Of a stretch of 64,000 nucleotides of DNA, positions 1 to 64,000 are shown one piece after another. Within the stretch, counting starts at the first letter, position 1; each line of letters begins with the position of its first letter. This DNA comes from Isurus oxyrinchus (Eukaryota). Both the position numbers and the translations under genes were made by a program. The stretch lies in NCBI GenBank assembly GCA_026770705.1, contig JANJGN010000033.1:15004001-15068000 (forward strand). The letters are read 5' to 3'. The notes under the pieces were generated by a model. That model had not been told where the DNA came from and ran no database searches. It was given only the letters and a program-made list of their open reading frames with translations.

Positions 1-854
1 TCCTGGTTTTTGCACCTCTCACGTATATTAATGGTACATCCACACTTAGTGACTTAATATCAATCAAAATGCTGTTCTATAGAATTATACCTGTGATTTC
101 CCCTCTGTCGCTTATAGCTATAAAATGTTTCCAATCAGGTTGACTTGTCCCCATACACCTTCAAAATTGCTTTTATCGTATTATTTCCAAACTTACTATG
201 AGTATTGTCATAGTTTATGCCTCAACCACTAAACTTTGGAACTGAATTCCACGGTCTACAACTTCTATTTGCGAAACTGCTTATCCACTCGTTGTTTGGC
301 ATATGTTACATTTAAAATTGTGTCAATCACATTTTGTCTTGACATCTCCATCAATTGGCGAAAAATTCTGTTATCTACCTTCCCACATTTTTTCATAATA
401 GTAAATATTCCTGGAATGCCATTCTGCACTATGTTCTATGTTATATTCTTCTACTCAAGTTTACAGTTTAAAGATGAGCATGAATCTGTTATTCCTCAAA
501 CATATCACGGACTCTTCATGCTCACTTTGTCATGAGACCCAACTCCTGCTGTCTCAGATTTATTCCGACAGAATATCAATCACACATTTTCGCTTTCTGG
601 CCCCATGTTCCCTGATGTGGTTTCGGTTCTGTCTCCTCAGGCACTCCACCCCCCAACCAACCCTGTGTCGCATCGTTTAAATCTAATTTCTGCACCCCCC
701 TCATCAAAAGTGCCGCGAACACAGAGTGCTGGCAAGCTACTGTCACGTTTCCAACTTTACATTTCTCATCAACGTATTGTCAAAGTCGAAAACCGCGGAC
801 ATCTTTCCCGCAACTTCCTGCCTAAATTACTCCAGTTTTCTGCACCGTTACGCT

Positions 855-1995
855 CAGTAGCAATGTTACAACTTGCATCTTATGTCGCAATGGCACCACG
901 CAGCTCCGCACCTCCATCCCTTAGCCCAAAGGATCTAGCCTCCAGTACCCCGCATTTTACATGTACTTTCTTCTACTCAGATCGGAAGTCAAATAAGGGT
1001 ACAGGAGATTCAGAGCTGATCTGTTCGAGAAGAGTGATGTGTTATTCATCCAATAGGTTGAACAGAGAGAAATTTCATTTCTCTGGTGGGGGAATTGGAA
1101 TGAATGGAACCACTTGCATGCTGACCATACCCGGCTCGACCACACCACTAACTCCTCCCGGAGCATTGATGTCTACACATTGAGAGATTGCTCCTCCAAT
1201 ATCCTGTGCCGGTTGAGCAGACATTTCATCAAACGGAATATTAGAAGAAGCTAGATGATTATTTTTGTGTTCCACAACAATGTGATTTCCCTGGACATCG
1301 ATTACAATATCTTCACTAGCTATTTCATTCGCCTGAACCACATTTTGTACCACTTGCTGTCCTCTTCAGCACCAAAATACCTATTCGTGTCATTTCTAAG
1401 TCACTCCATCATATCGGCCAGCTCCACCCCGCCTCAGATAATCTGGTGTTGAAACACTTATCCATGAGTTTGTTACCTATAAGCCAGATTATTCCACTCA
1501 TTCGATATTATAATGTTCCACTCTTCAGAATCTTAACATCATGAAAAAGTGAACTCCGCATTTTATCTCGCACCAAACCCCGTTTATCCATTATCCCTGG
1601 GCTCGCTGTCTTATATTAGCATTTGCCTGAGCAACACAGCGGCTTAAAATTCCTACCCTTTGTTTGAAATGTCCAAATGCTCCCTCACCTCCTTAATAGT
1701 GTAAACAACGACAGACCTACAACACTCTGAGATCTGTATTATTATTCCCAAACTGTCTCCTTGTGCATCCCTGTTTTTGATGGGCGAGCAATTGTTTCCC
1801 TCCTTAAATCTCCCCACACCGCTATTTCCTCTTTTATATCGTCCTCGAAACGTGCCACTTTGAGAGAACGCAGTTAAGCATCTACATTGATACCTCGTTT
1901 TAACGTTTGTTGTCAAATTTCAATTGATTGCAGTGCTGCTTATCTTGGGATGTTTTGGAAACAGGTGCCAGATAGATGCGAGTTGTTGTTGTTGT
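855..1995. mobile_element. Decayed L2-like LINE fragments, with an L2-type 3' tail ending in (GTT)n
   Basis: Tail 'cttgggatgtttt...tagatgcgagttgttgttgttgtt' at ~1945-1995. No intact RT ORF. Mirrored at ~27370-28330. Confidence 0.5.
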
Positions 1996-3519
1996 TGAAT
2001 GCCAGTAGCGATTGTAAAGGGAAACACGATTTTTTTTATCACCTCCTGTGCAACGGTCTCGAATTCCCCTCTCAGTTCGGGAACTGCTATCCCCTATTCA
2101 GGAGAAAATGTCGCCACCACAGGAGAAGCCTGAACAATTCAATTATTTTTTGGAAATGAATGTGACGGGAATTAAATACCAATATTTCGGGTGAGCGATT
2201 TGAAACCGAACAAAGTATTTTTCTTTTTCTCCTTCCATAGAAAGTTAATGTAATTCATTTCCGTCTGCAGCGTTATCATTCTAAAATAATTGTTGGTGTT
2301 TCTCATAAGTGATCATCTAGCGACTTACAATTTTCAATTCAGAGTTTATGTTGTTTATGACAAACTCCAGTCTGACAAATTTTTATTCTTTAATAATGCG
2401 GTTGTTTCCCGCTCAAAGTCAGCTGTCGATGGCAAATAGCATCCTCCTTACAGCGAAGCCGGCACCCTGCTCCTCCTTTTTCTCTGATTCACTCCCTTGC
2501 TAGATAAACATGTGTTGTTCTTTTCTTCAGTGGCCAATTCTTAGCGAGCTTTGTCTTTCGCAGGGAAGATGTGTCAATGTTCAGTCTACCAAATTCCATG
2601 TCAATTATAGCCAACGTGTGCGTCTTATTGACCAGTTATAAAAATATGTGAATCCCGCGGGCATTTTCTGATGTTCCAGACTGCCAGTTGGAGATCTCAC
2701 GTCTTCTTTCTTTACATGTGTTCTCTTTATTTGCCTGTGCAATTGTTTTGATCCACTGTTGAGCAGCAACTCTTACTCCCAAGCACCCTTTGAAGTAGGT
2801 GGAGCTTGGGATCATCAGCAACTTAGAGCCGGGAGCTGGCCGATTTGACGTGATGCTGCTTGATCAGTGACACACTGTACTCCCCGCTACAGCTGGGGAG
2901 AACCTGTAACCCCCGTGCAGGTTGGGCTGATGAGTCCAATGAGTCTAATTTCCGTGTTTTGTTAATGCTCTGAAGCAAAACCGAAGTCTGCAAAATACAT
3001 GGAGAACCTTGGCTGCCAGAACGTGCGGTCTGGACTCCCGACCTCCCAGGATGGATACAAGGAAAACAAAACATTATATTTGGCACTGGTTTAGTTGCAG
3101 CGGCTGCCAGAGTGTTGACATATTTAGTCATCACGCTCGTTTTGGACTCCAAACGCGATTTTCATATCATTTACGTCCTTAGTCTTTAACTTGCCCACGG
3201 AATCCACAAGTCAGTGGCGCTATTCACCCACATATCGGAGTTTAGTTCATTAGTGTCAGCATCTCCTGTAACCAAGCAGCACGAGTTTTGCTTCTCTTGG
3301 CCAGAACTTTACCCTTGGTGGGCATGCGCGATTGGTTTCCCGGGACCGGTCGGCTATGGTCCCCGACTACGATTGGCCCTTAATTTCATGCTGGTTGATC
3401 AATTAAAGTCCGCCGGAAGTAAAACGCTTCTTCCGAATGGTGCGGCATGGACTGGTCCTGTTTATAGCTGGGTCCAATGGTCAGCAGATGGGCAGTTTAA
3501 AATTTGAACATGCATCTTC

Positions 3520-5150
3520 TTGAACACTGGTGCAGGAAGAATCATATATTCTGCGTTTGGGAGAGGGGAGCTCCCAGTGGTTGCTGGGGCCGACATGTGG
3601 GAAGAGAGTTCGGGTGGGCACTCGACCACTGTCACACGGAGGTCTTGCTGGAGGTGGTGTCCAGGTAGGATGACGTCAGAACTGGCCAAGTGTGTGAGGC
3701 CTGGCTGCGTGCTCTAAGTGCCTTGCGAGTGAAGGCCCAAGATCTGAATTTTTCCAGTGGGGTGCTCCTCAATTGGTGTTGGCCAAGCTGCAATCGTGCT
3801 CTAGGTAATCATTGGGCAAATCAATGCTCCTCTTTCCTTTCAGGAGAAGATGTGCCATATCCACATTGTGAATTCAGGGGCGGCAGGCGCCACGCAAACT
3901 TTCCAATCTCGACCTTATTTGAGCAGGAGGCTGGGAGCTGGAGAGATGCCACACGCCTTGGTCTACTGGTTGTGCAGAGACTGGGGTCTCCAACAAAGAT
4001 AACAGTGTAGTGCATAGAGGTGTGAATGGGAATTGTGCAAGCATTTCATTGATCGGATTCTTAAGCCTGGTCGCCCCATTGACCATTGAAAACAATGGCA
4101 CCATTACACCAATCTCTAAAGTCTCACCAGGGTGCTTGATATGCACAATGGCAGAGCGTTGAATTAAAGTAATGACATGTCGCTGTTCTCCCTTAGATTT
4201 TCCAGCATGGACTTATTCGCAAGAACGTGAAGAAACACCCATGACACCACAGGGCTTCAGCTGCACCTGCGTCGCAGCCATACACTGAACCAGGCAACAG
4301 TGCAGATACAGCAACCTTTTTGGGCGTCAGATCTTCAGCTAGAATCTCGATGCACAGTGGTGAGGGCAATCCCAATTGTTTGAGGTGCAGGCAGAAGCAG
4401 AGAGTACTCTGGGCGCCAGCAGTCGGAGGACTGCTGGAGTCCAGGACGCTGCTGAGTCGAAGGCAATGATAATTCCCTGGAGTCGTCCACTAGGAGGCAG
4501 ATGTTGCATGCCCAATATGATGATTGGGAAAATCTGTTAGAGATCCATCTGGGTATGCGTGCCATTGTCCTTGTGGAGTCCATGTGGGGCATGAAAATTT
4601 AATTGGCACTCATGACCGAACATACAGTCTCCTCCATTGAGTGAGTGAAGACTCTCGTGGAGAGGCTGCTCCAGGGACAGAATCAAATGTTCCTTGGGTT
4701 ACACAGGCAATTACCTCAGGTAGTCGATGTCATTGTTGGAGATGGATGGGGCACCCAGAACCACAGCTAGGTGCCCATCCGTCAATGGTGAGTAGGGGGG
4801 TTCAGGATGACCTCACTTCAGCACACAAGCATCTTGCCATCTCTGCTGGCACTTCTCAGGGCACTCTGGATGATGGCAGCAGCGCTGCCAGAACCATGCC
4901 AGTGATCTTGGCAAATGATGATGTTGGGATGGCTGGGGAAATGGCAGCTGTGGCAGTGGTCGCTGCCCCCCAGGCTGGGCCAACACAGGCTCCACTGACC
5001 AGAGGACGAGCCCTAAGGTCATCTAGGTCGACAGGACAGCATAGTCAGCAGGCTGCCAACAATGCCCCGGCCAGCAAAGGGGCGGATGGTAGGGGTGGGA
5101 GTTGGCGTGCACCACTGTGCAGCACTCATAAACGTACATTTAAGGCGCCA
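3520..5150 (+). pseudogene. Harbinger second gene (Myb/SANT-like DNA-binding protein) remnant
   Basis: VLLEVV..CEAWL-type N-terminal fragment near 3640-3740. Low-complexity C-terminus ending ..PLCSTHKRTFK in ORF 4641-5189. Convergent with the transposase. Confidence 0.45.
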
Positions 5151-5381
5151 TGTTCACGTGTGACCCTTTGTTTTGTCATACACAGTTGATAGATTTACAG
5201 GGGTGGAAATAATCATCAGAGATGGAATGTTACTTTGCCTTGATTGTTAATATTATACAAGATTTACTTTTAACCTAATGGCCTGAGTTTGATTCAGCTT
5301 TTATTTTTGATTCAGAACTTGCCAGGTTTTAATACTGGAGGTTCCAGTCTTCTAAACTTTATAGTACAAGCACTGAGTGCA

Positions 5382-6430
5382 TTATGGGTTCAAATGAAAG
5401 GGGCAGCTCGGTAATCTGGGATTGAGGCAGTACCACTGGCATGAGAAGGACACAGATCGTTGGCAGCTTGGCTGAATGAGTTTTAGATCAAGGCATCTCT
5501 GGTGTCCCTGCCTCCCTTCAGGATAGAGAGGTGTGCCTCTCACGCTCTCAGCTGTCTCCTCACCGTACTCCTCTTCTGACACACTACTGGGCTCATCCGT
5601 ATGCCCCGTGGGAGGTGCCTCATTATTCATTTTCCTTAGTGGACCCTGCATTTCCCATGCCCGATTGTGGAGAGCGCAGCATCAAAATACTATCAGTGCC
5701 ACCCGCTCTGGACACATTGTAGTGCACCCATTTAACTGTTCAGGCATCGAAAGCGTCTCTTCAGAAGACCTATTTTCTTCCCTTTCTCCGCCATTGTGGA
5801 GGCATTTCTCCAATAATAACACTGATCTGCCTCTGATTCTGGGTGGAAGAGGGGCGTCATGAGCCGTCTTTTAAACAGATAGCCCTTGTCACCCAGCAGC
5901 CATCCATCTAGTCAGGCTGGAGCACTAATTAGCCTAGGCAGCTGGGAGTGTCTGAGGATTTGAGCGCCATGGAAGCTGTCAGGATACTGCGCCCAGCATG
6001 CAGCATAGCATCTTTTGGTGACAAAGTGCTTGCATGGTAATCTAGTGGAATCCCGTCATCTGGACGAATGCACCCAAATGAACAGCTGGCCACTTGATGG
6101 CCACATGTGTGCATTCAATTGCACCCTGGATGCATCGCTAGAAAACCTCTGGCTTGCTCAGTGGAAAATAAATAAAGGTTGGCATCCGCCTGTACAGAAT
6201 ATCTGTCACCAGCTTGCCAAAACAGTGGACAGCTCATTCAGAGGCCCCACACAGGCCCCCACTGACCGCTGGAAACACCAGAGGCATAGTTGTTGAAGGC
6301 CACTGTAACCTTCATGTGCTTTCTACCTAGACAGTTGGATGTGATCTCAGGGCCAATAATATGACAAACGGATTTTGCAATCCTGGAAAGTTGGAGCATC
6401 CTACGGCATTGCACCTCAGACATTCTAAGG
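5382..6430 (-). pseudogene. Harbinger (HARBI1-like) DDE transposase remnant, frameshifted
   Basis: Minus-strand translation gives MSEVQCRRMLQLSR..KVTVAFNNYASG (6238-6423), QGAIECTHVAIK (~6095-6128), GWLLGDKG (5881-5905) and SGG (~5700), in broken frames. Confidence 0.8.
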
Positions 6431-7479
6431 TAGCTGCATCACTGCCTCTAAAACCCTAGCATTAGTGGAGTAATCTGTGGCCCCTTCCCCTTTGGACTAC
6501 CAGCAGGCCTTGTGCCCCTTGTGCCTGCTCCTGTCCTCCCACAGGTCGCTCCCCTGGAAGCTGTATTGGGTCACCTGGCCTCCTCCTCCTTCTGCACTTC
6601 TCTCCCTACTCAGATGTAGTCCCTTCAGTGGAGAGCACAATCTCTATTACCAAGCTTACAGGTGCCTGCCTGATACCTGAAAGGGCATGCTAGGTGAAAA
6701 TACTTTGCGTTTCTTGGAGGCACCAACGAATCCTGAACTGAAGTCTCGAAATGCTAACTCTCAAGCTCCGAACTTACATGAAACTGTCAAGTTCCAATAA
6801 GCAACCAGCAATAAAATATCCACGAAACTCCTCACTGTTCGCAATCGCAATTCGGCTGAATCTTAATATCTCATCCTTGAAAAATTTTGCAAAATGTGGG
6901 CTGCCTGCAATGTGAAAAGGGGATCTTGCGAGCAAGGTGAAATCGGGATCTATTGTATTTTTAATGGCCCTAAGTGGTCGGGACAGCCATTACACCAGTG
7001 CATGTGCACCAAGTAAAGAAACGCACAAGCCCGATGAAATCGGGACAATCGCCCGACAACATCTTGCCCGAATTTACTGCTGAGCAGGTTATGCACGTGC
7101 CCGCCCATCGGAAGTAATATCCTGTTTTGATTAGCAGCTATGCTTTCATTTCTGAAGGTTCAGTACAAGTGTTCATGGGGCTGTTTATATTCAGGAAAAG
7201 CAGCCTGTTGGTCGAGTTCAAATACATATCCTTTATGATCCATTTTCGCTGAAAGCAGGATGCTTCACCAGTAATGGTCTTACAGACCAATCTGACACTT
7301 CATCTAATCATCTGAACCATTTTTCTCCACCACCCTGTAATAGACTCACAAAACTCAGGTGAATACCCCATTTACTTCCGGTAAATTACAAATGCACCAT
7401 CTCCATACTATTGACACACTTCCTACATTGCAGTGCCAAGAACTAAATACAACTCATTTCCCTAGCTCTCTAATTAAAT

Positions 7480-8950
7480 AAAATGATGGTTGATTATTTG
7501 CAGAAAATCCACCTTGTCAAAAAATTCCATTCTTCCCTAACACCGTTCCTCCCGAAAAATCGATCAACCACTGGCTCGAATATGCTCAATGACTGTACAT
7601 CCACGTTTCTAATTTGGAGACAATTTCAAGGATGAGCAACACTGAGAGAGAAAAAAAATCTCACACCTAAACGACTGACCACTTATTCTGACACTTATCT
7701 CATGTTCTATGTACCACATGTAGGGGGAAAAAAATCTCAACACAAATTCCTTAAACTTCTAATGTGTTTTAATAACATCAATTCACATTCATCTTTATTG
7801 CAACAACAATAAGCTCATCGAATCAATCGCTCTTCATATCACAATCATTTCATAACAAAGTTCAATATATTCAAACGTTCTTGCACTCGCTCTGGAGAAA
7901 CTATTCCTTCCTTTCGATAATAAGAACACAACAGCTCAGCGTACTCCAGGTGTGGATTAACCAATTACTTGCATAAATGTATTAAGGTTTTCTTATATTT
8001 CTCCTCGTCTTATGTTTCGATTTTAGATTTCCAGCATTAGGGGAATTTGGTTTTCATTGACTCCTATACTCTATCAATTTGTAACTGAAGCTAACATGTA
8101 ATTTAACTTCCTAAAGGGCTGCTGTACATGCATATTAATTTAATGAAATTAATGTTCAAGATGACCCAAGCTGCTCTTAGTTCATTAAAATTGTCAGTCT
8201 CCCACAATTCTAAAACATTATACGTTTGTGCTTTTCCTACATTATCAGATATCATTACAATTCACCACATTACATTCCATCTGCCATGTTCTTCCCAACT
8301 CTACCAACTTGTCCATATTCCACAGCAGCCTCTTTGCTCCTAGGCACCACATATTTTCGCGACAATTGCCCCCAAAATTCATCATCATCGAAGTTGGGTA
8401 GTGATCCATTTAATCTTCCCAACTAAAATATTAACATGGCTTGTCAACAGCTTTTTTTTGGTGGGGGTGGCGGGGGGTTGGGGGGTGGTATCAGTCTCGA
8501 TATCGGCTTCCAGACTGGAAATATCCCAATTTTTTCAACGTTTTGTTTACTGTTTGTTAGAAATGCCCAGTCCATGGCAATATCTTAATCTCAATGCCCT
8601 GACACTTAATGTTGTACATTAACGGACTGTGTGGTACCTTCTCGTATGTTATTTCATACAAAAATCCAATAAAACACTCTAAACCCAGATGTACATTTAA
8701 TTTACATGTATCTTGACAATCCCTCCAAGATTTGTTAAACGTGATTTCACTTTCATAAAGAGTGCATACTCATGCTCCAAGTTTCTATGTACCCTGTTAG
8801 ATCTTCCTTAATAACCAAATCCAGTAATTAGTCTGTTACTGATGTTAAATCACTGCCTTCTATTTCCCATTTTCTCCAATCCAACTCAGGTGAATCCCAC
8901 GTTCTTTGTTACCTTATAATCCTTGCGAGCTGTTCTGGAATCTAAATAAT
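7480..8950 (-). mobile_element. Heavily decayed CR1 LINE in the GPCR intron
   Basis: CR1-type antisense phrases such as 'tactccaggtgtgg', 'aaacgtgatttcactttcataaa' and 'ttactgatgttaaatcactg'. Confidence 0.55.
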
Positions 8951-8997
8951 TGACGTAGCTTCATAACTGATTCTCTCCATTTGGTTATCTTTTACAG

Positions 8998-9929
8998 CCA
9001 ACTTGATAACGATTGTGATACTTTCCCGTAGAAAGTGTGGTCTCTCCACATGTATCACTCGGTACTTGGTGGCCATGGCAGCGGCAGATCTCCTGGTCGT
9101 TATCAATTATGTGATATTGACTCGAATTGTGGAGTCTTCTTTTGCGACTAATTTTATGTTCATTACTCCTGTTTGTTCTTTACAATCTGCCTTAAATTCT
9201 GCTTCCACCGACATCTCTGTTTGGTTTGCAGTCACTTTCACTTTTGATCGCTTTGTTGCCATTTGTTGCCAGAGGCTGAAGACTAAATATTGCACTCAAC
9301 GAACTGCAACCACCGTCATAGGATTTATTTGCCCAATTTTCTGCTTAAAGAACATACCCTGGTACTTTGCATATGAAGCCACATTTATTACTGACAACAC
9401 ACCATGGGGTTGCAATAGAAAAGTTGATTATTATATTGAAAATTCTTGGACAGCGTTTAATTGGATTCACCGATGCTTGACGCCACTGATTCCAGTATTT
9501 TTGATATTGCTCTTTAATGCTCTGACTGTAGGACACATTTTGGCAGGACGTTGGGTAGGGAGCAGTCTGAGGGCCAGGCAGAATTATAGGGATCGAAATG
9601 ATCCAGAGATGAAGAAGCAGAGAAAATCTGTCATCCTGCTCTTTGCTATATCTGGCGAATTCAGGCTTCTCTGGGTAACTTATGTAATATATTTCTTGTT
9701 AATCCGCATTACAAACTATTATTATTCAAAAGGTTTCTATGACCCAATGCATATCGCAGATGAAACCAGTCATATGCTCCTACTTCTGAGCTGCTGCACT
9801 AACACATGTATTTATGCAGTGAGCCAGACTAATTTTAGAGAGCAGTTTACAAATGCGATCAAACATCCAGTGAAAATAGTGCTTACCTTAATAAAACAAA
9901 GAGAGAAAGGGAATGATTACCAATATTAG
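8998..9929 (+). CDS. GPR139-like class A GPCR, main coding exon (exon 2; TM1 second half to C-terminus), open frame
   Basis: Polypyrimidine tract and acceptor 'ttatcttttacag|CC AAC TTG' (phase 1, (A)NLITIVILS). 308-codon ORF with LVAMAAADLL (TM2), CS..FDRFVAIC (TM3), FLILLFN (TM5), LLWVT (TM6) and LLSCCTNTCIY (TM7). Exon 1 not confidently found. Confidence 0.88.
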
Positions 9930-10285
9930 ATCAGCAGTGTATCTCTTGCTTTATGATAGTTTGTTTTCATATTTCACGTGTCCTCAACAGAGTTCATCGC
10001 TTTGCAAAATTTTGCACACATATCATCAGAGATAATCAACAAATGTGTGCTTTCCTGTACAATTGACAGTTATCAAAATAACTGATATAATTTCTATTAT
10101 AGGTTATTTTACTGGTTGGTGATTAACTCCGTTATGTCACATTTCGAGACAGAGAAAGACGAACCGTATCTTCTGACTGTTATGTGTAGACAATAAATGA
10201 AAAGAAAAAAAGAATAAAAGGAATGAAACAAGAGAAAATGAAGATATCATTGAACAAATAAACCAAATTATCTATTTATATATAT

Positions 10286-11010
10286 TGACATGATCCTGAA
10301 CAACACTCCCAAATTTTTCGCAGAATCCGGTTAAGGACCAGTAACTTTAAAAAGAAAAACTAGCCGAACGTTGAGGTCGAAGGTATTTGATCAGAATAAG
10401 GCCACAAAATTCCAAGGTTGTTGACAAATGAAATTAATTTTACTATGCAAACTCAGAAAAATAAAACAACTTGCACTGTTTATCTGAGACACTTGCATTC
10501 AGCGTTAACATGAGCTACATGTGAATAAACAGGCAAACTGTGATCAAACACGCCTACCTGCATAATAAATATCAGATGCAACTAAGACAGATCCTACAGA
10601 TTTCTCAGCAAACCACCCAGTCGTCTGTATGCATAGTGAGTTACAAAATCTCCTTAAACTTATGTCTCCTTCACAAGGGGTTCCATATTCTTCATTTCGT
10701 AGGTCTGGTCTCTGGATTCCCCAAGGCCAGTTTTGGCTTGGACTGCCTCAATGGCTGCTCAACTCCCAGGATTTTTCTCTTTTCTGCTGAGGCCATGTTC
10801 CCCTGAAATTCCGAGTCTGTAGTCCAGCCTCCACTCATTGGCAGAATTTTACCGCTTTGCTAAGACAGCTAGCTTCGCCATGCACGCACTACCCCTAGGT
10901 TTCTCCGCATTCCGGTTTCCCGGCAGTTACCCAGCTAAATATGCAAGTCATCTCCTGAGACCGAACATTAGCAGCACAGAGCCATTGACCTTCAGCCACC
11001 TGATGTAACA
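10286..11010 (-). mobile_element. LTR-like remnant, inverted-duplicate partner of 15290-16403
   Basis: 'ccctgaaattccgagtctgtagtccagcctc' (10801-) is the reverse complement of ~15863-15893. Terminus 'tgacatgatcctg' matches 'caggatcatgaca' at 16391-16403. Confidence 0.5.
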
Positions 11011-11139
11011 AGTGTTGAGACATGCACATGCGCATATGTCTGTGCATTCAGGCACACACACATATTCACACCTATTGATAGGCGGACGGCGTATAGACGG
11101 ACGGACAGATGGACGGACGGATGTACGGATGAATGGATA

Positions 11140-11298
11140 TTTAGAACAGAAAGTGCTGGAAAAACTCCGCCTCTTCAGAGCTCCCAAGAAGTGTCATAGA
11201 GATTTGACACGTTATCTCGATATCTCCTGCCACAGATGATGTCAGACCTGATAAGTTTTCCCAGCATTTTCTGTTTTTATTTTAGATTGCCAGAGTCT
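11140..11298 (+). mobile_element. Degenerate Penelope-like pLTR fragment with a partial inverted arm
   Basis: 'aacagaaagtgctggaaaaactc' at the left pairs imperfectly with 'aagttttcccagcattttctgtt' at the right. Same family as 17221-17453. Confidence 0.6.
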
Positions 11299-11456
11299 NN
11301 NNNNNNNNNNNNNNNNNNNNNNNNNNNNNNNNNNNNNNNNNNNNNNNNNNNNNNNNNNNNNNNNNNNNNNNNNNNNNNNNNNNNNNNNNNNNNNNNNNNN
11401 NNNNNNNNNNNNNNNNNNNNNNNNNNNNNNNNNNNNNNNNNNNNNNNNNNNNNNNN
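11299..11456. other. Assembly gap (158 N)
   Basis: Run of N characters. Confidence 1.
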
Positions 11457-11975
11457 ATAGATGGATTGAAAGATAGATTGATAGACACTCAGACAGGCAG
11501 ACAAACAGAAAGACAGAAAGATAGATAAACGAACGGACCGACAGACAGGATGTGTGGATGGGCAGATTGATAGATGGACGGAAAGGCGGATGGATGGAAG
11601 GATGGGCGAATGGATGGATGGTACTGCACATTAACAGCATGAAGAGTTTTTGTCCTGAAAATTGCCCAGTCTATTTCAGATTTGCCTGAAAATTTATTCT
11701 TGTACCCAATGCCCTTGTTAATAAATCCTAAGGCACTATATGTTTTCTTAACTGCTCTCTCAACATGTACTACAATATTCAGTGACCTATGAATGCATGC
11801 GTCTCCTCTGTTTCTGCACCTCCTTTAGATGGTCTCCCTTTATTTTACACTCTGACCATATTTTCTTTTCCTGGCAGAACGAATCACCTCACGCTACCCT
11901 GTATTACATTCTGCCTGGTATATTCTTCATGCCAGTGCCTAACCAATGGAAGTCGACTTGTCAACCAATTAGCTA

Positions 11976-12838
11976 TTTCTACTCATGTTGATTTTCTCAA
12001 TGAATCCAGCAAAACAAAAAGTAAAATTTTGTTTCAATAATTTCTGCAACCATACAGTGGTAATTTTCCCAATCTTCAAAGCTTTATTTCTATCCGGAAG
12101 ATGCTCCACTTTGGAGTCAACAAAGAAAATAATGGTGACCAAGCGACAACATGGAAAAAAAATGATTCACAAGTGGGCCATTATCCTGATAGCACTCGGG
12201 TGTACTGTCGATTCAAGTCGATTTTTCTTCTCTTCTTTGACTATATTTCGAAGAAAAATCATCGGCATTAGATTGCCTGTGAGCGGGTGCAACTGAGACT
12301 TTGGAAGAGATAAAATTTCTTGTTTGGACGTTGACACTCTTCTGCAGCTGTTAATACTGCTAGGTTGAGAAAACTGTTTAGTAAGGAGCCGTATGCCATT
12401 TCTGGGAAGTTACCGAGTAATTGTAGTGGTGGTATTTGACCTTTTGTTCCTTTGAACTTTTGGAGAATTGGAGTTTCACTCCTTCACATGCTTCTTGATC
12501 ATATTGGTCTTATTCAAATTGTGGGCTCACAGTCTATCAGAGTAACATTGGAATAAAGGCCTATCTTTGTTTTAACCACTGTGTAATGTGTAACAAATAT
12601 TGAATTTGATATGACAAAATTATAGTACAAAAATAAGTTAAAATATCTCTTTTCAAGAATCGTTTTTTCCATGTTAACGTTTGGTCACTATTCTTTTGTG
12701 TGTTGACTCCAAAGTGGTGGCTCTTCCGGAATACAAATAAAGGTCTGAAGATTGCAAACATTGAACATGGATTTAAGGAGACAAAATTTCGCTTTTTATT
12801 TTGCTGGATTCATTGAGAAAATCACCATGAGCAGTATT
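11976..12838. mobile_element. Non-autonomous TIR DNA transposon with ~190-bp terminal inverted repeats (superfamily uncertain, Tc1/mariner-like)
   Basis: 'ctcatgttgattttctcaatgaatccagcaaaacaaaaag' (11982-12021) mirrors 'ctttttattttgctggattcattgagaaaatcaccatgag' (12792-12831). Similarity continues inward: ccactttggagtcaaca at ~12106 versus tgttgactccaaagtgg at ~12701. Confidence 0.8.
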
Positions 12839-12879
12839 AATGTTCGAGTATGAAGCATTGCTGAGAAGAAAAAGAAATG

Positions 12880-13070
12880 CAGCTGAAGCCTTTTGGCTTC
12901 CACTCACCAAGGACCTTTCATAAGCTTACCAATGATAAAAGAGAAAACAATTTATAGTTTAAGAGGAGAAACAGCTAATTGTTTGACACGTGGACTTTCA
13001 TTGGTAGGGGCATTGGCATGAAGAATGTACCAGACAGCAGTTCATGCAGAGAATTGTCAGGTGATTCGTT
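12880..13070 (-). mobile_element. Penelope-like (Poseidon-type) 3' terminal fragment, probably continuous with 14510-15185
   Basis: Similar to the 14510-14620 tail (attggt..gcatgg..gaatg.acc). Decayed hammerhead-like 'gtcc..tgagt..aaaaggcttc' on the minus strand at ~12883-12915. Confidence 0.45.
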
Positions 13071-13800
13071 TTGAAAGGAAAGATGCCGGGGACAGGCCCC
13101 GCTCACCAAAACGTCAAGTGATGCAGGGCCCGTCACCACGCATCATTCTGATCATCAGTTCGCCGGCGCCGACCAGAGTCCACTGCGCGCCCGCCGAATT
13201 GCCAAAGGTCTCTTAAGGCCATGTAAAACCGAGTTAAAGAGATTAACAGAGCTGCCTGTCCATACGTAAAGTTGGCGGGCAAGCGAATAGCGCATGCGGC
13301 GTTCGGATTCGTCATGAAATCCTATCCACGGGCAGGCTTTTATAAACGAATTTTTTTTCTCATTGACATGTCTCAGCTTATGTGGCACTGTCCCATGAGG
13401 GGGAATGTCTGATCTTTTAAAAATTTACCTTTTTAATAGTGAAATGAAACCTCCTGAGGCACAAGGTTTCAACACTCTTTCACTCACATGCGTAAAAGAC
13501 TGCAGGATCTGATTCTCCCACCCACCACCACACCACCCCCCACATCCCCCCCACCCTCCCCGCCCGCCCGCACAGGCGCTTCCGAGCTCTTGTCACCAGG
13601 GGCGCTCTTTAACTGGCCCATCCACAAAATGATGGTACCAAGCCAATCGTGGGTGGCCATCCACTGCGCACCCGCCTGTGCCTATTCCCACTCGCACTCA
13701 CCACCGACCCCCTCACCTCCCCCTCCCCCCACCCCCCATCGCAGCCCCTTGATGGGGAGAAGATTCTCCCCCATGAGACAGTATAAAATAAAACAGACCC
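13070..13800. mobile_element. GC-rich non-autonomous Harbinger-type element (MITE-like)
   Basis: Abrupt CpG-rich block with C-runs. Right end 'aaaataaaacagaccc'. No coding capacity. Confidence 0.45.
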
Positions 13801-13809
13801 TCTAAAAGA

Positions 13810-14510
13810 GGTGAAGGAACAGAGACGCACAGATAATTGTCATTGAAAATGCAAGGGCATTTTGTGACCGCAGCTAACAAAGCAAATAGCATCGTGGGCA
13901 CTATTAATTGGAGCCTTGAGTGCAAGAGCAAGGAGGTAATGTTGAACTTATAAAGCGCTAGTTAGGCGTCCTCCGGAACACTGCACACACTTGAAGAAGC
14001 ATGTGAAGGTATTGGAGAGTGGATGGAGGAGATTCACCTTAATGGTCCGAAAGATAAATAACTGTCGCTGTGAGGATAGATTGGAGAAGTTTGGTCTGTT
14101 TTCCTTGGAGAACAAATTGCTAAGAGGAGACTTGATAGAGATATTCAAGCTACTGGAGTGCGTGTACAGGGTAAATAACGAGAAACTTTTGCCACTCAAG
14201 AGAACATCAAGAACCAGAGGGCACAGCTTCAAAATAATTGGCAAAATCAGTGAATGTAACGTGAGGAAACATTTTTATCAAAGAGTGGTTGGAGTCTGGA
14301 ACAAACTTCCCCAGTGTGGTTGAGATAGACTCGATCGAGTTATTCAAAAGAGAATTGGATTGTTACCTGAAAAGAGAGAATGTGCAAAGTTACGGGGATA
14401 AGGCAAGGGGGTGGGTCTAGGTGGAATGCTCTTCCAGAGAACCAATGTAGATTGAATGGAGCGAATGGCTTCCTTCTCCACTGTGAAGACACTGTGATGC
14501 TGTGATTCTG
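13810..14510 (+). mobile_element. CR1 LINE 3' end
   Basis: ORF 13991-14323 reads EDRLEKFGLFSLE..LRGDLIEIFK..TRGHSFKI..FYQRVVGVWNKLP, followed by a CR1 3' UTR ending 'ctgtgattctgt'. Confidence 0.92.
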
Positions 14511-15185
14511 TCAAATGCCAAGCTTTTGTTTAAATTCAAAGCAGGCAGGTCAGCACTTATTGGTCAAAGTATTCGCATGGGGAATGAACCAGGCTAGGGC
14601 CGTCTCAAGATTTATTTAGTTGATAAAGGTGCAATGAATGGACGTGCTCCTTGTCATCTAAATAGGGCAGGACCCTTTCATGAATGTATGTAGCTTCAAG
14701 CATGTGTAAGTGAGCCACACTGTGAGCCTGACTGACAGTCTTAAATTAGTTTCTATTACATTTGCTAGCACAATAAGCATTGTTTAGCAAGTGTTTTCCT
14801 ATCGTGGAATCACATTTAATGCTGAGCCTTTTGAGATTTGAAAGCACGGGCTGTTGAATACGCTTTGCACTTTGCCTGTTGTGAACAGCTGAAGGGGCGT
14901 GCTGTTTGATATGATCCGCCAGCCTTTTTGGCATACAGTCTACATACCTGGCACCACACCACACAGAATTACATGTAATGCATTGCTCGTTTGTGGAGTA
15001 GGCAGAAGGTATTTTTGGCTTGATGGCAGCGTTTTGTCACTGGATGATAGCACTTGCGTAGCTACTGCATCGTAATAGCATGTATTGGATAGCTACACCT
15101 GTTGCTTATATTTTGGAGATGCCTTACCCTTCCAGGCAAATCTGAAGTAGACTGAGCACTTTTCAGATCCAAAAGTCTTTCACAT
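14510..15185 (-). mobile_element. Penelope-like retroelement (Poseidon-type), GIY-YIG endonuclease remnant
   Basis: ORF 14746-14964 CGARYVD..KRLADHIKQH..STIGKHLLNN..CA. Upstream linker SEKCSVYFRFAW at ~15130-15170. Confidence 0.8.
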
Positions 15186-15289
15186 TGTTAATGTGCAGTA
15201 CTATCTATCTATACACCTATCTATCTATCTATCCATATGTGTGCGCGTACGCGAGCACGTGCATGTGTGCATGTGTGTGTTCCAATACC

Positions 15290-16403
15290 TGTTAAATCTG
15301 ATCCTGCTGAGTAACAAGTGAGGGGCCCTCTTGCAGTGCCTTGATAGATTTCCAAGGTTATTTCAAAGGCCAGTCAGTTTTAGGCAGTAAGGTAGAGCAG
15401 AACAGTGGAAGAAGATTCATGCAACTGAACTGCTGCTGTTAGCTCAAAGGAGCTAGTATGGGGGCCGAGTGATGCCCTGGGAGCAGTTTTCTGGTTCTGT
15501 CTTGTTGACAGAGAGTTCATGCTTGGACGAAGGCTTGGCAGCAATTTATAAATCGGTGCATCCATGAGTTGGCACTCAAAAAAGCCTCCATAATTCGGTG
15601 TTCATTAGGAGAAGAAAATGAACTAAGCAGGGGAATTGCTAATGCTAGCAGGCACCAGGCAGTCAGGACACAGTGAAGGTGCCGACAGCTGAGAAGGTAG
15701 CGGAAGGTCACGGGCTCCATGCTACTGATGCTGGGTCTCAGCAGATGACCTGGATGTTCAGTTCGGTAACAACTGGAGGATCAGAGTTCAGAGAAACCCA
15801 AGGTGGTGCCAAAATGGTGAAACTAGCTGTCTTGGAAAAGTGATACAATTTTGTCAATGAGCAGAGGCTGGACTACAGACTCGGAATTTCAGGGGGTCAT
15901 GGTCTCAGAAGACAAGGGACATACCCTGGGCGTTGAGCATTCAATGAGGCAGTGAAGTCAGAACTGGTCTTTAGGGAATCCAGAGGCCAGATCTTCGAAA
16001 TGAAGAGTTTGGAATCACACTTGTGAGGGAGACGGACTTTTAACGAGATGTTGGAGCTCACACTGCATTCTGACGCCTGAGTGGGTTGCTGAAAAATCTG
16101 TGTGATGTGTCTTCTTTGAATCTAACATTTATTATGAATGTGGTGTGCTTGATACGGTTTGCCTGTTAATTCAGGCCTGTTAATTGCTCATGTTAATTCT
16201 GAACGTTAGTGTCTCAGATAAATCAGTAAATTGTTTTATTTTTCTGATTTTGCACAGTAAAGTTCATTTTGTTGGCTAAAAACCTTCGAATTGTGTGGCC
16301 TTATTATCTGAGTAAATACCTTGGCTACATTTTTCTTTTAAAAGTTACGGGTCCTTAATCAGATTTTACCACAAACTTGGGAGTTTTCTGCAGGATCATG
16401 ACA
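15290..16403 (+). mobile_element. LTR-like element (probable solo LTR)
   Basis: Starts near 'tgttaaatc' and ends 'ggatcatgaca' (TG...CA). No internal coding sequence. TSD not clear. Confidence 0.5.
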
Positions 16404-16809
16404 ATATATAGATATATCGACATCGACATAGATGTGGAATCATAGTTATATGTAAATGGGTAATTTTGTTTATTCGTACGTTTATATCTTCATTTTCTCT
16501 GGTTGCATTAGCCCTTTCCTTCCATTGCCTACACATAACAGCCTAAACTTGAATGTTTTGTCTCGCTGTGTCTGGGAATGTGACATTAGCCAGTTAAATT
16601 GCAACGAGTAGTATAACTTATCAATAGGTATTATATTGTTATTTTAACTTTCCGATTACAAATTATACAGGAGAGCACATCTGTGTTGGTCACACCCCAA
16701 GGTTATCCATAGAAAATTTTGCAACCTGATGAAATCTGCTGAGGCCAGGTAAAATATGTAAATAACGTGCCACAAGAAAACAGATACACGTTGTATCAAA
16801 TGTTGGTCT

Positions 16810-17964
16810 TCATTCTGTTTCTCTCTTTATGTCATTCATGTAAACTATATTTTCACTGGATATTTGATCCCAATTACAAGCTGCTCTCTAAATTTAGTCT
16901 GGCTCACTGCATGAATACATGTGTTAGTACAGAAGCTCAGAAGTAGGAGCATATGACTGGTTTGATCTGCAATGTACATTGGATCAAAGAAACCTGTTAA
17001 ATAATAATGTTTTGTGATGCAGATTAATAAGGAATATATTACAAAAGATACACAGAGAAGAATGAAGTAGCTAGATATAGCAAAAAAATAAGATGACAGA
17101 TTTTCTCCGATTATCCATCTCTGGGTCGTTTTGTTCCCTATTATTCCGCATGGTCCTCGGTCTCCTCCAGACCCTAATTACTGCGAAAATGCATCCTACA
17201 GTCAGAGCATTAAACAGCAAGAAAAACAGAATTACCTGGAAAAACTCAGCAGTTCTGGCAGCATCGGCGAAGAAGAAAAGAGTTGATGTTTGGAGTCCTC
17301 ATGACCCTTCAACAGAACTGTTGAAGGGTCATGAGGACTCGAAACATCAAAGCTTTTCTTCTCCGCCGATGCTGCCAGACCTGTTGAGTTTTTCCATGTA
17401 ATTCTGTTTTTGTTTTGGATTTCCAGCATCTGCAGTTTTTTGTTTTTATCTCTGCATTAAACAGCAATGTCAGAAATATTGGACGCAGTGGAGTCAAGCA
17501 CTGGTGGATCAAATTAAATGCAATCCAAGCATTTACAGTGTAAAATTCAGCTTTTCTATTACAAGCCCATCGTATGTTCTCTGCTATAATAATGGCTTCA
17601 TATGCAAAGTAGCATTAACAGAAAAGTGAGAGGATTACTCCTATAACTGTGGCTGCAGTTCTGTCAGTGCAATATTTCGTCTTCAGCTCCTAACAACAAA
17701 TGGCAACAAAGTGATCAAAAGTGAAAGCGAATGTGAACCAGTCAGAAATGTCTGTGGAAGCATGAGTTAAGGCCAATTGTAAAGAACAAACAGGAGTAAT
17801 GAACAGAAAAATTAGTCGGGAAATAAGAGTCCTTAATTCGTGTCAATATCACGTAATTCATAACTACCAGGAAATCTGCTGCTGCCATTGCCATTAAGTA
17901 TCGATGATACAACGGGAGAGACCACACATTCCCTGGGAAAGTATCACAATTGTCATCAGATTCG
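16810..17964 (-). pseudogene. GPR139-like GPCR pseudogene (inverted paralog of 8998-9929)
   Basis: Acceptor 'tctctattacag|CG AAT CTG'. RYLMAMAAADFLVVMNYVILTRI present. Frameshifts near 17903 and 17808, in-frame TAG in ICC*ELKTKYC (~17690), a deletion in TM4 and a 233-bp insertion in TM5. C-terminus SQTKFREQL..IKYPVKI. Confidence 0.92.
17221..17453 (+). mobile_element. Fold-back Penelope-derived element (inverted pLTR pair plus 3' tail) with hammerhead motifs and a 14-bp TSD
   Basis: TSD GCATTAAACAGCAA at 17207-17220 and 17454-17467. Arms ~17222-17315 and 17318-17411 around a 2-nt centre. Unpaired ~42-nt tail. Confidence 0.9.
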
Positions 17965-18672
17965 CTGTAATAGAGAAACATTTGGACAGAATCAGCTCCG
18001 AAGTTACATCAATTATTTAGATTCTAAAACAGCTCACAAGGATTGGAAGGTAGCAAAAATACTTGGTATTCAATTGAGGTGGATCATAGAAAATGAGGAA
18101 CTAGAGATCGGTGATTTAACATCAGTAGCAGAAATTTGCTGGATTCTGTTACGAAGGAAGTTCTAACAGGGCACTTAGAAACTTGCATTACGACTATGTA
18201 GTAAAGTAGCCTTTGTGAAAGTGAAGTCACATTTGCCAAATCTTTGAGAGACAGTTAGGGTACATGAATGTAAAATGTACATCGGGATTTAGGTTTGTTT
18301 ACAGTATTTTATTGGATTTTTCTGTGAAATAAGATGATCTAAGGTACTGCACAGCACGCTAATTTTCTAAGATATTGCCAAGGATTGGAGATTTTTAACA
18401 ACCAGTAAAGAAAAAGTAGCAATACATAGGATATTTTCAGTTTGGCAACAGATATATAGCGGGACACTGCAATGACCACAACAACAAAAAGTGCTGGAAC
18501 ATCTGAGCAAATCTGACAGCACCTGTGAAGTAAAAGACAGAGTTAACGTTTCGAGTCCGTATGAATCTTCTGCAGATAAGGGCAAAAAGCTGCGAATGCT
18601 GGAAATTAAAAACAAAAACAAAAATACCTTGAAAAACTGAACAGGTCTGATAGCATCTGCAGAGAGGAATAC

Positions 18673-18711
18673 AGTTAACATTTCGAGTCCGTATGACTTT
18701 TCAACAGAACT
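18673..18711 (-). ncRNA. Minimal type I hammerhead ribozyme motif (variant core)
   Basis: Minus strand reads AGUU-CUGUUGA-A-AAGUC-AUACG-GACUC-GAAA-UG-UU-AACU. Stem I is AGUU/AACU and stem II is present with one terminal mismatch. Confidence 0.65.
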
Positions 18712-19065
18712 AATGAAAAATAGAAAAGAGGTGAAATATAAGCTTGTTTAAGGGTGGGGGGAGGTGTGAAATGTAGAGCTGGATAGAGGGCAAGTGATAG
18801 GTGGAGATAACCATGAGATGCCATAGACAAAAGGACAAAGAGGTATTGAAGCTGGTGATATTACCTAAGGAATGTGATAATAAATGTACAAATGGAGTTA
18901 GTGGGTTTGGGTGGGGGGAAGGGATCGAAATAGGCTAAAAGGCAGAGGTAAAATAATGGATGGAAATACATTGAAAAATAGTGGAAACAGTTGGGAAAAG
19001 AAAAGTCTATATAAATTATTGGAAAAAAGGGGGATCGGAAAGGGGGTGGAGATGGAGGAGAGAGT

Positions 19066-19480
19066 TCATGATCTAAAATTGTTGAACACAATATTCAGTC
19101 CGGAAGGCTGTAAAGTGCCTAGTCGGAAGATGAGGTGCTGTTCCTCCAGTTTGCATTGAGCTTCACTGGAACATTGCATCAGGCCAAGGACCGATATTTG
19201 GGCATGTGAGCAGGGTGCAGTGCTCAAATGGCAAGCGACAGGGAGGTCTGGGTTATGCTTGCGGACAGACCAAAGGTGTTCCACAAAGCGTTCACCCAGT
19301 CTGCGTTTGGTCTCTCCAATGAAGAGGAAACCGCATTGGGAGCAGTGAATGCGGTAGACTAAATTGAGGGAAGTGCAAGTGAAATGCTGCTTCACTTGGA
19401 AGGAGTTTTTGGGCCCTTGGATGGTGAGTAGAGAGGAAGTAAATGGGCAGGTATTGCACCTTCTGCAGTTGCATGGGAAG
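19066..19480 (-). pseudogene. Penelope GIY-YIG endonuclease domain, 5'-truncated
   Basis: FTCTSLNLVYRIHCSQCGFLFIGETKRRLGERFVEH..PVACH..KLEEQHLIFRLGTLQPSGLN, preceded by a Cys-rich PCNCRRCNTCPF linker (~19440-19478). Confidence 0.9.
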
Positions 19481-19739
19481 GTGGCGTGGGATGGGGTTGA
19501 GGTGTAGGGGGTGATGGAGTAGTAGATCAGTGTGTCCCAGAGGGAACGACCCTGGTGGAATGCCGCCGAGGGGGTGAAGGGAATATGTGTTTGGTGGTGG
19601 CATCATTCTGGAGTTTGCGGAACTTGGCTAGCTCTGGCGTCATTGAGAGTTGGTATTCAGACTCTAACACCCTTGAGCTCCACGGGGCGGGGGGTGGGGG
19701 TGGGGGGGCGGGGTGTCGGCCAAACCTTAACACATCTCC

Positions 19740-20300
19740 ACACTGATCCATGCCAACCCAGTACTAACCCTTTCCGAGCACAGCATGACATTGATCCTTT
19801 TCACGACACTGCACTCATGATCACCGCACAACATTGTGGCTGCTGACCTCAGCTGCCACGCCCTCCCAGGCTCTTTTCATCTGTTGTGGTCGCCACATCC
19901 TTCCACCTTTGGGAACGAGAGTGTCCCACCTGGCAACAAACTCCAGCAAGACCACCATGTGACACTCGTCCACAAAACGGGAGACCGAGTGCCCACCCGA
20001 TCTTTGCTCCCATCTGGTGTCTCCAGCCGCTGTTGAGGACAGAGCTTCACGCTCCAGAAAGCAGAATATGATTCTTCCCTGGCTGACTCCAAGGAGCTGT
20101 CTGCCATTTTTGAACTGCCGCCAGGTCACCATAGGATTCAGCGCCCAACAGGCCCCATCCTGTCCGGCCATTTGAGAAGCCGAGCATCACACAGGGCGGG
20201 CCTTAATTGGCCAGCCAGCATGAAATCCTGGTCTTGTGCTGCCGGCAATCAGGCGCCCGTTTCCCGCCCGGTCCCGCGCAATGAATTACACGTCCCTGCC
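19740..20300 (-). mobile_element. Harbinger fragment with a Myb/SANT-like domain remnant
   Basis: RFVDE..VLLEFVARWDTLVPKGGR..KRAWEGVAAEVSS..VVR, then VQCR.RIN (~19780-19815). GC-rich terminal region at ~20150-20290. Confidence 0.7.
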
Positions 20301-21599
20301 AAAGGGAATCTTCAGGCCAAAAGATGCAAAACTGGCCACATTGTTTACAGGACTTGCTGACACTCATGATCTAAATTCCAATCTGAATAGTTTCACAGGC
20401 TTGTGCATTCGTTGGGTGAGCTAAAGACTAAGGGAGTACCTGATAAGAGAATCGCGATTGGAGCCAAAAGGCAGCCTGATGACTATATCACCTCTCTGGC
20501 GGCCTCTGCACCCAATCAAGTGCCAGGCTTAAAGTTTTGCCATCCCTACACCCATCCTGTGGCGTCGAGGGGGCAGACCAAACGTTGTGGCAGCCAAGGG
20601 TCTCCATGAAGCTTGCAAACTTCTGTTTCACTTCAGAGCATTAACACAAAATGGGAGATAGAAGATACGACTCATCAGCGCAACCTGCACTGGTGTTACA
20701 GGCTGTCGCCAGCGGCAGAGGGGAACACGGTGTGTTACTGATCAACCAGCATCCACATCAAATCCGGCAGCTTCCGGCTCCAAGTTACTGCTGACCCCAA
20801 GCCCCATCTGCTTCAGTGGGTGCTTGGGAATTGGAGTTGCTGCTCAAAAGTGGATCAAAAGCATTTCACAGAAAATAAAGAAGACAAACGAAAAGAAATA
20901 CGATGTGAGATCTCCAAATGACAGGCTGGAAATTCAGAAACATACGCGCGGGATTGACACATCTTGATAGCTGGTCAATAACACAAAAATGGTGGCTGTG
21001 ATTGACATGGAAGTTGAGAAACTGAACACTGACATATCACCTTTGCAACAGGCAAAGTTTGCTGAGAATTGCCCACTGAAGACAAACACATCACATATTC
21101 ATCTGGCAAGGGAATGAATCAGACAAACAACGTAAGTATGTTGTAGGCTTTACTGTAAGGAACTCATTGTTCTCGATGATAAACCCTCCTGCAAATGCTC
21201 CAGAACGGGTTCTCTTTATCTGCCTTCTGCTCACACGGGTCCAGATGACGTCATGACTGTCTGTGCTTCAAGCCTTAGCTCAGCTATAGAGATAAAAGGA
21301 CAGTTTTACGAGGAGCTTCACGCTGTCCTCTGCAGAAATCATATGTATTTATCTCTGGGGCATTTGAACAGAAGATTAGACACAAACAACAAGGCAGCAT
21401 CCTCCTGCTATGGACGTCGTCGCTTTGAAAATTAAATGAAATGGGGCAATGATTACTTGCGTTTTTCTACTACCACAAGCTTTGGATAACTTGTACATCC
21501 ATTCAGAACAAAACATTCCACAAGCTGCTCTGGAGACATCCAAGATCAGCGCGTTGATAATAGCTGCATATAATCATCACCAGATGCAACTTTCCCATG

Positions 21600-22757
21600 T
21601 GAACATAGGAGCAGGAGTAGGCCATTTATCTCATCGAGCCTGCTCCACCATTCAACCCACTGCAATGCCATTCTGTTCCCGCAATACCCCCAGATCCCTT
21701 TACCTCATTGGTTTTCAGAAATCTGTCAATGTCTTTTTTAAACATGTTCCATGATTTTTCTTCCACAGCCCTCTATGGTAGAGAATTCCAAAGATTCACA
21801 ACCTTCTGATGAACAACAAATCCCTTATCCCAGCCCTAAATGGCTCCCCCCTTATGTTGAAATGGTGTCTCCTGGTTATAGACTTCCTAACAAATGGATT
21901 ATATTACCTGCATCTTCCCTTCCCATCCCATTAAGTATTTTGCATCTTTCAATGAGATCACCTTTCATTCTTTGAAGCTCAAACGAATACTGCCCAGTTT
22001 CCACAATCCCTGTTCATAGGACAGCCCTGCCATCCCAGGGACAGGTCTGATGAACCTTCGCTTCATTCTCTCTATGGCAAATAATATCCTACTTAAGAAC
22101 GGGACCAAAACTGGCCACAGTTCTCCAAGTGCTGGCTAACCGAGGTTCTGTAGAATTCAAGCAAGTCTTCATTACTCCTGTACTTAAATCCTCTCACGAA
22201 AAAGGCCAAAATACCTTAAGCTTTCTTAATTGCCTGCTGCACATGCATGTTAGCCTTCAGTGACTTATTGACGAGTAGACCCAGGTACTTTTGCACATCT
22301 ACACTTTCTAATCTCTTACCATTTAAGAAACACTCTGCATGTCTGTTCCTCGTAACAAAGTGTAAACTCTCACATTTTCCACAATATATTCCATCTGCCA
22401 TGTTTTTGTCCACTCAATAAGTTTACTCAAATCCTCTTGGAGTAGCCTTGCATTTTGCTGACAACACACATTCCCAACTAGCTTTGTGTCATCCGTGAAT
22501 TGGAAATATTACATTTGGTCCACAGGTCCAAATTGATATCTATTGTGAACAGCTGGGGTGCGAGTATTGACCCCTGCAGTACCCTACCAGGCACAACCCA
22601 CCAACGCGAGAATGACCTGTTTATTCCTACTCCCTGCTTTCTGCCTATTACCCAATCCTTCATCCAAGCCAGTGTAGTGCCTCGTATCCTATGTACTCTA
22701 ATTTTGAGAACCAGCCCCCTGTAAGGGGCTTTATTAAAAGCCTTCTCATAATCCAAG
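21600..22757 (-). mobile_element. CR1 LINE (RT to 3' tail) nested in the RTE element
   Basis: DYEKAFNK.PYRGL..WMKDWVIGRKQGVGIN..LQGSILAPQLF (22478-22756), YLGLLVNKSLK..QAIKKA, and tail 'gaacataggagcaggagtaggccat' at 21601. Confidence 0.92.
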
Positions 22758-23269
22758 AATGGTTGGAAAGGTGTTCAGCCTTGCCCGTCAGAAATCAAAG
22801 GAAAAAGTGGGCCAAATCCTCCTGAGAGAGATTTTCCCACTAGAATTCCATACTGAAGAACAGAAGGCCACTTTCCTTGAAATGTGGGTGCATCTTTGAT
22901 GTCTGCCAAGAGTTTGGTTAGAGCATCAGTATGAGTCAGGAAATTTCATAGCCCAGCAGGTTGCCGCCAGTAATCCGCATTGACATTGTGATGCTGGAGG
23001 ATATTGAGGCTCGGCAATCACCAGCAATGTGTTTGATAATGCTGAAAACAACACACGCTTTGTAAAAGCTGCAGCTGTTGCGACCAAGCTGAGTAAGAGA
23101 GCCTGGAGGATCAGCAACCTGACCGAGAATACCAAAGTGTGTGTCCACAAAGCGTGCATCTTCAGTGCGCTCACCTACAGCAGTAAGGCCTGGAAAACAT
23201 ATGGTAGGCAGGAGAAACATTTCAGCAGTTTTTGCTTGAATTTTGTTTTTTAAATTTTTCAAGAGATGT

Positions 23270-24400
23270 GAGCTTCGCTGGCATTTATTTCTCGTCACCA
23301 ATTGGTCTTGAGAAGATAGTAATTCGGTGCCTTCTTAAACCATTGTACTCTTGGTGTGGTTAAACCTACAGTTTGTTAGGAAGGAAGTTCCATGATTTTT
23401 ATCCAGCAACAGCAAAAAAGCGGCACTCTAGTTAACAGATTGCATGGTGTGTGACATGGAGATGAGCTTGCAGATTGCAGTCTTCCCATACGTCTGCTGC
23501 CATTGCCCTCTAGTTGGTAGAGGTCAGGGTTCGGAAGATGCTGTCAAAGAAGGCTTGACGTGGTACACTCTGCTACCACTAGATTTCGCTGATGGAGGAA
23601 GTGAAAATTTAAGGTAATGGATAAGGTGGTGCCAATCAACGGGGCTGATTTGCCGGGGATTGTGCCGGCACTCTTGAGTGTTGCTGGAGCTGCACTCATC
23701 CAGGAACATGGCTCGTATTCCATCAAACTCCTGACTTGTGCCTTGTGGACAGACTTTGGAGAATCAGGGACTGAGTTACCCATTGCAGTATGCCCAGCCT
23801 CTGAACTACTCAGGTAGCCACATTATTTAAATGGCCAGTCCAGTTAAATCTGTTGTCAATGCCAAGCCCCAGGACGCTTATGGCCGGTGCGGGTTGGGGA
23901 GTGGTGGGGGGGGGGGGGGGCGGTGGGGGTGGTGATGAGCGATGTTAATGCAATTCACTGTCAAAGGAAGATGGTTCAATTTACTCTTGTTGAAGATGGT
24001 CATCGTCTGACACTATTTTGGTACGAATTACTTCCCTCTTATCAGCCCAGCCTGAACGTTTCCCAGTTCTTTCTAAATACGGGAATGGACTACTTCATTG
24101 AATCATGCTGAACACTGCAGAACCATTGGCTAACATCCCAGTTTTGGCCTTATTATGGGTGACACCTTATTGAAAACGAATTTGACTATTGTTGCCCCTA
24201 ACCTATTAAACTAAGACCCCCTGGAATGATGACCTGCTCCTGAGGTGTTTGGCTTCCAAGAACCATAACCATCTTTCTTTGTGCTCGATGTGACTTCAAC
24301 CAGTGAAGAGTTTTCCCCAGATTCCAATTGACTTCAAATCTTCTAGGGCTTCTTTACGATACTTTGAATGCAATGTTGTGAAAATCACTCTAACTCTCTC
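23270..24400 (-). mobile_element. CR1/L2-group LINE fragment (family sharing its tail with the Deu-SINE)
   Basis: HKAQVRSLMEY..SWMSAAPATLK in ORF 23544-23783. Same family at 28340-28790 and 34810-35030. Confidence 0.75.
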
Positions 24401-25779
24401 CTCGCTCAGGAAGTCAATTATCTGCGTCGGTGCATCGCCTCACTCTGTCCCCGAGCCATCCCACAATGTGCCACTTTGTGCCAAGAAAAAACACTTCACA
24501 CTTTCAGTGGAAGCATTTGTAAGGACATCGCAGATACTCTTCCTCGGACGTTTCAAATGATACGTGTTTGATTACAAAAGCTGACTTATTCATATTTACC
24601 GCCTCCAGGCAAGTTCAAACCAAACAAATCAGCGATCAGAAGCAAAGTGTGAATTCAATCAAGAATTCCGAAAAGGTTGGTCTCATTATTGCAACATTCA
24701 GCCTCCTTTCAGGCTTTGACAAAAACAACCCACAGCTCATCCTCATCGGGGAAACTCCACCAATGAAGAAAAAGATGAGTAACTTGAGAAGCAAGCAGCA
24801 ACAAACTATGCGACCGTTTTATCCGACCCCCAAATTATGCAGTTCAACGGAACAAACCCTTTGGTGAAGCAGGAAAATGGCGGGAATCGCTGGTGGTTTA
24901 ATTCATGACATGTCCCTGCTCTTACCTCAGAGATTTTATTGGCTTTGTTCAGTCTTATAGCTCTCCCTCACACTCCATGCCCCAGATCTTCCCTATTTAT
25001 AGTTTTTAACTAATATAAATATGTTAGCACTCAGTTAAACAACTCCCTTCACCTGTCCTCCGTTACAATTTAATTAACATGTCGTTAATAAACGTACCTG
25101 CTTCACAATTGTCCCACAAGAACTGTGTGGCTATTGACAAACCAACGCATCAAACCAAACACAACGTTTGGAGGCAACGGCGCCAATACACATCAAATAA
25201 ACCAGGCTCATCCTGTAATATTCAGTTGTAGAAATGTTTAGACGATTATGCTCACTCATTTTCACGAAATAGATGTTGAAATAAATCAATCCTAAAGCTG
25301 GATTATTCTGAGTCGTTCAGAATAACTCAGACCCGGGCTTGCTTTATCAGGAATCTTGCCATACATCACGAATTATATTTCCAATTGTTTCAATCTGGTG
25401 AAAAGCTCATGTAACAATATCCACCGCTCGCAGAGGTCAGACAATAATGTCAGTTACGAATAAACACATCATTATCACTCGGCTTCAATGTCTATACTTT
25501 TGTACAATCTCTCCATACATGCATAGTACACATAGACTTGCTTGGCCAAAACCGACAAACAGTGTTCCAGAATGAGGCAAACCAAGTTGCTGCATACTTT
25601 TAACACAACCTATTCATTTTTAAGTGCAACCGATTTGAGATAAATGAGAAATGTTTATTAGCCTATATCCTTGAGATCTTGTGATCATTTACAGACCATG
25701 TAACATGTGAAGCTCCAATTTTCTGCGGTCTCACGGTTGCTAATATTAGCTTCCGGATAACGTTGCCATATGCAGAGAA

Positions 25780-26880
25780 ATAGGTAAGGCTGCAATCCAT
25801 AAGGAACACATTCCAGCGAATTGGGTGCTGATGATATTTCTTTTTCTTAAAATGCTAATAAAAATATGTGCCGCTGGAAATGCGAAGGTTTATTGCCCAT
25901 GCCTCATTGCTCTTCAGGTAATGGTGATAAATTTACGTAGTGAGCGCAGTGCATTTTTATTGACTAAGATAAGGATCAGAGTGGAGATAATGGAGTTAAT
26001 CGGCGGGGTAAAAATTGGAAGACTGGATGTACAGGAAATGCTGGCTATTCTTTGAAAAGATCCATTGCTTGGGCCAGCTTGCACCACAGCTTAATAGAGG
26101 AAGTAAAGCTGGCGATAGACAAGGGACATGCCACAACTGAAGTGAAATACTGTAAAGATCAATCAGCATGGGATCCAAAAGGGAACGTCATGCTTGACGA
26201 AGCTTATGGCTATTTTTTTGAAGAAGGAACAGGAAGCATGCAGCAGACGAAAAATGTTTGGATTTCCAAGCAGTCTTCATAAGAAATAAAGTAGTCGTCT
26301 CGTGACTCAGGTCAGAATAAGTGAATTTAAATAGAGAGGTTGATGGCAATCTGACTACAAAATTGGAAACGAACAGTCGAGGTTAGAAAATTGTTATTAA
26401 ATTTCTGAAATGGACATGATTTGCTTCCTCAGTGATGGCCCTGGAACCACTGGTGTTCCTGTTTACACGAGAGATTTGCCTCGGGAATCAGAATTACAAA
26501 TTGAAAACTTTCGGAATATAGCAAGTTGTGTAATTAATACTGAGACGGCGTGGGAAGAGGTCCCAGAAGAAATTCATAGAATTTCACGTTTAGATTAGTG
26601 TGGGGTAGTGCTTTTTGACAGGATATTAAGGATGTCGCATACGCATTAGAAATGCGTTAATTGAAGTAAAGGGAAAGGTAGTTCTGGATGTAAAGGTGTA
26701 AACCCGAAGGTCATTGGAACTCGGAATTGTCCGCCACAGTTACATTGAGGTGAATAGTAATGATTCATTTAGGGGAAGCTAGATGAGAATAAATAGGATC
26801 GAAGCATAGACTGATATTTTGATACGGTAGACGGAGAGTGAGACTTGGCCGGTTGCTCTATTGCTGTGTTCTAAATATTT
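25780..26880 (+). mobile_element. Decayed CR1 LINE
   Basis: Residual RT-region phrases ('ctggaaccactg', 'aaactttcggaatatagcaagtt') and CR1-like 3' UTR remnants. Confidence 0.5.
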
Positions 26881-28339
26881 TGCAACTTTTTTAAATCGCT
26901 CGTACATCCAGATGGAGGATAAGGAAGGTGCTATTTACAACCAACAACTGACTTTGAGTGGAAAACAATTGCTTTATTAAAGATTAATAATTTGTCAGAC
27001 ACGAATTTGTCAGGAACAACATTGAATTCCGAATTGAAAAAGTAAGTCGCTAGATGAGCAGTTTTAAGAAACACCAACAACTATTTTAGGATTATAACGC
27101 TGCAGACCGATATGAAATAAAGTAGTTTTAAATTGAAAGGTAAGGAAAATAATTTGATTTGTTTTAAATCCCTTCGCTGAAACATTGTTATTTGATTCCC
27201 GTCACATTCTTTTCGGAAAAAAACTCGAATTGTTCAGACTTCTCCTGTGTCATGAATATTTTCTCCTGAATAAGAGATAGCGGTTCCCTCACTGAGTGGG
27301 GAATTCGAGACCGTTGCACAGGATGTGATGAAAAAAACATTGCGCTTCCCTTTGCAATCGGCACTGGCATTCAACAATAACAACTCACATTCATTTAGCG
27401 CCTTTTTGCAAAACGTCCAAAGGTTGGCAGCACTGTAATCATTTGAAGTTTGACAACAAACTATGCAACGAGGTATCAATCCAGATGGTCAACTGTGTTC
27501 TCTCAAAGAGGCACGTTTCGAGGACCAATTAAAAGAGGAAATAGAGGGGTGGGGAGATTTAAGGAGCACAACAATTGTTCGCACATCAAAAGCAGGGATG
27601 CACAAGGAACGGGAATGGGATGAATAGCTGGAACTCAGAATATTGTCGGGCTGTCGATGATTAGACAAATATGGAGGTAAGGGACCATGTGGACATCTTA
27701 AACCAAGGATGGGAAGTTTAAATCGCTGTGTTGCTCAGGCGAGTGACAATATAAGTCAGCGCTGGCAGGGATGATGAATTAACGGGACTTCGTATTTTTG
27801 GTGTCACACAGGACAGCAAAGTGATGTAAATACTGGTTCAGCCGAATACAATATCTAGTGAGAATGTTGAAATCGCTGTGGAGGGATATTACATTGTTGT
27901 GAAGCACAAAGATGATCATTTTCCTCCTTCCAACATTCCTTTTCATGCAATGTCTGCTCATTCAGTTCAGGATGTTGGAGGGAAAGTCTCTCAGTGTGTA
28001 GACTTCAAAGGGATCGGGAGGAGTTAGTGGTGTGGTCGAGACGGGTCTAGTCACCTTGCACGTGGTTCTATTCATTCCAATTCCCCTACTAGGGAAATTA
28101 AATTTCTCCCTGTTCCTTTCTATGGAATAACATCTCACTCATCTCAATCATATCAGCCTTCAATCCCCTGTACCCTGACGTAGCTTCAGACCATGTCGCT
28201 GAGTAGGGGAGTGTAGCTGAAAAATGGGAGACACTCAGGTCTAGATTCTTGGGCTCATCCAAGGTAACGGCAGAGGAGCGGGGCTGCATGGTGTCATTGT
28301 GGATTAGGATGTTAATTGAAATTTTGTTATGGGATGTAG

Positions 28340-28790
28340 CGGGGCAGAAAACAAACTGGGGTGGGAGTTCCAGGATTTTGACCCAGTGACAATGAAATAA
28401 CAGCGATATATTTCCAAGTCAGGATGATGTGTGACTTAGAGGGGGGCCTACTGGTGGTGGTGTTCCCATGTATCTGCTGCCCCTGTCTCTCTAGATGATG
28501 ACAGACCTGTCTAAGGAGCCTTGGTGAATTCCTGCAGTGCATCTCGTAGATGGTACAGACTGCTGCTACTGTGTGTGGTGGTGGAAGGAGTGAATGTTTG
28601 TGCATGTGGTACGAATCAAGTTGGCTGCTTTGTCCTAGAAGGTCTAACATTTCTTGAGTGTTGGGGCTGTACTCATCCAGGCAAGCTGCGAGTGTTTCCT
28701 CACACTCCTGGCTTTTGCCTTGTAGTTCGTGAGCAGTATTTGTGGAGTCAGGAGGTGGATTACTCGTCGTACTATTCTGAGCGATGAAAG
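28340..28790 (-). mobile_element. CR1/L2-group LINE 3' fragment
   Basis: HTVAAVCTIYEMHCRNSPRLLRQ..GNTTTSRPPSKSHIILTWKYIAV in ORF 28327-28989. Confidence 0.8.
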
Positions 28791-29610
28791 GGAACATAGC
28801 ATGTATCAGATGAAGTTCGGTGCAACAGAATGTGAATTGATTCATCTTCTGTAGAAATAAAACGGAGAAACATTGCAAAGAAAAGTGTACAAATCTAAAG
28901 GAGGTGCAGGAGCAGATGCACCAGAGTATTTTTGTGCAGAAGGCATGGATATTGGCTGGACAACGATTATTAGAACATAAAGAATCCAAGGCTTTATTAA
29001 TAGTGGTAGAGTGTCCAAGAGCTGAAGAGGTTATGTCGAACTGGCATAAGGCACTACTTCAGCCTCAACTGGAGTTTTGCACTCAGTTCTGGATGCCACA
29101 CCTTAGGAAGGATGGGAAAGCATTGGAGAGAACACAGGAAACATTCATTAGAAAGGTTCTAGAGATGAGGAACTACTGTTATGAAAATATATTGGAGAGG
29201 TTAGGACCGTTTTACTGGAGAAAGGAGGGAGGATAGAAATTAGATAGAGGTATTCAAAACCATGTGGTGTCTGGCCAGAGTAGATAGCGGAGTATTCCCG
29301 CGGGTGAAAGTATTTAGAACAAGAGGAAACTCATTTCTGTAATTGCCAAAGGAAACAAAAGTGATATTAGAAAATGAACATATTCATGCACCTCGTGCTT
29401 CAGGTCTGGAATAAACAGCCTGAGAGTGTGTCGCATGCACGTTGAATCTAAGTATTCAAAAGGGAATTAGATTCCTCACTGCAAACAAAATATGCACAGG
29501 ATTACGGGGAGAACGTGGGAGAATGGCCCCAAGGGAATTGCTCATTAAGATACCCGCTACAGGCAAGATAGGCAGAATGGCACTCTTCCATCCTGTAATG
29601 TTTATGTTCT
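28790..29610 (+). mobile_element. CR1 LINE 3' end
   Basis: KALLQPQLEFCTQFWMPHLRKDGKALERTQ..YENILERLG in ORF 28904-29236, followed by a CR1 tail. Confidence 0.88.
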
Positions 29611-29634
29611 TCTCTGAATTATGTATTTTCATTA

Positions 29635-30420
29635 GGGCTGAATCTTCCCGGCCATTTGGGGATGGTCTGATCCATGAGATGAGTGTAGGAGAATATTGGG
29701 TTGGGAGAAGTCAGGATAAAACCTGACATATCCATAACACTGCTAGATATTCCTGAGAACAGTTGATCTGGAGGAGAGGCATCACATCTGACCGCAGCAG
29801 GAAGATACTTAAGCCACTTCCAACAAGGTTGTGTTTTTTTAAAAAAAACTTACGAGGTTTGAGTGGGAACCACGGAGTTTCAAAGCCCCACTGGTGGAAA
29901 GTAAGCAGGCACGCTAGAGTACAGTGCTAGCTTTCTCTCAGAACCATCATGCGAAGCAGCATAGTTTTTTGGGAAGAGTGAAACAGTAGACAGTAGAAGG
30001 CATGATTGGTAGAATATGGTAAGCATTTCCGGAGCGTGCTGACAGAATCCCAACTGGGAAGGGGCACTTGAGCCTAATAAACAGAAATGTGGATACAGTT
30101 GTGGGAGCTGTTTAGTAAAATGTACTGGAAAATAAGAGAGGCCTTATTGACACAAACTTCAGGGCCGCCATTGAAGAGCAGGAGGAGATGCATGGAGGAA
30201 GAGCATTGAGCAAGAGAAATGCACTCACAGACAGTGAAGAACAGCATTCTCAGTGCCCTTATGTTGAGGGTTACGGTTGTAGGCTGATGGTCCAGGCTCC
30301 TCTGTGTTGAAGTGGCCATCCATCAAAGAGGGTGTACCATCAGAAGCTCAGCTGGCTTCGAATGGCTATGCATTTGGGCACAAAGAGCTTAAACTAAAAG
30401 ATTTGCAGTTGGCATTAAAA
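29635..30420. mobile_element. Possible internally deleted Harbinger element
   Basis: Begins 'gggctgaatcttccc' (Harbinger-like terminus). Weak Myb-like (+) and transposase-like (-) remnants. Confidence 0.3.
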
Positions 30421-30429
30421 TTGGAAATG

Positions 30430-31270
30430 TTGGAAATAATGAAGAGGATAGCAACAGACTATGGGATGACACAGACAGATGAAATAGCCAAATGCATGGA
30501 ACATGAAATTTATCAGAGACGAGTATGAAATGATGCAATTTAATACGAATAATGGAGAGAAGCAATTGGAATCCAATGGGCCAATTATAAAGAGAGTGCA
30601 GGTTGATACAGTAGTTTACACATCCATAGACACACTCACACATTCGAAAATGACACGACAAGGTAGGATGAGAAATGAAATAAGTACAACCTTTGGCTTC
30701 CTCGATAGGAGAATAAAGCAGATAAAACAAAGGTGTTTAACTAGTTAGCACTCAGCTCGCGTATTTGGTCCAATTGTGAGAAACATAGTTTAGGAGGATG
30801 TCCAGGCCTCAGCGATGGTACAGAGAAGTTTTCTACAATTGTGCCAAAGTTGGGCGACGCCAGGCAGGAGCAGAGACTGAGAATCATTCTCCTCACAGCA
30901 AATCAAGGGGATAAAAGATTACATACATTTGTTCAAAATAGTGAAAGTTATAATAAATCTGATTTCTTTTTGGACGACAAAAGGATGGGAAAGAGAGGCC
31001 ACAGGTGATTTGCAAAAGAAGCAGAGATATCACTGTGAAACGTTATTATGCTTCGAGAAATGTTTTGGAATGCTTTCTCTCAATGGACGTTGGAAGCACA
31101 TTCATTTTTAATTTTCAAATGTTAATTGAGTGAAGACTTGAAGGAAGCAAAATACCGGATTAATGAGAAATAGTATGTTAATGTTTAAATCGGATAGATC
31201 TCCAAAAGGGGCTGAGCAGCATGATTGACTGCATCGCCCCCTACTGTGCTGTAGCTTTCCAATTCATGAC
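30430..31270 (+). mobile_element. Decayed CR1 LINE 3' end
   Basis: 'gatgcaatttaatacgaataat', 'ttagcactcagctcgcgtatttggtccaatt' (PQLEYCVQFW-like) and a CR1-type tail. Confidence 0.6.
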
Positions 31271-32419
31271 ACAGTTGTTACGATCCCAGATCAGAACATA
31301 CAGCCCTTGCCCCTCCTTTTATCACAATGTAGTTAGTGAAGAGTTAACTTGTTTTAAATTCCGAATTTATAATTGATTCGCTTCTGGGCAAAGCCTCATA
31401 CCTATGAAGGACCGTAGTTTTAACCACCTCATCATCTGAAGATTGGCGATCCCAAAAGATCAGAATAAACATCCCTTGCTTTCCCCACAAAAGTGCTTTA
31501 TAAAATAAGAGTAAACATGTCCCTTGCCCACCTTTGTATCGTAGTCACTTTTTTTTTGAAAGATCCCTCAATCCCATCCTTATTGAATTTAGGCACTGAG
31601 CAAAAACTAATTTCAATAGCAACGGTGTGCAGGCTTCACTGACAGATAACAATATGTGGAGTCAGTACAAAGAGCAGGACAAATCCGAAGTGCAAATTAC
31701 GGTTCCATCCAATTGTAGGGGGCAGCATATTAATATGGGTCGAGGATTGGTGAGCAAACAGGAAGAAATGAATGGGGAAAAAAGAGTCATTTTCAGGTTG
31801 GCAAGTTTTAATTAGTGGAGCACTACAGGGGTCAGTGTTTCCCTCTCAAATATTTATTTATCTATAGTATGTAAAGAAAAAGAGAGAGCACGCAAAGAGA
31901 GAGAGTGAGAGTAACACGTTTAAGCTTAACTAAATAGAAAATAAAATTACATTTTTACAAGAGAAGGCGATGATGAGTGTCACGCAAATGTAATAATTTT
32001 CGTAATATTGTTGCAATTTATTGCAAAGAAAATTTAATAGCGGGGTTTGGATTACTTTCTGCGTATAGGTGTGTGTGTGGTTTTTAATTGAATTGCAGTC
32101 TGTGTGCTTTGACGTTTCAGACTGGAAACTAAGTTGGAAACGATAAATACGTTAACATGGTTGAAGTTTAAGAATGGGAGGCGTGAAAAACATATACATT
32201 TTTAGTTAAACCCGAGTAGTGAATTTGAAAGAGATGGTAATCTGACCAACAGCGGCTAAGCCAAAGAGTATGTTTCATTTTGCGAAAGGTTGCTGATAAT
32301 ATGAGTGCTATGAAGGATTTACGTTATGAAAAATGTACAGTTGCACAGACATATCTGGTCAATAGGATTTAAATTGAAAACCATCTGCACGATGAGCTTT
32401 TACTTTCCTCAATAATTTT

Positions 32420-32942
32420 TGATCCCTTCATCTGTAGCATATGTGATTCCTTCAAGGAACTCCAGTAAATTGTTTAAACATGTTTTCACTTTCAAAAAAT
32501 CATGTTGGTTCTGCCTGTTTGCCTTAAATGTATCGAGGTTGCCTGCCATAACATCTTTAACAATAGCCCCTAACAATTTCCCGATGACAGATGTTAAGCT
32601 AACTGACCTCTAGTTTCCTACAGCCTGCCTCCCGCTCTTTCTGACTAAGGAGGTTGCATTTGCTGTTTTCCAATCTACTGGAAAGTTCCCCCAATCTAGG
32701 TAACATTGAAAAATTAGGACCCAAGTATCAAATATCTCCCTAGCCACTTCTTTTCTGACTATAGGATGAAGTCCACCAGGCCACAAGGACTTGTCAATCC
32801 GTAGCTCCAACAATTTGCTATGTTTCATTTCCCTGGCGAATGTACTTTTGCTAAGTTCCACCCCAACACTCCCCACCCTCTTGCACCCACCCTCCACCAG
32901 CACTACTTTCTAATTTTTGATATGCATCTGTTTCTGGGATAG

Positions 32943-32980
<38 letters not shown>

Positions 32981-34420
32981 CTTGACGGCGCAGTACCGAT
33001 CCCTGTGGTGCTCCACTAATTAAAGCCTGCCAGCCCGAAAATTACCCTGTTATATAGTGAAGACCAATACAAAATACCTGTTCAATTCATCTACCTCCTC
33101 GATTTTTTGTTTCCATTATTGATTCTCCAGCCTCACTTTCTATTGCACCAACGCTCACTTTGTTAACTCGCTAATTATTCAAATATCTATAGAAAGTCTT
33201 ACGAGCTGTTTTGCTTCTAGCTAGCTTTCTCTCCTACTCCATTTTTTTCCTCCTTTTTTACTCTTTCTTTGCTGTTCTTGTCCAGTCTTCTGACTTGCTA
33301 CCCGTCCTTCTGCAATGATATGCCTTTTCTTTAAATTTGATACTACCTTTATTTTTTTTAGTTACCCATGGATGATGCACCCACTGCTTTGAATTGTTTT
33401 CTTTCTGGTTGGTATGTATCTATTCTGATTATTGTGAGATCCCTTTAAATACCTGCCAATACATTTTGGTTGACTCACCCCTTAACCTCATTTGCTAGTT
33501 CACTTTACCTCGTTCTCCTCTCATGCCGGCATAATTTCCCACTAGTTAAGCTTAAAATACTAGTCTTGGGCGCAGTCTTCCCTTACTGAAACTAAATGTG
33601 TAATTTACTCATCTTAAGTGCGCTGCTACCGAGGGGCGCACTCACTCTGAGATCACGAATTAATCCTGTCTCATTGCACAATACAAATATACTATATATA
33701 TTCTCGTTTTGTCTCCAGAACGTGCTGTTCTGAGTAAGTAGCGCTAAAACACTCTAAGATCTCCTCTTCTAGGGTGCATTTTCCCCTCTGATTTATCCAG
33801 CCTGCATTGAGATTAAAATCCCCCATGATTATCACCGTAACTTTCTGTCAAGCTCCTATTATTTCTCCCTTAACACTCCGACCTACGATCTGGTTACAGC
33901 TAAGAGATTTGTACACCACAAATGGCTTCTTGCCTTCATCATTTCACATATCTAAACAAATCTTCTCTACAGCCTGGTTTCCTGAACTTAGATCATCCAT
34001 GCCTATTGTGTTCATACCATTATTTATTCAATGAGCCGACCGCCTCTCCCACTTTTCCTAGCTTCCTCTCTTTCCTCAATTTCATGTAGCATTCAATATT
34101 CAGGTCCAAAACTATGTCATCCGAGAACCATGTCTCTGTGCTACCTGTTCGTACTTATTTTTAGCAATTTGTGTTGTCAGTTCATCTGTTCTTATACGAG
34201 TGCAACATGCATTTAGATGCAGAGCCTTTCGCTTTGCCCTTTTATTAACTTTGTAAAGTTTAGCCTTACCTGCTGATCTATCCTGAACTTTGTACTCTCT
34301 GTCGCTTCTTGTCACGGTCGGTTTATCATTCCCATATCAATAATTTTCTCTCTTGCCTTATCTCTGCACTTCGATTTACTGAATCTTCCCAAATTTGACC
34401 CCATGTTCCCACTGCTACCT
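32420..34420 (-). mobile_element. CR1 LINE (endonuclease to RT), decayed
   Basis: PGGLHPIVRKEVAREI..LIFQCYLDWGNFPVDWKTANATSL..GN (32610-32903). KALHLNA..IRTDEL endonuclease start (34112-34315). Confidence 0.88.
32946..32975. repeat. (TA)n microsatellite
   Basis: About 15 perfect TA units. Confidence 0.95.
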
Positions 34421-34439
34421 TAAACCCACTCAACACTCC

Positions 34440-37400
34440 TTGGCATGCGGCTGGGGAAAACTTTGGACTGGGAGGGGCAGGACCAGTCATCCATGGACAC
34501 ACCACAACAATGGCGAAACTCAGAAAGGGGTTCTGCACAGTCACTGTGATTAACTCGGCACAAAATTAAGGAGCAGAACATCAAATGTAATCATTTCTGG
34601 ATTATTAGCAAATTGGCATGGTGCAAATAAGATTTATGAAATGAATGCGTGGCTCAAAGGCTGGCTTGGGAGAGGTGGGTCAGTTTAAGACGGTCCCAAT
34701 GGCACAGATCCCACTTCTCTCAACACAGGTACCAGCGCACCTGAAACCGGAAGCCACTCCTCCAGCATTCCACTGAATCTTGTAGAGTCAATAGTTTCAG
34801 TTTTTTTTAAAGCTTATTCAAGAATGTGTGTGGCTGATAATTCCAACATGTATTGCCAAATTCCAATTGACCTTGGGAACATGAAGGTGAGCTGCCTTCA
34901 GGAGCGCTCTAGTCCGTGATGTGCTCAGACTGCTCTTCAGTAGAGAGCTCAAGGGTTCTGACCCGGTGACCATGAAAGTAAAGTGACACATTTTTAACCA
35001 AGTGTGACTTGGATTTGCAAGATGCCTTGGAAGAAGAAGATTTCGGCAGATGAGGAGGAACAATGATAGCCATGGTGCAGGCAGCAGGACTTGAGATTCC
35101 TGCAGCAATGGGACCAGAGGCAACTATTCAAACGGGGCAGGCTGCATCTCAGCAAGATTATGACGAATGCTCTCTCAGGGAAGGTGGGGGGCGGTGTTCA
35201 AAGATGTGGTAGGGGCGGTTTAAAAGTAAATTGACTTGGCAGTGGTCACTAACACCTAGAAGAAGAAAATAAGAATAAGCTCCTTAAAGGAGTGAAATTT
35301 TGGATAATAGTAGAAAAAACTAGCGCCATTTTAGGTAACAACAGACGAAGAGGGGATACAATGACAGGTTTTGAATGCATGTGCATTATCGTGCAAATTG
35401 CATGACATAAGATTGCTAGGCTAACATCAAAAATGGCAGTTTTAGCATATAATGAAGTGACAATATTCAGGGGTTTTAAAATATCTGTCCTAAAGATCTG
35501 AAACTGAAGAACACGTAAAAATAGACGTGGGGATAGCAGTACTGATTAAGGATGCATTTGGGAAATAGAGGATTTTCTGACCGGTCCAGGAGAAATTCAA
35601 TTTGCCTAAAGTTGAGGAGCAGAAATGGCATGGTCATGCTACTAGAGGTATCCCAGAGGACTTCAAATAGTTTGTGCCCATGTGTGCGCGTGTGTTTGTG
35701 TGTGAGAAAGAGAGAGAGAGATAGAGAGACAGAGAGAGAGACAGGGAGAGAAATAATCAAATCGAGAGGGAAATCAAAGAGAGGTGCAAGTATTATAGCA
35801 ATACCGGGGACTTAAATAAACAAAGGTTGTTTGGAATAATGTAATAGTAAAGGCGAAGGAGGTGGTAGGATTTCTGAAATCCCCTAAAGTATTTTCACAA
35901 TCTCTATCGAGGAAGGAGGTGTGACTGGATCTTGTGCTGCGATATTATGTGCGCCAAACGAATCAAGTGTCTGGGTGGGAACGCCTAATTAAGAGCGATC
36001 ATCGCATTATAGGGGGTTAGGTTAATAATGGTGAAGAGCACAGAATAATTCAAATAGAACGGAGGAATAACTTTAATGGATGAAAGAGATATAGTCAGCG
36101 TAAATTGGAACCAATGTCTGGCAGAGTTTAAAAGAAAAGCTGTGACGAATTAGGTGATCTTTAAAGAAGAGGTGATTCAGGTCAACGGTGGATACATTCC
36201 AACAACGGCTGAAATTCGTGAGTTGCAAAACCAGGGATGCTGGATTAAGAGGGAGAAGAAAAGTGTGAAGAAACAAAAAAGAGGATTGTGATGGATTTCA
36301 GGTTATCTAGTCAAGTGAGAATCAGGTAAAATAAAATGGGTTAAAAGAAGAAATGAAGATTAAGGTAAGACTGACAATGAAACAACATGCGGGTAGAATG
36401 ACAGTTAATATAATATTTTGCCAGCATGCAACAAGGAGGCAAATGGCATGAGATGCCCTGGTCCCTATAAAGTACCAGGAAGATGCTATATCCTTAGAGG
36501 TACATGGCACTGCTACAATACTTAATAACTACTTTTTACTGATTTTCATCGGGGAATAAAATGCTGTTCAATTATCGGCGGAAACAGGGTAACTGGAGAA
36601 TATGAAGGCTGATAAGCAGGATGTATTGCAAAGACTTAGAGTAGGTGGGTTGCTTGGCCCATATGCCTTGCCTCCCAGGCTACTAAAGGAAGTGGGAGCA
36701 AAATTAGCCAAAGGACATGCCAGAATGTTCTAATCTTCTTAGTGAGGTAAAGTATTACAAAGAGCAGTCTTCATGAATTCACTTGTGCAATCTTGATTTT
36801 ATTTGAAGAGGTAAGAGAGACGCTATATTACGTTGATGTAGCAGAATTATAGATATATTTGCATTTCAAAATAATCTCCGATAGGGAACAGCATAGTCGT
36901 CTCATGAATAGGATTAATATTTGTGGAGTCAAACGATAAGCGGAAGAATGAATAGTAATCTAGCTTCAAAATCGGAAGCAAAGGGCGGACGTTAAAAAAC
37001 CCTTACTCAGATTGGAAAATTCAGGTACTTCTGTTCAACAGGTGTCGGTGCTGGGACCACTGCTGTTTGTATTTACATGAATGATTTGCAACCGGGAATC
37101 AAAATTACAAATTCAGAAGCTGTGGATGAGAACCAATTGTGGAGTTAACGCTGAGGAAGGCTACTATAAGACCCATGAAAAAATTAATGCACCTGCACAA
37201 TGAATTTAACATAGATTAAGCTGAGATAGTGTATTTTTGGCTGGAAGAAGGGAAGGTTACATACGCGTTAGAAGAATATCGCGACTTGAGTTACCGGAGC
37301 AGAGGGACCTGGGATTAAAATCAAACGTTAGTTAGAACGTGAAAGCCCTAAAACAAGCAATAGCTGAAGGGAATAGTTTTTTTTTATTCTTTAAGGGGAA

Positions 37401-37500
37401 GCGATATAAACACTGAAGGGATAAAGCAATATAAGGCTATATTTTTGCCGTAGGTGAAGACGTGTGAGAAAATACTGAGTGGGATATTCCTGTGTTGCAA
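34440..37500 (+). mobile_element. Near full-length decayed CR1 LINE (ORF1 esterase-like, endonuclease, RT), with a nested LINE tail at ~34810-35030 and a (GT)(GA) microsatellite at 35680-35750
   Basis: LGTKLRSRTSNVIISGLL-type ORF1 fragment (~34553-34608), PRLLKEV (~36675) and QVSVLGPLLF (~37040). Confidence 0.7.
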
Positions 37501-37879
37501 ATACTTGGTAACATTTTTTTAAAAATAGCACTGTGTACATTTTGCTGGACATTGCATGTACATGAAGGTGTTCTTGAATATATAACATAATGACGATGGA
37601 GTGTAAAGGAGAATGTAATTTGCAATGGAATGTTCACATTGAATTAAAAACAAACGCTTCATAAATCAACAGAGTAACATGTGAGAAGCTAAGCAGAGAG
37701 ATCAACCTAATTCAAAAGGGAAGTTCAGGTTCAGTTGCAAGGAAAACGAATCTTGACATGGAGGGCTGGAACACAAAAAAACGGATAAAGAATACATTAA
37801 ACATTGCGATTCCTCTTCGAAAAAGGAAACACTTTGGAAGGTTATAAACTTTAAGGGGAAGACCGTGGTTTAATGGAAA

Positions 37880-38240
37880 CATCCCAGAGTTGATAATCCA
37901 GAAGCACAGACTGATGCCCTGCGCACATGGGTTCAAATCCCATATTGGAAGGCGATCGAGTTTAATTTCAATTCAAAGTATTCTTTAATTGAATGCTCTT
38001 AGTAACGGTTACCGTGGAAATGTCATCATTTGTCGCAAAATCCCATTTGCTTCACTAATTCCCTTTCGAGAGGGAAATCTGCCATGATTACCCGGTCTGC
38101 CATACATATGACTCCAGAACCGCAGCTGTTTGAAATGGCCCAGCAAGCTACCCAGTTCAAGGGAAATTAGAGATGGGTATCAAATCCTGGCTTTGCCGTG
38201 ATGCCCACACCCCATGAATGAAAGAGAGAGAATAAAAAAA
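37880..38240 (+). mobile_element. tRNA-derived Deu-domain SINE (SacSINE1-like)
   Basis: B-box 'gggttcaaatccc' (~37929), 'ttcactaattcccttt..agggaaatctgcc..tacccggtctg', and tail 'gatgcccacaccccatgaatgaa' with an A-rich end. Confidence 0.8.
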
Positions 38241-38399
38241 CACTCTCCTGGGTTTCTGGTATTTCATGTCGATCATGATGCTTTCCAAAATAAAATTAGA
38301 ATTGTTTCAACGTCCCCAGTGGTGGGAACTCTTTCAACTAAATTGGAGATATTGGCTTCCGAGTCCATTGAGAGATTCCAATCCGTGGTAAGGAAAGAG

Positions 38400-39950
38400 A
38401 TAACATTTGTCGTTTTCACACCTCGAGGTCTATCATCTCACAGGAACAACGCAGTAACTGGAATCTATTTCGGGTGCCTCGCAGCGCAGTTATCAATGAG
38501 GATTTGACACCAAATCACAAGGGGAGATATTCGGGTAGATGATGAAACGCTTGGTCAAAGAATTGGTATTGAAGGCTGATGTAAAGGGGAGGGGGGTGGT
38601 GCGGTGTTGGGGGAAAGGTTTGGAGAGGTTTAAAGCGAACCTTACGGAGCCGGCAGCCTGGGCAGCTGCTGACATCATCAATGGTTCGACAATTTTTTAA
38701 AAAATACACAAGGAGTCAGAACTAGAGGAGGGCTGGTATTTCAGATGGTTGCAGGGTTGAGACTTTCTGGAGGTTTGAAAAGAAGGATGGAAATGATAAT
38801 TGAATGGGGCCAGGAATTTTGCATTAACCAGTTTAGGGTGAAGTAGTAATGTGCAGCTGAATCTTAGGTAGGTTTAAGTTAACAAAGGGTGGAAGATGGA
38901 AATGGACTTGAGTGGAATTTTCAAGGTTGGAAATTCAAAGTAAAACCAACAAGGATTGGTGTTTCCGCAGCACAGCATGTGGGGCAAGGGCGCTACATGT
39001 GCAGTTGGGTATAAACTGTTAGTGTGATTGTCCGGATATGTGGTCAAACTCTTTTTATAGAGTACGACAGCAAGGTTAGTGAACTTTCTGGTTGACACCA
39101 ATAAAACAAACGGTGAGAGTAATTATTTCAGTGTCTGGGGAACCATGGCTGCTTTTGTTCCCAATATTATATCGACAGAATATTTCCTGAATAGGGATAG
39201 CCCCTGGACGAGCAGTCTGGCCATTTCTAGACTGTAGAGGGATCAGGAGGGCCAATTGTGAGGTAGAGTTGGATGTAGTCGGCACACGAGTCTAAGCATC
39301 TAGATGAAAATAGGAGCGGGCAGGGCTAGATCTTTGGGGCAGAGGGTATCAGAGGTAACTGTGTGGAATGGGAACTATAGCTGTTTCATGTGATTCTTTA
39401 GTGATGAATTGAGTGACACTAATGGAGTAAGGCAAGGTGTACACCAGCCTAGCTGGCCGATAGAGGAGAAGCATTACAGGGCGATGGTGTTTTTAACCGC
39501 TTGAAGGAAGGGCTGTAAGCGAGTCTAGATGGACGAGGTTTTGCAGTTCACCACGGTCTTTGCCAAATAGGATGTCAATCGTTACTTTTGTAAGAGCTGT
39601 AAGGTGGAATATGGTGATTGAGGTGATTTAGATATGGTATTCAATGAAATATTTCTTTGGTTACAGAGGCCGATGGCATTTTACTGAACTGTGGAGTGAA
39701 AAATGAGGTTAGAAATGAAACCTTATTTTGCAAGAAGCGAGGTTTCAGGTTGTTTCTATTTTCCCTTTTGAGGAGAGAGTTTATGACGTCAGATTCAAAG
39801 TGTCAAAAGAGATAGAATAGCTGACGGCATCAGCTAACAGGGAACTATAATGGGAAAGTAAGTGGCTAGCAGTTTGTGCGGTAACATTGCTGAGAGCAGG
39901 AGTTTGGTCACTTGGACAGGATGAGCTTGACGAAGCCCTGACACTGGTTA
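38400..39950 (-). mobile_element. Decayed L2-like LINE
   Basis: L2-type tail 'tttgacaccaaatcacaaggggagatattcggg..cttggtcaaaga' and purine-rich antisense RT remnants. Confidence 0.55.
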
Positions 39951-40310
39951 AGAAAGAAAGATTCGTTTTCAAGTTTAACCTTTAAATATGAGCTGGAATA
40001 TTATAACAAAAATTAAAATAATGACAGAAATATTTATAATTATGAAAAGACGGGAGAGGGCAACCAGAAATAGACTGTTTCCAATAGACCTGGATGTCAA
40101 GAGGGAACGTGATTGAAAGAAGTTTACATACAATGTATCTCGAACAGAGAGCAGGAGAAAATTATTTGCAAATACAGTTGCGAGGCCCTGGAAATTAGTT
40201 CAAGGGTTCGTGGCCGAGGCTTAAGATATGCAATACTCAAAGTAATTTTGTTTCGTCGATGATAGAAGGGATTTTTAAGGGTTATGGGGATAGAGTAATT
40301 TGCCGTGACT

Positions 40311-40808
40311 AAAACACAAACAAAAATACCTGGAAAGACTCAACAGTTCTGAAAGCATCTGCGGAGAGGAACACAGTTAACGTTGCGAGTCCGAATGACT
40401 TTTCATGAGAACTAAAGAAAAATAGAAAAGAGGTAAGATGTAATCTGGTTTAAGGTGGGGGGGGGGGGGCGGGGTACGTATAGAGCTTGCGAGAGGGCCT
40501 GTAACAGGTGGAGATTGCCAAAAGATGTCATAGGCAAAAGTACAAAGAGGTGTTGACAGTGACATTAGCTAACATATGTTCTAATGGTGACATTAAGGGT
40601 AGAAAGCAGGACGAGCAAGGTACAGAGAGCCCTAGTGGGAGTGGAGAGGGGGGAAGGGATCGAAATAGGCTGAATGGTAGAGATAAAACAATGGATGGAA
40701 ATACATTTAAAAATAATGGAAATAGGTGGGAAAAGAAAAATACGTATAAATTATTGGAAAAGGGGGGATCGGAAAGGCGATGCGGATGGAGGAGAGAGTT
40801 CATGATCT
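40311..40808 (-). mobile_element. Penelope (Neptune-type) 3' UTR and pLTR fragment, same family as 18585-19075
   Basis: Near-collinear with 18605-19075 (gggaagggatcgaaataggct..gatggaaatacat..ggagagagttcatgatct). Mutated hammerhead at ~40375-40413. Confidence 0.88.
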
Positions 40809-41239
40809 CATGATTTAAAGCAATATTTTCTAACTGTATGGGTCTAAGTGGAAATTAGATATTAATTCCGACAGTGAAGGAGTTTGATTGGAGTTAAAAA
40901 GCTGACAGTGTCTCTCTCTTTCTCCCTAGTGCATATGAAGTGGGTGGAGACGACAATATTTTGCAACACCTAGAATGTGCAATGCAATCAAGTCCTTGTC
41001 AGATTCTGCCAAACGTTAAATCAGGAGATGGAAGCGGTGGAGTGACTGCCGGTTGAAACTATGGACCATTCACATAAACGTTTTGTGTTCTATATGGCAT
41101 GGACTTCAAATTATATCATCCAGCAGTTGGTTAAGGTAAACGAAGGCAATAGCTGCACCGCTTGATAGGAATTGCAATTAACTTTATAATGACAAAAATC
41201 ACGACCATTTATGAGTCAGCTACATTGCAATGGGTTTGA

Positions 41240-41460
41240 AGCCTCATAGGGCACACCAAGTTAAGACGGCAGATTTCCTTTCCTGAAGGATATTAGTGAA
41301 CCACATGTGTTTTATAGCAATCGACAACCGTTTCATGGTCATCATCAGAATTTTAACCCCAACAGTTTATTGGATTCAAGTTTCATCATCTGCGTGGTAT
41401 TCGAACCCATGTCCCTGGTGCATTAAAATTAAAGTCCAATGCCAGTCTGCCACTGCCTCC
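41240..41460 (-). mobile_element. Deu-domain SINE fragment
   Basis: 'ggcagatttcctttcctgaaggatattagtgaacca' and B-box 'ttcgaaccc' are reverse-complement matches to 37880-38100. Confidence 0.75.
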
Positions 41461-41579
41461 CTCGAATTGCCAGCTATAAACTCCAGCTAACTCGGGAGTG
41501 TTCCCGAATTATAATTCAGTTTAACTGAAATAGTGATTACTTAATAATTCTGACCCTTTGTTTTTCTTAGGAGAATGTC

Positions 41580-42270
41580 TCGCATTGGTTTTCCATCTAT
41601 CATTGCTGGACCAGGAATACTGCCCATTGTTCGGTCAGGAACAGGCACTGTGCTCCACTAAGATTTAGGAAATATTTGCTTCTGGAACGGGATTTCTGCT
41701 ATTTCAAAAACAGGGAAATTCCTGTACATGGATCGTTAATGTGCTAACCAAGAACCAGGAAGCTTCTGTACAGGAATTGGGAAATTGCTCTACATTCAGC
41801 AGGAATGTACTTCACCAGAAGCAGGAAATATGTGATTCTTGGATCCGGGAAAGGGCTACACCAGGAACCTGAAATGTATTGCACCAGGAATACGGGATGC
41901 TCTGTGCCTTCATCTGGGATGTGTGGTACTGCAAGTAAGGGAGGTGCGACTCTTGGAACCATATGTGTGCCACACCTGATAGTGCAGTGTACCAAGAACA
42001 TATAGTTTTCAATGGGTGAGCATTCCAGTGTACCATGCCAGTGAACCCAAGGTGTGTCATATATGGTCCCAGGGGAGTACCATAGCCAGCAGTTTACCAT
42101 ACCCAAACCCAAAACTTTGCAGTGCCTGGGTTCTCCACTCTGCGGTGCTAGGCCATTGGCATGTGCTGCACTCGACCCCAGTATTGCTTTCTGCCTGGTG
42201 CCAGCCGCGTGCCATACCTGGCCCTGGGCTTCAAACTGACCAGACACTCCATTGTACAGGCACCCGCGAG
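41580..42270. repeat. Highly degenerate ~21-22-nt tandem array (approximate unit tgtgctgyaccaggaacyggga)
   Basis: Recurrent 'caccagga(a)', 'tgt(g/a)ctg' and 'ggga' at ~21-22-nt spacing. Related arrays at 52250-52870 and 53300-53860. Confidence 0.55.
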
Positions 42271-43044
42271 TTGAACAGTGCTCTAATGCCGCCATGTCTC
42301 TGTTTTACTTTAACAACCTCTCTATGCATGGACAAAGTTTGCTTTGGTGAAAAAGTATTTTATTTGTGTTCACAATCTGTTCTATTCACACCACGTGGAG
42401 CATGCATAATACTCACTGAGAAAAAATATGTTTAGTTTAATCCGTTTAAGCCCTCCTCAAAAGGTGCAAAAATAAGGAGCAGCCTTCGGCAAATGCAGAT
42501 TGTGGTGTGTAGGTTTGGAATTTAACATAAAAACATTAGCCATTTCGACATTGTTCCAAGTGATGGTGCAAAGATTAATATACGCCAGAGTCATTCTGTT
42601 CACTTGTTTTCTTTGCTGGTGCCAGCTTTGATTTTTTTTTAAGCCTTCCTTCAAAAGTGGCAGAGATCAAATAAACTCATTGGCATTGACATACTCAGCA
42701 CCTGTATGGACATTCCTCAGGATTGGCCTATTTCTGGGAATAATCACAGCAAGGGGTCATTCAAAAGCACTCTTGAACTACAATCTCAAAGTGGGACTGA
42801 CTAAAGCAGCTTACCCTCTTAGCCATGTAATTGTTCAAACCCCTTCTGTAGAGAACTCATGCCCCGGTCTGTTCCTTGCAGGCAAGTGGCTGCGAGCTTC
42901 TCAAACACCGCAACAACTTGCAAAGAACATTGCACCAGTTTGCGACTTGTTTCAGAAAACAAGAAGATGGAACATAGCCAAACAGTTGAATGCACATGAC
43001 AAGACAACAAAATAGTTAAAAATGTTTGGAATTGTGATGTTTTT

Positions 43045-43939
43045 TCAATGAAATAATTTGTTATTCAGTGTGAAGGAATATTTCACTCCGTTCCAGAACT
43101 CCGCTCTAAACTTCCTTTGGGTCACTGCATAAATAAAGTGTTTGTACAGCAACTCAGGAGTTGCAGCATAAATCCCATTTCCCAAACAAACATGGGCAGA
43201 GGAACAGAATACCGCAAAAAATCCAATCGCCTTAATGTAGAACAAGCCATAAACACCATCCACAAGAATGTGAAATTCCCTGATATAATAAAGAGCAAGG
43301 TTATAGATTTCCTTCGGCTCTCCATCTCTGAGTCACTGGAACTGTCCCCATGCCTGTGGCCTCGGAGTCTTTTGCAGGTCTTGCTGGCTATTAAAATGTA
43401 ATTGACTGTTAATGTCTTTAACAGTAGAATCAAAACAAATGGAAGAAATGGCGTTACAATGTAATGCAATAATTCAACAATGGACCAGGCCATTGAACGA
43501 GATACACCAGGATCAACACGACAAAACCAGGAACTGTTAAAAAGCCAATATTCAGTAGTATATAAAAAATACCAAAAAATGTTCTTCAAAAGGCTCAGAA
43601 CTGCCACGATTCCTAAAACCACATCCGCTATCTTCTCCTTGCAATATTTAGATTTCAGATTCTGACAACAAATCGCCACAAAGCGATCAAAGGTGAAAGT
43701 GACTGGGAACCAGACCGAGCAGTCTGTGACAGCATAAAGCAAAACAGCATTGCTGTTACACAGGCTAATGTTCCTGAAAAAAATAAATTATTCCCGGTAA
43801 ACAATAGGAATCTGCCTTAGTATAACATCGATTATAACGACCAGTAGATCTGCAAGTGCCATAGCCACCAGATAGCGAGTTACACATTTGGAGAGGCCAT
43901 ACTTCCCCCGACACAGGATGGCAATTGTCACAACATTAA
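43045..43939 (-). pseudogene. GPR139-like GPCR pseudogene (exon 2), two frame lesions
   Basis: Acceptor 'atttttctcag|TT AAT GTT'. In-frame TAA at 43788-43790 (the paralog has CAA) and a 1-nt deletion at ~43136 in TM7. Otherwise collinear with 56202-57097. Confidence 0.92.
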
Positions 43940-44299
43940 CTGAGAAAAATGCTAGGGAAATTATACAGCTCACATGTAGCAATAAAGAAGATTTCTGTAT
44001 TATAGTGAAATATAGAGATAGCTTTGTAACTACAGCAATAACATTCTTCAACATATCCTGAAACGCATCTAAAATATGTTGCTCCATTTTTCATGCATTG
44101 ATAGAAACTTAGTATTTTATAGTGACAGGCAGTTTTACAGATATGGGTCATAACGACATCTATCGATAATAAACAATCAAGCAAGTGAAAAAAACTGTAT
44201 AAAATCACATAGAATAATCTTGCATTCCTTTAAGTGTAGGGATTGAAAGTCCATCTCATTGAGGTGTGTAGGATGATTATAATATAGGTAGAGATCCCT

Positions 44300-46000
44300 T
44301 TAATTGGTACGCTACTCCGTTTTGAATGTTATTAATCGATCTGCGAATTATATCGCCTTTGGTTTGTTTTTAGATTCGTCTTAGCTCTGTCATTTGGTTC
44401 AGTGATTGGAAACCGTTTCTGTCTATCTGAAATCCACACGATTTTTAATGGTTCTGTCAAATCTGCCCTTCCCATCTTTAGCTCTAAGAAGAAACACCCC
44501 AACATCTTCAGTGCACCCAAACAGCCGCAACCCTTGATTGCTTGAGGTAAAACAGTAAAGCCCTTCTTTATTCTGTCAAAACTGACACGTTTTTTTCCAA
44601 AGAGCGGTGTCCAGGATTGGACACAATGCACCAGCTTAGTCCAAAGTAGTATCATAACGGCTCGGCAAATTTTCCTGTCTTTTCAGTTGAATGTCACTTT
44701 CTGTAAAGCCCAGGATTCCGTTCCGTATCATTTATTAAATGTTTTCTTAATTTGCCTTGCCACCTTCACATATTTCATGCTCTCTCTCTCTCTCTCTCTC
44801 TCTGCACCAGCCTTTAGACATTTGGAACTGTTGTTGTCTTCTCTGCCCCAATGCTTTTTCCAAAATTATATCACCTCACAATATTCAGTGCGTAAATTCA
44901 GATGCCATGTGTACACCTGTTCCATTAGAAAGAATAACAACTACTGTTATTTTAACAACATCATATGAGGGATCTTCCAAATTCTTCAGATATTATTTTT
45001 AAAGAACATTAGTAGATATTGTCTTATCATTGACGTTAGTTACCTCTACAAAATATTCAAGCAGGTACGTTAACCATGACGTCCCTTTAGCTAATCTATG
45101 CTGTTCCCCTCTGATCAGTTCATGTTCGCCTACCTGCTCAGTCATTGTGTCCAGAATGATAGATTCTTATAAGACGAATACGCATATAACTCCGTTCTTT
45201 GCCCCCTTACCTTTCTCAAATAATGACATGAAGTTAGAATTATCCAGTCCAAAAGGACAAATCCTGAATAAAGAGAATTTGGGGCTTTCGAGGTGAGAAA
45301 ACATACAATTGCTTTAACAATCAATGTAATATTTCAGTTTGAATGTCATTTTGTCCACGAAATGTGTCTGTCTTTCATTTCGTTGTTTGCCCATTCTATT
45401 TCAGAATTTATATTACATTTCATAAGTCACGTCGCTTATTTATATGTGTATTCCTCGGTCCTGTGGAATGTAATCCCCGTACACTGCGCTGAAGATTGGT
45501 TAAATAGTATGTACTAATTAAGTCTGCTAATTCCTTATTCATAATAAATCGACCTTCTGTAAGGCTACCTTGCACTTAGCTCTCCTCTTCCTGCAAAAAT
45601 TACTTTACTGCTTTCCTTTATATGCCTTGATTTTTTCATTTGTTCATTCATGCATCTCCTGTCACTTTGTCAGTGTAATTTATTTAATATACCTTTCCAA
45701 GCACTCGGTCTATCTGATACTTCTTGCATTGCTAAAAAAGCGCTTTCTTTTCAGTGTTATATTATCTATACTGCCTATGTTAACCACGGTTGTTAGATTA
45801 CAAACGAGGAGTTTGTTCCCTTTGGGGGTTTTGTACAGGCCTTGTATTCTGCCACAGAGTTGTTCCAAAATCTCCCACCATCTCTCATGTTATCGGTTAT
45901 TACTTTTGTCCAGTCTCCTGTGTATCATTCCTGCTTTATCCTGCAAAAGCTAGCTCCAGATAACTTGAAAAATGCTGTTTAGGACCCGTACATTTAACTA
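44300..46000 (-). mobile_element. Decayed CR1 LINE; 44330-45400 is duplicated at 62925-64000
   Basis: TKLVHCVQSWTPLFGK..LKMLGCFFLE..RADLTE in ORF 44332-44655. (CT)n at 44781-44802. Confidence 0.75.
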
Positions 46001-46520
46001 AATTTTGAATTCTAAAATCATTTCGCCAGGTGGCCTTTTGGTAGAACAGAAATTGATTAGTCCATTGAATATAGACATGATGAAGCTTTCGTCTTGCACC
46101 CACCAGGACATTTCGCAAGAATACCAACATAAGTGAACTCTGATTGATAGAGGCGTTGCCATGAGAAATGCACCAGTGATGGTGAATAACAGTGAACTGC
46201 CAAGCATTTTTATGTTTGGGAAATTTCAGCCAGATATTTCCTATTCCACCAAAGGCACTGGACAAGCTAAACACGAGCAAGATCCCATGGATGTTGAAAG
46301 ACATAATGAGACAACTGCTGAAGGCTAAGAAAGTGGCATACAAAGACAGCAGGAGGGTGCATGATAAGAGGCAATATGAAGATAAGAGGACAGAAATTCT
46401 AAAAATATTAAGAAGGCAAGGAGGATGCATGAACTTATATGAACTTACTGAGGAAAATAAAACAAAATATTAAAACATTTTACGGGCTCATTAATAAAAA
46501 GGACGACTGGGAAGGGATTA

Positions 46521-46736
46521 AAAACAAACAACTGCGAATGCTGGAAATCCAAAACAAAAACAGAATTACCTGGAAAAACTCAGCCGGTCTGGCAGCATTG
46601 GCAGAGAAGAAAAGAGTTGAAGTTTCGAGTCCTCATGACCTCATGAGTTCTGTTGAAGGGTCATAAGGACTCGAAATGTCAACTCTTTTCTTCTCCACCG
46701 ATGTTGCCAGACCTGTTGAATTTTTTCCAGGTAATT
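46521..46736 (-). mobile_element. Fold-back Penelope-derived element with hammerhead motif and a 14-bp direct flank
   Basis: CTGGGAAGGGATTA at 46507-46520 and 46737-46750. Inverted arms ~46561-46640 and ~46659-46739. Tail at 46521-46560. Confidence 0.9.
46645..46685 (+). ncRNA. Minimal type I hammerhead ribozyme motif (CUGUUGA core)
   Basis: GAGUU-CUGUUGA-A-GGGUC-AUAAG-GACUC-GAAA-UG-UC-AACUC. 5-bp stem I, 5-bp stem II, and a GUC cleavage triplet at 46678-46680. Confidence 0.72.
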
Positions 46737-48318
46737 CTGGGAAGGGATTAGTTGCATTAAGGGCTAGACGGGATTATACCAGAGGTAAAGATGGCACAAA
46801 TAACAGCAATTTTATACTTATCAGAAAGATAAAACGGAGAGACATAGCACTGATTGATGACATGATAATGGATAAGTTCATTTAAAATAAACAAAGAGGT
46901 GTAATCAATAAGTATTTCAAACTCAAGGAAGATTAATCTCCTGGTCCAGATGCATTGCACACATACAATCTTAAAGAATCCAGAGAAAGGGTAACAGAGG
47001 AATTGGTACAGAATTTTAGTAATTGGTAATGTCGTGCAAAGCGGGTTGGAATTCATATAACTTAATGCATCTACTTAAGAAGGGGGACAGAACATGCTGC
47101 GAGAATGGTTGATCAGTCACGTTGACATCAGTAGCGGGAAAATATGAAATCCCTTCTACAACCGAGATTAGAATAACTTCTAGACTAGAATATGTATAAA
47201 ACTATGAATAGGAGAAATGGATTTTAAAAGGGAAATTCTTGTTTGACCAATATTATTGTTTTTTTTCATTTTGAGGAGCTAACAGGGTTGAAAATAGTAA
47301 ATGCTGTAGATGTAATTTTCTGGAATTGATTCGATAAGATGCTCTTTATTACACTAATGAAACTTTTGAGAGGATGGGAAGCAACTGGACAACTGGCAAA
47401 ATAGATTTCTGGCTGGTTTCGAGACAGAAAGCAAGGAATGAGATCCAATAATTCTTTAGACTGGGAGAAGATGTTTCAGGAGGATCATTACTGGCACCAC
47501 AGCTGTGAAAACATGAAGGCTGAAATAAAAAACACTATATCGCATGTGTGGATGGCATTAGTTAGGGGGAGGATCATAATGAGTACTGATGAGGATTGCA
47601 ACATTTTACATGAGGATATCAAGAAACTTGCGGAATGAGCAAATAGATGCCAAATGAAGCTCAGCGCAGATCAAATGTGAAGTCACAATTCTTGGCAGTA
47701 AGAAAAGGGAGGTCGCTTGTTCCTCGTTGGAGTAGTGGTTGCTAAGTGAAAATCCTGAGCCAGGACTGTGGAAACCTAACTACACTATTCCATATGGACT
47801 GCAGTCGCTTAAGAAGGCAGATCTTGAGAAGGCACCCCCTCATGGGAAGTTAACATTGGACAATGAATGCTGGCCTAGCCAGCGACGCCCAGAACTCATG
47901 AATGAAATTTTAAAAAGGATGCTTCCCCTCGTCGGAAGAAATCAAGAATTAGAGGCCCTGTTTTAAAACAAGATCACCCCATTTAAAACTGGGACCAAGA
48001 GGAATATCTCCTTGCAGAGGGCCGTTAACCTGTAGAATTCTCTTCGACAGAGGTTGGATCATTGGATATATTCAAGGCTGAGTGATGCAGATTTTTGAAC
48101 AATTGGGAGCCAAGAGCTATGTGTGTGAGGCGGTGGGAGGGAAGGCAGGAAATTCGAGTGAGGCCATGATCTAATTGAATGTTGTAACAGACTCGAAGGG
48201 CCAAATGGCCTACCCTGCTCTTATATATTATGCCTTACATTCCCACGTCTGTATTGGAAGCCATGGTCCAGCCAGTGCTTATTTTTCTCCTTGCCTTTGT
48301 ACTCCTTCTTAATAAATG

Positions 48319-48510
48319 AAGAGAACAATTTCATATTTTTTACCTGTTAACTTTTTTTTGCCAGCTGCAAAGATTTTTGCACATACACCTTTGCCTCTAT
48401 TCCTACTTTAAGATGGTACCATTGAGCCAAAAAGAGAAGAACTTCATATTTTTTACCTGTTAACTTTTTCTTGCCAGCTGCAAAGATATCTGCACATACA
48501 CCTATGCCTC
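48319..48510. repeat. Tandem direct duplication (79-bp match, 113-bp period) inside a decayed CR1
   Basis: 'ttcatattttttacctgttaacttttt..tgccagctgcaaagat..tgcacatacacct.tgcctc' at 48319-48397 and 48432-48510. Confidence 0.9.
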
Positions 48511-49344
48511 AATTCTTGCTTTGAGCTTGCACCGTTGCATTCATAATACCTGTCGCCATTTCTTCCAATACAATGCACTTCTCCCCACTTCTCTGGATTA
48601 AATTTAACGTCTGTTTCCCATTTTTTATCGCTTTCTTGTCATCGTCAACTCTCTTAATTTCTTCCATATAAATTGCTAAAGTACCTTCTTTCATTTCGTC
48701 AGAAAACTTTGAAATTATGATCTCGCTACAAAAGTTCAGGTCATTGATGTGTTACAAATGAATCTGTGGTCTAATACTGACATCTAGCGGTCATCAATTC
48801 ATTTTCACTCTAGTCCGAATTATAATTGTTGTCCAATATTTCCTGCTTCCTTTCACTTAGCCTTTATTCTAAACACGCTTTCCATTTAATTGCATGGCTT
48901 TAAAATGTTCTATCATGGCTGATAAATTTTACTTCATCAATGGATTTTTTGAAAACCCTTGTAGACAACATGAACAACACTTCCCTCATCAACTCTCTTC
49001 ATTTCTTACCCAAAGAACTCCAGCGAGTTCAGAAATAAGATTTACCTCTAACAAACCCGTTTTGCTGCTTTCAAAATTGTATTAACAGTGGCCTCAATTA
49101 TCGTCTCCAAAAAGTTGCAAGGCACTGCCAGTAGTTTGACCAGCCTGCTTTGGTCTTTCTTTCTACTTTGTAGATCAGAGGTATTAAATTCGGTACTCTT
49201 CTGGCATTACTCCAACCAACTAATCTAATCACGATTGGAAGATTGTGACCAGAGATTCCCGCCTTTACTAAGTACAGTAAAGTAAGATTGCTTTCCATTC
49301 AGGGTGAATTACTACTATAAATTGAAACCTACCAAGAGATCTTA

Positions 49345-49437
49345 CTTTAAATAAAAACAGTAAATAATGGAAATGGCCAGCGGGCTGGTCGCATCAGTGA
49401 AGAGGGAAGCAAATTTAACGTTTCGAGTCCAATATGG
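49345..49437 (-). mobile_element. Penelope pLTR fragment abutting the pseudogene 3' end
   Basis: 'ttaacgtttcgagtcc' (GGACTCGAAACGTTAA on the minus strand) and an 'aaataaaaacag' tail. Confidence 0.6.
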
Positions 49438-49459
49438 AGATGGAGAAGTTTTCCATTAT

Positions 49460-50358
49460 TTAATGCGAACGAATTAAGCTGATCACCGTTACAACGGGAT
49501 ATTTCACTCCATTACTCAATTCCTCTCTGAATTTGCTCTGATAACTGCATAGATAAAAGTATTCGTGCAGCAACTGAGGAGCGGCACCATGAAGTCAATT
49601 TCAGGAACAAATGTGGGAAGAGAAATAGTGTATCCCAAGTATCCAATCGTCTCCATATACAGCATACCATAAACACCGCCAAAAAAATAGCATGAAATTC
49701 CCTGATATAACGAACAGTAAAATCATGGATTTCTTTCGGTTCCCCATCTCTGGGTCCATGGGGCTCTCATTGCTACGACTCCAGAACCCCCTTCGGGCCC
49801 TGCTGGCTACTAAAATATTTCTGATTGTCATTACATTGAAGAGTACAATCAAAAGAAATGGCATAAAATACGTTAAAATATGATACATTAATTCAACAAC
49901 GGCCTAGGCGAGTGAACGGGAAAGATAGACCTTCACGAGGCAAAGCCAAGGACTATTTGAAAGCCAACATGTACTTGTACATAAAAAAAATACCAGAAGG
50001 TGTTCTTCAAATAACTGAGCACGGACACTGTTCTGAGGACTACAGTAACTGTTTTCTCAGTGCAATATTTAGACGTTAGCTCCTGAACAAATGGCTTCAG
50101 ATCGATCAAAGGTGAAAGTGGCAGTAAACAGGACAGAACGGTCTGTGACAGCATAAAGCATGACGGCATGGATATTAAAAAATCTGACATTTAACAGAAA
50201 AGCAGTTTCTCCTCGATGAACAATAGGTATCTGCCTCAGTTTCAGATGGAATATTATGACCAGCAGATCCGCCGCAGCTGTGGCCTCCATGCAGCCAGTG
50301 ACACATTTGGAGAAACCACATCTTCCCCTAAAAAGGAACGCAATTGTAACTGCATTAA
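49460..50358 (-). pseudogene. GPR139-like GPCR pseudogene (exon 2), multiple frameshifts
   Basis: Acceptor 'attgcttatag|TT AAT GCA'. Homology is split over ORFs 50069-50395, 49933-50190 and 49601-49888 (RGRCGFSKCVT, TFDRS, SKYCTEKT, DPEMGNRKKSMILLFVISGNF). C-terminus GVKYPVVTVISLIRSH*. Confidence 0.92.
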
Positions 50359-52249
50359 CTATAAGCAATGGGGAAATAGGGAACATTTTAAACATGTCAG
50401 ATGATCACATACATTTGATTTGTTAACACTGAAATTATGTAACAGAGTGCAGAATGTGTATATTAATATTTTTCACAATAAACTGATAAGTGACATAAAG
50501 TATGCAGCTTGACTTTGTACGAACAATTGAATCGAGTTATTTTATTAGTAAAACTGCGCTCTCTAGGCATGGATTTTAGTCAGAGTAATCATCAAAGAGC
50601 CAGCAGATAATGTTTTCAACGAGATCAAAGGAAACATGGTGAAAGCAAGAACGCTAATCATAACCAATTTGGAGAAAAATTTATAAATGGACAGGATTTG
50701 ACCATTTAAAACCTTGGGAATTTGCCAACCCTCAAGTAGACCATGACTGATTTGTAACTTAACTCAAATTACCTGCTTGCACCTGCAATCCTGGACAGGC
50801 ATGCCTATAAAATACCTTTTTAAAAAAAAACGTCAATCCAGCTCGTCGCTAAAGGTTTTGGGAGGAAGAGAGGACCAAAATTCTTGATTGAATAAACGCT
50901 TTCAGAAACCACTGGCTCTAGTATCTAAGGCAGTACAGTCATTTTGTGGACACTTTTGAGAAAGGAAATAACATCATATCAAATCATTTGATATCAAGCA
51001 ACTGATCAGCCTTTCATCTTCCATGTTCATGGGCAATTAACCTTTCCCCGTGCAATCTGCCTTAATAGCTTAATTATTTCAACCACAGTAACTTACTGGT
51101 AATTCTGAGATGCATTTTTATCAAAATCAATGTCGCTACCTGAGGAACTGTCATAAATTGCATGGAGTTCAATTAACACTCGGTATACTTGTAACTTCCC
51201 TTGCACGCATTTATAGTCCAGCCAGGTTGGCCATTAACAAGCCCAGCAGCGGGCGAACGTGGAGGTCGCCCGACCCGAATGTCTGCCTTCTTCAGCCGCT
51301 ATGTTCGTGGCCGGGTGTCCCTAGAGGGGAAGCACGAGGCGTCTGCCGGTAAGGTCGAGGCCTTCCGTACTCGGCGGGCACCGCGGGGTCTGGGATGTTT
51401 TATTAATCTTCTTAACTGGTTTAAGGTTTGTAAGTTTCCTTTATATTTTCCCTTTGTGTTAGTTAGCCCTTCACGTACTGCTTTTTAATTTGTCCGAATT
51501 TTGTTAATTTAGTTGATTTGGTTGACTTAAAAGAGTTACAGCGCCGAGAGGTGCTCATTTAGTTCATTTGTTTTGACTCATGACGTGTAGCAGCGCTTTT
51601 AGGGAGCGGGTTTCAGGGTTTCGACCCATTTGTTTAATCTTGTACCCTATTTTCTGCATTCTCTGTCTTTTGCTCGTTTCTGTGTCTCCCAATCCTGCAG
51701 TTTACTGACATTCTTTGAAACATTAGAAGCCCCTTCTACAAAGTTAATATACAACACTTCGCCAGTCATCAACTATAGTTTTTTCTCGCTGAGCCTTTTT
51801 TTTTAATGCATTTTTCCTAATTCATTTTGAATAGTCTCGTTAACAGTTTCCCACTGAGTATGCTGTAGAGAGCTGTGTTCAACGGAAAAATCATATCGTT
51901 TCCATGCCACCTCAATTTCACTTGCAGCTTTCCAAGGCGGAAACAAACCAAACTAAGTCGTGAGCCCTGTTGGGTCGAACGAACTGTTTGTGTGCTGTAT
52001 ATTCAATGGCAACTTGCTGCAGAAGAACTTTATAGAATTTCCTGATACACTGGGAAATGCAAAAAGCGAACCTGGCCTTTCCTGGTGATTTCGGAGAAAC
52101 AAAGTGTGCTGCAAACTTCTGTTTACAGATAATAACTATTGCCAAATAAATGAACAAATTTCTGTAAACAAAGTGAGTTACTCTGAAATAAAAATGCGGA
52201 TGATACCGAGATCTAGGTAGTGCTATTCTGATGTAGTGATTGGGATGTG

Positions 52250-53860
52250 CCATGCCATGGGCGTGAGCTTAAGTTGGTACCGGGCGTGTGATTTTCCTGA
52301 GCCCACCAGTGTAATGTACCCGAACAAGGATTGCCGTGTTGGGGGACATTGGAATTTGCTGCACTGAACGAGGGAGTGTGCATAACGTGGAGCTAGTTAT
52401 GTCTTTTACCATAACCAGAGAACAAGGAAATTGCTGTGCCGGGGAAGGCGGAGCGTAGAACTGGTTACTCGTGAATTTTCGGTGGGCAACTGAATGGCTC
52501 TTGTGCCGGGACTTGTGGATTTACTGTTCTGGTACCCCTGACTGTGATTCATGCTGTATTGTGCCCGGATATTGATAATATTGCGCCTGCAATGTATCGA
52601 GAAATGACAATAGGTTATATTGTGATGTAGGAATGCTATTTACTGGATCCTGCGAGTGTGCTGAACCTCGGTGGCTAGCCAAGCTGAGACCCGCATGTGG
52701 TCCTGACACGGGGGAATGTGAAGTTCCGGACTCAATGGGGAGTAGCACCGGCAAACAGAGGAGTGCGAAATACTGGAAATGCTGATTGTCCTGCACTGGA
52801 AATCAGAGATTTAGTACCCGGAGAGGGATTGTGTTGTACAGGACTTGAAATTGCAGGGAATTGAAACTCTTAGCTTTGCAGAAATATTCGGTCCTTCCAT
52901 TCCAGAGGAGGCTGAGGAGAAATTTCATAGGGATGTAAAAAATTCCCAAAGACCTAAATTAAGTAGCTGGAAAGGGCTCACTCCCCTTAGCAAAAGGGTC
53001 AGTAACAAAGAGGCATAGATTTAAAGTGATTGGCAAAACTGTTTGTAGGGAGTTGAGTGTTTTCTTTTTTCACTCCGCTTGTGGTGGGGATCTGGAACTG
53101 ATTGCCTGAAGGGGAGAGGTGGGAAGAAAGCCCTCGCTGTATTTTTCTTTCATTTAAATCAACACTTCGATGTGGACTTCAAGTGCCATGAGCTTCAACG
53201 TTAGGATCAAAGGCAAGGAGAGGGGATTCAGCGTGAGTGCCTCAGGCGTCACGGCCTGAATACATCGTTCTGTGACGTAAATGTTCTATATTTCTTCGAA
53301 CCTTTGTTTCTGCGCTGCACCGGGCCTCCGGCATTGTCTGGTTACTGTGTTATATTGACACGTGACATTGTGTTGTACGTGGACTGGAGAGTGAAGTTCT
53401 GTTACGGCGAGTGCGCTGCGACAGAATCCTCCAATGTGCTGTCCCAGGACGGTGGAGTGTTGTGTACTTGGGCCCTGGAGCATTCTGCGATGGACCTGGG
53501 AATGTACGGTGCAGGGATCTGTGCTTGGGTTGTTCTGGGACTGAGAAGGGCGCTATACCAAGACCTGGATCGTGATGTAATTGGACCCGCGAGCCCAATG
53601 CACCTGGACAGCAGCTTGTGAAACAGCAGCTCCTGGATATTTCCTCTAGCACGCACGTGATTGTTCGGCAGGGGGACCTCGGATCTGAGCTGCACCTTCA
53701 CCAGGGGCTTGGAAATCTGTTCTCTGGGGCCTGGAATTATGCTGTTACGGGTCTCAGAGTGTCGAAACCACATTTCCTTCAGACCTACTTCAGATCTCTC
53801 GGTGCCCACTGGCAATCTATCTAATGTTGATAGATTCTGGCCTCCCGTCGGGAAGTGCAT
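52250..53860. repeat. Degenerate ~21-22-nt tandem array in two blocks (52250-52870 and 53300-53860) split by a CR1 tail fragment
   Basis: Units such as 'gtgctgtcccaggacggtgga', 'attctgcgatggacctggga' and 'gcgctataccaagacctgga'. Confidence 0.55.
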
Positions 53861-54499
53861 TGTTTAGGCAATCGCGTTATTGAATAACAGGTAACGTAAA
53901 CAATTCACCGAGTGCGCTGTCATGTTTCCAGTGTAACTAATTCAACGTTTAACCCTCACCTTTTACAGCATTAAAGAACACGCTGAGCCAACAAAGAGTC
54001 GGTGATTGTAAATCAGTGCCGAAACACTGATTTCTTTTCTACCTTTGGCATTACAGATACAATATCGTTTTGCGGATTTTCTGCATACTTGATCTTCCTT
54101 TTCTGAGGAGTGTTTTTTTTTCATTCAAAAACCTCTTATTTTAAACAACAGCAGAGATCAGAGAAACTTTACAACACTGAGGTTATGAGAATCCCGCGCT
54201 GCCCGGATATTTTCCAGTATTGGCCTTGCGTGTGTGCGAAATGATGACCAGGAATCATTTCTAAAACACGCTGGACTGCGAGTTCAACACGGCATTTTCG
54301 AAAGCAGGTAACCGCTCTCCGGAAAATTTCTGCTCGGGAGACGTCTATTTATATCACCTGTCAACGTCCTGCGCAGCCTCCGGAAAACGCCAACGTTATT
54401 GAAAGAGTAACTAACTTATGTGTACAGTTGTGAAATATTTGGATAATGTAAACAATTAAAGAACGCCACCGGTGAATTCTGCAGGACAGGGCGCAGAGC

Positions 54500-56100
54500 T
54501 TCGATTGTCACAGAATGTGGCCAATTTAACTATTGCCACTCCCCCGCTCTTCCTTTCCAGCTATGCAAATATTTTCCTCTCAAGCAGGTAACCAATTCAT
54601 TTGAATCTTTCTATTGATTTAGCTTCCATCGCCTTTTTAAGCCGTACACGGCAAGTCACAACAACTCTATATGTTAAAGAAGGATTTTAGCTCGTCTTTG
54701 ATTCCTTTACCGGTGATCCTAAATCTGTTTGCTTCGGTTGCCAAATCATCTGCCTCCGTCAACAGTTTCTCCCTATTTAGGGCATCAAAGCCGTTCATAG
54801 TTTCGAACGCTGCTATCAAATCTTCTCTTGATCTTCCCAGCTCTGAGTTATACAATGCAGGACACTCAAGTGTCTCCACGTAACTGAGTTCCATCATCCC
54901 TGTTACAGTTGTTTGTCAATCATTTCTGAACCCAACCAGTGGCCTTAACAACCTTTTCGAAGTGTGGTGCCAGGAATTCACCAAAATTCTCCAGATGAAG
55001 CTCAATACGCGATTTATAAACGGATAGCATAAATTATCGGCTGTTGCAATTGATAAAGCCAGAAAGCCCATATGCATTAACAGATTCCCAACTTGTCCCG
55101 TTTATATATTTATGCAATACACCGCCACGTATCCGTGTTCACTTAGCCGCTTTTCAATTGTAGCATTTATTTCAGAATGACAACATTCATTCTTCTGACG
55201 AAAATGTACTGATTAGTTTCATTGAACTTCACGCACCACGTGGCAGCCCAATTTGCCACTGCCTGTGACGGCTTGAAATATTTTACTCTCATTCTCATTT
55301 GTTGTTGCATTTTGCAGTGTTCCATCCTCTGCAAACACTGAAATAATGTTTCCTATGCATCATATAATCCCACGAAGCTATCTAGGGAGCCTCTGGGCCT
55401 AATACAGAATCGCTGCCATCTTCCATCCAGTCTGAAACTCAAACGGTCGCCATTCTTCGCTGCTCTGCAATTTGCAGCCCATTTCGCAGTCATGTTGCTC
55501 CAATGCAGTTAATGCCATTGCCTCTAAGTTATATAAGAAATCCATCATGTGGCAATTTGTCAATCGCCTTTTGGAAGACAACTTCAAATCCATAACTTGC
55601 TCTAACCGCTATTCGGTTCAAAAAGAAATCTCGACCAAGTTAGTCAACAGCGTTTTACCCTTAACAGATCTGGGCCAATTTTTATTTATTAGCACATAAT
55701 TTACAAAAGCCAATGACTTTTTAAAAAAATATTATTCCTTTGGATGGCTTAATGGATTATCCTTTCCGAAAGTTCACCTAACTGCGAAGTAAGGCTGATC
55801 GATCTGTAGTTGTCGTGTGTATTTTCTCGGATATTTCTTGGACAGACATACAACATTAAGAATATTCCGGACTTACTGCACCATCCCTAGACGAAGGTTT
55901 GTGGCAGACATTCCCCATTTCTCAGTCGTAATTCACTCAGTAACCTATAATGCACTAGAATCGAATCAGCTAGTTTATCGAAATTGAGGACTCGATGGCT
56001 TTCAAGTATCTCACCTTACACTCACCAATGTTTCCGCTCTTCCTTTGACTACTATTTTTATTAGCTGGTGTTCGTCAGACATTTTTGATTCTCTTTATGT
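54500..56100 (-). mobile_element. Decayed CR1 LINE just downstream of the intact GPCR
   Basis: MMELSYVETLECPALYNSELGRSREDLIAAFETMNGFD..NRFRITGK (54667-54897). DLKLSSKRRLTNCHM (DFxKAFDKVPH-like). Confidence 0.75.
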
Positions 56101-56201
56101 TAGGCACTAATCTAATATCATCCTCTCTTGGCGCCCCTAATTTGCCTTTGTAGATTGTGTCGGTCATTCTACATCTTAATGTTCGAATGCCCGAGGAATT
56201 C

Positions 56202-57097
56202 TCAGTGAATTAATGCGATCATCCTTGCAAAGGGATACTTCACTCCGTTCATCAACTCATCTCTGAATTTGCTCTGAGTAACTGCATAGATAAACGTGTT
56301 GGTGCAACAACTCAGGAGCTGGAGCATGAAGCCAATTTCAGATACAAAGGTGGGAAGAGGTACTGGAATGCCCAAATAATCCAAGCGTTTCAATATATAA
56401 TAAATCATGAACACTACCCATAAAACCATGAAATTTCCCGATATAACAAATAGTAAAATCATGGACTTCCTTCGGTTAGCCATCTCTGGGTCAGCTGGAC
56501 TGTCCCCATTGTTCCGAAGCTGGAGTCTCCTGCGGGCCTTGTTGGCCACTAAAATGCTCCTGACTGTCAGGGCATTTAGCAGTAGAATCAAAATAAATGG
56601 AATAAACGGCGTTACAATATAATGCATAAATTCAAAGGTGGCCCAGACCAGCGAGCGAGTTACCCCTATTATCACAAGGCAAAACCACGGGCTGTTAGTA
56701 AGCCAATACCTGCTCGTATATAGAAAGAACCAGGGAATGTTTTTCAAAATGCTGACCCCAGTCACTGTTCCCAGCACAATAGTGGCTGTTTTGTCAGTGC
56801 AATACCTAGTTCTTAGCTTCGGGGAACAAATAGCTATAAATCGATCAAATGTAAAAGTGACAGTAAACCATACGGAACAGTCTGTGGCAGCATAAAGCAG
56901 AACAGCATGAATATTGCACAAAGGAATTGAGCGCACAAATCCAGATTGTTCACGATAGGTAATAGGAATTTGCCTTAGTATCAGATCGAAGATAATGACC
57001 ATTAGATCTGCCGCTGCCATGGCTACCAGGTAGCGAGTGACACATTTGGAGAGACCACACTTTCCACGAGACAGGACTGCAATTGTCACCACATTTA
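56202..57097 (-). CDS. GPR139-like class A GPCR, exon 2 (intact)
   Basis: Acceptor 'attgctcttgcag|TA AAT GTG' (phase 1). Open frame with LVAMAAADL, CNIH..FDRFIAIC, PWFC (ECL2), PFILILLLN, VLWVV and LLSCCTNTFIY. Joins exon 1 to give 330 aa. Confidence 0.93.
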
Positions 57098-57379
57098 CTG
57101 CAAGAGCAATTGAGAAAATTATTCAACAAACAACCTGGAATAAGAAATGGTTTGACTGATTGCTAGTAAAATAATGCAGTAGTTTACACAATATGAGCAC
57201 TAATCTCCCTCATGATAAACACGCAATTCATATGCAGCATGCAGATTATCTTTGCATCCATTGATGAAATCTAAATGCTTTACCTGCGATATGGCAACAT
57301 ACAGATACGGGTTGTATTCAAAGTAATCAGAAATGGATCAGAAATAATTGATCAAAGCACATCAAAATAAACTTGCTAG

Positions 57380-59425
57380 GTTTCATGACGGATTTTGAGA
57401 ATGGCATTTGACAAAGTGCAATACAATACGCCTATTATCAAAATTAAGCCCCATGGGTTAAAATTAACAATTGCAGAATATGTACTAAATTGGATAAAGG
57501 ATAGAAAGCAGAGTCTGGCAGTTTTTTTTTGGACTGTATCGAGGTATTTTCCAGTAGTCTATTAAGACCGCTTTTCCTTTTATATAGCTTAATTTCTTGG
57601 ATTTGAGGATGCAGGACACAATCTAAAATCCTGCAGATGACACGAAAAATGGAAGAGTAGTAAAGAGAAGACTATAATTTACTTTCAAGTGGACATAGAG
57701 AGGAAGGTGGATTGGGCGGACATGTGGAAGATAACTTTCAGCACAGATATTCTTGAAGTGACACATTTTGATAATAATAAAAGTACGAGGAAAGAATCTA
57801 AAAGGTGCAATTTTAAAATGGATGCAAGAGCAAAAGACCTTGGCGGTGTCTGTGCATAGATTTTTGAAGTGGACAGCAGGTTAACAAAAACAGTACAAAT
57901 AAACCCATGAAATCGTAAGCTTTATAAATAAAGGCATAGGATATAAAAGACAGGAAGTTGTGCTGAAGCTCTAGAAAATGTTTGTATTTCAAAATTCAAG
58001 ATTCAGCAAGAGTTCATATGTTCAGTTCCAGTCACCAGAATTTTGAAAGGATGGGAAGGCTTTGGAAAAGTTTCAGAAAAGATTTACTCGAACAGTTCTG
58101 AGGAGTAATCTTTGCATCCAGATGGATAGACTGAAGAAGCTAATGTTGTTCTATGTGGAGCAGGGAAGGCTTTCGTGGAGATGTTTAAAATAATTAATGA
58201 GTTTAAATATACTAAGCAACAGCATTTCTTAATAGTTGAATACAACCAGGAAATGCATCTCGAAAGTGAGTGGCAGTAGGAGCAGACAGATATGAGGGAA
58301 ATTAATGCATGGCTGTAATTTGGGTTGTAATGTGTTTTATTGTGTTGATAATGATTCAATCGTAACCTCGAAAGTGGATTATATAGATATCTTTATCAGA
58401 ACATTAGTGCATGGTGTGATGAAAGAATAATAATTTTCATAATATTTTCTGGTTTGCTGTGAAGTATACTTGTGGGGGTAACTATAGTTGGGAGTCAATT
58501 AGCAAGCTTTAAATCATGCAAATAATCTCGACCCTTTACATGCTATTGAGTAAACATTGGTGTTGGCTTAACATACAAGGTGTGAAGGGAATTTACATTT
58601 TTAGATAAATGAAGGTATTTTGAGATTTGAAATGGATCTTAGACGATTTACCACTAGCCAGATAAGCCAGATGTGTGTTTATTTCTCCCAAAGTTTAATC
58701 ACAGTATTGGCAATGTGATTTATTTTTATAATATGAGGAAGATACAGTTTTGAAGACATATGGAGCAGTAGAATTTACATATTGAAAAAGAGAGAAATGT
58801 ATATAAAGGAGAATGAAAGGTTGCATGGGGCAGAGCCATTTGAGATCTAAGAGGGGTGTATGAAATAGACTTAATGTAGCCTCCAGCCAAAACTGAACAA
58901 AACTCCAGCCAAAACAAAACTGAAGTTGTGGAAAAACCATTTGAAATTTCACTGTAAATTGTCTATTGTGTTAATGTGCTGGTTCTGTTTTAAATCTAAA
59001 ATCTATTTTGGGCCTTTGCCTTAAAGGGGGCATAATTGGGGGTCAGGTTAATGAGAATTTCTTCGGCGTTATTATAGCAATAGGCAGTAGTTGTGGTTGT
59101 ATCTATATCAATATAGCTATAGGTTGAAATATTTTATTTTGTTAATAAATATTTGAATTTAATTTTTCAAATTTCTTAAGTTCTTGGTGGACTTATTGCT
59201 TTAAATTCAGTGCACACATCTTCTTGTAATAAATACAAATTGCAAAACCATTGTGATAGCGCGGCTGAGTTCCCCATGTGGATTTGGTCCACCTGCCACA
59301 CATCATCTGCAATGTCATAACAATGGGTATGGTGGAACAGTGGTGAAATGGGAGAAATGGATTGTTCTCCGAAATAGTTCGCTCGATGGGCCTACTTCTC
59401 TGCTACTATTATATGATTCCATGAC
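57380..59425 (+). mobile_element. Decayed intronic CR1 LINE, tail interrupted by a solo LTR
   Basis: DFE.AFDKV (~57390-57420), ADDTK ('gcagatgacacgaaa' ~57633) and LQVDIERKVDWADMWKITF. The tail resumes at 59327. Confidence 0.82.
58415..59322 (+). mobile_element. Solo LTR (908 bp, Gypsy-like) with a 4-bp TSD
   Basis: ATGG|TGTGATGA ... TCATAACA|ATGG. TG..CA termini with a 7/8 inverted match. AATAAA near 59143 and 59228. Confidence 0.85.
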
Positions 59426-60788
59426 TTTATTTCTAACACTCTTATGGTGAATACACATCACCGTGGAGTCGTCTGGTTGTAAATGCTAGTGAGTACATTT
59501 TTTGCACCCCACCCCATCCCTAACAGAAGAGATAGTTCCTCTATCTACCCAACAAAATCCTTCTATCAATTTTTGTACGTCAGACGGATGTTCAACGACA
59601 TTTGAATATTCAGAGAATACAACTTTTATCTATTCAACTGGTTCATGAACGTTTAACATTTAACCCCGGTGTCCTTGGGTTGAACTTGCATTCGAGTCTC
59701 TCCAACGTTAATATGTGTTTGCTGTTGCACGGTACCAAAGCTGAATGCTTTACTCAAACTGGGTGTAAGCTGAACTCGGCACTGTTAAGAAATTTCAACC
59801 CCTTTGTATTACAACCCTTATAAGATAAAGGCCATTATTAACATTTGTTTTTATAGAAAATACTTACATTTCACCCTTTAATAGAAAGTACAATTCTGAG
59901 CTTTGCGTATTGAATAGTGTGAGCTTGCTCTTTGAGGGATAGCATTAATCTACTTTTCTTGGTTGGGGTGGTGAAGATAAAGAACTCGGATTGTTTGGAA
60001 AAGGAGAGCAAATCATATTCTCTAAATGGTATAGTTAACCATACGCACTGTCCTTCATGCATTCATTGCATTGAGTGCATTGAATGCACACTTGTTCCAT
60101 GCAAAGACAGAAATCAGTCTTTCCCATCCAATGGTTTTAAAGTAATTGTTCTATTTCCCTGCTACTAGTCCGGATTGTTAAACATTGAATCCCTGTTCAT
60201 TTTGAATATTCGAATTCTTGTAATGCCTGATCAACCATTCCACGGCTGTCAGTGGTCCATCAATGGATAAGCCCAGTTACATAAATCTTAGGGTCAATGC
60301 TCGGTAATGGAATATTGACAGATACATAGAAATTAACTATTAGAAATATGGTAACCAAACTACCTGAACAATGATAATCAGTAAATCAAACGACATTAGC
60401 CTTGTGCAACTGTTCAGGGACAGTGTCTCTGACAAAGAACAGGAACCAGTAGGGAGGAAGACATCTGAGCAGTATGAATCAACCGTGCCTTTCTCATTAA
60501 TTTGTTCTCGATTTGTTTGTACAAATGAATAGTTAACTCGACTAAATTGAATATTATGTTGCCTCACAAATATGTTCGCATCTGACACTCGGGCTAGATA
60601 CTTGTAACATGGTTGGTGCTATTGTCAGAAAGAGATAATAATTTAGATCCTAACAATATTTTCCGAAATTGAACAAATGATGAGCATTAACGACATACTG
60701 ATCATTCAGCTCAGACCAACGGATGTCCATTCATGTCAAACATTTTAAGAAGCGGTTCCTGAATGACCAGCACCAGATCGTAACTTAC

Positions 60789-60885
60789 CGGGAACCCCGA
60801 CTGCAGCCAACACAGGATAGTAAATCTTCTGTGTATCTTCAATCGCCCATAGAATCTGAAGTTTGATCAGGAAACTGAGAGCCAT
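60789..60885 (-). CDS. GPR139-like GPCR, coding exon 1
   Basis: ATG at 60885 gives MALSFLIKLQILWAIEDTQKIYYPVLAAVGVP plus one G, then the donor GTAAGT. 97 nt is phase 1, matching the exon 2 acceptor. YYP..GVP|VN completes TM1. Confidence 0.9.
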
Positions 60886-60924
60886 TATTTCCCTTTAGAT
60901 CTGAATCAAGGGTTCGATGATTGC

Positions 60925-61000
60925 TATATATTTTGGCAGCAAATTTCTGAACATCACATTCAGGGAATCCGTCTTACTTATTGGACAGCCAATTTATAAG
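60925..61000 (-). promoter_or_regulatory. Candidate core promoter of the intact GPCR
   Basis: TATAAA on the minus strand at 60993-60998 and TATATA at 60925-60930, about 110 and 40 nt upstream of the ATG. Motif evidence only. Confidence 0.25.
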
Positions 61001-62319
61001 GCCACGAAATCTTGTCCCTTGCTGACTGGGCTTACTTACAGTCAATGAACAAACAAATGAAGTCAATAACTTTGAATCCAAGAACAGTCGAATTCCCAAA
61101 GCAGATAATGCACGAAGGCAAAGCCCATAATATTGACAAGAATTTCATAACCTGTCCTTTAATAAAAGATAAGGAGCCAGTTGGTTGTTCTGGTGTAATT
61201 TAACCTAAAGGGTCAAGTTTGCTTTTGTACTAACTTTTGAAATTGATCAGCTGTAGTTGCATTCTGGCCAGTTTTTCCGCCTTTTCACATCGTTATATTC
61301 TTTTAAACACACTTGTCATCCTGAACCTGGTGCTTTTGTCTCTTAGCCTATGATGAGCCAGATTTTTAACCAACATGTCTGAACACATCCTCTCCATTTT
61401 GCACAGCAAGGAGAATTAACTGCAAGTATGGTACACGTCACGAAAATATATCTTGTATATTCCGGACAGCAGTCACTCACTTATCTGTGTACATCTCAAT
61501 AAGTTGCAGAAGGAAATTCACTTTTTAAGGCTAAAAATGCCCATTCATCCACCTCCATCTTATTAGTCAGAATTTTTTCATATATAGATGCAAGTATTGA
61601 ACTAGCATATGAGTAAATAATTGTGTTTTTAGAGTTACTGGATCATGAAACGGGTTATACCTAAATTTCCAGTTTGAATCGTATGTTCAGTAAAGACGCA
61701 TCTAAATATTTGATCGCGTACTTTGCAACCTTGTTAAGTAACTGATTTGTTGTTGCAACTGATATCTAGAACTCATCTTGTTAAAGTAAGGCACCCTGAA
61801 CACAAATGTGAACACGCCTTATAGGGCTTGCTGTCATTAAAGAAATGAATTAACTTCACCCATAACTCATATTTTCCTGAACCAATCCTTTACAGGATAA
61901 GGGTCAACAACTTGTACAGAGCAAAGTTGGTCATGCATCTTATTCAAATAAGAGGTGTTTATTCGTACAATATAAATCTATTTATTGAATATGGGAATGG
62001 ATTCGTCCCTCAAGTAATATTGAAAACGCTGAACTGAAAATTAAAACAGAAGATTCTGATAACATTACAGCTAACCAAGAAAATCGTAAAGGAAATAAGA
62101 AGTGGATTGGAGAGTTGAAAAGGGAAAATTGAACGAGAAAGGGTATTAAAAGTGAACTGAATTTATACATACATTTCGAACAAGCATCAAAATTAACATT
62201 TTTATAAGTAAGGGTCTTTTTTTGGGTTAGCATGCCCGATATAACAATTTTCTCACCAATCATTCTTCTGGTTGCCACGTTAAATTGTATAGCACAGCAG
62301 ATGAAAACGCTATCTGACA

Positions 62320-62430
62320 TATTTACGTCGGAGGGCGGGGTCGAGAAGGGGTCTGAATCGTAAAAGGCGGCGAGCCATTCAAAAGCCTTGGCGGGAGTAT
62401 AAAATCCCGGCGGCGTAAAATTCCCCTGCG
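62320..62430. mobile_element. Short CpG-rich MITE-like fragment
   Basis: 'atttacgtcgg' at the left versus 'cggcgtaaaat' at the right form imperfect inverted ends. Confidence 0.35.
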
Positions 62431-62924
62431 CTAAAACACCGCCTTTAGTCTGTGCTTATTCCATTGGAAGTTTACCTGTGACAGTGAGTTCGAGATTTGC
62501 CATTTAACTGCCCATTCAGCAAGTTGCGTAATATATCATGTAGTATTCTTCCATAATGATTTTGTTTAATCCCAGTTGTTGTATCAGCTGCAAATTCCTG
62601 TATTTGCTTACATAGCCCGAAATACAAGTACTTAATTCACCTTATGATTAGCAGTTGCCCAGAAAGGGATAACTAACCGTTTTCTACGGTTCTCCAATCT
62701 GAATAGTTACCGCTTAAACCTCCTATCTGTTTTCTCTTTAACTAATTTGGCGCATATTCATCTATTAGTCCACGGGTGCAACATGCAATGAGCTGACTGT
62801 CTAGCGCCTTATCGCACGCAGGGAGGATATTTAGTCCGGTGAATCTGTGCTTTCTCTGTTGAAGTGCAATCCCTGTTGTTTTTGCCCTTTATATAGTCAC
62901 TCAACTTCCTTCTGAAGGTTATCA

Positions 62925-64000
62925 TTCGATCTGTGAATCCTTATATTGCCTTTGGTTATTTTTTTTTTTTTGCATTCGTCTTAACCCTGTTCCCTTTAGT
63001 TCAGTGATTGGAAACAGTTTCTTTAATTTAATATATCCAAACCCCACATGATTTTAAACTGATCTATCAAATCTAACCTTGGCATCCTCAGCTCTAAGAA
63101 GAAACACCTCAACTTCTTCAGTGCACCCAAAGAGCTGTAACCCTTGTTCGCTTGAATTATTCCAGTCAATCTCCTCTATATCCTTTCAAAACGTTCATAC
63201 ATTTTCGAAAGAGGGTGAATTGGACATAATGCACCAGCTGGGTCCAAATGCTTTTTGTAGTGGCTCGGCATAATTTCCTGTCTTTTCAGTTGAATGTCAC
63301 TGTGTGTGAAGCACAGGATTCCATATCACTTATTAAATCTTATGTTAATTTGCCTTGCCACCTGCACAGATTCCATGATCTCTCTCTCTCCTTCTGACTC
63401 TCTGTCTGCACCCCCTTTAGAAACGTGGAATTTATTGTGACTTGTCTGTCCAAATTCTTTCCCCAAAAAGGTATAACGTCACACTAGTCTGTGCTGAAAT
63501 TCAAATACCATGAGTTCACCTGTTCCATTAGAAAGAATTACAACTACTGTTATTTTAACAGTATCATATGAGAGATCTTCCAAATTCTGAAGATATTACT
63601 TTAAAAGTACATCACTAGATATTGTCTTATTATCGATGCTAGCTACCTCTACAAAATTTTCAACCAGATACGTTAGCCATGACTTACTTTTAGCTCATCC
63701 ATGCTGCGTCCCTCTGATCATTTCAGGTTGGCCTACATACTTTGTCTCCAGAATGATAGATTCTTATCAGACGAATATGCGTATAACTTCCTTCTTTGTC
63801 CTCTTACCTTTATCAAATAATGACATGAAGTTGTAATTGTCCAGTTTAAAGGGACAAATACTGAATAAAGAGAATTTAGGGCTTTCAAGATGAGAATATG
63901 TATAATTGCTTCAACAGTTAATTTAATATTTGAGGTTGCAGGTTATTTTGCCCTCGAAATATATCTATCTTTCCTATCTTTGTTTTATTATTTCGTTTCA
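62925..64000 (-). mobile_element. Decayed CR1 LINE, duplicate of 44330-45400
   Basis: Collinear with the 44.3-45.4 kb block, including the shared CT tract. Spurious ORFs 45030 and 63636 translate almost identically. Confidence 0.8.

What the first reader, a model, noticed from the sequence alone, without database searches (positions are those of the whole stretch)
8998..60885. Birth-and-death cluster of five GPR139-like orphan GPCRs, possibly a chemosensory-style receptor repertoire
Seen: five paralogous 7TM exons in 52 kb in two subfamilies (9k/17k and 43k/50k/56k). Two are open and three are broken, all share the same phase-1 intron in TM1, and the extracellular loops differ between subfamilies. 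Known: GPR139 and GPR142 are single-copy aromatic amino acid-responsive receptors in mammals, and tandem expansion with many pseudogenes is typical of chemoreceptor and immune families. Inference: this is part of a lineage-expanded, functionally uncharacterised receptor family, distinct from the true GPR139 ortholog.
Basis: partly seen in the sequence, partly recalled or inferred. Interest (0 to 1): 0.72.

Follow-up and report, generated by a model that had tools for sequence, protein, structure and literature searches.

The report
Thousand-copy overlooked shark receptor family
These five gene copies (two with open reading frames, three broken) belong to a family of cell-surface receptors with well over a thousand copies in this shark's genome assembly, separate from the brain receptor GPR139 whose name databases give them, and likely an overlooked set of chemical sensors, though where they are active is untested.

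Summary
Confirmed, with corrections. The window holds five second exons of a class A GPCR but only one first exon (60885-60789). The first exon of the 9k gene lies just upstream of the window. The 17k, 43k and 50k copies are broken and have no detectable first exon. The family is far larger than the window: 1,763 matches to an exon-2 motif and 1,351 to an exon-1 motif in this assembly (controls 1 and 0), a count that unpurged haplotypes could inflate up to two-fold. GPR139 and a GPR142-like gene are separate single loci. A tree holding the family with GPR139 is rejected (AU p 2e-89); the sister group is a salamander orphan, and a chimaera gene nests inside. Extracellular loops and pocket residues vary, signalling motifs are kept, and many members share a 24-bp promoter element. 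Site-level positive selection is only nominal, O/E sites are not family-wide, and I have no tissue data. Best reading: a chemosensory repertoire (0.5); immune sensing is the main rival (0.25). Ten literature searches found no description. This scan has noted the family before on other DNA.

The parts
8998..9929 (+). Exon 2 of the 9k gene (open, TM1 half to C-terminus). Its exon 1 (100 nt, 33 codons plus one base) and a promoter with a perfect O/E-type palindrome and TATA box lie just upstream of the window (G000:C33:15003487-15003586), intron about 9.4 kb; predicted protein 343 aa, possibly under relaxed selection
16800..17964 (-). 17k pseudogene exon 2, inverted paralogue of 9k (81% DNA); stops, frameshifts; the region that would hold exon 1 is deleted
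17220..17467 (.). 247-bp palindromic insertion in the 17k exon, with a short direct repeat on both sides; related copies at about 46519-46739 and 18478-18717
43045..43939 (-). 43k pseudogene exon 2 (stop at codon 51, 1-bp deletion); no exon 1 found; 85% identical to a broken copy about 90 kb upstream of the window
49460..50358 (-). 50k pseudogene exon 2 (several frameshifts, one stop); no exon 1 between it and the 56k gene
56202..57097 (-). Exon 2 of the intact 56k gene (330-aa protein with exon 1; 95% to a Carcharodon protein, about 80% to catshark and smooth-hound orthologues)
57098..60788 (-). Phase-1 GT-AG intron in TM1 of the 56k gene (3,691 bp)
60789..60885 (-). Exon 1 of the 56k gene (97 nt, N-terminus and first half of TM1); the only first exon in the window
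61032..61055 (-). 24-bp promoter element shared by many family members (forkhead-like TGTTTGTT followed by a homeodomain-like TAA[GT]TAA; motif names recalled), with TATA-like boxes near 60998 and 60982

Best explanation
The window is one piece of an old tandem cluster of a very large two-exon class A GPCR family of cartilaginous fishes, which likely works as a repertoire of chemical sensors. Shown: the genes multiply by tandem and segmental duplication and decay by frameshift, insertion and loss of exon 1. They keep the G-protein side (D/R 3.49-3.50, P5.50, W6.48, N7.49, Y7.53) and the TM3-ECL2 cysteines, and they differ in the extracellular loops and pocket residues. Many share one promoter element. 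Inferred: a common promoter programme would put them in one cell type, most likely chemosensory cells such as the microvillous neurons of the shark nose. Each receptor would be tuned to a different water-borne peptide or small molecule and would signal through Gi/o or Gq. The peptide guess rests on the ancestry of the GPR139/MIP/FMRFamide clade. In this window the 56k gene is the conserved working copy, the 9k gene is complete but may be decaying, and the other three are dead.
For: Size: 859+904 exon-2 motif matches against 1 control; 69 of 70 motif loci fetched are family exons and 40 of 70 have an open exon 2; 674+677 exon-1 matches against 0. Breadth: 2,310 and 2,175 clusters at E<=1e-10, and every named protein among the best 120 of each search is a shark or ray; a chimaera gene nests inside. 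Birth and death: 14 near-full exon-2 copies in 264 kb of C33, 4 open. Diversified outer face: family entropy is 2.1-2.7 bits in loops against 0.9-1.4 in helices, and pocket positions 3x32, 3x33, 5x43, 6.51 and 7x38 vary while R3.50 and Y7.53 are 69 of 69. In a young subfamily 43 of 54 copies are intact and give 42 distinct proteins; pairwise pN/pS is 1.89 in ECL2 against 0.16-0.40 in helices (27 copies); loop variants are 57 nonsynonymous/19 synonymous against 79/52 elsewhere, p 0.034. Promoter: 349 exact matches against 0, with an exon 1 downstream in 27 of 30 and upstream in 0 of 30; 7 of 10 held-out promoters score above the shuffle 95th percentile. Mouse OR promoters are enriched for O/E, homeodomain and TATA sites (PMC3247239 passages). 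Cartilaginous fishes have only 20-62 known olfactory receptor genes despite many sensory neurons (PMC10869828 passages).
Against: There is no tissue evidence. Loop variability and birth-and-death also describe immune sensors. Positive selection is only nominal: with CpG accounted for, the two best ECL2 sites give p 0.008 and 0.016, not significant over 299 codons, and overall selection is purifying. A perfect O/E site lies in 1 of 18 anchored promoter windows and 0 of 8 newly fetched promoters; the 56k gene has none. The promoter seed was picked by eye, so the held-out test is not blind, and shared promoters may partly reflect descent. [quoted passage not shown] Copy counts may be inflated up to two-fold: 6 of 903 pairs are at least 99.5% identical, about what doubling of every locus would give in this sample.
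Confidence: 0.5

Rival explanations
1. Innate-immune sensor repertoire on leukocytes or epithelia, like formyl-peptide or MAS-related receptors (analogy recalled), detecting microbial or damage peptides.
For: It has the same birth-and-death pattern and loop variation. Young amplified arrays show shuffled ECL2 haplotypes, 21 three-site combinations in 43 copies. Sharks lack MAS1 and its relatives (PMC8455134 passage), so another family could fill that role. Catshark OR genes are often highest in spleen or other organs.
Against: Site-level selection is weaker than an arms race would suggest. The 56k lineage is kept with few changes across shark orders. The homeodomain-like plus TATA promoter with partial O/E sites resembles OR promoters.
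Confidence: 0.25
2. Mostly non-adaptive amplification: a few working neuropeptide-type receptors carried along in segmental duplications, the rest open only because they are young.
For: Roughly 55-kb units repeat at about 91-97% identity in their unique segments on unplaced scaffolds. 26 of 40 spread loci are broken. The 9k branch evolves neutrally by pN/pS. Haplotype doubling is not excluded.
Against: Selection is purifying even within the young subfamily (non-CpG shared variants 0.023 nonsynonymous against 0.045 synonymous). Many deep subfamilies are shared across sharks, rays and chimaera, with 116 clusters at 50% identity scoring E<=1e-30. A promoter element is conserved between subfamilies and absent from their introns.
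Confidence: 0.15
3. Reproductive-tract or germ-line receptor arrays (ampliconic testis-type genes, or gamete or mate recognition).
For: Ampliconic near-identical arrays and copy-variable N-terminal glycosylation repeats. Some catshark V2Rs are expressed in testis.
Against: Clusters sit on many large chromosomes (first 100 places: C2 to C32), and nothing here ties them to sex chromosomes or gonads.
Confidence: 0.1

Closest known systems
GPR139 and GPR142 (vertebrate orphan class A receptors; PDB 7VUG, 9M42)
   Same: Best PDB sequence hit (E 2e-11) and best fold hit (7vug_R, TM 0.72-0.83, 22% identity). Same phase-1 acceptor in TM1. No P7.50. H5x43 kept in 38 of 69 and W6x48 in 66 of 69 family rows.
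   Different: Both are present in this genome as separate single loci. The family keeps the TM3 and ECL2 cysteines that GPR139 and GPR142 lack, has DRF for DRY in 58 of 69, lacks P6.50 in 67 of 69, and replaces E3x32, R6.51 and mostly N7x38. A shared clade with GPR139 is rejected.
Unnamed vertebrate orphans beside GPR139/142 (probably the 'GPR210' subtypes of PMC6504862; accession match not checked): salamander P0354/P0389, coelacanth P0352, teleost P0358, bichir P0394
   Same: The salamander pair is sister to the family (100/100). The coelacanth/teleost and bichir lineages come next, and each has its own single shark orthologue on C9 and C6 with the same acceptor position.
   Different: Those lineages are single loci in this shark, whereas the family has over a thousand copies. 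The paper covered no sharks.
Vertebrate chemoreceptor families OR, TAAR, V1R/ORA, V2R/OlfC, T1R, T2R
   Same: Clustered birth-and-death evolution, variable outer face with a conserved signalling side, and a shared promoter element with homeodomain-like and TATA parts.
   Different: A different ancestry (peptide-receptor clade), two coding exons, O/E sites not family-wide, and no expression or ligand data.
Protostome MIP/FMRFamide/myosuppressin receptors and the Pfam Srw family (PF10324)
   Same: They are the protostome sister group of GPR139/142 and are activated by aromatic amidated peptides (PMC8557429 passages). 16-17% of members of two of the nearest Atlas cluster sets carry PF10324. That Srw is a nematode chemoreceptor expansion from this clade is recalled.
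   Different: This is an independent expansion in cartilaginous fishes. The window proteins matched only 7tm_1 in Pfam.

Membership tests
Class A (rhodopsin-like) GPCR | 7tm_1 match above the curated cut-off | tested here: met
   69.9, 74.3 and 44.7 bits against cut-off 30.5
Class A (rhodopsin-like) GPCR | Seven-helix fold with helix 8 and an ECL2 hairpin | tested here: met
   AlphaFold2 of the 95%-identical orthologue P0001, pLDDT 85.3, pTM 0.84; the 50 listed fold hits are GPCR structures
Class A (rhodopsin-like) GPCR | Activation motifs and the TM3-ECL2 disulfide | tested here: met
   R3.50 69/69, D3.49 68/69, N7.49 68/69, Y7.53 69/69, C3.25 65/69, C45.50 66/69; P6.50 and P7.50 mostly absent
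GPR139 orthologue or direct paralogue | Groups with GPR139 to the exclusion of other vertebrate orphans | tested here: not met
   AU test p 2.15e-89 on 26 rows; GPR139 pairs with the GPR142-like gene, 100/99
GPR139 orthologue or direct paralogue | Trp/Phe pocket residues F3x33, H5x43, W6x48, N7x38 (PMC5430874 abstract) | tested here: not met
   56k has Y, H, W, F; 9k has S, H, W, H; across 69 rows F3x33 is kept in 4 and N7x38 in 11
GPR139/142/'GPR210' clade in the wide sense | Nearest human sequence and fold is GPR139; shared phase-1 intron in TM1 | tested here: met
   same acceptor place in the C15, C9 and C6 genes
Chemosensory receptor repertoire (functional class) | Large clustered family with many pseudogenes | tested here: met
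Chemosensory receptor repertoire (functional class) | Diversified ligand-facing residues under positive selection | tested here: inconclusive
   Loop enrichment p 0.02-0.03; CpG-aware site tests nominal only; no codon-model program on the script machine
Chemosensory receptor repertoire (functional class) | OR-type promoter (O/E plus homeodomain plus TATA) | tested here: inconclusive
   Homeodomain-like and TATA parts widely shared; O/E-likeness above shuffles (mean 2.67 against 3.3 mismatches, 0 of 2000 shuffles as low) but perfect in 1 of 18
Chemosensory receptor repertoire (functional class) | Sparse expression in sensory epithelium | not testable with these tools
   No tissue-labelled RNA run was available; the catshark supplement could not be read
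Chemosensory receptor repertoire (functional class) | Activation by external chemicals | not testable with these tools
   Needs ligand screens

The most novel reading that the evidence does not exclude
Sharks, rays and chimaeras evolved their own large chemoreceptor family from a peptide-receptor ancestor that stayed a low-copy orphan in salamanders. With hundreds to over a thousand intact genes in some species it would rival mammalian odorant-receptor repertoires, overturn the view that cartilaginous fishes smell with 20-62 receptors, and add a seventh family to the six known vertebrate chemoreceptor families.
Probability: 0.4. Interest if true: 0.93.

Novelty: new variant of a known kind. 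Interest (0 to 1): 0.75.

Why it matters
Published surveys describe cartilaginous fishes as poor in GPCRs (PMC8455134) and as having many olfactory neurons but few receptors (PMC10869828). A family of this size, hidden under the automatic label 'probable GPR139', contradicts the first statement whatever its function. It also turns the second puzzle into a direct test: map existing shark nose, taste, spleen and testis RNA to these genes. If the family is instead immune, it would be one of the largest innate receptor repertoires known in a vertebrate.

Tried and rejected
Shared first exon spliced to alternative second exons: considered because the window has one exon 1 for four minus-strand exon 2s, and the 56k+50k layout recurs downstream. 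Rejected as the main reading. All three 50k-type exons in the region are broken, and the nearest catshark protein to 50k has its own first exon (P0037). Expression: no RNA holder was listed for the 56k exon, which is no evidence either way. Contigs of 4 of the 8 runs guessed to be RNA, from a related species, covered exon 2 of a subfamily-A locus (31, 6, 29 and 13 contigs, nearly all under 95% alike) with no exon 1-exon 2 joint. RNA status and tissue are unknown, and stray DNA of a multicopy family could give this, so it is not counted. Splicing of any member therefore remains unshown. The first exon-1 searches for 9k inside the window found nothing; the exon lies outside. 11 of 20 regions fetched upstream of diverse genes gave no credible exon 1 within 9 kb; one more had its exon 1 too near the region's edge, so 8 promoters were scored. 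Searches with amphioxus P0370 did not return true GPR139; a short motif did. The 82-row careful tree did not finish, so one search is the quick tree; one search is a careful tree on 26 of those rows. In one search the row labelled '3.25(C?)' was mis-indexed; the cysteine counts come from the last lines of that output. Rfam found nothing in the window. Pfam on 12 other long frames gave nothing above cut-off. Literature: ten searches found no description of the family. The library lacks most subscription papers. The catshark supplement and the figure labels and supplements of bioRxiv 2025.06.08.657570, a tandem-cluster survey of two batoid genomes, were not seen and could name it.
Full report
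Observation. Translation and tBLASTn of the window show five paralogous exons, each beginning at an AG acceptor in phase 1 within TM1. Two are open (8998-9929 + and 57097-56202 -). Three are broken (17k, 43k, 50k; lesions). All three tested match Pfam 7tm_1. The two subfamilies are 53-58% identical in DNA and differ most in the outer loops: 3/19, 6/27 and 1/17 identical residues against 93/149 in TM2-TM7. Only one first exon lies in the window, 60885-60789; with a 3,691-bp intron it gives the 330-aa 56k protein. The first exon of 9k lies 414-513 bases upstream of the window. In 17k the matching stretch of an inverted duplication is deleted, and 43k and 50k have no first exon either.

State of the two open genes. 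The 56k gene is conserved. It is 95% identical to a Carcharodon protein and about 80% to catshark and smooth-hound proteins, has branch pN/pS 0.33, and departs at 3 of 170 clade-invariant columns. The 9k gene is complete but has pN/pS 1.34 (10 synonymous, 48 nonsynonymous). That figure was measured against pseudogene outgroups and so is uncertain. It also departs at 13 of 120 clade-invariant columns, including an Arg in TM6. It may be decaying.

Size of the family. In 264 kb of contig C33 around the window there are 14 near-full second exons, 4 of them open, and 11 first exons. A protein search of the genome scored 129 of 7,892 candidates, all at 61% identity or more. A 20-base TM7 motif has 1,763 exact matches against 1 control. 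Of 70 motif loci fetched, 69 are family exons and 40 have an open exon 2: 14 of 40 spread over large chromosomes, 23 of 25 in one array, and 3 of 5 others. A first-exon motif has 1,351 matches against 0. Extrapolating the sampled intact shares gives very roughly 600-1,400 open second exons; this is an estimate from uneven samples. Exact motifs undercount, while unpurged haplotypes could inflate the scaffold counts up to two-fold: 6 of 903 pairs in a young subfamily are at least 99.5% identical. Public proteins give 2,310 and 2,175 clusters at E<=1e-10, and all named proteins among the best 120 of each search come from sharks or rays, nearly all labelled 'probable GPR139'.

Ancestry. Human GPR139 is the nearest solved relative by sequence and by fold. 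True GPR139 is a single locus on C15 (E 4e-159 to the human chain), and a 56%-identical GPR142-like gene lies on C22. The nearest non-chondrichthyan proteins are salamander, coelacanth, teleost, bichir and amphioxus orphans; the coelacanth and bichir types each have a single shark orthologue of their own. In a quick 82-row tree and a careful 26-row tree the family forms a clade (91/86) sister to the salamander genes (100/100), and GPR139 and the GPR142-like gene fall outside. Holding the family with GPR139 is rejected (AU p 2.15e-89). A chimaera gene nests inside, so the expansion likely began before the split of chimaeras and elasmobranchs. The 9k gene groups with horn-shark and zebra-shark proteins that lie on contigs of the same length as those species' 56k-type genes, which suggests an old shared cluster. 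The low-copy relatives probably match the 'GPR210' subtypes of PMC6504862 (passages; accessions not matched).

Anatomy and selection. Across 69 family rows the signalling motifs and both disulfide cysteines are nearly fixed. The residues that bind Trp and Phe in GPR139 (PMC5430874, abstract) are only partly kept and vary between members. Loop entropy is about twice helix entropy. In a recently amplified subfamily, 43 of 54 copies are intact and encode 42 different proteins. Pairwise pN/pS is 1.89 in ECL2 and 0.16-0.40 in the helices (27 of 34 copies). Loop variants are enriched for amino-acid changes (p 0.034; 0.021 for shared variants; not corrected for site make-up). Two ECL2 sites carry 6 and 7 different residues, one next to the ECL2 cysteine, but both lie on CpG codons. 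CpG-aware tests give p 0.016 and 0.008, which do not survive correction. So purifying selection is shown, and diversifying selection is suggested only.

Promoter. This followed a lead from earlier notes. A 24-bp element lies 45-60 bases before a TATA-like box in both subfamilies of the window and in many others. A matrix from 8 promoters scored 7 of 10 others above the shuffle 95th percentile; the seed was chosen by eye. A tight pattern has 349 matches against 0, and 27 of 30 have a first exon downstream against 0 of 30 upstream. The 9k promoter has a perfect O/E-type palindrome, but only 1 of 18 anchored windows does. O/E-likeness is above shuffles on average, and 0 of 8 newly fetched promoters had a perfect site. 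The earlier claim of an OR-type promoter is therefore only partly borne out: homeodomain-like and TATA parts widely, O/E in part (compare PMC3247239, passages).

Mechanism. Shown: duplication and decay, a conserved intracellular side, a variable outer face and a shared promoter element. Inferred: one cell type expresses the repertoire and each member binds a different external ligand, probably a peptide or small amino-acid-like molecule given the ancestry (PMC8557429, passages). I put 0.5 on chemosensory cells, 0.25 on immune cells, 0.15 on mostly non-adaptive amplification and 0.1 on reproduction. No call gave tissue information.

What is known. Cartilaginous fishes are credited with 20-62 olfactory receptor genes (PMC10869828, passages), a V2R-dominated nose (PMC10116579, passages) and a paucity of GPCRs (PMC8455134, passages). 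In the passages searched, the catshark genome paper has no word beginning 'GPR1', and a survey of batoid tandem clusters names SUCNR1, V2R and protocadherins but not this family. Supplements and figure labels of both were not seen. Ten searches found no description. Earlier notes of this scan describe the same family on other DNA; they are not counted as support.

Verdict. It is a class A GPCR family, not GPR139, and a new, independently expanded repertoire of a known kind. Interest 0.75.

Noticed in passing
G000 C110:1100001-1200000 and C70:2010001-2110000 (L021-L040), and many other unplaced scaffolds: A roughly 55-kb unit with three family genes (two open, one broken) is repeated at about 91-97% identity in its unique segments. 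One of its genes has 170 exact motif matches genome-wide. Whether this is one giant array, a sex-linked amplicon or partly haplotype doubling is open.
   Followed up: partly
First exons of subfamilies A and C (for example L022, L025, L194, L195): The N-terminus carries a 14-residue repeat with an N-glycosylation sequon, in different copy numbers between near-identical paralogues (1-5 sequons in 6 examined). The Heptranchias protein P0062 has a similar repeat.
   Followed up: partly
G000 C34:1086225-2306967 (L075-L099): A tandem array with a recurring step of about 18.7 kb holds near-identical family genes, 23 of 25 sampled with an open exon 2.
   Followed up: no
G000 C9:126713131-126714114 (L151): The single shark orthologue of the coelacanth and teleost orphan (59% identity) carries one in-frame TGA in the ECL2 region, so it may be a recent pseudogene.
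   Followed up: no
L015 (C33:15108589-15109485): The closest paralogue of the 56k gene (92% DNA) has an open exon 2 and an exon 1, but its acceptor reads CG instead of AG.
   Followed up: no
window 49074-58208 against C33 about 126-138 kb from window start: The 56k+50k pair is duplicated in inverted orientation downstream. A third 56k-type/50k-type pair lies at about +79 and +86 kb; in none does the 50k-type exon have its own first exon.
   Followed up: partly
window 835-12160 against 12663-28352: The 9k and 17k genes sit in the arms of an old inverted duplication (70-80% identity) that extends upstream of the window.
   Followed up: yes
window 19069-19602 (-), 22481-22774 (-), 13946-14320 (+), 28841-29233 (+), 19824-20186 (-): Decayed transposon-like frames. 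One has a weak RVT_1 match (E 0.003, below cut-off). The others look by eye like GIY-YIG/Penelope, CR1 and Harbinger remnants (recalled, no Pfam support).
   Followed up: partly
P0296 cluster: A bamboo-shark gene model joins a coiled-coil or RING-type protein piece to a family exon 2. It is probably a gene-prediction fusion, not checked.
   Followed up: no
window 11299-11456: 158 N, outside all parts described.
   Followed up: no

Follow-up and report, generated by a model that had tools for sequence, protein, structure and literature searches.

The 233-bp insert at positions 17221-17453 of the window (the whole 64,000-nucleotide stretch of Isurus oxyrinchus DNA analysed here) is, with a probability of roughly 85%, a short piece of a Penelope-like element (PLE), its hammerhead-bearing end, inserted head-to-head and formed anew by the mechanism proposed below. 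It consists of two copies of the parent element's end that overlap by 2 nt, one covering -31 to +104 on the plus strand and the other -35 to +65 on the minus strand. These element coordinates are relative to the predicted hammerhead cut between GUC and AACU, with 0 being the first base 3' of the cut. The tailless arm occupies 17221-17319 on the minus strand (element positions about +63/+65 to -35), and the tail-bearing arm occupies 17318-17453 on the plus strand (the 3' end of the PLE, from -31 to about +104). The two meet at the head-to-head junction AG-AA-CT (17314-17319), where one arm at -35/-34 and its partner at -31/-30 share a 2-nt microhomology. A repeat search finds the 14-bp sequence GCATTAAACAGCAA in exact copies (100%) on the left at 17207-17220 and on the right at 17454-17467, and since a paralogous GPCR gene at 8967-9926 holds this stretch only once, the repeat is a true target-site duplication (TSD), as the preliminary description had claimed. 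Its account of the palindrome, with arms of about 94 bp, a 2-nt loop and a tail of about 42 nt, also holds up on measurement: the arms (17219-17315 and 17318-17414) are 97 nt long, or 95 nt once the 2 bases common to the TSD are excluded, they are 92% complementary with 2 nt between them, and 39-41 nt remain unpaired as a tail. This tail (about 40 nt, 17413-17453, plus strand) spans two putative reverse transcription (RT) start sites at about +66 and +103, each preceded by a GU5-6GU4-5-like run. As RNA, the insert folds at -162.4 kcal/mol (z = -20.7), a value equalled by 0/200 shuffles. The Rfam scan of the insert gave no hammerhead family and only sub-threshold matches to miRNA hairpins, and being sub-threshold these led to rejection of a miRNA reading. 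A second palindromic copy of the same family lies in the window at 46507-46750 on the minus strand, with another junction, one tail and a 14-bp TSD.

Loci selected with the outer arm and tail frequently extend upstream into a long element, and upstream of the common 3' end these long copies carry an ORF. Locus L164 is a partial tandem in which a 5'-truncated upstream copy is followed by a unit of 3,324 bp that holds a frame of 925 aa. This frame matches Pfam's RVT_1 at E 1.3e-5 and GIY-YIG at E 8.8e-4, neither reaching the gathering score, and it has 557 relatives at E<=1e-30, among which PF00078 and PF01541 are present. The full frame did match Pfam, whereas a 313-aa C-terminal piece from locus L048 gave no match. 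Among named relatives, the parent protein is closest to those of Chiloscyllium punctatum, at 64-69% identity. The translations contain the DKG motif (KPADKGG) and the CCHH motif VYCIRCSQCGLLYIGET with downstream histidines; DKG, and CCHH with two cysteines between GIY and YIG, define the EN+ PLEs (PMC8557442). The parent shares further traits of that group: a single ORF with RT and, at its C terminus, GIY-YIG, partial tandems (pLTR), an inverted 5' copy, a one-sided tail and a TSD. Several copies have a CX4CxxC linker (CPRKRCNTC), with P at the second C in L164; a CX2-5CxxC linker between RT and EN marks Neptune/Nematis (PMC8557442). Judged by its sequence, the parent is an abundant RT and GIY-YIG Penelope-like element with a linker of Neptune/Nematis type. 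Of 30 loci picked at the tail-to-ORF junction, seven (L182, L189, L192, L194, L201, L202 and L206) break off at +222 to +271, three of the seven at +245/+246, and restart at -35 to -190. These are short head-to-tail units with one hammerhead motif apiece, and it is they, and not the palindromes, that resemble non-LTR retrozymes or template jumps. In a single case (L059) the tail is followed by a second unit beginning at or beside the predicted hammerhead cut site.

Each arm of the insert carries a hammerhead-like motif. On the minus strand (17281-17319) it is a minimal type I motif with stem I (AGUU/AACU) kept and CAAA in the core (G12>C), and on the plus strand (17318-17352) GAAA is present and stem I is gone, both as first described. 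The plus-arm stem I is lost on both sides, the 5' strand at the fold and the 3' strand by mutation to AAAG. Both arms read CUGUUGA, so that core position 6 is U, and G16.2>A occurs in each. The core CUGANGA ... GAAA is therefore not present, since U6 is a family-wide character (78,796 exact matches genome-wide against 136 with A6, or 99.8%) and the minus arm adds G12>C. Across 125 arms the family shows the features of PLE minimal hammerheads, namely stems I and II, a base between 9 and 10.1, G10.1-C11.1 and a palindromic 15.2-16.2; the 17221-17453 copy departs from these through G16.2>A on both arms. A sister family in the genome often keeps the canonical core among the matches listed, and both A6 and U6 occur among the first 100 of them. 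A natural A6C variant is active in Mn2+ and mostly inactive in Mg2+, and the accessible text of the same paper contains no A6U variant (PMC7151607). Transcription of either strand yields the complement ahead of the motif, and a hairpin of -162/-155 kcal/mol compares with about -6 kcal/mol for the motif. Because the complement is made first and the hairpin outweighs the motif fold, ambisense ribozyme activity is not expected, which speaks against the suggestion of a retrozyme- or viroid-like RNA with ribozymes on both strands. Given the family-wide U6, the further damage in this copy and its burial in the hairpin, the ribozyme is probably dead.

The origin of the palindrome can be judged from its relatives, counted as exact pattern matches across the 5.0-Gb genome. 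The 33-nt tail word has at least 53,051 matches, the un-inverted continuation 6,660, folds within 30 nt of the AG-AA-CT junction 14,204 strand matches, and the exact junction 1,413. A fold-blind sample was drawn from the first 100 tail matches listed, which carry the exact 33-nt word and lie in the first 5.6 Mb of one contig; 96 were used, and breakpoints were scored against three natural reference copies. A query containing the AG-AA-CT junction returned that junction region in 29/30 loci, and was left out of the fold statistics. The 96 loci comprise 55 adjacent inversions, 36 simple truncations and 5 that exceed the fetched DNA. Their 5' ends spread from +46 to -3251, with 30/96 at -26 to -42 and only 1/96 within 5 nt of the hammerhead cut site. 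The listed matches show a wide variety of junctions, which frequently lie on self-complementary words or contain short templated inserts. Such scattered ends and varied junctions, found by comparing inversion points as the preliminary description had proposed, argue against a discrete family and favour its other option, a recurrent by-product of Penelope insertion. Its view that the element folds at the ribozyme is right as to the motif's 5' edge but not as to the cleavage site, from which the fold lies about 35 nt upstream.

The palindromic insert was likely made anew in one insertion event, with no palindromic master to be copied. Of the first 30 exact-junction copies listed, 16 carry the tail on the -31 arm and 14 on the -35 arm, and 27 of the 30 have the same base in both arms at the C/T site -27. 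Over 57 junction copies (one of which, L158, has the junction word within a longer insert), 48 substitutions are mirrored in both arms, while recurrent one-arm differences fall mostly at CpG sites or arm ends and none is fixed. Three of the mirrored haplotypes turn up again at other junctions and in long copies; haplotype and junction are thus not passed on together, and the junction forms repeatedly. Junction, tail side and haplotype assort freely, contrary to what a discrete non-autonomous family would show. The idea of a self-propagating palindrome, whose rod-like RNA would carry ribozymes on both strands in the manner of retrozymes or viroids, could draw on the 1,413 copies with one exact junction, on the strong rod fold, on the short tandem one-ribozyme units that the family does form, and on three exact-junction pairs with a common haplotype that also have the same tail side (L061/L079, L073/L088 and L062/L076). 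It is hardly credible when set against the many junctions, the 16:14 split in tail side, the sharing of haplotypes between junctions, the nature of the one-arm differences, the U6 core, and the order of transcription and strength of the hairpin. Moreover, no tandem repeat of the palindrome occurs in the exact-junction copies, where the TSD abuts both ends. It is possible that a minority of palindromes, such as the three haplotype pairs, are re-mobilised, and arm-to-arm gene conversion could also mirror variants. The self-propagating branch of the preliminary description is nonetheless largely refuted, and repeated formation at insertion stays the likely reading.

Several regularities indicate how this may happen. 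Seventy-two of 73 junction-picked palindromes have one tail (47/47 and 25/26 in the two sets), the remaining one has none, and two tails are never seen. The one-tail rule is not universal beyond short palindromes: the long inverted structures L129, L156 and L186/L187 have tails or ORF continuations at both ends. Arm lengths are matched, both short or both long, in 47/49 inversions (Fisher p = 7e-10), and tailless arms begin at +61 to +73 in 42/49 inverted copies. In 22/49 inversions the tailless arm extends beyond the tail arm in the 5' direction, by up to about 1.2 kb, and so is not a copy of the tailed arm. TSDs measure 14 bp in 27/45 copies and 13-15 bp in 39/45, and over the 45 TSDs the two nicks show a weak two-fold symmetric base preference. 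In seven of the 30 exact-junction copies listed (L062, L067, L077, L080, L081, L085 and L087) the tailless arm starts at +47 to +51 and not at about +66, which may mark a third start site or a preferred trimming point.

We propose that the inverted copy arises by twin priming on one RNA, and give somewhat better than even odds to the wider reading that PLEs build their inverted copy in this way. The endonuclease, probably as a dimer, would nick both target strands 14 nt apart in a symmetric staggered cut. Each 3' end would then prime reverse transcription of the same RNA, each half of the dimer using one of two duplicated U-rich start signals about 37 nt apart, one at about +103, which yields the tail, and the other at about +66, which does not. 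Both cDNAs would extend to the RNA 5' end near -35 to -39, likely a transcription start 29-32 nt past a TATA-like motif in the pLTR, and their two ends would be joined through microhomology or short templated inserts. The hammerhead motif would be a passenger, predicted not to cut in the 17221-17453 copy. The regularities above are observed; the single template RNA, the endonuclease dimer and the joining pathway are inferred. In L1 twin priming both nicked strands also prime cDNA, with joining at microhomologies. L1 inverts the upstream part without duplicating it, whereas in the shark PLE model both cDNAs copy the same RNA segment, and an inverted duplication results. For a PLE of Anolis, the protein cleaves and extends both strands in vitro without any need for ribozyme cleavage, it is predicted to be a dimer, and two RT start sites bound the tail, although the start site did not differ between strands in that system (PMC11167929).

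The -35 hot spot, at which the further arm ends (-31 to -40) in 23/34 short palindromes, is likely a transcription start, although this step is weaker than the rest of the explanation. The sequence TATATTT lies 28-32 nt before -35 in 104/104 matches and across unlike spacers, with a search pattern that allowed 22-52 nt. Such a spacing fits a TATA box and its start site. That TATA-like motif is an imperfect one, in a stretch that also resembles a branch point, a pyrimidine tract and an AG. Among 23 matches that reach far into the ORF from the 5' side, 3 stop at -26 to -55 and 15 run more than 100 nt further upstream; since most long copies thus pass -35, simple run-off at one start fails for them unless tandem transcripts or a template switch are involved. 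In Drosophila virilis the PLE promoter is described as internal and TATA-less (PMC2377424), and the PLE intron has its 3' end where helix I has its 5' end (PMC4209133). Among the joints listed from runs guessed to be RNA, whose contigs cannot show starts, strand or level, none is a GT-AG joint at the AG before the ribozyme; one CT..AG skip occurs, in the large run X19 only, and neither observation weighs for or against a transcription start.

Other explanations bear on single steps of this model. The arms might be primed as proposed and -35 be a polymerase barrier or a processing site, such as an RNA structure, a bound protein or a splice acceptor. This is unlikely, and it touches only the start-site step, being compatible with the rest of the explanation. 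The passage of most long copies beyond -35, the pyrimidine tract and AG kept there in all spacer variants, and the D. virilis intron end would suit it. An independent stall, however, should yield many short-long arm pairs, in conflict with the 47/49 matched ones, bases upstream of the AG that splicing would remove are still present in many ends, and the spacing to the TATA-like motif is constant. A different course would dispense with the second priming: one cDNA folds on itself, or an antisense template primes itself, and the second arm is its copy, as was proposed for rotifer PLEs (PMC3846280). Mirrored variants, matched lengths and a single tail would all follow, and junctions do often lie on self-complementary words. 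It is improbable all the same, because a copy cannot exceed its template and the tailless arm does so in 22/49 inversions, and because the tail is on the later-starting arm in 16/30 exact-junction copies, including the 17221-17453 insert; trimming of the first strand after copying could possibly reconcile it with these arms. That the hot spot reflects self-cleavage of the template by the ribozyme is very improbable, even if the motif has PLE minimal-hammerhead features (PMC4209133) and the sister family often keeps a canonical core. Ends would be expected at 0, and only 1/96 tail arms and 2/49 tailless arms end within 5 nt of it. Folds near 0 number 471 strand matches against the 14,204 near -35, the 471-match pattern requiring one arm past the cut site and so missing folds in which both arms stop at 0. 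Twin priming from a staggered cut remains the preferred reading.

The architecture itself, an inverted copy with a one-sided tail and a TSD, is already published for PLEs. Complex insertions of EN-bearing PLEs typically consist of an inverted 5'-truncated copy, a one-sided tail of 30-40 bp and a TSD (PMC8557442; PMC3846280; PMC2377424), in agreement with the background that the preliminary description had given. They share with the shark insert the head-to-head inverted copy, the tail at one end, the TSD, a palindrome at the junction and partial tandems as pLTRs. The shark insert differs in holding only the terminal ~100 and ~135 nt, in folds that cluster at the 5' edge of the ribozyme, in a TSD sharply peaked at 14 bp, and in the single tail of 72/73 palindromes. 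The Anolis Poseidon element PAc (PMC11167929) is alike in that its two RT start sites bound the tail downstream of a hammerhead. The shark element departs from PAc by its CX4CxxC linker, and its start sites follow U-rich runs and lie just before the ORF start, those of PAc being inside the ORF; the accessible text of that paper does not derive an inverted copy from the two start sites. Metazoan PLE minimal hammerheads have the same short stem I, extra base 9/10.1, G10.1-C11.1 and palindromic 15.2-16.2, and pairs on opposite strands 100-700 bp apart are already on record (PMC4209133). The shark family differs from them by U6, and the 17221-17453 copy lacks in addition G12 in its minus arm, stem I in its plus arm and G16.2 in each of them. 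Animal non-LTR retrozymes are likewise short, non-coding and pLTR-derived, with a type I hammerhead, but they are head-to-tail tandems with ribozymes on one strand (bioRxiv 10.64898/2026.07.22.740005). The shark insert is instead head-to-head, with one motif per strand and a TSD at both ends, and is not composed of head-to-tail units with complete ribozymes. A search by title and abstract start retrieved no paper on palindromes of PLEs in sharks or on twin priming by PLEs; an earlier description in subscription papers, supplements, Repbase or Dfam is possible.

Taken alone the insert is unremarkable: dead stubs of this kind number in the thousands, and the GPCR copy around it has breaks at other places as well. 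From its exact ends a testable route emerges in which one RNA is copied from both sides of a cut, and the origin of PLE inverted repeats and one-sided tails has been called unresolved (PMC8557442). The one-tail rule, the matched arms and the symmetric 14-bp target provide sharp predictions for the existing in vitro system, and the U6 core shared by the family offers a natural way to test if PLEs need the ribozyme. If the twin-priming reading is true, the stubs, in their thousands, would mark the transcription start as "strong-stop" products, and tens of thousands of copies would have spread without self-cleavage in a family whose ribozyme core is non-canonical.

The host is a broken rhodopsin-class GPCR copy on the minus strand (16800-17995), an inverted paralogue of the gene at about 8967-9929, and the insert sits in its LLFNA stretch. 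The protein of the 8967-9926 gene matches PF00001 (7tm_1), and with it tblastn confirms the reported insertion into a GPCR copy: the minus-strand 7tm_1-like host is 54-65% identical and carries stops and frameshifts at places other than the insert. Related single-exon rhodopsin-class copies are clustered in the window at 8967-9929, 16800-17995, 43137-43946, 49463-50356 and 56202-57122; two of the five have long open frames and three are broken. The 15.7-18.5 kb segment is an inverted duplicate of 8.5-11 kb with about 75% identity. Sister PLE families have left older copies, whose hammerhead motifs are variant, at 18478-18576, 18574-19000, 40311-40735 and 11145-11293, the two at 18.5 kb being in tandem on the minus strand.
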